Shown: piece after piece, positions 1-52,813 of the stretch | Numbering within the stretch: position 1 is the stretch's first letter | How the letters are laid out: every line of letters begins with the position of its first letter | From: a virus | Lineage: Duplodnaviria; Caudoviricetes | Reading direction: 5' to 3' (one strand) | IMG/VR virus record: IMGVR_UViG_3300044613_003454 | Coordinates: 1-52,813 of that record | Length of the DNA: 52,813 bases | Position numbers and translations under genes: made by a program | The notes under the pieces: model-generated | What the model saw: the letters and a program-made list of their open reading frames with translations, nothing else | Databases searched by the model: none | Told to the model about the DNA's origin: nothing

Positions 1-191
1 TGAACCGTTCCCGTAGTAGGCCAGGCAGAGGATCCCTAGCCAAGAATCAGTCAGAGTGACCACCTGATCCGCCCCGCGATTCAGTGGGGGTTCAGGGGTA
101 GCGGACCCCCCGAAGTACCACCGGGCCATCGCCTCGAAGACGGGGAGGGGTATCCGGTTCTCAGATCTTGGACCGGCCGGTCGGTCTTGGG
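1..191. repeat. Terminal direct repeat, left copy (circular overlap)
   Basis: 1-191 matches 52623-52813 except C64 vs T52686; lies inside coding sequence. Confidence 0.97.
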
Positions 192-2122
192 TCAGCGGTT
201 CTTGCATCGAGGATCTCGTTGATCTGGTGGGCGTTCAGCTGGGAGAGGTCGAGGCCTTCGCCGATGTGGTGGCCGTTCTCGTAGTAGTCACCGTCCCGCA
301 GCCGCTCGAACAGGGTCTTGTCGTGGTCTGCACCCGGGACCTTGGAGAGGCGGCCCCGGAGGACGAATTGGCTCATGGCGACCGCGTCCAGGCAGTCGTC
401 CTTTTCGAGGCCGCCGTCAGGGGCCTCGGGGTTGAAGGACTCGATCTGGTCGAAGAGGTGCCGCCAGGGAAGCTGGTCGCGACGCCAGAGGGGGAGCTTG
501 ATCTTCCCGTGCTCGAAGCGGAACTGGAGGCCGGCGATCTTGTCCTGCTTCTCCGTCATGCCGGGGTTGAGCTTGACGATCTTGGGCAGGTGGGCGGTGC
601 CGGCCATGTCGTTCGCACGGGTGGAGACGATGGAGGTCAGGGCGTTGAAGAGGGAGACGCCCTGGCGGATCACCTCCGGGTGGACGGTGGGGCACCTCCA
701 GCGGTCCGCCATGTCGAAGACGGCCCGCACCAGCTCGGACTCCTGCCCCTGCCGGGCCCAGAGGTCCAGGACGAACAGGTCGTTCTGGGGGGTCACCGCC
801 ATCAGGCAGCACACCTTGTAGTCGGAGTCGCTGCCCGAGGTGTGTGAGGTGTCGGCGGTCATGAAGGTGCGGCAGTAGGACTGGAGGAAGTCCTTGATCG
901 GCATCTTCTTCCGCTCGGTCACGTCACCCCGACGCTCGTCCCAGCAGATGTAGGCGGTCGAGTTGAGGGGACGGTCGATCCGGTCGTCGATCTCCTCGAA
1001 CCACCAGGCGTGCCGGTCGTCGAGCTCGCCAAAGAACGCGGAGTCCCCGTCGCCGGGGTTGGCGAGATACTCGGAGTTGAAGTTGGCGGAACCGATGGAC
1101 TCCCGGATCTCCTCCAGGGAGAGGGCTTCCTTGAAGCGGGGGCGGGTGACCGCCAACGAAAGGCGTTCCTCACGGGTGGTCGGCCACATGTCCGGCCAGC
1201 AGGACGAGAGGACACCGTCCTCCTCGATGGCGGCGGGGATCACGAGGCGGGACCACCGGTTGAAACGGGGGTCCTTCGCGCGGGCGCCCTCGGGAGTTTC
1301 CTCCAGCTGCATCGCGTGCCAGAGGTAGTGACGCTTCGAGACGAACGTGCCCACCCAATCCACGCCCGTGTCCGGGCGGGTGACCATGGGGATCACGATC
1401 TTGAAGAGGAGCTCGGACATGTACGCCCGCAGCACCGACATCGGGGTCGAGGCCTTCGGGTCGTACTCGGGGTCGTCGAGACGGTAGCGGCGGGGACGGC
1501 CACCTCGCTGCTTCGAGGAGGCGCTCAGGAGGCGGAGCCACGAGCCGTTGTTGAGGATCATGTGCTCCGTGGAGAAGGAGCCCTCGCCGCGACGGGGGAT
1601 GATCCGGCCGCCCTCAAACTCCGGGGCGAAATCGTCGTTCAGGCGTTGGTTATGGATCAGTTGCCGCTTGATCCGCTCGCCCACCTCGCGGGCGTTCGGG
1701 TGCGTGGAGGTCGCGTACACGAACGAGTAGGCCGGCCTCGTGACGAGGCGGAGCAGCATGTCCTTGCAGTTGAGGTACGACTTGGCGGAGCCTCGGGGGG
1801 CCACCGCGGCGGTCATGCGGTACGAGGCCCACTGGCGTAGGAGCACCCAGTGGAACTCAGGGGTCTCCAGGGGCGTGTCGTCGTAGAAGAGCGGATTGAT
1901 GTCCGCATCTTCATCGGGCCAGAGGTAGTAGCGATCAAACCACCATACCGAAGCGACCAGGTTGTCGCCGCGGGTGACTGGATTCTCGTCGAGCAAGAGC
2001 CACTGCCGGCATGCGTTGACGCGAGCCTGACGCTGACCGTCGTCGGTGAGCGTGTCATAGTCGGCCGGCAACGGGTAGTTGGGGTTGCCTTCCGCACGGG
2101 TCTCGATCCTCTTGACGGTCAT
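161..2122 (-). CDS. terL: Terminase large subunit
   Basis: Walker A-like APRGSAKS, Walker B-like YRLDDPE, RNase H-type nuclease acids (MTADTS..SDY, DDCLDA). Start set at ATG 2122, which overlaps the upstream stop (ATGA). Confidence 0.9.
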   Translation of the reverse strand: MTVKRIETRAEGNPNYPLPADYDTLTDDGQRQARVNACRQWLLLDENPVTRGDNLVASVWWFDRYYLWPDEDADINPLFYDDTPLETPEFHWVLLRQWASYRMTAAVAPRGSAKSYLNCKDMLLRLVTRPAYSFVYATSTHPNAREVGERIKRQLIHNQRLNDDFAPEFEGGRIIPRRGEGSFSTEHMILNNGSWLRLLSASSKQRGGRPRRYRLDDPEYDPKASTPMSVLRAYMSELLFKIVIPMVTRPDTGVDWVGTFVSKRHYLWHAMQLEETPEGARAKDPRFNRWSRLVIPAAIEEDGVLSSCWPDMWPTTREERLSLAVTRPRFKEALSLEEIRESIGSANFNSEYLANPGDGDSAFFGELDDRHAWWFEEIDDRIDRPLNSTAYICWDERRGDVTERKKMPIKDFLQSYCRTFMTADTSHTSGSDSDYKVCCLMAVTPQNDLFVLDLWARQGQESELVRAVFDMADRWRCPTVHPEVIRQGVSLFNALTSIVSTRANDMAGTAHLPKIVKLNPGMTEKQDKIAGLQFRFEHGKIKLPLWRRDQLPWRHLFDQIESFNPEAPDGGLEKDDCLDAVAMSQFVLRGRLSKVPGADHDKTLFERLRDGDYYENGHHIGEGLDLSQLNAHQINEILDARTADPRPTGRSKI

Positions 2123-2508
2123 TCGGTTTCCGGGCGGTACAGGAACATCGGGGTCCCGCTGCCCAGGTACGCACACTCGATGTTGTGCAGGAAGAACTCG
2201 TGGGCCTCCTCAAGGCCCATGTCCTCCGAGAGGACCTCGATGCAGCGGTCGGCGTCGTACACGGCCAGCGGAGGGGACCCCCACTGGACTGCGTAGCCGA
2301 TCAGGGCGTCGTCCATGTTGTCCACGAACAGGGCGTCCGGGTTCATCTCGGAGATGGCTTCCCGCAGACGCTGCCCGTAGTTGACGCGGCGGACCTGCTG
2401 GCGGAGATCCTTGATGGTCTCGATCGCCTCGTCGATGATCGTGTGATCCTCGGACGGGTAATACTCCCGCATCTCCTCCAGCCGCTTCTCGATGTCAGGG
2501 ACGGGCAT
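2119..2508 (-). CDS. Hypothetical phage protein
   Basis: 129 aa, coupled to terL; pattern DDALIG..AVYD..CIEVL..EEA.EFF..NI..AYLG..TP resembles a small phage family I recall. Confidence 0.75.
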   Translation of the reverse strand: MPVPDIEKRLEEMREYYPSEDHTIIDEAIETIKDLRQQVRRVNYGQRLREAISEMNPDALFVDNMDDALIGYAVQWGSPPLAVYDADRCIEVLSEDMGLEEAHEFFLHNIECAYLGSGTPMFLYRPETE

Positions 2509-2935
2509 GGATGCGGTCCTCGATGAAGAGGCGGACTGCGGCCATCTGGCAGAGGACCGCGATCATGGAGGTGGGGTTGGACATCGCCGGGCTGACCGCC
2601 ATCAGGCGGGTGGCCACGGAAGTCCAGTGTTGGCTCAGGCCGGAACCGCCGGCCAGGAGCTCACGACGGATGGCGGCGCCGAACTCGGCGGACGTGCCGA
2701 TCACCCGGTCCACCTCAAGGATGCCCATGTCCTCCAGGGAGTAGGCACCCCAGGAGGCCAGGTCCTCCTCACGCAGCCGGCCCGACAGGACGGTGTTGAC
2801 CGTCGCCACCACCGGATGCAGGTGGGAGGACGCGGGCGGAGATGCGGGACTGGCCGGGGGGATTGAGGCCGCGGACTTGGGAGAGGATGCGGGACTCGGA
2901 CCTGACCTGCTCGATTCGTGTGCCGTCTTGCTCAT
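2495..2935 (-). CDS. Hypothetical protein (start uncertain)
   Basis: Fills the gap in the minus-strand operon; low-complexity N-terminus overlaps the upstream gene. Confidence 0.5.
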   Translation of the reverse strand: MSKTAHESSRSGPSPASSPKSAASIPPASPASPPASSHLHPVVATVNTVLSGRLREEDLASWGAYSLEDMGILEVDRVIGTSAEFGAAIRRELLAGGSGLSQHWTSVATRLMAVSPAMSNPTSMIAVLCQMAAVRLFIEDRIHARP

Positions 2936-3191
2936 GGGAGACCATCCTAACCGATCCGGTCGAGATCATGCCATTCACTTCCGCCACTTCCCGTATACGC
3001 TTGTTCAACCTGTGCAGGGCGGCAAGCCTGGTGTTGTCTTCCAGGGAGTTGCGGGCGATGTCGATGTAGGTCGTGATCTCCTCCTCGATGTCGAACCCGG
3101 AACGCTGGATGGCGGCAGCGGCCCCGTCGATCGAGAACATCGCCCGGATCGTCTCCTCGCCGTCGGAGATCGTCTCCTTCTCCTTCCTCAC
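2769..3191 (-). CDS. Candidate terminase small subunit
   Basis: 140 aa, helical, upstream of terL; segment YIDIARN..DNTRLAALHRLNK resembles TerS oligomerisation helices. Confidence 0.45.
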   Translation of the reverse strand: MRKEKETISDGEETIRAMFSIDGAAAAIQRSGFDIEEEITTYIDIARNSLEDNTRLAALHRLNKRIREVAEVNGMISTGSVRMVSHEQDGTRIEQVRSESRILSQVRGLNPPGQSRISARVLPPASGGGDGQHRPVGPAA

Positions 3192-4540
3192 GCCGCCTCC
3201 TCCTGGGATCCGCCGAGGGCGACCAGTCCGGAGCTGATGACGGCGGCCAGGGCCAGGATGAACGGAGCCGGCCCCAGACCCTTTGCGATGGACGGGTTGA
3301 CCCGTCCCCCCATCCGCTTGGCTTCCTGTCGGAGGATCTTCATGCCCTCCTTCGACTGCGGAAGCATCGTCTCTCCCTCGCGGAACGTGACATGCTCACG
3401 GGAGAACCGCGTCGGGGAGGGAGTCTTCGGTGCCTTGCCCGGGGCCGAAGGAGCCAAGGTCTCCATGATGGATTCACCCAACCCTTCGTAGTTCCGGCTG
3501 AACTCGAAGTCCGGATTGCGGATCATGGCTGGCAACGAGGAAAGGGTCGCCTGAAGACGCTGTTCAACAGGCATCTTGGTGATGCCTTGGGCCTGGAGTT
3601 CGGAGACGAGGATCCCGAAGTCCCGGGGGGCCATGTTGTTCTTCAGGCCTTCGACGACCCTTCGGAAAGTCTCCTCGGGGTTCTTGCGGAGGAAGGAGAC
3701 CTGCTGAGCAGACATTCCGGTCTCGCTCTGGAGACGGGCACGAACGTCCTTGCGGATCACTTCCTGCATGGGACGGAACACGCCGCTGCCCATGATGTTG
3801 GGCTCAAGCAGCTTTCCCGGGCTGGCCCGAAGTCCGATCGAGGGAGCCAGGATCTCGGAGACGATCGGGTAGGCCTCGGCGAGTTCCCGGCTGGTGGCAC
3901 CGAACGCCACCCCGCCCAACCGCTTCTGTCCCGCCACGGAGAGCTTGCCGAGAGTGCGGAGCTGGGCGTTCCGGTTGCGGACATCGGAGAACTCTGCGGC
4001 TTGCGGCGAGGTGGCAAGACCTTCGAGCCACAGGGCGGTGACGATGGCGTCACGCATGTTGACCCGGTGCAGACGCGGGCCCTTGGAGACACCGACGTTC
4101 ATGACCAGGCCGAGGTTTCCGAGATAGGGACGTATGGCCTTTGCGGCCGAACGCCACTCCGGCTCGGTGATCGAGTATTTACCGGGCTGAAGGTACTTCT
4201 GGACTTCCTTGCGCAGCGACTCGGTCGCCTTGGGGTCGTCCATGACGTTGATGTCGAAGTAGGAAGCCAGGGCCGGAAGGTCACGACGGACGTTCACGCC
4301 CTGGATGGGGGCTCGTCCGATCCCGAACTCCTCGAACGGGAACTGGCCCGTGATGTCGAGAAGCTTCTCCTGGAGGAGTTCAGGGTTCGCACGAGCGGAC
4401 AGCTGGGTCCCGGACTTGAAGAGCCCGCCCAACCCCTCCCCTCGGTACGGGACGGGGACCCCGCGACGGTTGGCTTCCTTGGCCGCGCCCTGAAGGCCGG
4501 ACTCGTCGCCGATCACGTCACGGGGTCCCTCCTCGTTCAC
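3188..4540 (-). CDS. Hypothetical protein with C-terminal hydrophobic segment (possible virion protein)
   Basis: 450 aa ORF coupled to neighbours; ends PFILALAAVISSGLVALG. Confidence 0.7.
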   Translation of the reverse strand: MNEEGPRDVIGDESGLQGAAKEANRRGVPVPYRGEGLGGLFKSGTQLSARANPELLQEKLLDITGQFPFEEFGIGRAPIQGVNVRRDLPALASYFDINVMDDPKATESLRKEVQKYLQPGKYSITEPEWRSAAKAIRPYLGNLGLVMNVGVSKGPRLHRVNMRDAIVTALWLEGLATSPQAAEFSDVRNRNAQLRTLGKLSVAGQKRLGGVAFGATSRELAEAYPIVSEILAPSIGLRASPGKLLEPNIMGSGVFRPMQEVIRKDVRARLQSETGMSAQQVSFLRKNPEETFRRVVEGLKNNMAPRDFGILVSELQAQGITKMPVEQRLQATLSSLPAMIRNPDFEFSRNYEGLGESIMETLAPSAPGKAPKTPSPTRFSREHVTFREGETMLPQSKEGMKILRQEAKRMGGRVNPSIAKGLGPAPFILALAAVISSGLVALGGSQEEAA

Positions 4541-4543
4541 GGA

Positions 4544-4657
4544 TCAGTACGCCTTCTTCTTGGCCTTCGGCATCGCCTTGCCGAACTTCGGCATGGGCTT
4601 GGCGCCGGCCTTCTTGGCGAACGGGTTCATCCCGGCCTTCATGGTCTTCTTCTTCAT
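4544..4657 (-). CDS. Tiny Lys/Met-rich basic protein (37 aa)
   Basis: MKKKTMKAGMNPFAKKAGAKPMPKFGKAMPKAKKKAY, preceded by an AAAGGAA RBS. Confidence 0.7.
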   Translation of the reverse strand: MKKKTMKAGMNPFAKKAGAKPMPKFGKAMPKAKKKAY

Positions 4658-4716
4658 GGGAGTTCCTTTGTGGAGTACCGGCCACGAGCCGGGTACAGGT
4701 TGGGCGGAGTGTAACG

Positions 4717-4899
4717 TCAGTCCGGAAGGAGGAGGGAGATCCGGATCTCCACCTTCTTGGACTCCTCGCATTCCTCGCAGCCGTAGTCGCACTCCTCGCA
4801 CTCCCCCTCCTTGTCCAGCTTGCCGCCGCACTCGGGGCACTTCTTGGGGTCGTACTTGGACGGCTTGCGGGGCTTCGATTTCAGTGGGGGCATGTCCAT
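4717..4899 (-). CDS. Small zinc-ribbon-like protein (60 aa)
   Basis: CPEC..CEEC..CEEC with a basic N-terminus. Confidence 0.65.
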   Translation of the reverse strand: MDMPPLKSKPRKPSKYDPKKCPECGGKLDKEGECEECDYGCEECEESKKVEIRISLLLPD

Positions 4900-4900
4900 G

Positions 4901-5152
4901 TCAGCAGTTCCAGGCCCGGAGGCTCTTGTTGATGCGGGAGTTCGGATCGTTCGCGGTCTTGGCGGAAGTGAGGCGCTTCTTCATCCCCTTCATCCGGGCA
5001 CAGAAGCTCCGGCGACGCGGCCCTCCCTCGGGCTGCGGCGCCTTGAGGTTTCCCCCGGTGGCACGGTTGTACGCCTGACGGCCGGCCTCGCTGAGCCCGC
5101 CCTCCGGGTTCTTGTGCTTCGCCTTGAAGTTGAACCGCTTCTTCCCCGCCAT
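4901..5152 (-). CDS. Small basic phage protein (83 aa)
   Basis: KNPEGGLSEAGR..RRRSFCARM..DPNSRINKSLRAWNC, a pattern I recall from aquatic phages; TGATG coupling. Confidence 0.75.
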   Translation of the reverse strand: MAGKKRFNFKAKHKNPEGGLSEAGRQAYNRATGGNLKAPQPEGGPRRRSFCARMKGMKKRLTSAKTANDPNSRINKSLRAWNC

Positions 5153-5286
5153 CAGCGACCTCGCCCCCAGTTCGACTTCATCTGCTTCCACGACTTGGCG
5201 CTGACCGTGGACTTCGACTTGGGACGCGAAGTGCCTGCCGCCTTGCGACGGTTGATGTTGTAGAGGAGTCCCTTCTTTGCAGCCAT
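5152..5286 (-). CDS. Tiny basic protein (44 aa)
   Basis: MAAKKGLLYNINRRKAAGTSRPKSKSTVSAKSWKQMKSNWGRGR; TGATG overlaps on both sides. Confidence 0.7.
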   Translation of the reverse strand: MAAKKGLLYNINRRKAAGTSRPKSKSTVSAKSWKQMKSNWGRGR

Positions 5287-5417
5287 CACTTGCTCCGCTT
5301 CTTGGGGGCCCGCTTGGGGAGCGACTTCATGTTCGGCGTTTCCTTGGCCCACCGCTTCGCGGTCTTGGGCATCTTCGCGAACATGTACTTCTGCTGGGCT
5401 TTCGACTTGAACGGCAT
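5286..5417 (-). CDS. Tiny basic protein (43 aa; not in ORF track)
   Basis: Read by hand: MPFKSKAQQKYMFAKMPKTAKRWAKETPNMKSLPKRAPKKRSK; coupled to both neighbours. Confidence 0.75.
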   Translation of the reverse strand: MPFKSKAQQKYMFAKMPKTAKRWAKETPNMKSLPKRAPKKRSK

Positions 5418-5418
5418 G

Positions 5419-5856
5419 TCAGGTCCTTGGGTTGAGGAGGTTGAGCATCCGGCGGGCGGCGTCGCGGGATTCCTCGATTGTACGTTGCTCCAGTTCCACG
5501 CCGTCCATCACGCGGGCCTTGCAGACCTCCTCAACTAGCATCGGGAGATTCTGCTCGATGTACTCCTTGGGGACCCGGACCGCCTCGTTCTTCTTGCGGC
5601 CCTTCCGGATCTTGGAGCAGCCGGGCACCAGGAAGTCAGGCTGCCCGAACCGGCAGGCGGCCCAGAGTCCGATCCGGAACATGTGGAGGTTCACGAGGCA
5701 GTCCTCGTGGATGTGGAGGATGGGCACTCCGAGGTTGCGGCAGAGCTTCCGGAACGACGCCGGCGTCAGCTGCATCTCCTCGCAGAACCTGGACTCGTGG
5801 ACCCACCGGAGTCCACCGCCCAGGCTGAACGACATCCCTTTCCTCTTGCGACTCAA
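5419..5856 (-). CDS. Hypothetical protein, possible HTH/excisionase-like DNA binder
   Basis: 145 aa; FCEEMQLTPASFRKLCRNLGVP is HTH-like. Confidence 0.55.
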   Translation of the reverse strand: MSRKRKGMSFSLGGGLRWVHESRFCEEMQLTPASFRKLCRNLGVPILHIHEDCLVNLHMFRIGLWAACRFGQPDFLVPGCSKIRKGRKKNEAVRVPKEYIEQNLPMLVEEVCKARVMDGVELEQRTIEESRDAARRMLNLLNPRT

Positions 5857-6644
5857 AAGAGCAGCTCCCCAAGAAGTTCGTCGGTGGTTCTACCCCCGGC
5901 TGGAGGCAGAGAACCGTGCATCAGGTCTCCGATTTGACGCTTCAAATCAATCGGGTTGTTCTTGCTGAAGCCGGTCAACCCCCCTGTGGAAGGGGCAATT
6001 GGTCGTCCAAGAGCGGCCCTGTTTACGAGAACCATTGATTCCGCGTTTTCCAAGGGTGTAAGGGCAGCCGGCAAGTTGCCCTTGTAGCGGGGGGCAGCCA
6101 CCCCTTCACGCTTTGCAGAAGGACCAAAGTCTCGTTCCAAAGCCTTGAGGGTGTCATCTACGGACGAAGTGCCAGGGTATCGGTTGTTGAGATACTCCAT
6201 CGTCTTTCTGATGGAGGGATTGTTGTACCCCTCATCCACGCTCCACAAGGGATTGGCCTTTGGATTGTTGGCTCTCACGTTCCCCTTCACCAACCAACCA
6301 CCCTCGTCAAAGCCAGCCACGGGATACCAGGATCCAGCTGTCTTTCCCGATGTGCCCGAGGAACTTCGGTAGAAAGGAATGGTGTCCCCGTTCACGTTGA
6401 CGAACACGATCGGTCGAGCAGGTTCCCCTGCGGCTTCATACACCGTAAAGGATCCGGTAGATCCTGTCTGGGGATCTGTCACTTCCTGGAAGTTGGGACC
6501 ATCGTCGGAAAGCTTGAACTCCCTGGTGACATTGGGATTCTTGGCTCCGGCCGGGGCGGTTGACCGTTCAGCGAATGGCAACAACCCTTGGCCCTCTTCA
6601 GCAGAGACCCTAAATCGTTCCGGAGCCTTGATCTCCGGCAACAC
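5853..6644 (-). CDS. Hypothetical protein (possibly the C-terminal part of the 6686-9310 product)
   Basis: 263 aa, lower GC; globular core VNVNG..IPFYRSSSGTSGK..WYPVAGF..GW. Confidence 0.65.
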   Translation of the reverse strand: MLPEIKAPERFRVSAEEGQGLLPFAERSTAPAGAKNPNVTREFKLSDDGPNFQEVTDPQTGSTGSFTVYEAAGEPARPIVFVNVNGDTIPFYRSSSGTSGKTAGSWYPVAGFDEGGWLVKGNVRANNPKANPLWSVDEGYNNPSIRKTMEYLNNRYPGTSSVDDTLKALERDFGPSAKREGVAAPRYKGNLPAALTPLENAESMVLVNRAALGRPIAPSTGGLTGFSKNNPIDLKRQIGDLMHGSLPPAGGRTTDELLGELLF

Positions 6645-6685
6645 CTCTGGTTTGGTCGGGGTGGGCTGGGGTGTTCCCCCAGCCC

Positions 6686-9310
6686 TTACCGAGGGTTTGG
6701 AGCTGAGTCCCCCAGAATCCTGCTTGAAGCTCCAGGGTACTTGGCATCAAGGGCCTTGCGGAACAGCTCTCCGTTCTCTCCCTTGAGGGTGTTGGCGACC
6801 ATCTCGTTGAACTGTTCGTTGGTGATTCGACCGGCGGACACCGACTGCCATGCCCGGTCGTAGGTCTTCATCAGTTCAGTCGCCTTTTCTTCCGGGGAAA
6901 GACGCGCGAAACGATCAGCCCTGGGGGTACGGAGATCGACGTTCGGGACATCAGGTTCAGCCAGTTTGGAAAGGGCCTGGTCGGCGTCCCTGGCGGCCAT
7001 CCTTTCGGCCCTTGCCGCCGCATCAATTTGAGCCCTGGTCTGAAGTGCTGCTTCTGCGTTTTCGACAGCCGTTGACCGAAGCGTCCGGGAAGCGTTGGCC
7101 GGGTTTGCCGCAGCGGCAGATGCTGCCCGCTCAGCAGCAGCCCTGTTCACGTTGAGGCCTCTTGCGGCCTCATTGGCAAGCTCGCCGGCAACGGCGCCCC
7201 GGGTGCGGATGGCATCGGCCGCGACACCTGTTCCTTCGGAAGCAGCGAACCTTCCTACCGGACCGGAAGCCATCTCTCCGGCCATGGCCCCACGAGTGCG
7301 GATGGCGTCCGCCACGACTCCGGTTCCTTCGGAAGCCGCGAATCGTCCAGCAGGACCTGATGCTGCCCTTGCGGCTTCTTCAGCCCCGGCACCAATGGCA
7401 CGCCCAGTCCGTGCAGCAGGCCCGACAGCCGGAACGGCCCCGGCCGCCTCGAACGGATTCACTTGGCCTCCAGGACCTTGTGGAGCCATCGGGTCAAACC
7501 CGACAAACGGAATGAGGCCGAGAAGTAGGGCAGTCTTGTAATCGCCTTGGGCCATGGCCTCTTCAGCAGGGCTACGCACATTTCCCGGTCGATCATAGAA
7601 GCTCATCGGCATCCTTGACCCATCCCCGACGGCTTCAAGGGCTGCCGCCCTGGGCATCATGTCCACCCGTCCCCCGCCCATGTCAACGGGGACGACCTTG
7701 TTCATGTAGTTGGCATGGTCGATCTCCGCATAAATCCTTTTGGTCTCTGCGTCCTGTTGCAAAGTGTCGCCGGAATCAAGGACCACGTTACGAAGCGGCT
7801 CCGACTGTTGGACCACCTTGTTCATGTGGGCCGAAACGCGGGGCGTGGCACGGGGTCCGGAGACCGAAGTCAATCCAGCTTGCCGACGAAGATCATCCAT
7901 CCTCATTCGCTCTGCTTCGGCGTCCACCTCAACGGGGGTGAATGGGACCGGAGCCCGGGGAGGAAGGGTGAAACCGGATGGTTCCTGGGGAACACCCCTT
8001 GCATTCAACGGATTGGTCACCGCAGAAGAACTCGCAGCGAGATCCGCAAGACGACCAGTGGTCGTCGATGACATCATCCTGGAAAGGGCACTTGGCTGTG
8101 GGGAGGGAAGCGGGGGAGGAGAAGGACGGTAAGAAGGAATCTCCGGAACGCCGGAAGGAGAGACCAAGGAATCAAGAGGCCCAGGCATTCCGCCTTCACC
8201 TGCCCCCATCTTGGAGGGGGCGTAGGCCGGCGGGGGCTTGTCAGGGAATGCAGGCGTGAAAGCCTTTTGGGGAGGTTGAGGCGGCGGAACCGGCATGTAC
8301 GTGCCGTTGACATCCCCTGATGATGGCGGGTATGATTTGGGAGCCGGGTTGTCACGCTCCGAGATCATTTGAGCCGCAGCGGCTCGATCCATCTCGATTC
8401 GTTCACGCTCGGTCCCACCTGCGAACCGCTTCTTCACTCGCTCAAGAATCGCATCGTCACGAATCCGCTTAGCCGCAGCAGCCTCAGCGTCGTAGTCGGC
8501 CCTCGTCTTGGCAAGCTCCTCAGAAGCAGTCATCCCGCCGTTCAGGGGTTTCGCAGGATTCGCCTCCCCATAAGCACGTGAAGCAGCCTCCTCAGCGCTC
8601 AATGCCGCGAGGTAGTCCTTGTTCATCTTGACGATGTAGTCGTTGTCGGCCTTGACGGCGGCACGGTTCGCAGCCATCTGCTCTTCCGGTGAAGGGCCGG
8701 TGGGCTGGGCCGGGTTCTGCTCGCCGTACTGACGGCTTGCTTCCAGCTCCGTAGCCAGGTTGGCCCGGTATTGACGGGCCTGTTCGCGCTGTGTCTTCTT
8801 CTGCTCAATCTGCCTTATGAGGGCGTCCCTTTGACGAGCCTTTCTTGCATTCAAGCTTTCCCGGGCGTCATAGCCGGCGATCTGGTTGGCTTCCCACTGG
8901 GCAGCCCTCTTGAGCGAGAGGGGGTTGTTGGCAGCCTGGATGCGGGCTTGCTTGTGAGGCTCCAGGCTGGCGATGAACCTCGCACGTTCGGGGTTCATGG
9001 GTTGATCGTCCAAGACCGGCTTTCCGGTCTTGGGGTCCACCGCACTCGTAGCCGGGGCAGCAGCTGGGGCAGGAGCGGGAGCCGTCGGCGAGGTCGAGCT
9101 GGTGGACAACCCAGGAGGAACCTGGTCCGAGAGTTTCTTGGGCTTCTTCTCCTTCTTGGGACCCCCACTGGATGGAGGTGCCTGGCGCGGGCCCAGGTTG
9201 GGCATGAAGGCGTTGGGGTTGGAGAAGTCGATTCCTTGAGGGTCAAGGAACCAGCTCAGGGGATCCGCACCCTGTGGCTGCCATCTCTGCGGTGAATTGA
9301 ACTGGGGCAT
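6686..9310 (-). CDS. Large Pro/Ala-rich protein (874 aa), probable virion/ejection protein
   Basis: ATG 9310 with AGGAG RBS (the track's longer start overlaps the helicase); low complexity, coiled coil, internal repeats. Confidence 0.75.
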   Translation of the reverse strand: MPQFNSPQRWQPQGADPLSWFLDPQGIDFSNPNAFMPNLGPRQAPPSSGGPKKEKKPKKLSDQVPPGLSTSSTSPTAPAPAPAAAPATSAVDPKTGKPVLDDQPMNPERARFIASLEPHKQARIQAANNPLSLKRAAQWEANQIAGYDARESLNARKARQRDALIRQIEQKKTQREQARQYRANLATELEASRQYGEQNPAQPTGPSPEEQMAANRAAVKADNDYIVKMNKDYLAALSAEEAASRAYGEANPAKPLNGGMTASEELAKTRADYDAEAAAAKRIRDDAILERVKKRFAGGTERERIEMDRAAAAQMISERDNPAPKSYPPSSGDVNGTYMPVPPPQPPQKAFTPAFPDKPPPAYAPSKMGAGEGGMPGPLDSLVSPSGVPEIPSYRPSPPPLPSPQPSALSRMMSSTTTGRLADLAASSSAVTNPLNARGVPQEPSGFTLPPRAPVPFTPVEVDAEAERMRMDDLRRQAGLTSVSGPRATPRVSAHMNKVVQQSEPLRNVVLDSGDTLQQDAETKRIYAEIDHANYMNKVVPVDMGGGRVDMMPRAAALEAVGDGSRMPMSFYDRPGNVRSPAEEAMAQGDYKTALLLGLIPFVGFDPMAPQGPGGQVNPFEAAGAVPAVGPAARTGRAIGAGAEEAARAASGPAGRFAASEGTGVVADAIRTRGAMAGEMASGPVGRFAASEGTGVAADAIRTRGAVAGELANEAARGLNVNRAAAERAASAAAANPANASRTLRSTAVENAEAALQTRAQIDAAARAERMAARDADQALSKLAEPDVPNVDLRTPRADRFARLSPEEKATELMKTYDRAWQSVSAGRITNEQFNEMVANTLKGENGELFRKALDAKYPGASSRILGDSAPNPR
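7178..7363 (-). repeat. Two 93-bp (31-aa) tandem repeats in CDS
   Basis: ASGPAGRFAASEGTGVVADAIRTRGAMAGEM / ASGPVGRFAASEGTGVAADAIRTRGAVAGEL; GTTCCTTCGGAAGC at 7230 and 7323. Confidence 0.9.
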
Positions 9311-9326
9311 GTGGTCTCCTGATAGG

Positions 9327-9355
9327 AGGATAATCGGATGGTACTGGGCACTCAA
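9327..9355 (-). promoter_or_regulatory. Sigma-70-like promoter for the leftward operon
   Basis: TTGAGT-N17-TATCCT on the minus strand just upstream of the RBS and ATG at 9310. Confidence 0.45.
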
Positions 9356-10762
9356 CAAAACCCGCTCCGAACTGTGGAGCCGATGAAGGTGGCGAGGGCG
9401 ATGCTGAAGGTGTGCTTCGAGGACGGCTGCGGCCTCAAGGAGGTGCAGGGCCGGCTCTTCGAGTGGTACGGGGGCAAGTGGGTCCAGCGGGACCGGCAGT
9501 GGCTGGAGGACGCGGTGTGGCGGTGGACCGAGGACCTGCACGTGAGCGACGACCAGAACGGGTTGGTCGTGACCAGGTACGGGCCCAATGAGCACAAGGT
9601 CAACGGGATCGTCCGGGCACTGGAGGCATTGTGCCGGGTCGCCAGGACGGAGGTGCCCCAGTGGCTGAGGTCCGATTGCGATGACCGCCTGTTGGACCCC
9701 CACTGTTCCGTGGCGTTCAGGGACGTGATCGTGGATGTGAGGAGGTCGGCCGCGGAGGGCAAGGTGGTGAGTGTCCCGCGGGGACCCGAGTGGTTCGATC
9801 CGTGCGTCGTGGACGTGGATCTGGACGAGGGGGCTGAGTGTCCCAGGTGGATGAAGTGCCTGGAGGAGTGGTCAGGCGGCGATACGCTCTGGAAAGAGCT
9901 GTTGCAGCGGTGGATGGGCTACTCGATGATGAGCCACCGCCGGTATGCGAAGTGGATGTTGTTTCATGGGAAGATCCGTGCCGGCAAGGGGACGATCAGC
10001 ACCGTGATGCGGTGGCTCGTGGGTGGGACCGGGTTCGTGGGCACCAGCCTGGATGAGATCGCGAGCAGCTTCGGGTTGGATGGGCTGGAGTTCGCCAGGG
10101 TGCTGTGCATCTCCGAGGTCAGTGAGCTGGATTCCAGGGAGGGGGAGGTGGCGGTCCGGGTGCTGAAGAACGTGCTTGGGCGGGATCCGATCAGCATCAA
10201 CGCGAAGTACAAGCGGCAGATGCGGAACGTGGTGGTGAGTGCGGCCCCGTGGGTCCAGGCGAACGAGATCCCTCAGCTGCCGAACAAGGGCCGGGGGCTG
10301 AGCGGCAAGATGCTGGTGCTGCCGTTCGTGAGGAGCTTCGAGGGCAAGGAGCAGCACGACCTGATGGACGTGCTGAAGGGGGAGCTGCCGGGGATCGCGG
10401 CCTGGGCGTTGAGGGGGGCGATCGCGTTGGAGGCGGCCCAGGACGGGGAGAAGTTCGTGCAGCCCGAGACCAGCGAGGCCGTGGTCAAGAGCTACCACCT
10501 CAAGAACAACCCGTTCGACTACTTCCTGGAGGCCCGGTTCGTGAGGAACCGGAACGGGTTCGTGGCCAACGAGCTCGTGCGGCGGGAGTGGAAGGACTGG
10601 TGCCGGTCCAATAACGTGAAGCTGCACGTGGCGGACAACCAGCTGGTCACGAAGTTGACCGAGGAGAGCAGTTGGGATCTCAGCAAGATCAGGAAAGGTA
10701 GCGACGGTACGCGGGGGATCGCGGGTCTTTCGCTGAAGAAGGACCAGGACGATGACCTATGA
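9338..10762 (+). CDS. D5/P4-primase-family SF3 DNA helicase (no obvious primase domain)
   Basis: D5_N-like region (CPRWMKCLEEW..LLQRWMGY), Walker A HGKIRAGKGT, Walker B CISE, motif C ANEIP. Confidence 0.85.
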   Translation: MVLGTQQNPLRTVEPMKVARAMLKVCFEDGCGLKEVQGRLFEWYGGKWVQRDRQWLEDAVWRWTEDLHVSDDQNGLVVTRYGPNEHKVNGIVRALEALCRVARTEVPQWLRSDCDDRLLDPHCSVAFRDVIVDVRRSAAEGKVVSVPRGPEWFDPCVVDVDLDEGAECPRWMKCLEEWSGGDTLWKELLQRWMGYSMMSHRRYAKWMLFHGKIRAGKGTISTVMRWLVGGTGFVGTSLDEIASSFGLDGLEFARVLCISEVSELDSREGEVAVRVLKNVLGRDPISINAKYKRQMRNVVVSAAPWVQANEIPQLPNKGRGLSGKMLVLPFVRSFEGKEQHDLMDVLKGELPGIAAWALRGAIALEAAQDGEKFVQPETSEAVVKSYHLKNNPFDYFLEARFVRNRNGFVANELVRREWKDWCRSNNVKLHVADNQLVTKLTEESSWDLSKIRKGSDGTRGIAGLSLKKDQDDDL

Positions 10763-11233
10763 CCAGACTGACAGGTATTGGCGTGAACTATTCTCCCTTA
10801 TATCTCTCTCCCCTACTTCTTCTTTTTACCTGTCAGTATGTCAGGAGAGAGAAAAGGGGAGGGGGAAACGGGGTTCTCGGGGCCGTGAACGGGGTAGGAG
10901 GTGCTGACGCTGGGTTGGCAGTTGGTGTCAGGGACCTGGCAGGAGGAAAAATTGCCAGACAAAAAGAGGCTTTCCCCCCCGAACGGAGAGGGCGGCCGGG
11001 GGGCTTGGGGCGGTGTCGCGGCGTGGCGTGCCCGTGGGACGGCTGCGGATTACCAGTTATCGGACGCGGCGGGGCGGCGACTATGCGGCGGCCAGCGGCC
11101 CGGGCCCGGCCATAAGCCCCGGAACGGCCGGCACTTACGGCGATAACCTCGGTGGACCTTTCTTTCAGCAGCGGGGAGGTCGTGAGCCGCAGCCGTTGCG
11201 GTTCTTCCCGTTCTGTTCCGAGAGAGGTATCAC
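10763..11233. other. Origin-like / genome-end-like intergenic region
   Basis: 11-bp perfect inverted repeat ACTGACAGGTA (10767-10777) / TACCTGTCAGT (10827-10837), extra TGTCAG copies, pyrimidine/purine tracts, GC-skew switch. Confidence 0.5.
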
Positions 11234-11605
11234 ATGGCTACGAAGTCCAGCAAGAAGTCCGCCCCCAAGATGGCGCTCGTTGATGCGCCCACTGTCAAGT
11301 CCTCCAAGGAGGGCTCGATCACCGTCGGCGTGAACTCCGTCGGCAACGCTTACACCCTCAGCATGAAGATGCTGGTGGGCGCTCCGACCCTCAAGAAGAC
11401 CCGCAAGGGCAAGAAGTACACGATCAGCGGCGAGTTCCTCATCGACGGCCCGGTCGATATCGGCGGTGTCGAGCACTGGATCAGCGTCTTCTCTGGCTGG
11501 GAGGACGGCAAGAAGGTCAACAAGATCTCCGTCCGCCCCTCGAAGACCGCCGGTCCCGATGACGACGACGACGACGACAATGGGGACGACGGGGTCCCCT
11601 TCTGA
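11234..11605 (+). CDS. SSB-like protein with acidic DDD..VPF tail
   Basis: GAGAGG RBS; beta-rich core (VDIGGVEHWISVF..KISV) and C-terminus DDDDDDDNGDDGVPF like the SSB C-terminal tip. Confidence 0.7.
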   Translation: MATKSSKKSAPKMALVDAPTVKSSKEGSITVGVNSVGNAYTLSMKMLVGAPTLKKTRKGKKYTISGEFLIDGPVDIGGVEHWISVFSGWEDGKKVNKISVRPSKTAGPDDDDDDDNGDDGVPF

Positions 11606-11621
11606 CTCCGGCTGACCCGAT

Positions 11622-11655
11622 GGGCAGGGGCTAACACCCCCTGCCCTTTCTTTTT
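11622..11655 (+). terminator. Intrinsic terminator
   Basis: GGGCAGGGG-loop-CCCCTGCCC then TTTCTTTTT. Confidence 0.8.
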
Positions 11656-11724
11656 GCGCAGAGTGGGAGGTGGGACGCCGTGTCCCCCTCCCCTTCCCCC
11701 CATCCTCACCCCGGAGACACCGCA

Positions 11725-11943
11725 ATGCAATGGACCAATATCGAAACCTCCACCGAAACCCCCAAGCCGGCCACCGTCAACGGCATCATCGTCAGTGATG
11801 CCGGAAAGCGGGCCATCGAACGAGCCCTCTCGATCGACGCCACCTTGGCGGCCCTGATCCTCGTCGCTATCCTCGAAGCCGAATCCCAGGGCTACGCCCT
11901 CGGCAAGAAGCACGGCAAGGACATCGAAGCGGGCCTCCGCTGA
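11725..11943 (+). CDS. Hypothetical early protein (72 aa)
   Basis: ATG 11725 after GGAG; C-ending codon bias like neighbours. Confidence 0.7.
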   Translation: MQWTNIETSTETPKPATVNGIIVSDAGKRAIERALSIDATLAALILVAILEAESQGYALGKKHGKDIEAGLR

Positions 11944-11962
11944 ACCCGACCACCCCTTTCTC

Positions 11963-11997
11963 CCCCCTGCCCACCTTCACTGGTGGCAGGGGGTTTT
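11963..11997 (+). terminator. Intrinsic terminator
   Basis: CCCCCTGCCCACC-loop-GGTGGCAGGGGG then TTTT. Confidence 0.7.
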
Positions 11998-12062
11998 CTC
12001 ATGTCCGACCAACCCGCCGGTACTGGTCAGACCCCAACCCAAACCCGGCACGAGAGACAGCA

Positions 12063-12626
12063 ATGACCACCCAGTTCAAGATCCCGACCGCCCACTTCAC
12101 CGTGTGCAACCAGCGGCAGAAGACCGCCATCAAGACCATGATGGAGAAGGGCTGCCCCGATCCCGTGATCGCCCGGATGGAGTACGACATGTTCATGGCC
12201 CCCCGCACCACGAACCGGGCCCAGTTGTCGATGTGCGGCATCGAACTCCCCAACGAGGACCTGATCGCCGACTTCCAGTGTGAAATGATCGCCAACAAGG
12301 TCCGCCTCTGCCTCCTCACCGTGTGGAACGTGCAGTTCATCCACACCGACCACCTCGAACCCCGGGAACTGTACCGGCGGATCTCCGCCTCCATCGACGA
12401 CCTCGTTCCCGATGTCGCCCCCGACCCCGGGGTCTGGGAGTACATCGACCTCACCAACCCGATGCACCCCGAGATGGAGCAGGAGTTCCTCCGACACTAC
12501 GCTTCGGAGAACGAGCGGAACGACTACCGCTCCCGGACCGGCAACGAGCCGCCGGCCTGCATCGTCCCCAAGTACACCCGGGACGCCGAGTTCGCCGACA
12601 TCATGAAGAAGATTTGCACCCCCTGA
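12063..12626 (+). CDS. Hypothetical early protein
   Basis: 187 aa ORF with strong codon bias. Confidence 0.75.
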   Translation: MTTQFKIPTAHFTVCNQRQKTAIKTMMEKGCPDPVIARMEYDMFMAPRTTNRAQLSMCGIELPNEDLIADFQCEMIANKVRLCLLTVWNVQFIHTDHLEPRELYRRISASIDDLVPDVAPDPGVWEYIDLTNPMHPEMEQEFLRHYASENERNDYRSRTGNEPPACIVPKYTRDAEFADIMKKICTP

Positions 12627-12644
12627 CACCGGCCACTCTCTCTC

Positions 12645-12676
12645 GCCCCCTCCCCGCCCTCGGGGGAGGGGGCTTT
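12645..12676 (+). terminator. GC-rich hairpin / terminator
   Basis: GCCCCCTCCCC..GGGGAGGGGGC then TTT. Confidence 0.65.
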
Positions 12677-12690
12677 CATTGGAGCCCACC

Positions 12691-12936
12691 ATGAACTCCC
12701 GCATCACCGTATCCCTCACCTCCGACCCCTCGACCCTCCTCGTCGAGACCCCCTGCCCCGAATGCAAGAAGAAGCGGGGCTTCAAGATCCCCGCCTCCGA
12801 CTGGGAGGACGGCATGACCAGCCTCCGCAAGGGCTCGACCATGCAGTCCGCCTTCCCCCTCCTCGACCCCGACAACCGGGAACTCCTCATCTCCGGCGTC
12901 TGCTCCCCATGCTGGACCCGCCTCTTCCGTGACTAG
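12691..12936 (+). CDS. Small zinc-binding protein
   Basis: CPEC..RELLISGVCSPCW; GGAG RBS. Confidence 0.75.
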   Translation: MNSRITVSLTSDPSTLLVETPCPECKKKRGFKIPASDWEDGMTSLRKGSTMQSAFPLLDPDNRELLISGVCSPCWTRLFRD

Positions 12937-12987
12937 GGTGACGTTCACCCCTTCACAAACCCACAAACCTGTATACCATGAGGTGCC

Positions 12988-13251
12988 GTGCCCCAGTACC
13001 CCAAGTTCAAACCATCAGACTTCGTGATCTTCTCACCCAGTCGGGCAGCACAACTCAACGACGAGGACATGCCACCCGACGCCTTCTATCTGGTCGAGGT
13101 CATCGAGGACAAGCAATCGACCTTCGACTTTGAAATCCTCCTATCCGGACCTCGTGCCCTGTGCGAGGCCATCGCCATATCCGCAGCCAAGAAGGGTCAG
13201 CGGGTCTGGTTTCCAAGTGACGACCCTTCAGAACCACAAGGACAGCAATGA
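12988..13251 (+). CDS. Hypothetical protein
   Basis: 87 aa, GAGG RBS, GTG start, ATGA coupling to the next gene. Confidence 0.6.
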   Translation: MPQYPKFKPSDFVIFSPSRAAQLNDEDMPPDAFYLVEVIEDKQSTFDFEILLSGPRALCEAIAISAAKKGQRVWFPSDDPSEPQGQQ

Positions 13252-14108
13252 CTCTCGTTCTCCATGCCGGCGGTTACTCCGCCTCCCGTTCCGACATCAA
13301 CCTCGTCCCCACCCCGTCCGCCACCGCCACCCACACCCCCATCTCCCACGCTTGGTTCCTCGACCAGATCCTCTACGCCCTCAACACCTGCGGTTACTCC
13401 GTGACCGACCAGAAGTACGGGCTCAACGGCCAGAAGGGGGAGGACTTCTTCGGTGTCCTCACCCTCGGCAACACCGGACCCGACGGTGACTTCGCCCATG
13501 TCCTCGGCCTCCGCAACTCCCACCGCCACCGCTTCAGTGCCCAAGCGGTGCTCGGCACCCGTGTCTTCGTGTGCGACAACCTGGCGTTCAGGGGGAACGA
13601 CGCCATCATGAAGTTCTCCCGGAAGCACACCTCCCACATCGTCCGTGACTTCCCGAAGATCTGCATGGACAAGATCGCGGAACTCCCGTCCTACTTCCGC
13701 GACACCGAGCAGCAGGTCAGCGCCTGGAAGAACTTCGACCTGGCCAACCGTGAGTGGATGACCCTTCCCGACGGCACGGAGATCTCCTCCGACAGCAACC
13801 CGGACCTGACCCGGATGCGTGCCGCCGACATCTGCATGACCGCCCTCACCAAGGGCGCCACCAACGGACGCCTCCTCCCCCATGTCTGGAAGGAATGGTC
13901 CCGTGAGGACGGGCCCGGCGGCCACACCGCCCTCAAGGGCACCAACCTCTGGTCCCTCTTCAACGCCTTCACCGAGGTGGAGAAGCGTTCGGATTCGCCC
14001 TCGGAATCGCAGCGTCGCACCGCTCGCCTCTCGTCCATGCTGGACGGCGTGGTGATCGGTGACCACGATCGGCACGACGAGCCCGAGCCCGTCCTCGACA
14101 TCTTCTGA
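13248..14108 (+). CDS. DUF932-family protein
   Basis: LGLRNSH..AVLGTRVFVCDNLAF and NLWSLFNAFTEV motifs. Confidence 0.8.
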   Translation: MTLVLHAGGYSASRSDINLVPTPSATATHTPISHAWFLDQILYALNTCGYSVTDQKYGLNGQKGEDFFGVLTLGNTGPDGDFAHVLGLRNSHRHRFSAQAVLGTRVFVCDNLAFRGNDAIMKFSRKHTSHIVRDFPKICMDKIAELPSYFRDTEQQVSAWKNFDLANREWMTLPDGTEISSDSNPDLTRMRAADICMTALTKGATNGRLLPHVWKEWSREDGPGGHTALKGTNLWSLFNAFTEVEKRSDSPSESQRRTARLSSMLDGVVIGDHDRHDEPEPVLDIF

Positions 14109-14127
14109 TCCCCGTCATTCGAGTGAG

Positions 14128-14167
14128 GGGCCCCCACTGATCGGACGTTCCTTTCAGTGGGGGTCCC
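14128..14167. promoter_or_regulatory. Intergenic inverted pair of the CCCCCACTGA motif (operator/hairpin)
   Basis: GGGCCCCCACTGA-N13-TCAGTGGGGGTCCC. Confidence 0.7.
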
Positions 14168-14185
14168 ACTTTCGCGGAGTAACAC

Positions 14186-14896
14186 ATGATGCGTTCCCCG
14201 TTGTTCAACTGGGAGGGGCGATCCCATTCCCTCCTCACCTGGACCAAGGCAATGGACTGCTGGTCCTGGTCCATCCCCGCCGGCAAGCACGGCTCCTGCC
14301 CCATGGAGAACCGTGAACCCAACTCCATCTGCAACTCCTGCTATGCCCAGCAGGGCAACTACCTGTGGGCCACCACTGCCCGTGCCCAGTGGGCCCGCTT
14401 CGAGTTCCTCAAGTCCGACCCCGATCGTGCCCTCAAACTCATCACCGACTTCATCAACGACCAGCGCCTCCCCTTCTTCCGTGTCCACGACAGCGGTGAC
14501 TTCCATTCCCTCTCCATGATCTGGCGATGGACGGACGCCGTTCGCCGTTGCCCCGACACCAAGTTCTGGTTCCCGACCCGTGCTTGGACCTTCCCCAACT
14601 GGATGCCGGCCCTCGCCGTCCTCGCCGAGGAACCCAACACATCGGTCCGCCCCTCCGCCCAGAAGTTCGACGAGCCCCCGCCCTGCATCGACCGGCTCCA
14701 GCCCGGCACGATGTCCTCCGATGCCGAGTCCGAATGGGCGCTCACCTGCCCCAAGTCCACCGCTTCCACCTCGTGCGGTACCGAGAAGTGCCGCACCTGC
14801 TGGACCAAGGACCGGGCAGTGAACTACATCACCCACGGCTACCGGCTCACCGACAAGACCCGCCTCCTCCACCTCACCATCGGACGCACCTCATGA
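14186..14896 (+). CDS. GP88-like protein (Cys-rich, radical-SAM-related)
   Basis: SWSIPA..SCP..CNSCYA..G..FFRVHDSGDF..FWFPTR and C-terminal CP..C..CRTCW. Confidence 0.75.
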   Translation: MMRSPLFNWEGRSHSLLTWTKAMDCWSWSIPAGKHGSCPMENREPNSICNSCYAQQGNYLWATTARAQWARFEFLKSDPDRALKLITDFINDQRLPFFRVHDSGDFHSLSMIWRWTDAVRRCPDTKFWFPTRAWTFPNWMPALAVLAEEPNTSVRPSAQKFDEPPPCIDRLQPGTMSSDAESEWALTCPKSTASTSCGTEKCRTCWTKDRAVNYITHGYRLTDKTRLLHLTIGRTS

Positions 14897-15255
14897 CAGG
14901 CCGACTCCACATCTCCACCGACTCCTTCCAGTGGCACAAGCACACCCTCGCCTTCACCGGATGGGTGTGGTTCCACACCATCCCCAACCACTCCGCTCGC
15001 CTCTACCTCGACGAGCAGCCACCCGACCCCGACGAGTTCGAGATCGACGACCTCGCCATCGAAGACCTCTCCATCTTCACCAACTCACAGGAGGAACCCC
15101 TCACCGAACACACCATGATCCGCAACGGAGCCCGAGAGAACGACGACTTCGACGGCATCCCCGTCAAGCACATCATCGACGACATCTACCACAGCGACTG
15201 GCTCCTCTCCCAGGTGGAGCAGAACCACACGGACGCGAAGGACCTCGATGAGTGA
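14893..15255 (+). CDS. Acidic hypothetical protein (120 aa)
   Basis: ATGA-coupled start at 14893 (MTGRLHIS..). Confidence 0.7.
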   Translation: MTGRLHISTDSFQWHKHTLAFTGWVWFHTIPNHSARLYLDEQPPDPDEFEIDDLAIEDLSIFTNSQEEPLTEHTMIRNGARENDDFDGIPVKHIIDDIYHSDWLLSQVEQNHTDAKDLDE

Positions 15256-15355
15256 TCGCGAACCCCCGTCCGTCTGGTCCATCATCAACCCCGTAACCAT
15301 CTACCTAGTCCTGATCGTGTACCTCACCATCTCTTTCCTCAAGGCAGAACGATGA
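15248..15355 (+). CDS. Small membrane protein (35 aa; not in ORF track)
   Basis: MSDREPPSVWSIINPVTIYLVLIVYLTISFLKAER; overlaps both neighbours. Confidence 0.6.
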   Translation: MSDREPPSVWSIINPVTIYLVLIVYLTISFLKAER

Positions 15356-15840
15356 ACGACAGCAACACCAACCACACCACCCCCACCCCCCAGACCCTCG
15401 TCCTCGGCACCGTCAACGGCGTCGAGATCACCGCCTCCAGCCTGTCGATGAAGACCCTCGACGACATGCTCAACATCATGTCCGCCCTCGACGGGGACAT
15501 GGGCCGCATCGGCCGCACCATCCGGGGCCAAGTCCTCGCCATCCGCGAGCGGCGTGACGAGTACCGCACCAAGATCGAACGCCTGACCGATGCCCTCATG
15601 CCCTTCATCGAGAACACCATCTCGGAGATGATCACCGAGCGGCTCGATGCACGCATCGACGAACTCGACATCGAGGACACCGTGAAGGACGCCGTGTCCG
15701 ATGCGACCGACCACATGGAGGACGCCATCAAGGAGAACATCCAGTCCGATCTCTCCGACACCATCTCCGACAAGATCAAGGAGGACCTGCCGTACTACCT
15801 CGGCAAGGAACTCAAGAACGTCCGCCTCACCATCGACTGA
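15352..15840 (+). CDS. Acidic coiled-coil hypothetical protein
   Basis: 162 aa, D/E/I-rich helical repeats. Confidence 0.75.
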   Translation: MNDSNTNHTTPTPQTLVLGTVNGVEITASSLSMKTLDDMLNIMSALDGDMGRIGRTIRGQVLAIRERRDEYRTKIERLTDALMPFIENTISEMITERLDARIDELDIEDTVKDAVSDATDHMEDAIKENIQSDLSDTISDKIKEDLPYYLGKELKNVRLTID

Positions 15841-15898
15841 CCCATCACCGGGGGCGGTGTGATCGCCCCCTCTTTCCACCCCCACTGAAAGGCAGCAC

Positions 15899-16225
15899 AT
15901 GTCCAACCGTCAAGCCCTGCTCTCCGTCATCCCTCCCCGCACCGTCGGATCCCTCGCCCGTTGGGTGTTCGAGGCCATCCCCCCTGGTGGCTTCGTCTCG
16001 GCCGTGATCCGCAGCGACCTGTTCGAGGCCGTCGCCCGTGCCGACGACGACAACCGACGCACCCTCGTCGAACTCGTGCAACTCATCCGATGGTACGTCC
16101 CTCATGTCTGCGTCCGGGACGACGAGCCCATGGTCGCATGGCCGAAGGACAAGTACGACGCCGTCCGCGAAGAACTCCACGCCGACCCCCAGTTCGACTG
16201 GCTCAAGGACTACCTCAATGCCTGA
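15899..16225 (+). CDS. Hypothetical phage protein
   Basis: IPPGGFVSAVIRSDLFEAVARADDDN pattern. Confidence 0.75.
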   Translation: MSNRQALLSVIPPRTVGSLARWVFEAIPPGGFVSAVIRSDLFEAVARADDDNRRTLVELVQLIRWYVPHVCVRDDEPMVAWPKDKYDAVREELHADPQFDWLKDYLNA

Positions 16226-16460
16226 CCATGACACCGTGAAGATCATCCACGCCCTCGGCAGGGCAGCGGCTCAGGTCGGCAACCCCGACCTCTCCCGTTC
16301 CCTCCTCGCCGCACAAGACCTGATCCACGAACTCAAGCGGGACCGCGACTCGGCCCGCCGCATGTACTGCCTCGCCGCCGCCCACATCGACGGCAACGAG
16401 TACCAAGTGCAGGTCTACGCCGCCCGCCAGAAGTGGGGCGACCTCTTCCTCAACGACTGA
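16218..16460 (+). CDS. Hypothetical protein (paralog A)
   Basis: ATG 16218; ELKRDRDSARRMYC..AARQKWG. Confidence 0.7.
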   Translation: MPDHDTVKIIHALGRAAAQVGNPDLSRSLLAAQDLIHELKRDRDSARRMYCLAAAHIDGNEYQVQVYAARQKWGDLFLND

Positions 16461-16471
16461 AAGGACTGACC

Positions 16472-16711
16472 ATGGACATCGACGACATCGAACGACAGAA
16501 GCACCTCGACCTGCTGGAGGAGGAACTCCGCCAGGTCAAACTCGAACGCGACGCCCTCCGCCGTGAACTCCGCCTCACCCGTGGCATGTACTGCGAGGCG
16601 CAGGCCATCCTCGACATGCACGACAAGATCTCCACCTCCCCCGAGGAGGTGGCCGAGGCCTGCGGATGGGGCCCCCACGACGTGACCTACCCGGAGGACC
16701 CCAATGTCTGA
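16472..16711 (+). CDS. Hypothetical protein (paralog B)
   Basis: AAGGA RBS, ATG 16472; VKLERDALRR..MYC..AEACGWG. Confidence 0.7.
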   Translation: MDIDDIERQKHLDLLEEELRQVKLERDALRRELRLTRGMYCEAQAILDMHDKISTSPEEVAEACGWGPHDVTYPEDPNV

Positions 16712-16892
16712 AGAGATCGAACGACTGCGTGCCGAAGTCAAGCGGCTCCGCCTTTCCCTGCACACCGAGATCGCCCAGCGAATCGACGTGACCCTCGGGG
16801 AAGCCCACTACATCTGGGTCAAGGGCGACGCCGGCGTCGCATCCGACGCCCTCTCCAAGGCCGGGCTCACCTTCTCCATCCTCGACCCATGA
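16704..16892 (+). CDS. Hypothetical protein
   Basis: 62 aa, GGAGG RBS, coupled to the UDG-like gene. Confidence 0.65.
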   Translation: MSEEIERLRAEVKRLRLSLHTEIAQRIDVTLGEAHYIWVKGDAGVASDALSKAGLTFSILDP

Positions 16893-17551
16893 ACCTCCCC
16901 CTCTTCCCGGCCCGGCCCGACTGCCGGGCCTGTGCCCGTCATGAACTGGCCCCGTGCAACCCCGGCGTCCCCACCACCAGGTGGGGATTGCCGGGCCCGG
17001 GGAACCCCGTGCTCGTCGTCGTCGGTGTCACCCCGAACTGGCACGACCACCAGTTCAACGAGCCCTTCCGTGGCAAGGCAGGCCTGCTCCTGCGGGACAT
17101 CCTCCTTGCCAACCTATCCCCCTTGTGTACGATCTACCTCACCCTCATGGCCCGTTGCGGTCCTGACTTCGAGGCCAAGGCGAAGGACTACAAATCCTGC
17201 TTCCCCCACCACCTCGCCGACCTCTCGCAAATCCTCAGCCACCACCCCTCGGACCCCATCCACTACCTCTTGCTCGGCTCTCCCGCCACGGTCCAGTTCC
17301 ACCGGCTCCACCTCGGGCTTCGCATCTCGCAGAAGGAATCCTTCTCCCTCAACGGGAAGGAACGCACGATCCTCTCCCGTCCTTCCCCCGTGTTCTCCAC
17401 CTGGCACCCGGCCGCCCTCCTCCGCAACAACTCGATCATCCACTCGGTCGAGGACCACCTCAACCTCGTTGAATCCCATGTCCGCAAGGAACTCCGTGCC
17501 CACACCGAGCCCGACATCCAGCCGGCCAGACCCCCGCACCATTTCCCTTGA
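16889..17551 (+). CDS. Uracil-DNA glycosylase family 4-like protein (degenerate active site)
   Basis: CRAC N-terminus, PFRGKAGLLL, ..ARC..C.. and TWHPAALLR motifs. Confidence 0.8.
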   Translation: MNLPLFPARPDCRACARHELAPCNPGVPTTRWGLPGPGNPVLVVVGVTPNWHDHQFNEPFRGKAGLLLRDILLANLSPLCTIYLTLMARCGPDFEAKAKDYKSCFPHHLADLSQILSHHPSDPIHYLLLGSPATVQFHRLHLGLRISQKESFSLNGKERTILSRPSPVFSTWHPAALLRNNSIIHSVEDHLNLVESHVRKELRAHTEPDIQPARPPHHFP

Positions 17552-19535
17552 CATCGAGACCTATGGCATCACCCGATTCACCCCCGCCGGCCGACTGCTC
17601 CCCGAGCAGACCGTGTTCCATCCCGCCCGATCGGTTGACGTGGATGGATGCCCTGTCCATGACCTGGTTCAATCCGTTTCCATCACCTGTCCCCGTGCCG
17701 ACGGAGACCTGGCAGACCTCGTGCCCGGTCCCACCTTCGTCTTCCAGATGCACATCCCCGCACACCGACGGCACCTCGCCCGGTGGCTGGCCCACGCCCA
17801 CTGCATCATCGGGATGAACCTCCAGTTCGACCTGCTCTACCTCCGCTCTCAACCCGACTTCCGCTTCCACCTCGAACGCCAAATCCTGATCGACCTCTCG
17901 GTCCTCAACTACCTGCACTCCGAGCTCCGCCCGGAACGATCCCTCAAGGCGCTCGGCCCCATCCTCGGTACCCATGCCTACACCACGGAACAGATCGACC
18001 GCACGGCCCGTTACCACAACGCCTCCGACCCCCGGCTCCACCGCTACAACGCAGCCGACACCCACAACACCCTCCTCGCCTGCGCCGAGCTCGCCCGCCG
18101 CATCCAAGCCGACTACCCCGACACCGACAAGCTCAGCCCCGACTGCATCACCCACTACTCAGACACCATATGGACAGTGGTACGCATGTCCGAAGCGGGG
18201 GTGCCCATGGACAGGGCTGGCCTCGTACAACAAGAGCAGGGAGTGCTGTCCCAAATGCGGGACCTTGAGGGAGCTGCTGCACAAGTAAACCTCATCCTCA
18301 CCGGCCCCGGCTCGGCCGCCTCGAAGCTCGGCCTCATGAAGGATGCCTGCTCCCTCGTCGAGACCCTGGTCCCCGACATCCGCTCGCACCCCATGTTCCA
18401 GCTGACCGAGGCCCGCAAGGAGATCGCGGTCAACGACGTGAACCGCCAGCTCATGGCGAGCCACCTCAAATCCGTAGACACCGACGACGCCCGCTCCATC
18501 CTGCACCGCCTCTCCCTCCTCGGCGAATACTCCTCAGCCCAGAAGCTCCTCTCCTCCTACCTCTTCCCCCTCCTCCGCCACCAACGGAAGAACCCCGCGA
18601 ACCGCAGCTCCCGCCTCGTGCCCCGACCCCGGGGCATCGGCATCTCCTACCCCACCTGGTACGTCACGCCCACCTCCTCGAAGGACGGCGCCGGCTCCGA
18701 GGGCGGCACCCTCCAGGGCCGCATCACCTGCAAGAACTTCCGGCACCAGACCGACCCCGACTCCATCAAGGCCCACTACAAATCCCGCTGGTCCGCCGGC
18801 CACATCGTGGGCTACGACCTCTCGCAGATCGAGATGGTGGTGGCCGGCCTCCTCTCCGGGGACGAGGCCCTGTGCTCGGCCTTCCTCGCTGAACCCCCAC
18901 TGGATCTGCATACCGGGCGTGCCGTCCAGGTATTCGGCGAGGAGATCCGGCAGCACCCCGACTTCAAGAAGGTGTACCGGCAGGCAGCCAAGGGCGCCAA
19001 CTTCGGGGACCTCTTCCGTGCCGGCGCCGCCACCCTACAGACCCAGGTCTTCGGCATGACCGGAGTCGTCGTGCCCATGAAGATCTGCGACAACATCGTC
19101 CGCACCCGCTCCCACACCCGGCCCGGACTGTGGTCCTGGCAGGAACGCCTGATCAAGGACACCCGTGCCAAGGGCTACGTCTCGCTCCCGTTCATCGGGC
19201 AGTCACGCACCTTCATGGGCGGTGACGCATACGACATCTCGGAAATCGTGAACATGCCCATCCAATGCACGGCGGGCAACGTGCTTCTCCGGATCCAGCA
19301 CCGCCTGCACCAGCTCCTGCCCTCGATCAACGCGGCATCCCCCGACATCCTCATGTTCCTCAACGTGTACGACGCCGTGTACTTCGACACCCGCAACGAC
19401 GCCGCCGTTGACCGGCTCGACACCCTGTTCCGTGACGCCTTCTCATACGTGACAACGGAGGGCTATTGGGCTAGACTCTGCAAGCTGGTGGGTCGGACCA
19501 TCCCGATCCGCTATGAACGCACCATCTACACCTGA
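17478..19535 (+). CDS. DNA polymerase, family A, with 3'-5' exonuclease
   Basis: ExoI SLDIETYG, ExoII GMNLQFD, ExoIII YNAAD; motif A YDLSQIE, motif B RQAAKGANFG, motif C VYDA. First ATG before ExoI is at 17478. Confidence 0.9.
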   Translation: MSARNSVPTPSPTSSRPDPRTISLDIETYGITRFTPAGRLLPEQTVFHPARSVDVDGCPVHDLVQSVSITCPRADGDLADLVPGPTFVFQMHIPAHRRHLARWLAHAHCIIGMNLQFDLLYLRSQPDFRFHLERQILIDLSVLNYLHSELRPERSLKALGPILGTHAYTTEQIDRTARYHNASDPRLHRYNAADTHNTLLACAELARRIQADYPDTDKLSPDCITHYSDTIWTVVRMSEAGVPMDRAGLVQQEQGVLSQMRDLEGAAAQVNLILTGPGSAASKLGLMKDACSLVETLVPDIRSHPMFQLTEARKEIAVNDVNRQLMASHLKSVDTDDARSILHRLSLLGEYSSAQKLLSSYLFPLLRHQRKNPANRSSRLVPRPRGIGISYPTWYVTPTSSKDGAGSEGGTLQGRITCKNFRHQTDPDSIKAHYKSRWSAGHIVGYDLSQIEMVVAGLLSGDEALCSAFLAEPPLDLHTGRAVQVFGEEIRQHPDFKKVYRQAAKGANFGDLFRAGAATLQTQVFGMTGVVVPMKICDNIVRTRSHTRPGLWSWQERLIKDTRAKGYVSLPFIGQSRTFMGGDAYDISEIVNMPIQCTAGNVLLRIQHRLHQLLPSINAASPDILMFLNVYDAVYFDTRNDAAVDRLDTLFRDAFSYVTTEGYWARLCKLVGRTIPIRYERTIYT
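19449..19477 (+). promoter_or_regulatory. Sigma-70-like promoter inside the polymerase 3' end
   Basis: GTGACA-N17-TAGACT in a locally AT-richer patch upstream of the HTH gene. Confidence 0.4.
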
Positions 19536-19537
19536 CC

Positions 19538-19828
19538 ATGAAGTCCAACCATCGCAAGGTCGTCGCCCTCCTGAACCGGGGGGAGAATGCAGCCGCAGTC
19601 GCCGAGCAAGTGGGCCTCTCCCGCAAGCGGGTGTTCGACCTGGCCCGCCGGCACGAGGCCCCGACCAACCCGCTCGTCGCACCGGGCGGCCGGATCGAGA
19701 AGCAGATCGTGCGCGCGTCGCGCGTGCTCACCATCCCCGAGATCTCCCGTGCCTTCCGCCTGGCCGAGTGCCGGGTCAAGGAGATCCTCTCCAGGGTGGA
19801 CCGTGAAACCAAGTCCGTCCTCCGGTGA
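19538..19828 (+). CDS. Tandem HTH DNA-binding protein
   Basis: AAAVAEQVGLSRKRVFDLAR and TIPEISRAFRLAECRVKEIL are both HTH-like. Confidence 0.7.
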   Translation: MKSNHRKVVALLNRGENAAAVAEQVGLSRKRVFDLARRHEAPTNPLVAPGGRIEKQIVRASRVLTIPEISRAFRLAECRVKEILSRVDRETKSVLR

Positions 19829-20370
19829 CCCGCACCTGGACCATCATCCAGGACGACCGGGAGAAGACGCCCCTCCTCTTCCCCTCCCACCTGGTGATGT
19901 TGGATGCGGCACACCCTCCGTGCGACCGCCGGTCCTGCACCGTGGCCCTGACCGTGACGAAGAAGCGGCTGGTGACGGGGGACTACGCTCTCGCCGGGCA
20001 CGAGTCGAGGGTGCTGATTGAACGGAAGAAGCACCTGCCCGAGCTCTTCAAGAACCTGCTGACCCCGTCCGGGCGGGAGCGGTTCGTTGCCGCATGCGAC
20101 CGGCTGCGATCAGAGTGCGAGCATCCGATACTCATCCTCGAAGGCACCATCGAGCACCTGGTCCGGACCGCCCGTCCCACCCTGGACGTGGACCCCTGGC
20201 TGGTGGTCGATGCCCTTCATCGGATCTGCCTGGAGCGGAGAATCCAGGTACTCTACCTGTCGGCGTCAACCCCCAACCACCGACGATCAGTGGGGGAGGA
20301 AGTCGCCAGGCTGCTGATCAACGGAGCCCTGACCAATGCCCGAACCACTTCAGACATTCCGAGCAGTTGA
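19825..20370 (+). CDS. ERCC4-family nuclease (likely resolvase)
   Basis: IIQDDREK, LVTGDYAL, LIERKK..EL motifs. Confidence 0.85.
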   Translation: MTRTWTIIQDDREKTPLLFPSHLVMLDAAHPPCDRRSCTVALTVTKKRLVTGDYALAGHESRVLIERKKHLPELFKNLLTPSGRERFVAACDRLRSECEHPILILEGTIEHLVRTARPTLDVDPWLVVDALHRICLERRIQVLYLSASTPNHRRSVGEEVARLLINGALTNARTTSDIPSS

Positions 20371-21190
20371 GGGCGCCAGCCCTGCCTACACCGCCGCCGT
20401 CTCGCTCGCCTCCCAGCCCTTCGTCCTCCATCACCAGCAGGTCTACACGTCCACCGCCTCTACCACTGCTGCCATCACTGGGGCGTCGATGACGTTCGAG
20501 ACCCTGGCCTCCACCAGGTTCTTCCCGTGGACCCTCCGGACCGCGAGCTCCTGCTATCCGGTCAGGGTCCCGAACGCCTACAACCGGGTGTACATCTACC
20601 CGCTCTGGATCACCTCGACCGACGACACCACCGCCGGGAACATGCCGTTCTTCGTGGTGGGTACGTACGTCGCCCCGTACATCATGCCGTACGGCCTGTT
20701 CCCGGAAACCCGGGGGCACACCACGTTCAGCAAGCTGAACCCCAAGTGCTACCGGTTCCCCGACGACGTGGTGACCGCCGCTAATCCGAGCGACACGGTG
20801 AGCTCGCCGACCCGGACCAACGGCCTGTGGTCCGTGCTCCCCCCGTACGGCACCAACGCCACCACCTCCAACGGTGTTCTGACCGGCACCACCGGCGGCA
20901 CCAACACCTTCGGCCGAGCCCCTGGTCTCGTGGGTGCGGCCTACATGTTGCCTGATGACCTGAGCATCTCGTCGGGCGACGGCGCCACCGCCCTCGGTCC
21001 TACCACCCCGGCCCTCAGCAACAGCTTCCAGATCATGGGCATGGGACAGGAGTACCAGACCCTTGGCACCGAGGAGATCGTGGTCGCTCTCGGTTCCAAC
21101 CCAACAGGTCTGACGATCTCCAACGCGGCAAGCGTGGTGGGCAAGAGCTATCGAGCCCACTTCTTCCTGATGGGCGTCTTCCTGGGGTGA
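20336..21190 (+). CDS. Hypothetical beta-rich, Thr-rich protein
   Basis: 284 aa with GGAG RBS, directly before the lysis-type genes. Confidence 0.7.
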   Translation: MPEPLQTFRAVEGASPAYTAAVSLASQPFVLHHQQVYTSTASTTAAITGASMTFETLASTRFFPWTLRTASSCYPVRVPNAYNRVYIYPLWITSTDDTTAGNMPFFVVGTYVAPYIMPYGLFPETRGHTTFSKLNPKCYRFPDDVVTAANPSDTVSSPTRTNGLWSVLPPYGTNATTSNGVLTGTTGGTNTFGRAPGLVGAAYMLPDDLSISSGDGATALGPTTPALSNSFQIMGMGQEYQTLGTEEIVVALGSNPTGLTISNAASVVGKSYRAHFFLMGVFLG

Positions 21191-21193
21191 TTG

Positions 21194-21460
21194 ATGAACG
21201 AGCAGACGAAGCAGTCCAGTCAATTGGTTGCGACATGGGCTTCCTTTGCGGCCCTGTGCATTGGCACCGGCGCGGTGCTGATGAACCTGGGGAAGAAGGA
21301 CCAGCAGCTGGCCACCACCACCGAGCAGGTGAAGGAACTCAGCAGCATCGTGTCCGAGCTGGCCAAGGCCCAGGTCGGACTCACCATGAAGGACGCACAG
21401 GTGGATGACCGCCTGCGTGAACTGGCAAGCAGGCTTGACCGCCTGGAAAGGATCAAGTGA
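21194..21460 (+). CDS. Membrane-anchored coiled-coil protein (lysis cassette)
   Basis: One hydrophobic helix followed by heptads. Confidence 0.65.
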   Translation: MNEQTKQSSQLVATWASFAALCIGTGAVLMNLGKKDQQLATTTEQVKELSSIVSELAKAQVGLTMKDAQVDDRLRELASRLDRLERIK

Positions 21461-21660
21461 TGAAGGCTTCCTGGAAGACCACCGTTCTCGGGATCTCGAC
21501 CATCCTCGCCGCCGTGTCGGCGATCGTGCAGGCTCTCCTCGACAACGACCCCGCCACCAACCCCGACTTCACCGTCGCGGTCGCCGCCATCATGAGCGGA
21601 GCCGGCCTGATCTTCGCTCGTGACAACAACGTCACCAGCGAGAAGGCCGGGGCCCAGTGA
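21460..21660 (+). CDS. Putative holin
   Basis: Two hydrophobic helices; SWKTT..GI and GLIFARDN; GTG-ATG tandem starts at 21457/21460. Confidence 0.65.
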   Translation: MKASWKTTVLGISTILAAVSAIVQALLDNDPATNPDFTVAVAAIMSGAGLIFARDNNVTSEKAGAQ

Positions 21661-21661
21661 C

Positions 21662-21886
21662 ATGTTCGACCGGGTCCTCGCCGGCATCGCCCTGGGAATC
21701 CTCGATTACCTGGCTCGTCGCATCGAGCGGGGCCATGTGGCGGTGGATGCCGATCTTGACGTTGATCGCCTTCGCCGTGCCGGCGATCGCATCAATGAGT
21801 GGCTGCTCGCGAACGGTGCTGGTCGAGGAGGGAAGCCCGATAAGGACTGGCCCCCAAGTGTTGACCAGGGTCTACGTTCTGATTGA
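21662..21886 (+). CDS. Putative inner-membrane spanin-like protein
   Basis: MFDRVLAGIALGILDYLARR hydrophobic N-terminus; overlapped by a lipoprotein ORF. Confidence 0.45.
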   Translation: MFDRVLAGIALGILDYLARRIERGHVAVDADLDVDRLRRAGDRINEWLLANGAGRGGKPDKDWPPSVDQGLRSD

Positions 21887-21971
21887 CGGGGAGTGGGTCC
21901 TTTCGCCCGACCGAGTGGCCATCCCCGAGGGCTGGTACCTGGTGCCCCCCAGCTTCGTGGGCAGGAAGTGA
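21735..21971 (+). CDS. Putative outer-membrane lipoprotein (o-spanin-like)
   Basis: Signal MPILTLIAFAVPAIASMSG-C with lipobox-like Cys; +1 frame, starting inside the upstream gene. Confidence 0.6.
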   Translation: MWRWMPILTLIAFAVPAIASMSGCSRTVLVEEGSPIRTGPQVLTRVYVLIDGEWVLSPDRVAIPEGWYLVPPSFVGRK

Positions 21972-21978
21972 CCATGGC

Positions 21979-22521
21979 ATGGTCAACCGGAGCAAGGACG
22001 CCCGGGACCACATAGGGTTCCTCACCCTCTGGGCCACAGAGTCCCACCGCAAGAGGCGGTTCCCCATGTGGGACAGGGACGAGATCCTGTCGGAGGCCTA
22101 CATCCAGGCCCACCGCCTGCTGACCACGGTCTACGACCCCACGAAATCCACGGTGGTCACGTTCCTCAAGGGCTTCCTCTGGGGTGCCGTCCACTACAGC
22201 TACTGGACCTCGAACGGTTACCGGTTCACCGACGCCGGGCCCCGCTTGAAGATCGTGGTTACACACGATACACTTTGTGAAGAGGTGGCCGTCACCCTTC
22301 CCATCGACCCCCTCGATCTACCCCCACTGACCGAGGAGGAATGGACCATCATCAGGCTGCGCATGGACGGGTACACGATGACCCGCATCGCAGGTGTGCT
22401 AGGGCTGAAGTCCCCGCAGTCCGTGTACAACCGACTCGTGAAGATCAGGGACAAGTTCAACGGAGTAAACGATGCCACCAGAGACAGCACCAGTTCAGAT
22501 GCCCAAGGACCGGGGCCGTAG
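21979..22521 (+). CDS. Sigma-70 (ECF-like) factor
   Basis: Region 2-like DRDEILSEAYI..YDPTKSTVVTF; region 4 LTEEEWTIIRLRMDGYTMTRIAGVLGLKSPQSVYNRL. Confidence 0.7.
   Translation: MVNRSKDARDHIGFLTLWATESHRKRRFPMWDRDEILSEAYIQAHRLLTTVYDPTKSTVVTFLKGFLWGAVHYSYWTSNGYRFTDAGPRLKIVVTHDTLCEEVAVTLPIDPLDLPPLTEEEWTIIRLRMDGYTMTRIAGVLGLKSPQSVYNRLVKIRDKFNGVNDATRDSTSSDAQGPGP
22246..22274 (+). promoter_or_regulatory. Sigma-70-like promoter inside the sigma-like gene
   Basis: TTGAAG-N17-TACACT in an AT-richer patch. Confidence 0.45.
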
Positions 22522-23902
22522 CGCCCGCCAGTTCCTGGAGACCGAGGGTCTCGTGCCCCGGATCCCGCCCGTCCGATCGTCCGACTACAACCTCGCACTC
22601 ACCGACCCGTTCGCCTACTACCTCCGCCGCCGGCTCGGCCTGACCCAGGCCCTCTCCTACTCGGAGGCCCTCTCCCGCGGCTCCTACTTCCACACCCTGT
22701 TCGCACTGTACGACCGGGACGATCGCACCCAGATCTACCGCAGGATGTGCAAGGGAAGGCTCGACGAGATCAACGCGATCTGCCGTGACCTCCGCCTCTC
22801 CGAAGACACCCGCACCGTGTCCGTGCAGAACGAGCAGGTGGACCAGGCGTTCGCCACCGCCTGGTACTCGGCGTTCGAGAAGCTGCCCTGCATCCAGGGC
22901 AAGTCCGCCCTGCACCACCTGTCCTCCAACTACATCAAGCTGGGTGCCGAGGTCCGCCTCACGTGGGTGGACGAGCGGTTCCCCAAGACCCGCCAGGTGG
23001 CGCAGTTCGACCTGCTCCTCCTCGACCGCCGCACCCACAAGGTCTGGATCGTGGACGCGAAGACCACGTCGCTTCCCCCACTGATCCGCCTGGCCACGGT
23101 GAAGGAGGAGTTCCAGACGATGCACTACATGCACGCACTGGAGTGGTTCCTCGATCGCGGCCTGCTCCACAAGCAGTACGGTGACCGGCTGCCCAAGGAC
23201 GCGGAGCTCGGGGGCATGATGCACATGGCCGTGCTCAAGCCGTCGATCCAGTTCGGCATGGCCGACCGCGACTTCCACTGGGAGTCCGAGGGCAAGCGCA
23301 CCGGGATCGCCGGCCGCATCATGCGGTCTCCCGTCAACTTGCAGGACCAGGGTGAGTACGTCATCAAGTGGACCAAGAACCAGCCCAGCCCGGAGCCATG
23401 CTGCGGCACCCTTGACGAGTGCCTCCACGTGCTGCACGAGGTCACCGGAAAGAAGCCCGAGAAGGCGTACCAGGGCGAGCCCTCGATCGAGCGGTACATC
23501 GAGCGGTGCATGCGTTGGTACAAGGGCGAAGGTGAATACCTTGACAAGGCCCCGGATTTCCAGAACGACCCGCCTATCAACATTTCTTTCACGCATGCAA
23601 GCACGATGCTTGACAAGGATTGGCGGGCCGACTACCTTTCCCGTGTTGCCATGATCTACAACTTGGCAACCATCGAGGCGAACCCATGCAACTTCCACAA
23701 GAACATCGACGGGCTGCGGATGGGAGCGACGCTCCACCCGTTCAGTCCCTTCTACCTGACGGAGCCGAAGGAGTGGCCGGGCCTGGTGCAGAGCCAGCAG
23801 TTCCTGGTCGCACACCGCGACGCCGGCGATCTTCCCGAAACGCCGGAGCCGCACGAGTTCGACGGGATGATCGAGAGCCTAGACCCCGGGCTCCTCACGT
23901 GA
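22472..23902 (+). CDS. PD-(D/E)XK exonuclease (RecB/Cas4-like)
   Basis: GSYFH, AEVRL, QFDLLL..WIVDAKTT, FQTMHY. Confidence 0.85.
   Translation: MPPETAPVQMPKDRGRSARQFLETEGLVPRIPPVRSSDYNLALTDPFAYYLRRRLGLTQALSYSEALSRGSYFHTLFALYDRDDRTQIYRRMCKGRLDEINAICRDLRLSEDTRTVSVQNEQVDQAFATAWYSAFEKLPCIQGKSALHHLSSNYIKLGAEVRLTWVDERFPKTRQVAQFDLLLLDRRTHKVWIVDAKTTSLPPLIRLATVKEEFQTMHYMHALEWFLDRGLLHKQYGDRLPKDAELGGMMHMAVLKPSIQFGMADRDFHWESEGKRTGIAGRIMRSPVNLQDQGEYVIKWTKNQPSPEPCCGTLDECLHVLHEVTGKKPEKAYQGEPSIERYIERCMRWYKGEGEYLDKAPDFQNDPPINISFTHASTMLDKDWRADYLSRVAMIYNLATIEANPCNFHKNIDGLRMGATLHPFSPFYLTEPKEWPGLVQSQQFLVAHRDAGDLPETPEPHEFDGMIESLDPGLLT
23610..23670 (+). promoter_or_regulatory. Intragenic promoter plus palindromic operator
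   Basis: TTGACA-N17-TACCTT (23610-23638) followed by GTTGCCA-N12-TGGCAAC (23645-23670). Confidence 0.55.
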
Positions 23903-24255
23903 TGTTCGAGGGGGAGTACGTCACCCTCGTCATCAAGCCGAAGATCGACCTCATCCTTGAGGATGGCGTCGAGTCCATCGCAGACCTGACCGCCAAGTTC
24001 AACTCCACGTTCGACTGCAAGGTGTCCAAGTCACGGGTCACGCAGTGGCTCAAGGACATCGGGTACCGGGTAAGCCGCAAGGTCCAGATCGACAGGCCCG
24101 GCCGTTCACGCTCTCCGGCCGTAACCGAAGACGAGGACCTGCGGCGCCCGGCCCCGGTCGAGGAGTTCCGCACGCAGCACCAGCAGCAGTTCTTCAATTT
24201 CGCACCGCCCGCCGGCATGTTCACGAACGTGCCCATGCCCGGGTTCTCGGAGTAA
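23902..24255 (+). CDS. Small winged-HTH-like protein
   Basis: TGATG coupling; SIADLTAKFNSTFDCKVSKSRVTQWLKDIGY. Confidence 0.6.
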   Translation: MFEGEYVTLVIKPKIDLILEDGVESIADLTAKFNSTFDCKVSKSRVTQWLKDIGYRVSRKVQIDRPGRSRSPAVTEDEDLRRPAPVEEFRTQHQQQFFNFAPPAGMFTNVPMPGFSE

Positions 24256-24258
24256 ACG

Positions 24259-25161
24259 ATGTCAGTCACCACGATCGCAGGCAAGCTGCCACAGCAGCGC
24301 TACGCCAACCTCGGCTTTACCGGGGTCCGCATGGTTCACCCGCCGGAGAAGCTCTTCGGCCTGATCTGCGGATTGCCTGGTGAAGGAAAGAGTCAGTTCA
24401 TCCACTCGCACCCGGACTCGTGGGTGTGCAACATGGATTGCACCTCCACGCTCGGGGACCCGAAGGCCACCGTCTGGCCGGGCATCAACCCCCAGGGCCA
24501 GCCCATTGACGTGGACGGGCAGCCCCTCGTGCTCACCTGGGAGGCCGTCACCGCCAAGGTCCAGCTCCTCTGCGACCTGGCGAAGTCCAACCAGCCCCGC
24601 CCCGCCACCGTGTTCTTCGATTCGCTCGGCACCTGGATCCCGCTCCTCAAGGACTACATCACCAGGGCCAACGACAAGAAGGACTGGCGTGACATGGACG
24701 GCCGGCGGTCGTGGGACCAGCTGTATGACATGGTCATCGACACCTGCCTCACCCTCCGTCGCTACGGCTACGGCGTGTACATCATCTGCCACGTGGTGAA
24801 CGCGAAGATCCCGCTCGGCGACGACAAGTACGTCTTCAAGCCGGAGCTCACGATCACCGACGGTTTCTACAAGCGTCTCTATCCCCTGTTCGAGCTGGTC
24901 GCAGCGATCTCCTCAGACTGGGTGACCGAGCAGCGGGAGATCGCCCAGCCTCCCATCGTCAGGGACGGGAAGACCGTCACCCTGAAGCCCAAGCTGGTCA
25001 CCGAGAAGCGGAAGCGGTATCTCTTCTCCGTGGATTCCGAGCAGCTCGCCGGCATCACGAAGCACCGCGTCAAGATGGCCGGGGAGTTCGAGCTCCCCGA
25101 GACCGACGGCTGGTTGGAGTTCACCCGCCGCTACCACGAGTCCAATTCGACCGGCGCGTAA
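24259..25161 (+). CDS. AAA_24 / Sak4-like ATPase
   Basis: Walker A GLPGEGKS, Walker B VFFDS, ICH motif; sits between the exonuclease and the SSB-like gene. Confidence 0.8.
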   Translation: MSVTTIAGKLPQQRYANLGFTGVRMVHPPEKLFGLICGLPGEGKSQFIHSHPDSWVCNMDCTSTLGDPKATVWPGINPQGQPIDVDGQPLVLTWEAVTAKVQLLCDLAKSNQPRPATVFFDSLGTWIPLLKDYITRANDKKDWRDMDGRRSWDQLYDMVIDTCLTLRRYGYGVYIICHVVNAKIPLGDDKYVFKPELTITDGFYKRLYPLFELVAAISSDWVTEQREIAQPPIVRDGKTVTLKPKLVTEKRKRYLFSVDSEQLAGITKHRVKMAGEFELPETDGWLEFTRRYHESNSTGA

Positions 25162-25200
25162 CGCCGGTACATTCACCCCTTTCTCCCAGGAGAAGTCAGC

Positions 25201-25764
25201 ATGTCCAGCAAGATCAGTGCGATGTTCGCGGCCCAGAAGCAGGCGTTCGGTGACGCCAACCCCGACACCGGCGTCGGCGGTCTCGGCGAGTGGCCCACCG
25301 AAGGCGAGCACGACTGCTACGTCCTCGGCCTTGAGATCAACGAGAAGGCCACCTACCGGTTCAGCACCGACCAGGGCCAGCAGGTCGAGCTGCCGGCCAC
25401 CGAGTTCCGGTTCCGGTACCAGCTCCTCAACGACGAGACCAACCCCGACAACCCCCTCGTGTGGGGCGGGGCGCCCTTCACCTTCCCGGACAACGCCGGG
25501 GCCGTCACCGCGGAGGGCCGTCGCACCGGCCTCCAGATCGAGCGGAACCGTTTCTGCGGTCACCTCTCGACCCTGCTTGGAACCAAGGTGGGAACGGCTG
25601 ATGGTCTCGACATCGCCACCGCCATCGGCAAGGTGTCCTCCATCCTCGGCTCGGACAAGCAGGTTGTCTGCACGGTCCGTTGCCAGTACCGTAAGGGCAA
25701 GGGCAACGCGGCGAGCAAGGTCTACAAGACCGAGTTCCTGAACAAGCTCCTGTCCGAAGCCTGA
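25201..25764 (+). CDS. Putative single-stranded DNA-binding protein
   Basis: AGGAG RBS; WPTEGEHDCYV OB-fold-like start; follows the Sak4-like gene. Confidence 0.55.
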   Translation: MSSKISAMFAAQKQAFGDANPDTGVGGLGEWPTEGEHDCYVLGLEINEKATYRFSTDQGQQVELPATEFRFRYQLLNDETNPDNPLVWGGAPFTFPDNAGAVTAEGRRTGLQIERNRFCGHLSTLLGTKVGTADGLDIATAIGKVSSILGSDKQVVCTVRCQYRKGKGNAASKVYKTEFLNKLLSEA

Positions 25765-25782
25765 ACCAGACCCCCACTGATC

Positions 25783-25814
25783 GAGGGGGAGGGGCCCACA
25801 AGCTCCTCCCCCTC
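25783..25814 (+). terminator. Hairpin after the replication operon
   Basis: GAGGGGGAGGGGC..GCTCCTCCCCCTC, immediately after a CCCCCACTGA copy; weak U-tract. Confidence 0.5.
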
Positions 25815-25849
25815 CTCGATTAGTACACTTCTCCAGCAGGGGGTCGCGA

Positions 25850-26452
25850 GTGCAGCCACGCCCACCTTTCTCAGGGAACGGCCCACAGCTGTCAATGGCC
25901 GCAAGCGTGGTGTTGGATCGGGAAACTGAGCTCGTGACCCCCTACCTGGAACACCCTTCCACGTGCCGGCTGGTCGATCAAGTCGCCACTCCCCGTCCGT
26001 GGAAGATGCCCGTGCCGCTCAGGGCGAGGCACTTCGGATTTCGGGACTTGGGAATCCACTCCCCAAGCCCCGGCCCCTCCAAGTCCGAAGCCCTCGCCCT
26101 GGCGGTGCGTGGCTTCCCGTCCATCCTGACCTACCCAGGGTCCCGGCATTGGCTCGTCCTTACGGTGTCCATGCCGGGCGGTGAGACCCCCACTGATTCC
26201 TTTGCCGGCGAGCCACCTCACTCCAGGGTGGACGGCGATGGCTGCAAGGGATCGCTGATCGCGTCCTCCAAGGGACAGGTCTACATGGGGTACATCGACC
26301 TCGGCCGGGGTACCCTGTCTGCAATGGCGTCCAGGGTCCTGGCTCTTGAGCCGGAGTCCAGGATCCTGGAACGCCTGCTGCCCCGCTACACCGCCGGTGC
26401 CGTCCGCTGGTTCCCCCGCCTGGGGGCCATCCAGTTCTGGTCCGCGATCTAG
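25850..26452 (+). CDS. Hypothetical protein
   Basis: 200 aa; stop overlaps the stop of the converging gene. Confidence 0.5.
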   Translation: MQPRPPFSGNGPQLSMAASVVLDRETELVTPYLEHPSTCRLVDQVATPRPWKMPVPLRARHFGFRDLGIHSPSPGPSKSEALALAVRGFPSILTYPGSRHWLVLTVSMPGGETPTDSFAGEPPHSRVDGDGCKGSLIASSKGQVYMGYIDLGRGTLSAMASRVLALEPESRILERLLPRYTAGAVRWFPRLGAIQFWSAI

Positions 26453-29400
26453 AACCCCTTGAACGCCTCGAAGGCCTGGCCGGTCTCCTGCTGGATGACC
26501 TGCTGCTGCTCCGCCGTCATGGGGGGCACCTCGATACGCCTCGCCTGGGCCCGCTGGCGGGCCGTATCCGCGGCCGTGATCGCGGAGGCCTCGATGCCTA
26601 GGTTCTCCGCCCGGCCGGCTGCCATCTGCTGGAACTGGCCCCTGAGCTCAGGCGGCATGCGGTCGAGGATCCGCTCGCTGCGGCTGACCGTCCGGTTCTG
26701 CATGGCCGAGTCGAGCTGGTCCTTGCTGATGGTCAGCTCCATCCCGTACCGCCGCTTGAACTCCGCCTTCACCGCCTGCATCTTGGGGATCTCGTTGTTG
26801 AGCAGGGCCTGAATCGCCTTCCGGCGGTACTCCAGGATCTGGTCCCGGTTCTTGATGAGGAACCCGTCGAAGTCCGCCGCACCCTTGAACTGCCCCATGT
26901 CCACCCCCAGCACCTTGGCATAGATCATGCCCGGGCTCTGGTAGTCGATGAGCGTCCCGTCCCCCTTGAAGACCGCGACGTTCCCCTCGGGGGTCCGCTG
27001 GTTCGGGTCGATGTAGGTCTTCTGCAACGAGCCCGGCAGCCCGAACAGGGGGGAGTTCGGCATGTCCGGCACCAGCCCGATCGCCCGGCTGAGGGCCACG
27101 CCACCCGGCACCAGGCGGGGGATGTTGTTCTGGAGCAGGTCCCGCTGCCCGGGATCCAGGGCACCCCTCACGATGTTCATCGGGATGTCGATCACCGGGG
27201 GCACCGGGATGTACTCGTTGCCGTCCTGGAAGAACCGCTCCCCGCCGAACACCTGCCCGAGGCTGGCCCCGTACAACCCGGGGCTCAGGTCCACCCCGAA
27301 GGTGTTCTTGCCCACCTCGTAGAAGATCGCGCTGATGCCCATGCCCCGGATCAGATCCTGGGTCACGCCCTTCATCAGGCCCCGCTCCCCCATCCGGGCC
27401 GACTCGTACGTCAGGCTGGTGAGTGACCGGGTGGGGAAGCTGAGGAACTGACGCATCAGCGGGTTGTTCCCGAGCCGGCCGAACGGGCCCTCACCCTGGA
27501 ACGCCATCGCCGTGTTCAGCGTGTTGCCGCCGAACTGGGTGGACCCGACGAACTCGTCCACGTCCCGCAGCATCCGGTAGTAGTCGGCCGTCCCCCTCGT
27601 GATGTTGCGGCCGGCCGACTTGTACGCATTCTCCACCGTGTGTGCCGCCACGCTGCGGTTCAGCCACTCCGCCTTCTCGAAGAGCTTCATCGGGTAGTCG
27701 TACAGGTACGACTCCTTCCGGCCCACCCCCGTCAGCAGGTCGCTCTTGTACGAGATGGTGTCGAGCGTCGAGAATGTGTCCCGCCCGATCTGGATCAGGT
27801 TCTCCCCATCCACGTTCGCATACTTGAAGTGCTTGCGGATCAGCGCGGTGTGATCCTCGTCGGTCAACGCCTTGAACCCGTACTTCCCCACCCGCTCCGT
27901 GATGTACCCGCCCAGCTCCTTGAACGCGGTGGTGTACGCCTTGAGCACGTTGCCCAGCCCGCCGTAGTTGGCGGCCAGCAGCAGCGGCTGCATCATGTTC
28001 ATCGTCACCGACGCCAGGTTGATGCCGAGGTGCGTGACGTAGAAGTACCGGGCCAACTCCCCGCTCATGCTCTTGGCCTGGCCGAACGTCAGCTCCGCGT
28101 TCGCCACCTCATCGAGCTTTCGGTACAGCCCTGACCCCCAGCTGCCCGAGTCCCGCATCGCCTTGCCCATCCCCGAGTCCAGCATCCCCCTGATCCCCTG
28201 CTTCCCCTTGATCAGGGCCATGTGCGTCGCCGCATGCTCGATCTTCTGGAAGCCGGCCGACTGGCGGAGGATCACCTCCAACGCCTCCTTCGCGTACCTG
28301 TCCTGCAACAGGTAGTGCTCCTCCTGGAAGAACCTCGCAAGACTCTTGCCCCCACGGAACAGATCGCTCCTCTTCATCTCTTTCGCGATCGTCGCCGCCT
28401 TCTCGGGGTTCACGAGGCTGCGGGTGTCCGCGATCGCCTGCTGCAACTTGGGCAGGTCATCGAGGGTCTGCACGTACAGGGCATGCGTGATCCCCGTGTC
28501 CCGGAAGTACCGGCTCCACGACTCCTGCTGGTTCATCCTGTAGGTGCGGGCCACCCCGCCCCGGTCGAGCACCTCCCGGATCCTCTTCTGCGTGTTGGCC
28601 AGCACCTCGTGCCCACGCTCGGTGCCGCCGAACATCCGGAACATCTCCTCCATGTCGTCGGGATCCCAGATCCCGTTCACGCTCTCCCTGCTCAGCACGG
28701 ACCCGCTGGCCACCAGTGACCGCGACCGCCGCTGTTCCATGATGTCGGAGATCGACCGCGTCCCCTTCATGTCGATCACGTTCCTCGGCATGTAGTGCTC
28801 GGGGAACCCCTCGATCATCTTCCGCACCTTGCCGAGCACGTCCTCGGGATCAATGGTCCCGTCCGCGATCAGCTTGGCGGTCTCCGGGTCGATGAGCATG
28901 CTCATCAATCCCTCGCCCGTCCCCTTGAATGCACCGTCCTTCTGGAACCCGAACTTCGCACCCTCCAACGCCCTCAGCAGCTTCTGCTCGTCCGCCACGA
29001 ACCGCCCCTGTGCGGCGCTCTTGGCCTCGTTGCCGAACAGCCGCATCTTCCGCCGCTTCTCCGCCCCCCGATACGCATCCCGCAGCTCCGTCAACCCCAT
29101 CCTCTCGATCACCGCATCCGTGTCCGACGCCACCAGCCGATCGCTGACCCGCTCCTCCAGGTCAAACAAAAGCTTCCCCTCATCCGTCTTCTTGCTGCGA
29201 AGCACGAGGTCCTTGACCTCCCGGTCGAACCCCCGGAGGTTGGCCTCCAACGCAAAGCTGATCTCCTTCGCCTTCGCCTTCTTCACCGGATCCGAGATCC
29301 GCTCGAAGTTCAGGGTGTCCAGACCGTGCCGCTCCAGCACCCGCTTGAGCGGAGCGGCCACCGTTCCCATCATCTCCCGTTCCAGCTCATCCACGCTCTT

Positions 29401-29832
29401 GGTGAACGCCTGAACCGCCGGCGTCAGCGCCGACCCACGGAACATCTGCTGCGGCGCGAGCATCCCCAGGGCCGCGTGCATTCCCCCCTGCTCCTTCACC
29501 AGCGGACTGAACCTCTCCCCCAGGTCGAAGATCGCCTTGCCCGTCCGGCCCAGCATCTGCCCCCCGACCGGGCTCGTGACCGCCATCAGCAGCACGAACG
29601 GGTTGGTCGCGATGTCCACCACCGCATCGGTCACGGGGTTCCGCCCGATGTGGTCCTTGAGCCGGTCCGTGAACGAATCCCGCTCGATGGGGCTGATCGA
29701 GTCCGAACTCGCCAACGTCTGCAACGCACCCCTCAGCGTGAACTCGTTGTCGAGCGCCTGCGTCAGGAGGATCTGCGGCTTGTCGTAGCTGGCGATCTGC
29801 TCGAACGGCAGCGCCATCGGTACCTGGCTCAT
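26449..29832 (-). CDS. Large internal virion / ejection protein
   Basis: 1127 aa, helical, last gene of the structural operon as in podoviruses. Confidence 0.7.
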   Translation of the reverse strand: MSQVPMALPFEQIASYDKPQILLTQALDNEFTLRGALQTLASSDSISPIERDSFTDRLKDHIGRNPVTDAVVDIATNPFVLLMAVTSPVGGQMLGRTGKAIFDLGERFSPLVKEQGGMHAALGMLAPQQMFRGSALTPAVQAFTKSVDELEREMMGTVAAPLKRVLERHGLDTLNFERISDPVKKAKAKEISFALEANLRGFDREVKDLVLRSKKTDEGKLLFDLEERVSDRLVASDTDAVIERMGLTELRDAYRGAEKRRKMRLFGNEAKSAAQGRFVADEQKLLRALEGAKFGFQKDGAFKGTGEGLMSMLIDPETAKLIADGTIDPEDVLGKVRKMIEGFPEHYMPRNVIDMKGTRSISDIMEQRRSRSLVASGSVLSRESVNGIWDPDDMEEMFRMFGGTERGHEVLANTQKRIREVLDRGGVARTYRMNQQESWSRYFRDTGITHALYVQTLDDLPKLQQAIADTRSLVNPEKAATIAKEMKRSDLFRGGKSLARFFQEEHYLLQDRYAKEALEVILRQSAGFQKIEHAATHMALIKGKQGIRGMLDSGMGKAMRDSGSWGSGLYRKLDEVANAELTFGQAKSMSGELARYFYVTHLGINLASVTMNMMQPLLLAANYGGLGNVLKAYTTAFKELGGYITERVGKYGFKALTDEDHTALIRKHFKYANVDGENLIQIGRDTFSTLDTISYKSDLLTGVGRKESYLYDYPMKLFEKAEWLNRSVAAHTVENAYKSAGRNITRGTADYYRMLRDVDEFVGSTQFGGNTLNTAMAFQGEGPFGRLGNNPLMRQFLSFPTRSLTSLTYESARMGERGLMKGVTQDLIRGMGISAIFYEVGKNTFGVDLSPGLYGASLGQVFGGERFFQDGNEYIPVPPVIDIPMNIVRGALDPGQRDLLQNNIPRLVPGGVALSRAIGLVPDMPNSPLFGLPGSLQKTYIDPNQRTPEGNVAVFKGDGTLIDYQSPGMIYAKVLGVDMGQFKGAADFDGFLIKNRDQILEYRRKAIQALLNNEIPKMQAVKAEFKRRYGMELTISKDQLDSAMQNRTVSRSERILDRMPPELRGQFQQMAAGRAENLGIEASAITAADTARQRAQARRIEVPPMTAEQQQVIQQETGQAFEAFKGF

Positions 29833-29908
29833 GCTTTGAGTATCCCAAAGAAAGAGGGAGCCCCCTTACGGAAGCCCCCTCCGGGGAGTAAAGATGCCTG
29901 CGGGAAGG

Positions 29909-30361
29909 TCAGACCTGGCTTCGCCACCTGATCTGGATCGCACACGTGTCGATGCCCGCGAGAACCGAGCCAAACGCGGCCCACAGGGTGGAGCCCGCCG
30001 GAACAAGGTTCTCGGTCGGAACCAACTGAGAGTTGTCCACGAACCGCCACGCACTCGTGCCGGTCTGTACCCGGAGGGGGTACGTGCCAGCCAAGGCAAC
30101 GCTGAGTTCATCGGTCATCACCGTGGTGGTGCCCGTGCCGGCGTACACCGGAAGAGCGGCATCGCTGACCCGCACGATCTTGAGCAGCTCGTCAGCCGTA
30201 GGGGCATCTCCGACGTAGACCATCACCGAATCCACGAGGATGTCCCGATCGGCGTGCAGCAGCCAGAAGTACTGGCCGGTGGATGCCTTGTCGATGACGA
30301 CCGTGGTGATCTGAAAGTCGGACGGGTAATACTTGGGTTCAAGCGGAATCTGGCCGGCCAT
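29909..30361 (-). CDS. Small beta-rich virion-type protein
   Basis: 150 aa, GAGG RBS. Confidence 0.65.
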   Translation of the reverse strand: MAGQIPLEPKYYPSDFQITTVVIDKASTGQYFWLLHADRDILVDSVMVYVGDAPTADELLKIVRVSDAALPVYAGTGTTTVMTDELSVALAGTYPLRVQTGTSAWRFVDNSQLVPTENLVPAGSTLWAAFGSVLAGIDTCAIQIRWRSQV

Positions 30362-30369
30362 GGTTCACC

Positions 30370-30834
30370 TCAGAAGGAGTCAACGAGTGCGTTGATGGTA
30401 TCAGGAGAATCGGGGGCTCCGCGGGGGTTTCCAAACCCGCCGGTCGCCATCTGGTAAGCCACGCTCTCCAGGAAATCGCTGCTCTTGCCACCCCCAATGA
30501 CGACCGCCCCCTGCGGCAGGGCCCGCCCGATCAGGAGCTGGTTGTACAGCTGGGGATTCACAGCCGCCAGCCGCATCATGTTCTGGGACATGGCCTCCTG
30601 GAGCCGGCGGGCCTTCATCGCCTGGGCGGCCTCGTGCCTCCGCCTCCGGATCTCCTCGCCAATCATCTTGTCGGTGCCGCCAAGACTCGACTTGCCCGCC
30701 GCAATCAGGTTCTGCCCGATGCCCCCCAGGAACATGGTCGTGGGTACACCTACCCCCAACGCCAGCGTGGGGGACGTGAAGTCCAACCCAATGTCCTTGA
30801 GTCCCTTGAATGCCTTTGCCGCAAGCCTGGTCAT
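30370..30834 (-). CDS. Hypothetical virion protein
   Basis: 154 aa, ATGA coupling. Confidence 0.65.
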   Translation of the reverse strand: MTRLAAKAFKGLKDIGLDFTSPTLALGVGVPTTMFLGGIGQNLIAAGKSSLGGTDKMIGEEIRRRRHEAAQAMKARRLQEAMSQNMMRLAAVNPQLYNQLLIGRALPQGAVVIGGGKSSDFLESVAYQMATGGFGNPRGAPDSPDTINALVDSF

Positions 30835-31205
30835 CGGCTCACCTCGATGAACTGATAATCAGGGTTCAAGAACGACAATCTCTCGGCCACCTTGCGATCC
30901 GCCATGGTTGCGAGCCCGATCAGGCTCACGTCCTCCTCCGCAAGATACCGCGACCACACCCACGTGCGGTCCTTCCGGCGGATGCTGGCGTCCCCCTCCT
31001 GGCTCCGCTCCCACAGGAACCGCCGCACGTCGGCCTTCGCCTTGAGCTCCTTCCCGGGGAGCACGATCGGATCCTTGGTCACGTTGACGAGGACCCCCAC
31101 TGATTCGCGACCAGTGGGGGTTAGCTTGACCAGGGCATAGCCACGGTTGTTGTGGCTTTCAACGACCTGCTGGGAGATCCGCTTCACGTCGGGGATCTGG
31201 ATCAT
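30831..31205 (-). CDS. Hypothetical protein
   Basis: 124 aa, coupled on both sides; contains an inverted motif pair. Confidence 0.65.
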   Translation of the reverse strand: MIQIPDVKRISQQVVESHNNRGYALVKLTPTGRESVGVLVNVTKDPIVLPGKELKAKADVRRFLWERSQEGDASIRRKDRTWVWSRYLAEEDVSLIGLATMADRKVAERLSFLNPDYQFIEVSR

Positions 31206-33646
31206 CGGAGTCCGGCCATCAATTCCGCCATGGTGGGACGGCTGGGCTGGGCGATCGCCGCCAGCAGCTGCTCGTTCCCGCGGACAAGGGAGTTCAACGC
31301 CTGGTTCTGGGTGTACTGGTTACGCATGGCGTCAAGCTCCTGCTGACGCTGGATCCCCGCCAGCTCCACGGCGGCCCGCTGCTGGGCCACGGCCGTCTGC
31401 ATCTGCTGGTCCTGACGAATCCCGCCGGTGACGCTTCCCAGGGCCTCAAGGACCCGGAGCCGCTTCTCGTCCTCGGCCCCGATCGTGGCCCCGTGCAGCC
31501 CCGACGCCAGCTCGTAGGCCCCGTACACCGCCGCCAGCGGCCCGAGGAACCGCATCAACCCAGCCAGTTTCCCCGTCTGTCCGGCGATATTTGGAAGAGC
31601 GGACCCCGGCTGATTCACCGGTGGACGGAGGGCCAATGCACCACCCCTGGGACGAACAGCCAATTCCTTGCCGGCCTCGATCGGGCGGGGGACCGTGGAA
31701 CGGGCCAGGGCATAGTTGGTGCTGGTCCGTTCTCCACGGACACCGGCTCGGGGGAGCGGTTCCCTGGGACCCATGCCGGCGATCCTGGCAGGATCCCGCA
31801 GGACTATCGCCTTCTCCGGCTCCACCGGCGTACGGCGGACCGCACCCCCCGGCTCCGGAGTCATCGGATACTCCTTGGCCCCCGCCACGTTGGCGCGGGG
31901 AAGCGGTCCCCGGTCCGGACGAACTCCGCCCGCCGGCTCACCCTCAAGACGGGGAAGTTCGGGTTCAGCCGTCCGGGCCGCGGGCGTCGCCGTGCGTGCC
32001 GCCGTGGTAGCCGCTTCTTCAGCGGTCTCCAATGCAGGCTCGGCGGCAGCAGCGGCACCCTTGCCGGGCACGTTCTTGGCCTGCACTTCCCCCTTGAGCT
32101 CTGTCTTGCGGTTCTTGAAATACTCTCGGAGCTTGGCGACATCCCCCTCCTGGAGAAGGGCGAACGTCTGCTGCATGGTGCGAGCATTGCGGAAGTCCTT
32201 GTCGATCCCCTGCTCACGGATGAGCTGCTGGATCTCCCGGACCTTCGTCGCGCTGCTCACCTCCCGCAACGCTTTGAACATCTTTCTCGACCCCATCCTC
32301 AACGCCTTGTCGTTGTTGGCGTACTTGGCCCCCATGGTCTGCCCGAGGGCCTCGTCCGCCTTGGCCTTGATCCCGGCCTTGACCGCTTCCTTGGTCTTCG
32401 CGATGTCGATGACCCCCCCGCGCAGGCGGCCCTTGATGAAGACCTTGGGGTACATGTTGGAGACCCGGCGGAACTTCTGTTCCGGGCTCAGTGACGTGTC
32501 CTCCATCACCGACTTCAGTTCCATCGCGATGGGGGTCTGCGGGTAGCCACCCTCCATCTTCTGAAGGGCCGAGTACGCATTGGACACCATGTCGAAGTTC
32601 TTCTTCTCGACGGCCGTCATCGCGATCTTGCCGCGGAACGGTTCGAGGAACTTCGACGTTTTGCCGGTGAACGGCGTGAACCTGCGCCGCTTCATGTCTT
32701 CCGCGGAGATACCTCCTTCACGGATTTCCGCCTTGGTAAACCCGCTCTTCGCAGCCTGCTTCGGCTCGCGGGCGAGATCCCCCTTGGCGAGGGTCGCACG
32801 CATGCGGACCGCCTGCTTGGCTTCCGGCTTTGCAGCTTCCTGCTTCAGCCAGTTGTCCATGTACTGCTTGGCTTCCGGCGAGTCCGGCAGGTCTTCCAAC
32901 CGCTTCAGGCCCTGAGTGCTCTTCGAGAGGATGGCGGTCGGATTGACCCCGAGAGCCACCGCACGCTGTCGGAACTCTTCCGCCGCCTTGGCCCCGATCG
33001 TCGCCGGCCCAGCAGGGGTCTTCGCCGCAGGAGCATCCGGCACCCGCGGTTCCACCTTGGCCAGTTTCTCGGGGGCCTTGGCCTTGGGCGTCTTCCCGTC
33101 TCCCTTCTTGGCCTGGGGACCCTTGGGTTTAGGGGCCGCGGCAGGAGTCGGTTCGGGTGCGGCGGCCGGAGCCGGGGCAGCGGTGGCCTTCCCCCACTGA
33201 CCGCCAGACTGGGCCACCTTGACCGGGGCGGCATCGCCCATGTCCTGCAACCCGAACAGGATCCGCTTCGCCGAGTCTTCACCCTTGTTGGCCCGGTCCA
33301 GGATCTCCTGGATGTTGTCCTCGGTGACATCCGCCGGCTTCACGCCCTTCAGGCTCTTCGGCTTGGGGGCCGGAGCCTCGGGGGCCTTCGGTGCTTCCGG
33401 TTCCGGAGCCGCCACCGGTGCCCGTTCAGGGGCCGGACCAACCGCATAGCTTTCCCCGGTGTCGTGGATCTCCCCGGCCTTGAGAAGTTCCTTGAGCCGA
33501 TCTTTGGCAGCCTTGATCTTGTCAGGAGTTGACCTTCCAGCGCCGCTTGCGATGGTGAGCAACTCGGTTAGCTGCTTCTTCGTGATCGCCTTCGGCTTCT
33601 TCCCGAGCAGCTTGTCCGCTTCGGCCTTCATTTCAGCTGGAGTCAT
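31202..33646 (-). CDS. Lys/Ala/Pro-rich ejection-type protein
   Basis: 814 aa; PAK-rich segments and a hydrophobic stretch near the C-terminus. Confidence 0.7.
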   Translation of the reverse strand: MTPAEMKAEADKLLGKKPKAITKKQLTELLTIASGAGRSTPDKIKAAKDRLKELLKAGEIHDTGESYAVGPAPERAPVAAPEPEAPKAPEAPAPKPKSLKGVKPADVTEDNIQEILDRANKGEDSAKRILFGLQDMGDAAPVKVAQSGGQWGKATAAPAPAAAPEPTPAAAPKPKGPQAKKGDGKTPKAKAPEKLAKVEPRVPDAPAAKTPAGPATIGAKAAEEFRQRAVALGVNPTAILSKSTQGLKRLEDLPDSPEAKQYMDNWLKQEAAKPEAKQAVRMRATLAKGDLAREPKQAAKSGFTKAEIREGGISAEDMKRRRFTPFTGKTSKFLEPFRGKIAMTAVEKKNFDMVSNAYSALQKMEGGYPQTPIAMELKSVMEDTSLSPEQKFRRVSNMYPKVFIKGRLRGGVIDIAKTKEAVKAGIKAKADEALGQTMGAKYANNDKALRMGSRKMFKALREVSSATKVREIQQLIREQGIDKDFRNARTMQQTFALLQEGDVAKLREYFKNRKTELKGEVQAKNVPGKGAAAAAEPALETAEEAATTAARTATPAARTAEPELPRLEGEPAGGVRPDRGPLPRANVAGAKEYPMTPEPGGAVRRTPVEPEKAIVLRDPARIAGMGPREPLPRAGVRGERTSTNYALARSTVPRPIEAGKELAVRPRGGALALRPPVNQPGSALPNIAGQTGKLAGLMRFLGPLAAVYGAYELASGLHGATIGAEDEKRLRVLEALGSVTGGIRQDQQMQTAVAQQRAAVELAGIQRQQELDAMRNQYTQNQALNSLVRGNEQLLAAIAQPSRPTMAELMAGLR

Positions 33647-35301
33647 TGTCCGCCTTCCATCTCGCTGAGGAGAGATTCAAGCCTCTGGGTCTCGATGTCC
33701 GATGCGGCCATGCCGCCCTGTCCGAGGATCTGTTCTTGACGGAGCCGTTCCTCTTCACCCAGGGCTGCACCACGGGCTCCGAGTTCGCCGGCCTGGGCCT
33801 GCTGTGCCTTCAGCATCTGCAAGATCACGCGGGGATCCAGGTTCTGCAACTCGGGCTCGGCCCGGGTCAGTGCCTCGATCACCCCCAACAACTCCTGGTC
33901 TCCCATGCCGTAACCGGTGAGCTGCTGCCGAAGGGCCCCGAGCTGCTGCGATCCTTCCGCGGTGGCATAGGCGGCCATCGCATTCCGGTACGCACCACCG
34001 AGATCGAACTTTGAGTGGTCCACGATCTTCTGTCCACCCATCAACTTCGAGTCATCCCCGACCGCCTGCACCGCGTCGATGATCCGACCGACCCCGGTCA
34101 GGGTTTCCCCGAGCACCTCGCTCAACGCCCCATCCGCCCCGCTCGTCCCGAGCCGAGCGAAGGTCTGCGTCCGATTCTCGGCCAGGCCCTCGACGGACTC
34201 CAGCATCCCCATGATCTGGGCGTCGGACATGCCGGCCTGCCGAAGCTGCCCCAGTCCAGCCGCGATCTCCCCCTTGATTGCATCCTGCTGCTGTTGGTTC
34301 AGGTCTCCTGTCCAGTCTTCGCTGCGGCCCAGGCGGGCACCTCCGGCGAGCACCTTCATCATCGCCGCCTTCACGACATCCTTCTGGCCAGCCTTCATCC
34401 CAAGCCCGTCGGAGTGGTTGTCGAGGGCCCGCTCCATGATCGCCGCCGTCATCGCCAGCGGACTCTTGGTCGAGTCCGAAAGGCGTTCCCGGTAGTCCTC
34501 CGGGTTCGAGATCCCGAGAATCGACTCCCCAAGGTTCTCCAGCAGGATCTCTCCGCCTGCGGTGAACAAGCCAAGACCGGTCGTGACCGGAACCCCCTGA
34601 GCCATTTGCACGCGGCCCATCTGCCCCCAGAACCCGTTGCCTCGGGTGACATCGAGGAAGGCGTCGTCGATCGCCCGGGTCATCGCGTCCTCGGCCCCGG
34701 TCCGCTGGGTCATCATGGCGCTCTGGAACGACTGCAACTTACCCATGACCTCGGTGCCCCGCTCCTCCTTGGTCGTGGTCGCAAGCTGGTGGGCCGCCAT
34801 GGTGGAGTTCATGGCCATCTCCAGGTTGCGAGCCTGGGCGTCCAGTGCCTTCCGCTGGTTCCGCATCTCGACCAGTCGCGGGTCGTTGCGGGATGACGCC
34901 AGGATCTGGGCGTCCACCTTCCGCTTCTCGGCCTCGATCTGCTGCAACCGGACCGAGGTCCGGTTCTGCATCATCATCAGTTCCTTGCTCTGCGCTTGGG
35001 ACTGCTCGAACTGACCCTGCTGCTGGGCCATCTCCTGCTGGGCCATCCGCTCACGACTGGCGTTCAGCTGGGCGTAGTCGGCGGACTGGGCCGCCTGGGC
35101 CTGCTGCTGCATCTGTGCCTGGGCCGCCAGCTCGGTCTGCTGCATCTGGGCCCGGTTCGCCTCGGACTCCGCCTGCTGCCGAAGCGCCTGCCCCTGGAGC
35201 CCCACATTCGCCTTCGTCTCGAAGTTGCGACGGGCGACCTCAAGGTTGCCGACCCCGGCCGCAAGCTGCTGGAGGAACGGGTCCGCGTCAAACTGGCTCA
35301 T
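33643..35301 (-). CDS. Gln-rich ejection-type protein
   Basis: 552 aa coiled coil. Confidence 0.7.
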   Translation of the reverse strand: MSQFDADPFLQQLAAGVGNLEVARRNFETKANVGLQGQALRQQAESEANRAQMQQTELAAQAQMQQQAQAAQSADYAQLNASRERMAQQEMAQQQGQFEQSQAQSKELMMMQNRTSVRLQQIEAEKRKVDAQILASSRNDPRLVEMRNQRKALDAQARNLEMAMNSTMAAHQLATTTKEERGTEVMGKLQSFQSAMMTQRTGAEDAMTRAIDDAFLDVTRGNGFWGQMGRVQMAQGVPVTTGLGLFTAGGEILLENLGESILGISNPEDYRERLSDSTKSPLAMTAAIMERALDNHSDGLGMKAGQKDVVKAAMMKVLAGGARLGRSEDWTGDLNQQQQDAIKGEIAAGLGQLRQAGMSDAQIMGMLESVEGLAENRTQTFARLGTSGADGALSEVLGETLTGVGRIIDAVQAVGDDSKLMGGQKIVDHSKFDLGGAYRNAMAAYATAEGSQQLGALRQQLTGYGMGDQELLGVIEALTRAEPELQNLDPRVILQMLKAQQAQAGELGARGAALGEEERLRQEQILGQGGMAASDIETQRLESLLSEMEGGQ

Positions 35302-36542
35302 CGACCGCCTCCGAACTCAGGCGTGGGGGTGAACGTGATGCCCGGCGTGGTCATCGCAGAGATGTACCCGGTGAGGGCCGCGAACATGCTGGTGGCCCCA
35401 CGCCGGTTGCCCATGATCATCGAGTACATGTCCTTGTATCCGTTCGCCAGGAGGCCGACCGCCTGCAACTCGCTGGCCGCGGACATCTGCTCCATCGTCG
35501 TGTTCAGGCTGGCCGACAGCTGGGTCATCGCGTCCCGGCTTCGCTGGGCGTCGAGCGTCTGGGCCCCGAACGCGGTGCCGATCTGACCCCGCAGCTGACC
35601 GCCGGCCATCGCAGTCTGGCTCTGGGCCATCGTGAGCTGCGAGAGGTTCTGGCCCATCTGGGCCATCGTGTCGTTCAGCCCGGTGTAGATCTGGTTGACG
35701 CCCTGGCTGACCTGCTCGCTCACGGCCTGCTGCATGTTCTGGGTCATGGCCGCCTTCTCCGCCGGCGTCATCATCGACCCGTCCGGATTGCGGCCCATCT
35801 CGATCGACCGCATCTGGTTCTGCACCTGCCGCTCCAGCCCAACCCTAAGATCAGACGCCTGCTGGGCACTGCGGTCCTGGTAACCCGCGATCGTCTTCTC
35901 GTACTGCTGACGGGCCTCGGCCGCGAACTGGTTGGCCTGGGTGATGTCCTGCCCAACCGCCCCCATCTGCTGGTCCCGGAACCGCTCGAACTCCTGGAGC
36001 CCCTGCTGGCCCTGCTGCTGAACCTGCTGGGCGATCCCGCCCAGGTTCTGCCGCATCGCCTGATCCTGGTTCCGGATCGCCTGGGCCCCTTGCTGGAGCT
36101 GCTGGCCGAACTGCCCGATCGCCTGTTCCCCGCGACCGAACTGCTCGTTCATGATCCCCTGCTGGTTCCCCATGTCCTGGAAGATCGCTCCCCCCAGGAG
36201 GGTCCGCCACGCGGCATCGTTGATCGCCGACTGCTGACGGGGTCCAAAGTTCTGATTGGGCTGACCCATGCCCATCCGCCTACGGGCCGCATCAGCCGGC
36301 GTGGTTCCGGTCATTCCCGGACGAGACTGGAAACCAGCCTGTCGCTGCTGTGCCGCCTGCTGTCCCTGCCCCTGGAGCTCGCGAAGCCGGTCCATCGGAT
36401 TGAACGATCCGGGGCCCATCGTCTGGGGGACATTGGACCGACCGCGATAAGTGGATCGTCGAGCCTGGGGTCCGAACGGGGAGAAGTTGGCGACCGGGTC
36501 GTAGTTGCCCTGTCCGAAGTTGGGTACGTTGAACTGGCTCAT
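35298..36542 (-). CDS. Gln/Met-rich ejection-type protein (414 aa)
   Basis: Start at ATG 36542 (TGATG overlap), MSQFNVPNFG.. Confidence 0.7.
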   Translation of the reverse strand: MSQFNVPNFGQGNYDPVANFSPFGPQARRSTYRGRSNVPQTMGPGSFNPMDRLRELQGQGQQAAQQRQAGFQSRPGMTGTTPADAARRRMGMGQPNQNFGPRQQSAINDAAWRTLLGGAIFQDMGNQQGIMNEQFGRGEQAIGQFGQQLQQGAQAIRNQDQAMRQNLGGIAQQVQQQGQQGLQEFERFRDQQMGAVGQDITQANQFAAEARQQYEKTIAGYQDRSAQQASDLRVGLERQVQNQMRSIEMGRNPDGSMMTPAEKAAMTQNMQQAVSEQVSQGVNQIYTGLNDTMAQMGQNLSQLTMAQSQTAMAGGQLRGQIGTAFGAQTLDAQRSRDAMTQLSASLNTTMEQMSAASELQAVGLLANGYKDMYSMIMGNRRGATSMFAALTGYISAMTTPGITFTPTPEFGGGR

Positions 36543-39500
36543 CAGCTTCCTCGGGTGGTTGCGGACCGTTCCATGGTGAGGATATTGCCCCGGACCGAGC
36601 ACGCCAGGAGTCGGTAGTCCAGATCGGGGCAGAAGATCCTGACACCAGGGCTCAACGAGTTGCCCTTGGCCCCGTACCGCCCATCGGAAGAATCGGTACC
36701 GAAGGCCGCATAAACCAGCCCTTCCCCGTCTTCGATCGACCCGTACAGGCTCCCGTCCGTCTCCTTCGTCTGTGCCTTCGCCACCGGATCCTCGTCCGTC
36801 CCCGAATACAGCACTCCCATGAACCGGTTCATCGGGTTGTTGGCGGTCAGGGTGTCCGTCACCGGGGGCCCGGCCACGTCCGTGAACGCACAGCCCACCG
36901 TATGGGCCATCTTGATCCGGAAGAAGTCGGCCAGCGAGAACACCTGGTTGACCTCGTTGTTCAACCCCAGGTTGTGGCCGACCCACTCGAAGTACACCGG
37001 GCTCACCCCGAACACCATCCCCGAGTGGATGTCCGCCGTCCACGTGGGCACGGTATCCACCGTCACCCCCACTGATGTGTTGGAGACGATCCGGGTCTTC
37101 TTGCCCACATGCTGCGGATGGGTGGCCGAATGCACGCAGTACAGGTAACACCCGGTCCAAGCATTGGCGGACGTGATCGTGGGCGTCAATCCAGTGGGGG
37201 AGATGGCAAACGTCCCCGTCGAGATCGCCCCTGTCGCGATCACCCGGGAGTCCCCGTCGAAGTCGAGGGTGGTGATCCGCCGGTTCCCGTTCCAGCTCGC
37301 GGTGCCACCTACGATCGACTTGCTCCGGGCGTAGTCCACGACATACACCCGCGGCCCTGACCAGCCCACGGCCCCAGCCGGAGGGTTCATCAGGAACATC
37401 GCCCGCCGCTGCAACGGGTTCGCGTACTCGCTGGACGTGAAGTTGCTGGGCCACGCCCCCTGGGCCACGTGGTCGAACACCAGGTCTTCCAGCTTCGTGG
37501 TCTTGGCGGTCGAGAACCACAGGCAGTAGGCCTCCTCCTTGTTCGGGTTGAGGAGGAACATGGTGTTCATCGTCGGGTCGTACCCGAGCTGGATGTCGTT
37601 CATGTCCGACACCCACTCCTTCACGAACACCTGGTTCAGGATCCGGAGCTCATCGAGCTGGGCCTGTGCGTCCACCGCCTTCAGCCCGTGGGGGCTCGCG
37701 TAGTACGCCACGCTGCCGACCGCATCCACCGCCTTGTGGTTGACGACCCCGTAGCCCTCGTGCATCTCCTGGATGCGGATGAACCCGCCGCTCTTGCGGA
37801 TGTGGTACACCCGGTCCTTGGAGATCCCGAGCGCGTTCGCACCCACCTTCGAGAACGTGATCACCTCGCTGCTCGGAAGCGTCGGGTTGTACCGGTTGAA
37901 CGGGGGGAACAGCTCGGGGCTGAACTCCTGGAGACTCGACCACCGCATCTCCCCCAGGCCCTTGTTGATGTCCTCGACCCGCACCGTCTCCTCGGACGAG
38001 TCGGGCTGGGCGTCGATCTTCGAGACGATCATCGTGCCGTCGTAGAACAGGGCCGCCCCGCCGAACGGCATCTTCTGGTCGAAGATGCTGCGGTCGATGT
38101 ACGGGGTCTGGTACACGAGCTGCTTGTCCTCCAGCTCGTAGAAGTACATGGCGTGCCGGTTGTCCGTGACCGCCGGATCGAAGGTGCGACCGGTCCCGTT
38201 CTTGCAGGTGTGGTAGTCCTCCAGGTAGATGATCGCGTCGAGGAACGGGATCCCGGCCACCATCGTGCCGCCGGCATCCTGGATCTTCACGCTCCGGTAC
38301 ACGTACATCAGGTCGTACTTGCCCGAGTCGTACACGATCTCGATGCCCACGTACTGCTCACGCTGCACGTTGGTGTTGTTCGTCGAGACCCGGAAGTCCT
38401 CGGCCCGTGCCTGGGCCACCTCGCTGAACGCGCTCTTCCGCCCGGTCCTGGAATCGACCAGCATGTACCCGAACGCATAGTCGCCGGGCTCCAGCTTCCT
38501 GGCCCGGAACAGGTCCTCCGTCACGAACCAGCTGGTAGAGCTCGTGAACTTGTATTCGCAGCTGGTGCTCCTGCGGCCCCTGATCCGCCAGTAATACTTG
38601 GTGTTGTACTCAAGCTTCCCTGACGCGAACAACGCCGACGGCTCGTACTTCGTGACCGTCAACGCCGTGGCCACCCGCAGCTCGTCGTCGTCGTTGATGT
38701 CCCCTGCTCCCTGCTTGCCGAAGTACACATCCCACACGAGGTCGGTCGGCAAGGCCATGCCGGCGGTGTGGAAGGTGCTCCAGTCGAGCTCCGGGGTCAC
38801 CGACACGTTGGTCTGCTTGTAGGACGGGTTGATCAACACCGTCCTCAACCCGACGTTGACCTCGGTCTGTGCCGCATCGCACGCCGTCCCCAACGGGGAG
38901 ATGGGGGACGGAGGACTCGTGCTGCCCGGGGTAGGAGGGGTCGGCAGGGTGTCCGTCGAGCACAGACCCGTCACCGAGTTTGGGAAGATGTCGGTGCTCG
39001 CGTACGGCTCCGATTCCCGCATCACGATCTGGGCCGCACCCGGACGGTTGTCGTCAAGCGAGATGAAGTCCCCGATGGGGACGCTCGACTCGGGGCTCTT
39101 CAGCAGCGGCTGCAACCCGGGACCGGGCAAGTCCCCGCTCACGGTGGATCCCACCACCACGTTGGTGAAGAAATACGTGCTCGAATACTTCACCATCAGC
39201 TTCGGACGGATGCTGGTGTTCGCCTGTTCCTTGGAGGCGACATGGACGATGTTTCCCCCACTGATCCCGCGGACGAGGAAGTCGGTCTTGAACCCGAAGT
39301 CCTGCGGCCGTCCGGCGGTGGTGAGGCAGGCCTGCACCAGGGTCTTCACGTCCGTCACCACCCGGCCCTTGTATGCGGCCGGAAGGGTCTTGGCCGCGGT
39401 GGGGCTGCCGGCGGTGGTCCCGCCCGCAGTCTGCCAGTTCACCGCAGTGGCCCGGATGTCCCAGGTCACCTCGTTCTCGACCCAGTACGTGTTGGTGTCC

Positions 39501-40237
39501 GACGGGTCGTTCACCAGGAGGATGTCGAGCGAGGTCGATGCCGCGGTGTTGAAGTTCTCGGTGACGGTGAACTCCAGCGTCGCTTCCTCGACGGTCTGGT
39601 TGGACTCGGCCGTGGTGTTGAACCGAAACAGCGACTTGTTGTTGTAGGTGCTCGGCGAGGTGCCGGCGATCCGGAGGTTCTGCTGGCCGCCGTAGTTGGT
39701 GGTCGCGTTGGCGGAGTCGATGTACGAGTCAGCCTCGGGGTAGTACACCTTCTCGTTGGTGGCGTCCACGTAGAACAGGGACGGGCTGCGACCGGTGGCG
39801 AAGCAGTACACGAACCGGCCCGCCACCTCGCAGTCGAACTGGGCCGCGGTATCCACGGCGTCCATCAGCTTGACCACCCGGGTCCAGGACTGCGTGCCTG
39901 AGTTCCAGTAATCGAGGAACACGTCCGATACAGTGGGGGTCGCAGGCCTCTTGGCCCGGTACACGAATCCGTACCCGTAGTGCTCGGCCCCGATCCGGAA
40001 GTCGATCGGATGGAAATCCACCACCTCGGACGCTGCGGAATGGTTGGCTACGCCGGGAAGATCCGAGAAGGTGAAGACCCGCTTGAAGCCGGGGAACGGA
40101 CGGAGACCGCCCTCGTCGGAACCGTCCACGCCGGTGAGCTCGGCCGCCAGGCCCTTCTGCACGCCGGGGCGGGACAGTCGCTTATCCAGGGTTGTCTCGA
40201 TGAGCGGGTAGGCCCACTCGGTCTTCATGTCGGCCAT
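36542..40237 (-). CDS. Tail nozzle/tubular-B-like protein with DNRLRE (CBM96)-like and FN3-like inserts
   Basis: 1231 aa; EADSYIDSANATTNYG..SLFRFN..WVENEVTW..SKE..RPKLMV; YYWRIRG; beta-propeller-like C-terminal half. Confidence 0.7.
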   Translation of the reverse strand: MADMKTEWAYPLIETTLDKRLSRPGVQKGLAAELTGVDGSDEGGLRPFPGFKRVFTFSDLPGVANHSAASEVVDFHPIDFRIGAEHYGYGFVYRAKRPATPTVSDVFLDYWNSGTQSWTRVVKLMDAVDTAAQFDCEVAGRFVYCFATGRSPSLFYVDATNEKVYYPEADSYIDSANATTNYGGQQNLRIAGTSPSTYNNKSLFRFNTTAESNQTVEEATLEFTVTENFNTAASTSLDILLVNDPSDTNTYWVENEVTWDIRATAVNWQTAGGTTAGSPTAAKTLPAAYKGRVVTDVKTLVQACLTTAGRPQDFGFKTDFLVRGISGGNIVHVASKEQANTSIRPKLMVKYSSTYFFTNVVVGSTVSGDLPGPGLQPLLKSPESSVPIGDFISLDDNRPGAAQIVMRESEPYASTDIFPNSVTGLCSTDTLPTPPTPGSTSPPSPISPLGTACDAAQTEVNVGLRTVLINPSYKQTNVSVTPELDWSTFHTAGMALPTDLVWDVYFGKQGAGDINDDDELRVATALTVTKYEPSALFASGKLEYNTKYYWRIRGRRSTSCEYKFTSSTSWFVTEDLFRARKLEPGDYAFGYMLVDSRTGRKSAFSEVAQARAEDFRVSTNNTNVQREQYVGIEIVYDSGKYDLMYVYRSVKIQDAGGTMVAGIPFLDAIIYLEDYHTCKNGTGRTFDPAVTDNRHAMYFYELEDKQLVYQTPYIDRSIFDQKMPFGGAALFYDGTMIVSKIDAQPDSSEETVRVEDINKGLGEMRWSSLQEFSPELFPPFNRYNPTLPSSEVITFSKVGANALGISKDRVYHIRKSGGFIRIQEMHEGYGVVNHKAVDAVGSVAYYASPHGLKAVDAQAQLDELRILNQVFVKEWVSDMNDIQLGYDPTMNTMFLLNPNKEEAYCLWFSTAKTTKLEDLVFDHVAQGAWPSNFTSSEYANPLQRRAMFLMNPPAGAVGWSGPRVYVVDYARSKSIVGGTASWNGNRRITTLDFDGDSRVIATGAISTGTFAISPTGLTPTITSANAWTGCYLYCVHSATHPQHVGKKTRIVSNTSVGVTVDTVPTWTADIHSGMVFGVSPVYFEWVGHNLGLNNEVNQVFSLADFFRIKMAHTVGCAFTDVAGPPVTDTLTANNPMNRFMGVLYSGTDEDPVAKAQTKETDGSLYGSIEDGEGLVYAAFGTDSSDGRYGAKGNSLSPGVRIFCPDLDYRLLACSVRGNILTMERSATTRGS

Positions 40238-40277
40238 CGGGGAACCTCGTTGCCCATAGTATCGGACAACGCCCCGG

Positions 40278-40643
40278 TCAAGGCCATTTGCCCTTGGGAC
40301 AGGTGGCTGCCGGCATCCTCGTCTTGACGGTCAGTTCGGCCCTGGCTTTCTTGCCGCACCCGCATGCCTTGCACCAGCCGACCTGGTCCGGTTCCTTCGA
40401 GGGTTCCAGGCTCGGGCAGGACCGGCAGGCATCAAGCCGCTTCCGGACATCGTCCTCGCTGATGAACTGGGTCAGCAAGGACACTTCCGCGCGGGCGTAC
40501 GAGACCGCCTTCTGGAAGAAGGACTTGGTTTCCGGTTCAGGTTCCGGGGGCCTCGCAGGCACGTTCCGGTCCTCGACCCTTGCCCTGAGCATCCCGTTCG
40601 GCGGTGTCAACGCACTGATGTAGTGATGTCCGTTCAGAGACAT
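40278..40643 (-). CDS. Cys-rich zinc-finger-like protein (121 aa)
   Basis: RLDACRSC..WCKACGC..K..ATCPKGKW; ATG 40643. Confidence 0.7.
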   Translation of the reverse strand: MSLNGHHYISALTPPNGMLRARVEDRNVPARPPEPEPETKSFFQKAVSYARAEVSLLTQFISEDDVRKRLDACRSCPSLEPSKEPDQVGWCKACGCGKKARAELTVKTRMPAATCPKGKWP

Positions 40644-42568
40644 GGGTGGGTGGGATCCGTGGGCGGATCGGCCTCGCAAGCCGGCTTGATGATGTGCGGC
40701 TCGCAGCAGGGGTCCAGGGTCTCGGACTCGTTCTCGAACGCGAGGCAGAAGGTCCCGCAGCACGGGGTGGCATCGGTGCAGCCCTGGTTGATGGCGGCAC
40801 AGATGGACCGGTACGAGACCAGGGAATCGTAGACGTTGGGGACGTTGTTGGACACCGAGATCTTGTTGACCCGGTTGCACTCGTGGGGGCAGGTGCTGTC
40901 CCATGCCCCGCAGTTACGCCCGATCCCGTACAGGTACGCATGGTTGAGGATCGTGCAACTCGGCACGTGCCTCCACCCCACGGAGGCACAGGTGGACAGG
41001 GCCCCTGAATCCTCGAAGTCCACCCGCCCGTACACGAAGTGCAGGCCGTCGCAACTGGCCCCGATCATCACCGGCTGGCAAGTGCTGATCCCGCCCCCGT
41101 TCTCCGGGAATGCGTTGCAGTAGTCCTGCGGGGAGCACCCGATCTCCGGGCATATCGGTGCAGTCCCGCAGGGGCGGATCACGATGTTCGTGCAGTCCTC
41201 GCAGGTCTCGTCCGTACCCTGGCCGGGAGGGCAATTCTCGGTCACGTAGTCCCGGGGATACCCGGTGACGTTGAGGCAGTCTCCGCCGCAGATGTCCGAG
41301 TCGCGGCGGGGGACATTCGGGATCTGGTCTTCGGTGTACCCGTCCCAGCAGGCCCAGTCCCAGCCGCCCGGGCGGGCGTGGAAGTAGACCCATTGCCGCT
41401 CGGCCCAGAAGACGAAGTCGTCGTAGTCCTCGTCCCCGGGTTCCGGATACACCCCCGACCACGGGTCCACGATGCACGCCGTGGGTAGCTGGATGGTGAG
41501 ATCACGGGCGTCGAGCGGATCGAGCCGCTTCCAGGTTCCGTCACAGAACTCGAAGTACCGCTTCCTCACCGGACCCAGGTACGGCATGTCCTCGCACGCC
41601 GGCACCGTGCAGCCCGAATAGGCGGCGGGGAACATCGCCTTCAGGTCGATGAGCTCCTGGCGGGCCTCCTCTCTCCAGTCCTTCGCCTTCAAGTACCCGC
41701 CGTCAAACAACTTCTTCAAGACCTCCTGCGGTGGATCATTTTCGCTGCCAAGAGCTGCCACCAGCTCGCACCGTTCAGCATCCGTGATCACCGCGGTGTT
41801 GACCGCGTCGTCGAGGTCGAAGTCAAAGAGCGGCACCCCCGAGCAGGCGAAGATGAAGTGCTTGGGCACCACGCACTGCGGGGACAGCTCGTCCGGCGTG
41901 TTCGGGATGGTCAGTGGGGGAGATGGGTTCTGGCCGGACGGGCAGTCGTCGAAGGTCCACCAGTGCTCGGGATGCACCACCGCGATCAGGTGCTTGTACA
42001 GCGTGCCGGGGTAGACGGTGTTGTACTCACACAGCGGATCGGGTTGCCAGCCGTCGCACAGCACGATGGCCCCCCCGGCATGGCACAGGATGTCCACCAG
42101 CCACCAGTGCGATGGGTGATCCTCCATCCAGGTCTTTTGCCACGGGCTCAGGTTGTGGCCCACGCCGTCCGGGTCGCACGCACAGTTGGTGTACGGCAGG
42201 GTGCAGCAGTCGGTAGCGGTGGCGCTCTCGTCGCACGCACTGCACCGTTTCGTGCCGAACGGCGTGTACTGCGAGATGGCCGGCACGTTCACCAGGAAGT
42301 ACCGGTCCCGGTACGTGTACAGGGTGCGGAACGTGGGGGCGGCATACTCGGTGGTACGGCAGCAGAAGAGCGCGCAGTCGTACGCCCCTTCGGGCGGGGA
42401 CAGGGCGCAACAGTTGCTGGAGTACGTCACCGCTCCCGGTCGCTCGATCTCCAGGACCAGGCTCTCGTTGGGTCCGTGGCAGCAACCGGCGTTCTCGTCG
42501 ATCACGGCCCCCGAGATGCAGGGGTCGCAGATCTCCTGGTTGCAGCAGCACTCCTTCTTCGAGGTCAC
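40634..42568 (-). CDS. Very Cys-rich acidic protein (644 aa)
   Basis: About 55 Cys by hand count, with CC/CCC clusters. Confidence 0.8.
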   Translation of the reverse strand: MTSKKECCCNQEICDPCISGAVIDENAGCCHGPNESLVLEIERPGAVTYSSNCCALSPPEGAYDCALFCCRTTEYAAPTFRTLYTYRDRYFLVNVPAISQYTPFGTKRCSACDESATATDCCTLPYTNCACDPDGVGHNLSPWQKTWMEDHPSHWWLVDILCHAGGAIVLCDGWQPDPLCEYNTVYPGTLYKHLIAVVHPEHWWTFDDCPSGQNPSPPLTIPNTPDELSPQCVVPKHFIFACSGVPLFDFDLDDAVNTAVITDAERCELVAALGSENDPPQEVLKKLFDGGYLKAKDWREEARQELIDLKAMFPAAYSGCTVPACEDMPYLGPVRKRYFEFCDGTWKRLDPLDARDLTIQLPTACIVDPWSGVYPEPGDEDYDDFVFWAERQWVYFHARPGGWDWACWDGYTEDQIPNVPRRDSDICGGDCLNVTGYPRDYVTENCPPGQGTDETCEDCTNIVIRPCGTAPICPEIGCSPQDYCNAFPENGGGISTCQPVMIGASCDGLHFVYGRVDFEDSGALSTCASVGWRHVPSCTILNHAYLYGIGRNCGAWDSTCPHECNRVNKISVSNNVPNVYDSLVSYRSICAAINQGCTDATPCCGTFCLAFENESETLDPCCEPHIIKPACEADPPTDPTHPCL

Positions 42569-43425
42569 GGGCAGGCCCCGTCGATCGTGTTGTCGGACTC
42601 GAACACGTATCGACCGTTGTCGGCACGGTGCATGAGCACGACCACGTTGAAGGTTCCCCCACTGATCGTCGTGCCCACCGCGATGGGCTTGAAGGCCTCG
42701 TCGAGCTCGATCTTGTAGCCCGGGCCGGCGAAACCGGTGGTGGCACCGGAGGGGATGGCGTTCACGGATTCGCGCACGTTCAAGGCGTAGTCCTGGGTCA
42801 AGGTGCCGTAGCGACCGTTCACCTTCACGGTGAACCCGTCACCGGCTCCGTATCCTGGCAAGGTTACCTCCTGCCAGGAATACTTCCAGCGGTAGATGTT
42901 CGGGGAGAATGACTGGTGCCCGGTGATCTGGGCCATGAAGGAGCCCTGGGTGTTGCCGCTGCCGGGGCCGCCGTTCTGCCCGTTGTTCCCGTCCACGTCG
43001 TCTTCGTTGCGGTCCGAATCGCACCCGGACTCCTGGCACTCCCCAAGATCGTGGAATGCACCATCCGGGTCCGGCACGCACTGGTCATCGACGCAGGCAT
43101 ACCGGACCTCTTCCCCCGGCCCCGCCCCGTTGCCGTCTCCCGATCCGCCCTCGCCAGGTCCTGCGGTCCCGCCTCCAGGACCACCCGGAAGACCGGGGTT
43201 CACCAACGGTGGAACCGCGGAACCCACGGTGTTGGTCCCGTAGTTGTTGAAGACGGACGGCCCCGTCTGCACGTACCCGGTCATCGACGGGAACTCCAGG
43301 CCGGCCACGAGCGTGACCTGCTGGAACCCCCTGGACCTCAAGCCCTTGATCCCGTCAGACAGCCCAGGAGTGACCTTGTCGAACTCCCTGTTCGCCAGGT
43401 CCTGCTGGTTGGGATCAGCACTCAC
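42565..43425 (-). CDS. Tail-associated protein with Gly-rich linker and small Cys module
   Basis: 286 aa; YACVDDQCVPDPDGAFHDLGECQESGC; RWKYSWQEV. Confidence 0.7.
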   Translation of the reverse strand: MSADPNQQDLANREFDKVTPGLSDGIKGLRSRGFQQVTLVAGLEFPSMTGYVQTGPSVFNNYGTNTVGSAVPPLVNPGLPGGPGGGTAGPGEGGSGDGNGAGPGEEVRYACVDDQCVPDPDGAFHDLGECQESGCDSDRNEDDVDGNNGQNGGPGSGNTQGSFMAQITGHQSFSPNIYRWKYSWQEVTLPGYGAGDGFTVKVNGRYGTLTQDYALNVRESVNAIPSGATTGFAGPGYKIELDEAFKPIAVGTTISGGTFNVVVLMHRADNGRYVFESDNTIDGACP

Positions 43426-43886
43426 GACAGGATCTCGGCCTTCCGGGCTGCCGTCAGGATTCCCACGCTCACGAGGTAGTCCATGCCGGCCCCGGTCACG
43501 GGGTCATCGCTGACCACTTCCTGGGCGGCCTGCGACATCATCAGGAAGTCGGCCAGCACCGGATCGCTCATCGCCCCAGTGCGAATCGCCGCACGTTCCG
43601 TAGGCGTGAACCGGTTCAGGAACTCGAACGAGGTCCAGGTCTTCCGGAGCTCGTCCGGAGTCTTGGCCCGCACCGTCCACCCACGAGTCACCCGGTCGGA
43701 TGCCACCGTGAACTTCTCGTCCACGGCCTGCGTCGCCTGGTTGTACGGAGGCACCGGATCGGTGAACACCGGGCGGTACGAAGCCGCCTTCGGGTTTCCG
43801 TTGGTGACAAGGGACTGGTACCAGGCCGGATCGAGATCGACTACCTCGACGACCTGACCATTGACCACCTTTGCATGCTCGCTCAT
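43422..43886 (-). CDS. Tail-fibre assembly/chaperone-like protein (154 aa)
   Basis: ATG 43886; PPYNQATQ..WTV and FLNRFTPTER..LVSVGILTAARKAEIL; follows fibre genes. Confidence 0.6.
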   Translation of the reverse strand: MSEHAKVVNGQVVEVVDLDPAWYQSLVTNGNPKAASYRPVFTDPVPPYNQATQAVDEKFTVASDRVTRGWTVRAKTPDELRKTWTSFEFLNRFTPTERAAIRTGAMSDPVLADFLMMSQAAQEVVSDDPVTGAGMDYLVSVGILTAARKAEILS

Positions 43887-44527
43887 CAGCCGATCCTCTT
43901 GACGTGCGCCGCCGCAGCGGTCGCGTTGTTCGTGAATGACAGTCCGGCTCGAACGTCTTGAACCTCGCGGACGAGCGGCATGTAGAGCGCCAGCTTGTCC
44001 GGTCGGACCGCTGATGGCTTGAAGCCGCGGTAAAGCGACGTGACCTCGGCATCGTTCAGGACGACGCTCCAGATCCCGGCTTCTGCGATGCGTCCGTTCA
44101 AGTATTGCTGAAGTGTGGACGAGACGTACGTCGAGCCGAGCAAAGTCTTCTCCAGTTGCCCGGCGACCGGAGTTCTGTTCGAGCTCGTCGGTCCGGACTT
44201 TACGCCGTCGATCCAAACCTGTTGTGGCTGTCCTGCTGTCGTGTTCCACGATCCGGCGACATGATGCCAAGTGCCTGCCGTCACGGTGTTCGTGGTGTTG
44301 AGGCTCGCGAACGAACCAGATCCTCCGACCTGAATCGTGATTACGTTCGTCGCGCCGACGAGCAGGCTCCAGCGATCTCCACCTGTAGCTGAAGAGATGG
44401 ACAGGATTCTCTGGGCCGCTCCGGTCGTATCGACGTTGATCCAAGCGGCCAACGTCAGAGGTCCAGCCGTCAGCACCGCCGACGCAGCCTCCATGTAGTC
44501 GTTGGTTCCGTCGAAGTCCCAAGCCAT
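43886..44527 (-). CDS. LamG / concanavalin A-like lectin domain protein (213 aa)
   Basis: ATG 44527; FDGTNDY..TLAAWI..WHHVAG..WIDG..LNGRIAEAGIWSVVL. Confidence 0.85.
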   Translation of the reverse strand: MAWDFDGTNDYMEAASAVLTAGPLTLAAWINVDTTGAAQRILSISSATGGDRWSLLVGATNVITIQVGGSGSFASLNTTNTVTAGTWHHVAGSWNTTAGQPQQVWIDGVKSGPTSSNRTPVAGQLEKTLLGSTYVSSTLQQYLNGRIAEAGIWSVVLNDAEVTSLYRGFKPSAVRPDKLALYMPLVREVQDVRAGLSFTNNATAAAAHVKRIG

Positions 44528-47232
44528 TAGGCACCTGTTGGCGGAGGCAGGAAGCGGAGTTCGACGGCAAAGAGTTCTGCGTCCCCGGTGAGGGTGTCCC
44601 CGGTACCGCTGACATCGCTGGAGTCCCGGTACACCTTGAGACGGAACGCATCCCCGGCCGTCAACAGGTCGATCTTGTTGTACGGGAAGGTGATCTCGGT
44701 GACCGACGCGATTCCAGTTGAGAGGCTGGCCGCAGTCCTGGTTTCCTGGGAGCCCTCGCTGTCGAAGCTGTCGCTGCCGATGTTGGTGGCGATGATCTTC
44801 TGAAAGGTCGCCCCCCACCGAACATACTCTGTAGACGCGGGAAAACCGGAGGGAACCCAATGCACCCTCACCACAACCACGTCCCCGGATGCCGGCACCG
44901 TGAAACCGTGCGGCATCACGCCGACGAAGATGGCGGCCTCATTGGTCGCCCCGTCATCGAAGTCCAGCACCGCGATGCTGTTGCGGGTGTCGAGCGTGGC
45001 GAAGTTGGACGCTGGGGGCTGGTTGTCCAGGGGGGTCCAAACCTCGATGGTGTCCGTACCCGCCCTGCTCCTGTCCACCCACTCAAGACCGGCCCCCGCA
45101 TTGTTCACGCGAAGGATCTGGTAAGCCGTCCCGATCGAGAGGATCCCTGCGGTATCAGGTCCGGTACCTACCGCAAGATCTCCTGCTGCGTTCCAGATCG
45201 TGTCGGTGGCCACGGATCCACCGCCTCCGCCGGTGTTATCAGTTGCCGGGGCCCAAGCGATTCCGTTCCACTTGATCACCTCATTCAGGGCGGCACCGCT
45301 CTGGGTGAGGTCAGAAAGGGAGTGGGTGTGCGAGGCAGCCGCCACGCCCGCGTTGGCGATGGTGCGGTTCTTCCAGACTCCCGCCGTGTTGTCCCACGAC
45401 AGCAGGTCCTTCTCGGCCTTTCCGCTGATCAGAACGTCGCTGAGCTCCTCCAGCTCCTGGTAGTTCTGGATGTCGATGAAGATCGACCCATCCGGAGAAC
45501 CCGCTCGCTTCACGAGGAACCCTACGCGGACACCATGCTTGGGTGCCGCCGGCAAGGTGGGGGTGGTCGCACCCGCGGTGGTGGACAGGTAGAACGGATC
45601 GCCATCCACGGCCGGATAGGCAGCCGTGTTCGTGGTCAGACCGGTGAGGTAGCCGAAGACCTGGATCAGGCCGGTGGTGTTGGACGGGATGTCCTCGGCC
45701 GCGACGCCGATCGTGTTGGCACTGGTGGACTCAAGGTCCGCATCAGCCAGCTTCACCTTGGCCTCGGTCGCGGCGTGCGAGCCGCTGACGTAGACCACCT
45801 GGCCCTTGTTGATCTGGAAGGCCTCGTCGTTCCTCGCCCTCTTGTACAGGGCCTGCCCCTGCTTGAGGTTCACGTTGGAAGTGAGCCCGAGGGACACCGT
45901 GTTGTAGGTCGAGTCCCAATACTGCCGGCCCACCGCATCAGTGGGGGACACCACACCGGTGTTCAGGTCCAGCAGGTCCACGTTGACTTCGGTGACCGTA
46001 ATCGCCGACGGCAACCCCACCGTGACGGTGGTGCCGCTCACCGACGTTTCAACCTCGTTCGCGGTGCCGGCCACCGTGATGGTGCCGCTCGTGGTGATCG
46101 CCGTTCCGGTGCCGCTGTCCGCGGCCGGGGTGATCGAGGTGACCGTGCCGGAACCGCCGGGGCCGCCGGAAACCGTGCCGGGCTCCCACGTCGAAGTGGT
46201 GGAGTTCCAGACCAGGGCCTGCCCGTTCGTGGGGGCCGTGGACGCCACCGAGCGGCCCTGGAGGCCGTCCACCGTGGGGTTGGGGTAGGTGCCACCGAGA
46301 TCCCCGCCAGCGGCCCCGCACGGGGCGCACGTGCCCGTGGTAGCGGCAGAACCCGAGGTCCCGATCGTGTAGCCCCCCACTGGTTCGACGGTCGCGGTGA
46401 ACCGCTTGCCGATGCGGGAGTTCATGTTCCCGATCGTGTCGTGGGAGGTCTTGATCGCCTGCTTGTACGCAAGCGCCAGGTTCTGCATCGTGACCTGGTT
46501 GATCTTGCGGCCCACGCCCGCACGCATGGCGGCGGAGATGGCGATCGCGTCCGTCATGGGCTCCATGAGGAACGGGATCACCTCGTAGGTGTACGTGCCG
46601 GCGGCGTTGGCCGGAGGATTCCGGAGCGTCATGATCCCGGTGATCGGGTCGTGGCTCGTGATGATCAGCTCGTCGGTGATGTTCGCACCGAGGATCCGGA
46701 TGTAGGACCCGGCGTAGGCGTTGTCCCGCTTGTCGAGCGACCCGATGTTCGGGGTGCCCAGTGTAAAGGTGCCGTTCGCGTTGATCGTCCCCAGGGTGCC
46801 GTGGTGGGCGGCGATGTCCCCGCTGGGGACGTACATCACCAGATAGTTCTTGGACTCGGAGGGAGTGGGCCGGAACGCGAGGAGGTTGCCCTCCAGGGCC
46901 CAGCCGGGGCCGGCCAGGTGGAACTCGTTGCGGGGCCGGAAGTCCTCGGTGAACCAGCCGGTGTTCGGGTCCTGCACGCCGATGCGGAGGACCTGCTTCA
47001 CCGACGGCGGCAGCTTGTAGTACGTGGTGCCGTTGACCACCGAGATGGTCAACATGCAGATGATCTGGTTGTCCGCCATCATCGACACGCGGCCGATCAC
47101 GTCGGACATCGCGCTCGACAGGAAGAACCGGACCAGGTAGTTGTCGTCGTACTTCGCGTCGATGTCCGGGTCATCGAGGTAATGCCGGACCTTCTCGCAG
47201 TACGTCTTGATGATTGAACCGGATGAGTGCAT
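44527..47232 (-). CDS. Head-tail adaptor-like domain fused to tail-fibre modules
   Basis: N-terminus VRHYLDD..ISVVNGTTYYKLP resembles podoviral adaptors; then AGGDLGGTYPNPTV, GQALVWN, HTHSLSDL fibre motifs. Confidence 0.7.
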   Translation of the reverse strand: MHSSGSIIKTYCEKVRHYLDDPDIDAKYDDNYLVRFFLSSAMSDVIGRVSMMADNQIICMLTISVVNGTTYYKLPPSVKQVLRIGVQDPNTGWFTEDFRPRNEFHLAGPGWALEGNLLAFRPTPSESKNYLVMYVPSGDIAAHHGTLGTINANGTFTLGTPNIGSLDKRDNAYAGSYIRILGANITDELIITSHDPITGIMTLRNPPANAAGTYTYEVIPFLMEPMTDAIAISAAMRAGVGRKINQVTMQNLALAYKQAIKTSHDTIGNMNSRIGKRFTATVEPVGGYTIGTSGSAATTGTCAPCGAAGGDLGGTYPNPTVDGLQGRSVASTAPTNGQALVWNSTTSTWEPGTVSGGPGGSGTVTSITPAADSGTGTAITTSGTITVAGTANEVETSVSGTTVTVGLPSAITVTEVNVDLLDLNTGVVSPTDAVGRQYWDSTYNTVSLGLTSNVNLKQGQALYKRARNDEAFQINKGQVVYVSGSHAATEAKVKLADADLESTSANTIGVAAEDIPSNTTGLIQVFGYLTGLTTNTAAYPAVDGDPFYLSTTAGATTPTLPAAPKHGVRVGFLVKRAGSPDGSIFIDIQNYQELEELSDVLISGKAEKDLLSWDNTAGVWKNRTIANAGVAAASHTHSLSDLTQSGAALNEVIKWNGIAWAPATDNTGGGGGSVATDTIWNAAGDLAVGTGPDTAGILSIGTAYQILRVNNAGAGLEWVDRSRAGTDTIEVWTPLDNQPPASNFATLDTRNSIAVLDFDDGATNEAAIFVGVMPHGFTVPASGDVVVVRVHWVPSGFPASTEYVRWGATFQKIIATNIGSDSFDSEGSQETRTAASLSTGIASVTEITFPYNKIDLLTAGDAFRLKVYRDSSDVSGTGDTLTGDAELFAVELRFLPPPTGA

Positions 47233-47234
47233 GT

Positions 47235-47783
47235 TTAGCCCGTTGAGGTCACCTTCTCTGCCATGGCCCAGCGAAGCAGCTCACGCATCTCGTCCAGTTC
47301 CGGGCCGTCGTCCGGCACGTCTTCTAGACTCAGCTTCTCGGCCGCGTCATCCAGACCCCGCTTCCTGAGCACCTTCTCCATGTCGTCCAGCATGGTCTTG
47401 CGGTCCACCAGGGCGGAATGCCTGGCGCTCAGGGCTTCCATCCGCTTCCTACGGTCGTCCTCGAAGACCTTGTGGCCCGGCTGGCATCGCCACAGCAGCC
47501 ACTCGAACTCCGGGAGATCGTCCGGATTCTGGTCCGGAGGGGCTGAGAAGAGGCAGATCTCGGTGGCCACTGCGATCCCTTGCCCGAACACCTTGGGCTT
47601 GATGGACCACTGGGCGAGACCGAACTTCTTCGTCCTCTTGTGGTGGTAGATGAAGAGGTCCTTCTGCCCCGTCTTGTTGCGGAGGGCCTGGATCCAAGGA
47701 CCGTCGGGTACAAGCTCGAACCTGGCCGGGTCAAACTCTGAACCGAACAGGAGAGCCATGGAGATTTCGTCGTCTGATGGCAT
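47235..47783 (-). CDS. Hypothetical protein
   Basis: Start set at ATG 47783, since the track start lies in a hairpin. Confidence 0.7.
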   Translation of the reverse strand: MPSDDEISMALLFGSEFDPARFELVPDGPWIQALRNKTGQKDLFIYHHKRTKKFGLAQWSIKPKVFGQGIAVATEICLFSAPPDQNPDDLPEFEWLLWRCQPGHKVFEDDRRKRMEALSARHSALVDRKTMLDDMEKVLRKRGLDDAAEKLSLEDVPDDGPELDEMRELLRWAMAEKVTSTG

Positions 47784-47790
47784 AGGTATA

Positions 47791-47818
47791 GGGGCCACCC
47801 CTTTGACAGGGTGGCCCC
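47791..47818 (-). terminator. Hairpin after the major capsid gene
   Basis: GGGGCCACCC-N8-GGGTGGCCCC perfect 10-bp stem; no clear U-tract. Confidence 0.6.
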
Positions 47819-47843
47819 ATTGTACCTGTCCGTCAGTCGGCTA

Positions 47844-49523
47844 TCAGGCGATGTTGCCCGAAGCCATGTAGACCCGATCCTCGGTGATGCCCGTGAGCTT
47901 CATGCCGTTGACCTGGTCGGGGACGAGCTGCATCCGGATGCGGCCCGGCATCTGGCTGGCCTGGGTCACGAGGTTGGCCCCGCCGCCAGACGCGGTCTGG
48001 TAGACCGGGAGCTGGTTGGTGGAGGTCCCGGTGATGGCCCCGGCGACGAACTCGAAGGGCACGTAGGCGTCGGCCTCGGACATCTTGGACATGCCCTTGG
48101 GCGACGGGGGAACGTACTTCTTCCAGTTCTTCCCGCCGAGCTTGATGCCGTACATGGTGCCCGCCTCGACGAACCGCGAGGTGCTGCCCTTGTAGGTCTT
48201 GCCCTCGAACGTGAAGCTGAAGCCCTCGGCCTGGCCCTCGTTCGTGATCGACGCGGCCCGGTTGGTCCGGTCGATCCGGTACTGGCCGATCTTCTGCGAC
48301 TCGTACGCCGACCAGACGCCCTCGGACGCGATGAGCGTGTCGATGGTGTGGCCGAGCGGCTCGAACGCCGAATGGACCCGCTGGAGGTACCGCTTCAGGT
48401 TGTACTCGGTGAGCACGCCGTTGACCGCGTACTTGAAGCTCTTGAACTCCGGACGCTCAGACACGTCGATGTAGTCCGTGGAGTCCGCCTCGTTGCCGAG
48501 GAGACGCTTCAGGTTGCTGGTCTCGTAGCCGTTCTTGAGCCAGCTGTTGATGCCCGCGATGCCGGTGTAGGCGGTGCCGCCCGCATCGTTGACCAGGTGG
48601 CTGTTGGCGTACACCACATCGCAGTTGTTGTTGAGCTCGGTCGTGGCCGAGATGGTGCCGGCGGTGGTCGAGTCGTTGCGGAGCACCGAAGTCGGATCAC
48701 CTTCGAGGATGACGGTCACGGTGTTCGTGAGCGGATCCACGTTTTCCACCAGGAGCTGGATGCGGGTCGAACGCTTCGACTCGCTGAGGGTCAGGGTCGT
48801 GCTGACGAGCTGGTCGGCCGTGTCGTTGAGCCGCATGCCCGTGACCGCACCCGAGGCAGCACTTGAGTTCCAGAGGAAGTCGATGCGCATGCCGCGACTG
48901 AAGCGGTGGCAAGCGAAGTTGCCGGGCTCGAAGCTGAACCGGTACTTGCCGGAAGCGCCGATCTGGGTCGCACTGGTGATGTTGGTGATGGTGCAGAGCT
49001 TGTACGAGTCGTTCTGCGACAGGTACCAGTAGTTGCACAGCGTGTGCGCCATGTTGCGGGCGAACGCCGTCAGCTTCGGGGCGATGACCTGGTCGATGAG
49101 GGCCGGCGTAGCGTCCGCCTGCTTCTCGCCGAGGGTGATCATCAGGTTGGTGACGAGCGAACGCATCGGGATCGCCAGCCGGTACGCCGTGGCGTTCGGC
49201 CCCTCAAGCGGGCTCGGGTACGCCTGGTTGGCCGCCTGGGTGTGCATCAGGGGGCCGTACTCGGTGGTGAGATCGCCGTAGAGATCCTTGTCACCGAAGC
49301 CCTGGCCGGCCTCGATCACGCCGGTGAGGCTGCCCATGAAGAGCTTGGTGATCTTGAGGTCGCGGCCGAGGTCGCCGGAGTTGCCGACGCCCTGGCTGGT
49401 GACGACGTTCTCACGCCAGACCGGGTCGAGGCCGGCGAGGAACACCCGGAGGGACTTGTTGAGGACTTCCTGGATACGGTTGGACTGCCGGTCGAAGATC
49501 GAGCCGGTTGTTGCGAAAGGCAT
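47844..49523 (-). CDS. Major capsid protein
   Basis: Follows portal and scaffold, strong GAAGGAA RBS, followed by a hairpin; ends with capsid-like MKLTGITED. Confidence 0.8.
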   Translation of the reverse strand: MPFATTGSIFDRQSNRIQEVLNKSLRVFLAGLDPVWRENVVTSQGVGNSGDLGRDLKITKLFMGSLTGVIEAGQGFGDKDLYGDLTTEYGPLMHTQAANQAYPSPLEGPNATAYRLAIPMRSLVTNLMITLGEKQADATPALIDQVIAPKLTAFARNMAHTLCNYWYLSQNDSYKLCTITNITSATQIGASGKYRFSFEPGNFACHRFSRGMRIDFLWNSSAASGAVTGMRLNDTADQLVSTTLTLSESKRSTRIQLLVENVDPLTNTVTVILEGDPTSVLRNDSTTAGTISATTELNNNCDVVYANSHLVNDAGGTAYTGIAGINSWLKNGYETSNLKRLLGNEADSTDYIDVSERPEFKSFKYAVNGVLTEYNLKRYLQRVHSAFEPLGHTIDTLIASEGVWSAYESQKIGQYRIDRTNRAASITNEGQAEGFSFTFEGKTYKGSTSRFVEAGTMYGIKLGGKNWKKYVPPSPKGMSKMSEADAYVPFEFVAGAITGTSTNQLPVYQTASGGGANLVTQASQMPGRIRMQLVPDQVNGMKLTGITEDRVYMASGNIA

Positions 49524-49540
49524 GGTTGGTTTCCTTCAGG

Positions 49541-50464
49541 TCAGATTGCGGATTCGGTCGGAGACGAGGCCAGAGCCCGCTTGATCGTGTCGCTCGCGAA
49601 GCTCTTGACCTGCGACTCGATGTCGCTGATGGTGGCTCCGGGCTTGTACTCAGGATCAGGGGCCGGCTTGGAGCGCAGAATCTCCTGCGCGTCGAGTCCA
49701 GTGACCGTTTCCGACGACCGACCCAGCTTGTCGATGTCGCCGATTACCGACCGGAAGGTGCCCAGGATGGGCTCAGTCGCCTTGTCAACCTCTTCCGCCA
49801 TCCAGGCATCCTCGAAGGTGCCTGCCGCGGCCCGCCGGGTCTGCATCCGTTCCAGGGCCTGACGCTCAAGCTGGGAGCGCAGGGCCTGTTCGGCCTGCTT
49901 CACGCCCTCGTCGCCGCGGAGCGAACGGGAGGTCTCCAGTAGCTTCTGGAGTTCGGGGTTCGTTTTCAAGACGCGATCCAGGTTGGAGTTGAGGTTCTCC
50001 CTCAGCTCACGGACTCGCATCTTGTGGAGTTCGGCACGCTGGGCCTCAAGCTGGGCCCGCAGTTCTTCCGCCTTGTCGTCAGCCATGGTGTCCTCTTCGT
50101 CACCCCCACTGATCTCCGTGTCCTGGAGAGCCTCGTCGGGGATCTCGATTTCCTCGATCTCTTCTTCGGTGTCGCCTTCGTCGGCGGGTTGCGATTCCTG
50201 GATCCGGGACCGGGTGGCCTGGATGTACTGGTCGATCTGCTCGTCCTCGTAGCCGAGGTTGATGAGCACGTTGCGGACGGCGGTCTCCTTGCGGTCCTGC
50301 GGAACGTCCGCCTGGAACAGGGTGCCGACCTCCTCAAGGTCCTTCTGGAGCGTGTCGTTGATCTCGATGGCGTCCTTGAGATCCTTGTGGCTCTGGATGA
50401 GTTCGGCCACCGAGATCTCGGTGCCGTCCTCAAGCGTGATCTTGGTCTGCGGGTCGAGGTCCAT
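49541..50464 (-). CDS. Capsid scaffolding protein
   Basis: Acidic coiled coil; KITLEDGTEISVAELIQS; between portal and capsid. Confidence 0.75.
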   Translation of the reverse strand: MDLDPQTKITLEDGTEISVAELIQSHKDLKDAIEINDTLQKDLEEVGTLFQADVPQDRKETAVRNVLINLGYEDEQIDQYIQATRSRIQESQPADEGDTEEEIEEIEIPDEALQDTEISGGDEEDTMADDKAEELRAQLEAQRAELHKMRVRELRENLNSNLDRVLKTNPELQKLLETSRSLRGDEGVKQAEQALRSQLERQALERMQTRRAAAGTFEDAWMAEEVDKATEPILGTFRSVIGDIDKLGRSSETVTGLDAQEILRSKPAPDPEYKPGATISDIESQVKSFASDTIKRALASSPTESAI

Positions 50465-52483
50465 TTACATTCCTTGCATGGGAGCCATCGGCATCTGCGG
50501 GCCCGGGGCTCCCTGCTGGAGACCCTGCATCTGGGCCATCTGCTGGTCCAGTCGCCCCAGCATAGCCACATCGTCAGGATTGGGAAGGGCGTTCGGAAGT
50601 ACCAAGCCCATGAAGCCCATCAGGGTCTTGTGGTACTCGATGAAGGCGTTCTGCACTTCCGCCCCCGCGACCGCCATGGTGGGCCCGGCCATGAAGGCAT
50701 TGAGCACCCGGATCTGCATCTCGGGCTTGGTGGTCTGCGGCGTCAGGATCACCTGTCCGGGAGTCTTTCCGTCACCGTAGAGGAGCAGGCAGTTCCGCAC
50801 CACCGACTCGTAGGCCGACTGGTGCTCGTCGGTCCACATCGCGAAGTCGAGACCCTCCTTCAGGGCGAACAGCATGAAGGTGTCCGGGTCGATCTGGAAC
50901 TGCTGCTGGAGCTGGAGGGCTTCCTGCTTGCGGGCCACCTTCGACCGGGGGTTGATGTCCTTGATCTTGAACGACAGCTGTGACAGGGACGGCAGGGGGT
51001 TCTGCTCGAACGAGACCTGCATCGTCTCGGGGTCCACCACGACGCCGGCCAGGTCCAGGGTGAGCTGGTCCACCGTGAACGTCTTGGGGCTGAACACCAC
51101 CTCCCGGACGGTGCTCGCCAGGACGCTCCGGTAGCAGTCTCCCCACGCCTGCTGCACGCCGGCGGTCGGGGTGTTCATCGCCCGGTTGACCTGCTCGTCC
51201 AGGAACTGGAGCCCGGTCGCCGAGTCCACGCGGCCCTTCTCCGCAATCAGGTCCCGGATCGGGTTGAGCCGGTCGATCTGCTGGATGGCGAACGCACTCA
51301 CCTTGCCCGGAACGTCGCCCGAGGTGAAGGGGGTGATGTTGAACGGCTTGAACCCCTCGCTGATCGGGTCCGGTTCCCACGGGAACACCCGGAGTCCCTG
51401 GCCCACATCCCGCAGCATGGTGTTCGCGTTGAACGATCCGTGCGGCAGCACCAGCACGCCGTACCGGTCGATGTCCCGGATGTTGTTGAACAGGGTCTTC
51501 TGGAGCTGCTCGGCCTCCCGACAGAGGGGGAACAGGAGGTCGAAGACGCCGGCGCCGTGGAAGGTGCCGTTCTCCATGAACCTCGCGAACCCGATCGGGC
51601 AGTAGACCTCCCGCCCCTCCAGGTCCTCGTCGTGGATCACGTACTCGCCGCTCGTCACGACGTACCGGCTGACGGTGTCACGGGGCCCCTTGAGCCACAG
51701 CTCCCGCACGCGGACGACCTCAAGGGTCTCCTTCGAGGCGTCGTACCCACCCAGACGGTTGTCCGAGTAGGTGATCTGGCTGCCCAGGGTGTACTCGTTC
51801 GAGGTCCGCTGCTCGTAGGTCTCGCCCGGCTTGATCGTGTAGAACTCCAGCCGCTCCTTGTTGCGGGCCACCTTGGGTCCGAACACGTCCTTCAGGTACT
51901 CAAGGGACACCATCCGCTGACGGAGGAGACCCCGCTGCTTGGTGTAATCCTGCGTGAGGCTCGGGAACGGGAACAGCTCGATGGGGTGGACGACCTCCAG
52001 GTCGGCCGTCATGCCCACCGTGGGGTGGTTGACGATGTGCCCGGCGATGCCGCACGACCCCAGGAGGGCGAAGATGTGGTTGAACTGGGGCACCACGCGG
52101 GAGAGCTGGTGCTCCGAGACCACCTGGTCGAGCATGATCTGGGCGATCGACCGCTGCCGGATCGAGCTGAGGGACGACCCGATGCGGGTGACCATCGGCC
52201 TGAAGTCCAGGCTGGACAGCCGGCCAGAGATCTTGTCCACCGCCGACAGGAGTTCCGAGCTCTGGAACTCCATCCGGTCCTCCTCGTTCAGGTAGGAGTA
52301 CCGGACGGCCCCGCTGTCGGGGTCGAAAACGTCAAACTGACGGGCCCCCATCAGGTAGTACAGGGCCACCAGCCACGTCGCCCTGCGGTACGCCAGGCTG
52401 CTCCATTCCCTCTCCACGTGCTCGTCGATGATCCGGGCCAGCGCCATCGGATCCTTGGTCAGCTTGATCGGGTCGGTTGCCAT
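50465..52483 (-). CDS. Portal protein
   Basis: 672 aa, one gene downstream of terL across the junction; SATG motif and Q/M/P-rich tail typical of P22-like portals. Confidence 0.8.
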   Translation of the reverse strand: MATDPIKLTKDPMALARIIDEHVEREWSSLAYRRATWLVALYYLMGARQFDVFDPDSGAVRYSYLNEEDRMEFQSSELLSAVDKISGRLSSLDFRPMVTRIGSSLSSIRQRSIAQIMLDQVVSEHQLSRVVPQFNHIFALLGSCGIAGHIVNHPTVGMTADLEVVHPIELFPFPSLTQDYTKQRGLLRQRMVSLEYLKDVFGPKVARNKERLEFYTIKPGETYEQRTSNEYTLGSQITYSDNRLGGYDASKETLEVVRVRELWLKGPRDTVSRYVVTSGEYVIHDEDLEGREVYCPIGFARFMENGTFHGAGVFDLLFPLCREAEQLQKTLFNNIRDIDRYGVLVLPHGSFNANTMLRDVGQGLRVFPWEPDPISEGFKPFNITPFTSGDVPGKVSAFAIQQIDRLNPIRDLIAEKGRVDSATGLQFLDEQVNRAMNTPTAGVQQAWGDCYRSVLASTVREVVFSPKTFTVDQLTLDLAGVVVDPETMQVSFEQNPLPSLSQLSFKIKDINPRSKVARKQEALQLQQQFQIDPDTFMLFALKEGLDFAMWTDEHQSAYESVVRNCLLLYGDGKTPGQVILTPQTTKPEMQIRVLNAFMAGPTMAVAGAEVQNAFIEYHKTLMGFMGLVLPNALPNPDDVAMLGRLDQQMAQMQGLQQGAPGPQMPMAPMQGM

Positions 52484-52751
52484 TCTTCTGTGCCTTCTTG
52501 GCTGCGTATCCGCCAGGGATCATCTTGACCCGTTCGCGGATCTGGGCGTATTGGACCACGGTTTCGCGTGGGGGGACATCGTTCGCGGGGATTCCCCCAC
52601 TGATTCCGACGGACGGGTGGCGTGAACCGTTCCCGTAGTAGGCCAGGCAGAGGATCCCTAGCCAAGAATCAGTCAGAGTGACCACTTGATCCGCCCCGCG
52701 ATTCAGTGGGGGTTCAGGGGTAGCGGACCCCCCGAAGTACCACCGGGCCAT
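52332..52751 (-). CDS. Hypothetical protein spanning the circular junction
   Basis: Frame stays open through the repeat to ATG 207 (MQEPLTQDRP..); lies between terL and portal. Confidence 0.5.
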   Translation of the reverse strand: MARWYFGGSATPEPPLNRGADQVVTLTDSWLGILCLAYYGNGSRHPSVGISGGIPANDVPPRETVVQYAQIRERVKMIPGGYAAKKAQKNGNRPDQADQGSDGAGPDHRRARGEGMEQPGVPQGDVAGGPVLPDGGPSV

Positions 52752-52813
52752 CGCCTCGAAGACGGGGAGGGGTATCCGGTTCTCAGATCTTGGACCGGCC
52801 GGTCGGTCTTGGG
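52623..52813. repeat. Terminal direct repeat, right copy
   Basis: Direct match to 1-191 with one mismatch. Confidence 0.97.

What the first reader, a model, noticed from the sequence alone, without database searches (positions are those of the whole stretch)
81..52712. Genome-wide CCCCCACTGA motif written into coding sequence: candidate undescribed binding-site system
Seen: at least 19 exact copies (13 on +, 6 on -) and 8 variants differing only at the last base; 12 of the exact copies extend to CCCCCACTGAT. A rough zero-order expectation at about 66% GC is about 0.2 exact copies on both strands. Most copies are inside genes, read in different frames and strands (PPL, PTD, ISGG, SVG, QWG), and use codons such as CCA, AGT and ACT that look atypical for these genes, so selection appears to act on the DNA. 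Orientation does not follow transcription, unlike mycobacteriophage stoperators. Inference: sites for a phage- or host-encoded protein that organises, protects, ejects, packages or regulates the whole genome. Candidate binders are the tandem HTH (19538), sigma-like (21979), wHTH (23902) and 5419 proteins.
Basis: partly seen in the sequence, partly recalled or inferred. Interest (0 to 1): 0.9.

Follow-up and report, generated by a model that had tools for sequence, protein, structure and literature searches.

The report
Polar G-rich 9-mer across phage genome
An uncultured freshwater phage carries 27 exact copies of one 9-base word, kept by selection inside its genes, mostly pointing one way and evenly spaced, which looks most like a Chi-type signal for a DNA-tracking enzyme, though what reads it is unknown.

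Summary
The core is the 9-mer CCCCCACTG, with 27 unique copies in a 52.6-kb phage contig (0.5 expected). Single-mismatch variants sit at background. Twenty copies lie inside genes, against 1.9 under a synonymous-codon shuffle.

All 43 close relatives on the portal tree keep the word at 0.3-0.9 per kb, although their GC ranges from 48 to 67%. Deeper clades use one-step dialects: CCCCCACTC, CCCCACCA[GA]C (which contains the E. coli Chi octamer), TCCCCCCA and GGGTCTCCC.

- A genome-wide strand polarity of about 2:1, equal in the oppositely transcribed halves.
- Regular spacing of copies on the same strand.
- An excess of close convergent pairs.

These point to an enzyme that tracks along DNA, not to a regulator's operator set.

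Best reading (about 0.4): Chi-like sites that restrain a RecBCD/AddAB-type nuclease, as in Chi-rich lambdoid phages. Rivals are nickase sites, as in phage tf, and a phage-encoded reader. The host is unknown. No enrichment was seen in 151 Cyanobacteriota genomes or in two MAGs that hold such phage contigs. I found no phage paper on the motif in the full-text searches run.

The parts
82..90 (-). motif copy (CCCCCACTG), intergenic between TerL end and portal start, inside the terminal repeat
2278..2286 (+). motif copy, antisense in gene 2119-2508(-), read QWG
4882..4890 (-). motif copy, sense in gene 4717-4899(-), read PPL
9162..9170 (+). motif copy in the atypical-composition region
9697..9705 (+). 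motif copy at the start of the primase/helicase gene; identical in G001-G004
14131..14139 (+). motif copy, intergenic; left arm of a convergent pair (24 nt start to start)
14155..14163 (-). motif copy, right arm of that pair
15879..15887 (+). motif copy, intergenic, 11 nt upstream of the ATG at 15899
18894..18902 (+). motif copy in the DNA polymerase A gene (PPL); relatives G001, G002 and G004 keep PPL with other codons
20288..20296 (-). motif copy in the ERCC4 nuclease gene; identical in G001-G004
22321..22329 (+). motif copy in gene 21979-22521(+)
23075..23083 (+). motif copy in the PD-(D/E)XK nuclease gene; identical in G001-G004
25771..25779 (+). motif copy, intergenic; identical in G001-G004
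26187..26195 (+). motif copy, intergenic by my calls
31094..31102 (+). motif copy, left arm of a convergent pair (18 nt) inside gene 30831-31205(-); pair kept in G003 and G004
31112..31120 (-). motif copy, right arm of that pair
33191..33199 (+). motif copy in gene 31202-33631(-)
37066..37074 (+). motif copy in the 1231-aa gene; convergent with 37192
37192..37200 (-). motif copy in the 1231-aa gene
39255..39263 (+). motif copy in the 1231-aa gene
39931..39939 (-). motif copy in the 1231-aa gene
41912..41920 (-). motif copy in gene 40634-42568(-)
42656..42664 (+). motif copy in gene 42565-43425(-)
45939..45947 (-). motif copy in the 901-aa gene
46374..46382 (+). motif copy in the 901-aa gene
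50103..50111 (+). motif copy in gene 49541-50464(-); kept in G001-G004 although the overlapped first codon encodes I, T, P, F or S
52594..52602 (+). motif copy upstream of the portal gene; convergent (110 nt) with 52704/82; pair present in many relatives
52704..52712 (-). duplicate of the copy at 82-90 in the terminal repeat
52623..52813 (.). 191-bp repeat of 1-191 (1 mismatch); probably an assembly overlap of a circular or permuted map
161..2122 (-). terminase large subunit gene, the reference for polarity
   Evidence: phrog_38, E 6.9e-39
5419..5835 (-).
22499..25161 (+). phage recombination-type genes: PD-(D/E)XK nuclease, a small ORF, AAA_24 ATPase

Best explanation
The word, written on its G-rich strand as 5'-CAGTGGGGG-3' and often flanked as CAGTGGGGGT, is a Chi-like polar signal. 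It is read on one strand by a helicase-nuclease that enters phage DNA at a free end or break and tracks along it. By precedent this is most likely the host's RecBCD/AddAB/AdnAB-type enzyme. Meeting the word from the correct side would switch the enzyme from degradation to recombination. Linear, concatemeric or broken phage DNA would then lose at most a few kb and be channelled into recombination-dependent replication or circularisation. Shown here: extreme, exact enrichment; selection at the DNA level; conservation and turnover in relatives; clade-specific dialects; a constant genome-wide polarity; regular same-strand spacing.
For: (1) Enrichment survives a codon-aware null: 20 coding copies against 1.9 expected. 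It is exact: mismatch variants have 0-2 copies.
(2) Five relatives, four of them estimated complete and one 84% complete, hold 35, 35, 24, 32 and 26 copies, against 3, 5, 1, 5 and 1 of the reversed control word. All 43 clade-I rows on the portal tree carry it at 0.34-0.89 per kb.
(3) Selection acts on DNA. At 50103 the motif base is kept while the codon encodes I, T, P, F or S. Six to seven sites are identical in four relatives at 69-76% nucleotide identity. Other sites turn over while each genome keeps 24-35 copies.
(4) Polarity. With genomes co-oriented, the G-rich form lies on the strand that encodes terminase, portal and structural genes in 18:9, 23:12, 23:12, 18:6, 22:10, 19:9, 10:8 and 21:8 sites, across three dialects. 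Pooled over seven of these genomes, the bias is the same in the early half (66:29) and the late half (78:37), which are transcribed in opposite directions. Relative to the terminase genes, this is the orientation of active Chi in the lambdoid phage LLS (20:3); phage MD8 carries 32 sites in the presumably active orientation and none opposite (PMC12315714, passages).
(5) Majority-strand copies are more evenly spaced than random in 5 of 7 genomes (CV 0.50-0.63 against 0.93, P<=0.014). Close same-strand pairs are depleted (4 against 13.2 expected). This fits a signal whose value is the distance to the next site.
(6) Four of the dialects are G-rich like known Chi words. The clade III dialect, G[CT]TGGTGGG(G), contains the E. 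coli Chi octamer 26 times against 6.3 expected, with the same polarity (18:8). It also matches the H. influenzae form GNTGGTGG quoted in PMC8022716.
(7) The counting method recovers Chi in E. coli K-12: 1008 against 240 for the control word.
Against: - The host is unknown, so the defining test (the same word enriched and polarised in the host chromosome) could not be run.
- No enrichment was seen in 151 sampled Cyanobacteriota genomes. The highest count was 114 copies in 3.8 Mb.
- No enrichment was seen in the rest of the two MAGs that contain such phage contigs. G012 has 18 copies against 31 for the control word. In G011, 36 of 78 copies of its dialect sit on three phage-like contigs and the remainder equals the control.
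- The word has 9-11 constrained bases, longer than any Chi quoted in the papers read (5-8 nt).
- The 2:1 bias is much weaker than 20:3 or 32:0.
- The Chi-rich lambdoid class lacks a recombination module, whereas this phage encodes PD-(D/E)XK, AAA_24 and ERCC4 proteins.
- The same word persists in phages of 48-67% GC that have near-identical portals. This needs a host group that shares one Chi across that GC range.
- The clade V word GGGTCTCCC is not G-rich.
- The excess of close convergent pairs (19 against 6.7 expected) is not predicted by Chi biology.
Confidence: 0.4

Rival explanations
1. The copies are recognition sites of a phage-encoded site-specific nickase. They would give localized single-strand interruptions in packaged DNA, as in T5, the phiKMV-like phages and Pseudomonas phage tf.
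For: Phage tf has 14 nicks in an exact 9-nt consensus (11 copies of one 9-mer in 46 kb). It has few single-substitution variants. Its relatives PaP3, LUZ24 and phiMR299-2 carry a one-base dialect at similar positions, and the authors propose co-evolution of the nickase and its sites (PMC3517423, passages). The word here is likewise an exact 9-mer with background-level variants, one-base dialects between clades and partly conserved positions. Its strand bias is independent of transcription, and the enrichment is lineage-specific.
Against: All described nick systems place every site on one strand. Here a third of the sites are on the other strand, and those are also conserved and evenly spaced. 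Close convergent pairs 16-36 nt apart recur and would become staggered double-strand breaks if both were nicked. No nickase or HNH domain was found in the Pfam or PHROG scans of the gene products submitted. The ends of 81 related contigs are no nearer to motifs than random cut points (5 of 81 within 100 nt, against 6% expected), although this is a weak test.
Confidence: 0.17
2. A phage-encoded reader uses the word as a polar self-mark. Candidates are the terminase small-subunit-like or winged-helix-like 5419 family, the DUF5906 primase-helicase, or the phage's own nuclease-recombinase module. The mark could serve directional loading of the packaging motor (KOPS-like), priming on the displaced strand in rolling-circle replication, or control of the phage's own exonuclease.
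For: The word is tied to the phage lineage and not to base composition. It is the same 9-mer at 48-67% GC among phages with near-identical portals. Dialects change 7 times on the tree, where 5 is the minimum possible, and they share a CCCCAC core. In 64 of 64 unrelated viral loci seeded with the hairpin pair there is at most one extra copy, whereas 15 of the 16 loci related to this phage have extra copies. The rest of the two MAGs lacks the word. The 5419 family is present in all clades, sits a few genes upstream of TerL, and has a confidently modelled N-terminal domain with HTH-like topology. Spacing of about 2-3 kb on the major strand and polarity suit priming or motor guidance.
Against: I found no precedent for a phage-encoded Chi- or KOPS-type system or for a 9-nt primase site in the papers read. 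The fold search gave no significant match (best E 0.16), so DNA binding by 5419 is unproven. A 2:1 bias is weak for a motor-guiding signal. No relative lacks both the motif and a core gene, so there is no natural knock-out.
Confidence: 0.27
3. The copies are operator-like sites of a transcription factor or nucleoid-organising protein. Orientation would be irrelevant.
For: Seven of 27 copies are intergenic where about 7% of the genome is non-coding. One lies 11 nt upstream of a start codon. Inverted pairs could seat dimers.
Against: The constant strand polarity in both transcription halves and the depletion of close same-strand pairs are not expected for non-polar binding. Pair spacing varies from 16 to 225 nt. 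Most sites are deep inside genes. Three of the four proposed binders are confined or nearly confined to clade I. The exactness of the word is atypical for operators.
Confidence: 0.08
4. The word is a DNA-uptake-type or other host-wide repeat carried passively, or a compositional or codon artefact.
For: The word resembles DUS/USS in length, exactness, dialects and hairpin pairs (recalled knowledge, not checked in a paper here).
Against: It survives dinucleotide and codon-aware nulls. No host-type genome examined is enriched. The polarity and regular spacing are not features I know of for uptake sequences.
Confidence: 0.05

Closest known systems
Chi-rich phages (E. coli lambdoid phage LLS and relatives; P. 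aeruginosa phage MD8), PMC12315714; Chi content against phage recombination genes, PMC3784561 (search listing only)
   Same: There are tens of copies of one short G-rich word in a genome of about 50 kb, written into coding sequence. The polarity relative to the terminase genes is the same. One dialect here contains GCTGGTGG.
   Different: The word has 9-11 constrained bases, not 8. The bias is 2:1, not 7:1 or more. Copies are spread evenly and not clustered at one end. This phage has its own recombination-type genes. The host is unknown and no host enrichment was shown.
Nick-consensus sites of phage tf and LUZ24-like phages, phiKMV-like phages and T5 (PMC3517423)
   Same: An exact 9-mer with almost no mismatch variants. 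One-base dialects in related phages at partly conserved positions. A strand bias unrelated to transcription.
   Different: Those sites number 4-14 per genome and all lie on one strand. Here there are 24-35 on both strands, with close convergent pairs. No nicks were shown.
Stoperators of Cluster A mycobacteriophages (recalled, not read here)
   Same: Many copies of an asymmetric short site across a phage genome, including inside genes.
   Different: Stoperator orientation follows transcription and they serve an immunity repressor of temperate phages. Here the orientation is the same in both oppositely transcribed halves, and no integrase or repressor domain was found in the scans run.
DNA uptake sequences (Neisseria DUS, Pasteurellaceae USS; recalled)
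   Same: An exact 9-12-mer, about one per 1-2 kb. Dialects differ by single bases around a fixed core. Inverted pairs form hairpins.
   Different: Those are properties of the bacterial chromosome, read by competence machinery. Here the word is confined to one phage lineage in every comparison made and is strand-polar.
KOPS/SRS motor-guiding octamers (FtsK, SpoIIIE; recalled)
   Same: G-rich, polar and spread along the replicon.
   Different: As I recall it, the skew of KOPS is far stronger than 2:1. They are chromosomal and read by a host translocase. No phage example is known to me.

Membership tests
Chi sites carried by phages | One short oligomer strongly over-represented in the phage genome | tested here: met
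   27 against 0.5 expected (order-3 Markov); 20 coding copies against 1.9 (codon shuffle)
Chi sites carried by phages | Strand polarity consistent with an enzyme entering from the end left free by terminase | tested here: inconclusive
   The G-rich form is on the terminase-coding strand in 67-75% of sites in 7 genomes, the same sense as LLS and MD8. But the bias is weak, and the physical ends and packaging direction are unknown.
Chi sites carried by phages | The same word over-represented and polarised in the host core genome | not testable with these tools
   The host is unknown. There is no enrichment in 151 Cyanobacteriota genomes or 2 MAGs. Other phyla could not be sampled.
Chi sites carried by phages | Length 5-8 nt, as in known Chi words | tested here: not met
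   Nine invariant positions plus biased flanks (A at -1 in 106 of 155 sites; R at +1 in 121 of 155). Known words are quoted in PMC8022716.
Chi sites carried by phages | Recognition by RecBCD/AddAB with attenuation of the nuclease | not testable with these tools
   Needs biochemistry
Chi-rich lambdoid class (PMC12315714) | The phage lacks a recombination module | tested here: not met
   PD-(D/E)XK (1e-10), AAA_24 (8e-9) and ERCC4 (1.4e-7) domains are present
Localized-nick consensus sites (T5, phiKMV-like, tf) | Exact consensus repeated in the genome, with dialects in relatives | tested here: met
Localized-nick consensus sites (T5, phiKMV-like, tf) | All sites on one strand | tested here: not met
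   18:9 here; 23:12, 23:12, 18:6 and 22:10 in relatives
Localized-nick consensus sites (T5, phiKMV-like, tf) | Physical nicks in virion DNA | not testable with these tools
   Only assembled contigs of public runs were available, with no raw reads
Stoperators | Orientation co-linear with transcription | tested here: not met
   The bias is the same in the + transcribed half (66:29) and the - transcribed half (78:37)
DNA uptake sequences | High density throughout the bacterial host chromosome | tested here: inconclusive
   Not seen in any bacterial genome examined, but the host is unknown
KOPS/SRS | Very strong skew toward one direction per replichore | tested here: not met
   The skew is only about 2:1, with no switch point along the map

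The most novel reading that the evidence does not exclude
The motif family is a phage-autonomous polar self-mark. A core phage protein, not the host, would read a clade-specific G-rich 9-10-mer on one strand. Candidates are the universal 5419 winged-helix-like family next to the terminase genes, the primase-helicase, or the phage nuclease module. Reader and word would co-evolve by single-base steps while the phages move between hosts of 48-67% GC. This would be the first phage-encoded Chi- or KOPS-like guidance system.
Probability: 0.27. Interest if true: 0.88.

Novelty: new variant of a known kind. Interest (0 to 1): 0.7.

Why it matters
If the word is the host's Chi, these abundant uncultured lake, estuary and marine phages reveal the recombination hotspot words of bacteria for which no Chi is known. 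PMC8022716 found none for most Proteobacteria. The dialects would then become a sequence-only tool for assigning hosts. Either way, the word is a simple and very specific marker of this phage lineage, and it shows strong selection on DNA words inside protein-coding genes.

Tried and rejected
- Cultured relatives: megablast of 20 kb and tblastn of the portal-like protein against 50,697 phage records gave nothing. TerL gave only 27% identity over 28% of its length.
- Host search: one scan of genome contigs with the portal profile found only two MAG contigs. The window has no tRNA. The protein atlas gave viruses only for the GP88 protein and no hit for the 1005-aa ORF.
- Cyanobacterial host idea: HIP1 is not enriched, and 151 Cyanobacteriota genomes show no excess of the word.
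- Metagenome scan for two same-strand copies within 30 nt: 80 loci were read, none related to the phage. Multi-copy loci are short tandem repeats.
- Public runs: 24 rows were listed. All are kept as assembled contigs, and no RNA holder is listed.
- Laying four runs on 14001-34000 showed strains at 85-99% likeness, but only 40 of 1168 variant places were printed. None falls in the twelve 9-mers and one is adjacent (14164). About 0.2 would be expected, so this is uninformative. No read starts or ends can be seen in contigs.
- Contig ends against motifs: no excess.
- Rfam: no family. The terminator scan does not call the motif hairpins, apart from one weak match at 26179-26195.
- Fold search of the 5419 model: no significant match.
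- GATC looked enriched on a zero-order estimate, but trinucleotide composition explains it.
- The E. coli Chi octamer is at expectation in clade I (11 against 8.1).
- Literature searches by the word or by phenomenon found no phage paper on it. Supplements were not consulted. Those of PMC8022716 and PMC12315714 list per-species motifs and could bear on host assignment.
Full report
**What the window is.** The window is a whole virus record. Its first and last 191 bases repeat with one mismatch, which leaves 52,622 unique bases. Relatives' contigs with terminal repeats (99-248 nt) start at different places on the same gene map. The repeats are therefore best read as overlaps of a circular assembly, and the physical ends are unknown.

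By my own codon-model gene calls, about 93% of the sequence is coding. Genes run leftward in 161-5835 and include the terminase large subunit at 161-2122 (phrog_38, E 6.9e-39). They run rightward in 9374-26452 and leftward in 26449-52483. The rightward block holds these genes:
- a DUF5906 primase/helicase
- a UDG-family protein
- DNA polymerase A
- an ERCC4 nuclease
- a PD-(D/E)XK nuclease
- an AAA_24 ATPase

The leftward block starts with a 672-aa, highly conserved protein right after TerL. I take this to be the portal, but that is an inference: it has no Pfam, PHROG or PDB match.

No cultured phage is close. Public runs that hold the sequence are lake, freshwater, estuary and aquaculture metagenomes.

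**The observation.** CCCCCACTGA occurs 20 times, against 0.30 in shuffles. One copy is the terminal duplicate. The constrained core is CCCCCACTG, with 27 unique copies (18+, 9-) and an order-3 Markov expectation of 0.5. Every one of the 27 single-mismatch variants has 0-2 copies.

Pooling 155 sites from five genomes adds a preference for A before the word (106 of 155) and for A or G after it (121 of 155).

Twenty copies are inside genes, in all three frames and both orientations, and seven are intergenic. Shuffling synonymous codons within each gene leaves 1.9 coding copies on average, with a maximum of 6 in 500 shuffles. The word uses CCA, AGT and ACT, each only 4% of its codon family.

**Relatives.** A scan of IMG/VR with the 672-aa protein gave 72 loci. 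The word is present in 56 of them. The 16 without it are among the distant relatives, which have 41-57% identity.

Five relatives, four of them estimated complete and one 84% complete, hold 35, 35, 24, 32 and 26 copies, against 3, 5, 1, 5 and 1 of the reversed control word.

On a quick maximum-likelihood portal tree (61 rows; the careful search did not finish), all 43 rows with this word form one clade (SH-aLRT 100). Within that clade, neighbours with near-identical portals differ in GC from 48 to 67%.

Of the 27 sites in the window, six or seven are base-for-base identical in all four complete relatives, at 69-76% overall nucleotide identity. Others are lineage-specific. Three codon-level cases are telling:
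- At 50103 the relatives encode T, P, F or S where the window has I, yet all keep the C that belongs to the word.
- At 18894 three relatives keep Pro-Pro-Leu with other codons and have no word.
- Codon identity given the same amino acid is 0.69 in motif codons against 0.56 in flanks.

So relatives neither simply inherit the word through protein conservation nor randomise it. Sites are conserved or replaced while the number per genome stays at 24-35.

**Dialects.** Deeper clades carry their own words at similar density:
- CCCCCACTC: 28 copies in a 41%-GC genome and 18 in a 35-kb fragment, against 1 each for the control word.
- (C)CCCACCA[GA]C, which is G[CT]TGGTGGG(G) on the G-rich strand: 29 copies.
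- TCCCCCCA(C/A).
- CCCCCAGAA: only 10 copies.
- GGGTCTCCC: 26 copies.

Four of these share the core CCCCAC with the window's word. The labels need 7 changes on the tree, where 5 is the minimum.

The third dialect contains the E. coli Chi octamer 26 times, against 6.3 expected. In clade I that octamer is at expectation (11 against 8.1).

- *Polarity.* When eight genomes are co-oriented by synteny, the C-rich form is on the same strand in 18:9, 23:12, 23:12, 18:6, 22:10, 19:9, 10:8 and 21:8 sites. Pooled over seven of these genomes, the bias is equal in the rightward-transcribed early half (66:29) and the leftward-transcribed late half (78:37). Each has a binomial P of about 2e-4, although sites shared by descent are not independent. 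The polarity therefore belongs to the whole genome, not to transcription. The G-rich form lies mostly on the strand that encodes terminase, portal and virion genes.
- *Spacing.* Majority-strand copies are more regular than random in 5 of 7 genomes (CV 0.50-0.63, P<=0.014; the other two give 0.69 and 0.79). Several minority-strand sets are regular too.
- *Close pairs.* Among neighbours within 250 nt in eight genomes, convergent pairs (C-rich then G-rich) number 19 against 6.7 expected. Same-strand majority pairs number 4 against 13.2. Divergent pairs number 5 against 6.7. Some pairs are orthologous, for example the pair in the roughly 300-nt TerL-portal spacer and the pair inside gene 30831-31205.

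**Is it the host's word or the phage's?** This is not settled.

In 64 of 64 unrelated viral loci seeded with a convergent pair there is at most one further copy, whereas 15 of the 16 loci that share proteins with the window have further copies. Two bacterial MAGs contain such phage contigs. In one the word is at control level (18 against 31). In the other, 36 of 78 copies of its dialect sit on three phage-like contigs and the rest equals the control. However, binning is poor evidence of host identity.

The 151 Cyanobacteriota genomes show no excess, while the same counting recovers Chi in E. coli (1008 against 240). Other phyla could not be sampled. A metagenome scan for same-strand pairs found only unrelated tandem repeats.

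**Candidate readers.** The 5419 family is found in every clade, typically a few genes upstream of TerL.

Its alignment-based model has an N-terminal beta-beta-alpha-alpha-beta-beta-alpha domain at a pLDDT of about 80-85. No PDB match is significant (best E 0.16). Low-ranking hits include several winged-helix proteins. It is a candidate DNA binder, possibly a terminase small subunit, and nothing more can be said.

**Comparison with known systems.** Two described phenomena come close.
- *Chi-rich phages.* Lambdoid phage LLS has 23 Chi sites, 20 in the active orientation (Chi on the top strand with the terminase genes at the left). Pseudomonas phage MD8 has 32 sites in the presumably active orientation and none opposite. 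Sixty-two lambdoid phages without a recombination module have 8 or more active Chi sites (PMC12315714, passages). The word here shares over-representation in coding DNA, G-richness and the sense of polarity relative to terminase. It differs in length, in the weakness of the bias, in its even spread, and in the phage having recombination-type genes.
- *Nick-consensus sites.* Phage tf has 14 nicks in 5'-TACTRTGMC-3', all on one strand, with a one-base dialect in LUZ24, PaP3 and phiMR299-2 at similar positions (PMC3517423, passages). The word here shares exactness, dialects and positional conservation. It fails the one-strand rule, and its close convergent pairs would be double-strand breaks if nicked.

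Stoperators fail on orientation. Uptake sequences and KOPS resemble it in some formal respects (recalled), but they are chromosomal systems.

**Verdict.** It is a lineage-wide, clade-specific, exact, strand-polar and evenly spaced word under selection at the DNA level.

A signal for an enzyme that tracks along one strand fits best. By precedent I rank a Chi-like function read by a host helicase-nuclease first (about 0.4). A phage-encoded polar reader comes second (about 0.27), nickase sites third (about 0.17), operator-type binding fourth (about 0.08) and passive or uptake-type repeats last (about 0.05).

I found no paper describing this word in a phage. I rate it a new variant of a known kind, with interest 0.7.

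Noticed in passing
window 1-191 and 52623-52813: A 191-bp terminal direct repeat with one mismatch. It falls in the TerL-portal spacer. Relatives' contig repeats (99-248 nt) fall elsewhere on the map, so it is probably an assembly overlap and not a true DTR.
   Followed up: partly
window 5853-9703: A region of atypical composition (third-position GC 0.61-0.64, against 0.80-0.94 in neighbouring genes). It has long ORFs of 263 and 1005 aa on the - strand, a 93-nt tandem pair at 7176-7361, and only patchy similarity in relatives. It has no Pfam, PHROG or atlas match. It is either recently acquired DNA or mis-called genes.
   Followed up: partly
clade I loci, e.g. L041 (48% GC) against L062 and L037 (64%); L019 (67%) against L027 (58%): Phages with nearly identical portal proteins differ by up to 16 points of GC. 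This suggests rapid shifts of composition or of host within one lineage.
   Followed up: no
G011 contigs C7, C18 and C72 (MAG labelled Myxococcales): Three contigs of this bacterial bin carry the phage dialect TCCCCCCA at phage-like density (11, 15 and 10 copies). They probably form one phage genome binned with the MAG. On C72 the word extends to include CCCCCACTG.
   Followed up: partly
L050 and L051: Two short clade II loci lack the clade's word at the usual density but have 6 copies each of the palindrome CCCCGGGG in 6-9 kb.
   Followed up: no
window 43886-44500 and 36542-40237: A Laminin_G_3/pentaxin-like domain protein (E 3e-22) and a CBM96 module (E 2e-10) in a 1231-aa protein among the virion genes. 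They are likely receptor- or glycan-binding parts. The 901-aa protein has a weak, sub-threshold match to the SU10 adaptor family.
   Followed up: no
window 14186-14896: A GP88-family protein (PF17338, E 5e-24). It is the only gene with a confident link to a family seen mainly in other phages.
   Followed up: partly
unrelated IMG/VR loci of about 53% GC, e.g. L104, L106, L110, L111, L122, L134: Many unrelated viral contigs of similar GC share a single convergent pair of the same two 9-mers, probably one conserved hairpin in another phage family.
   Followed up: no
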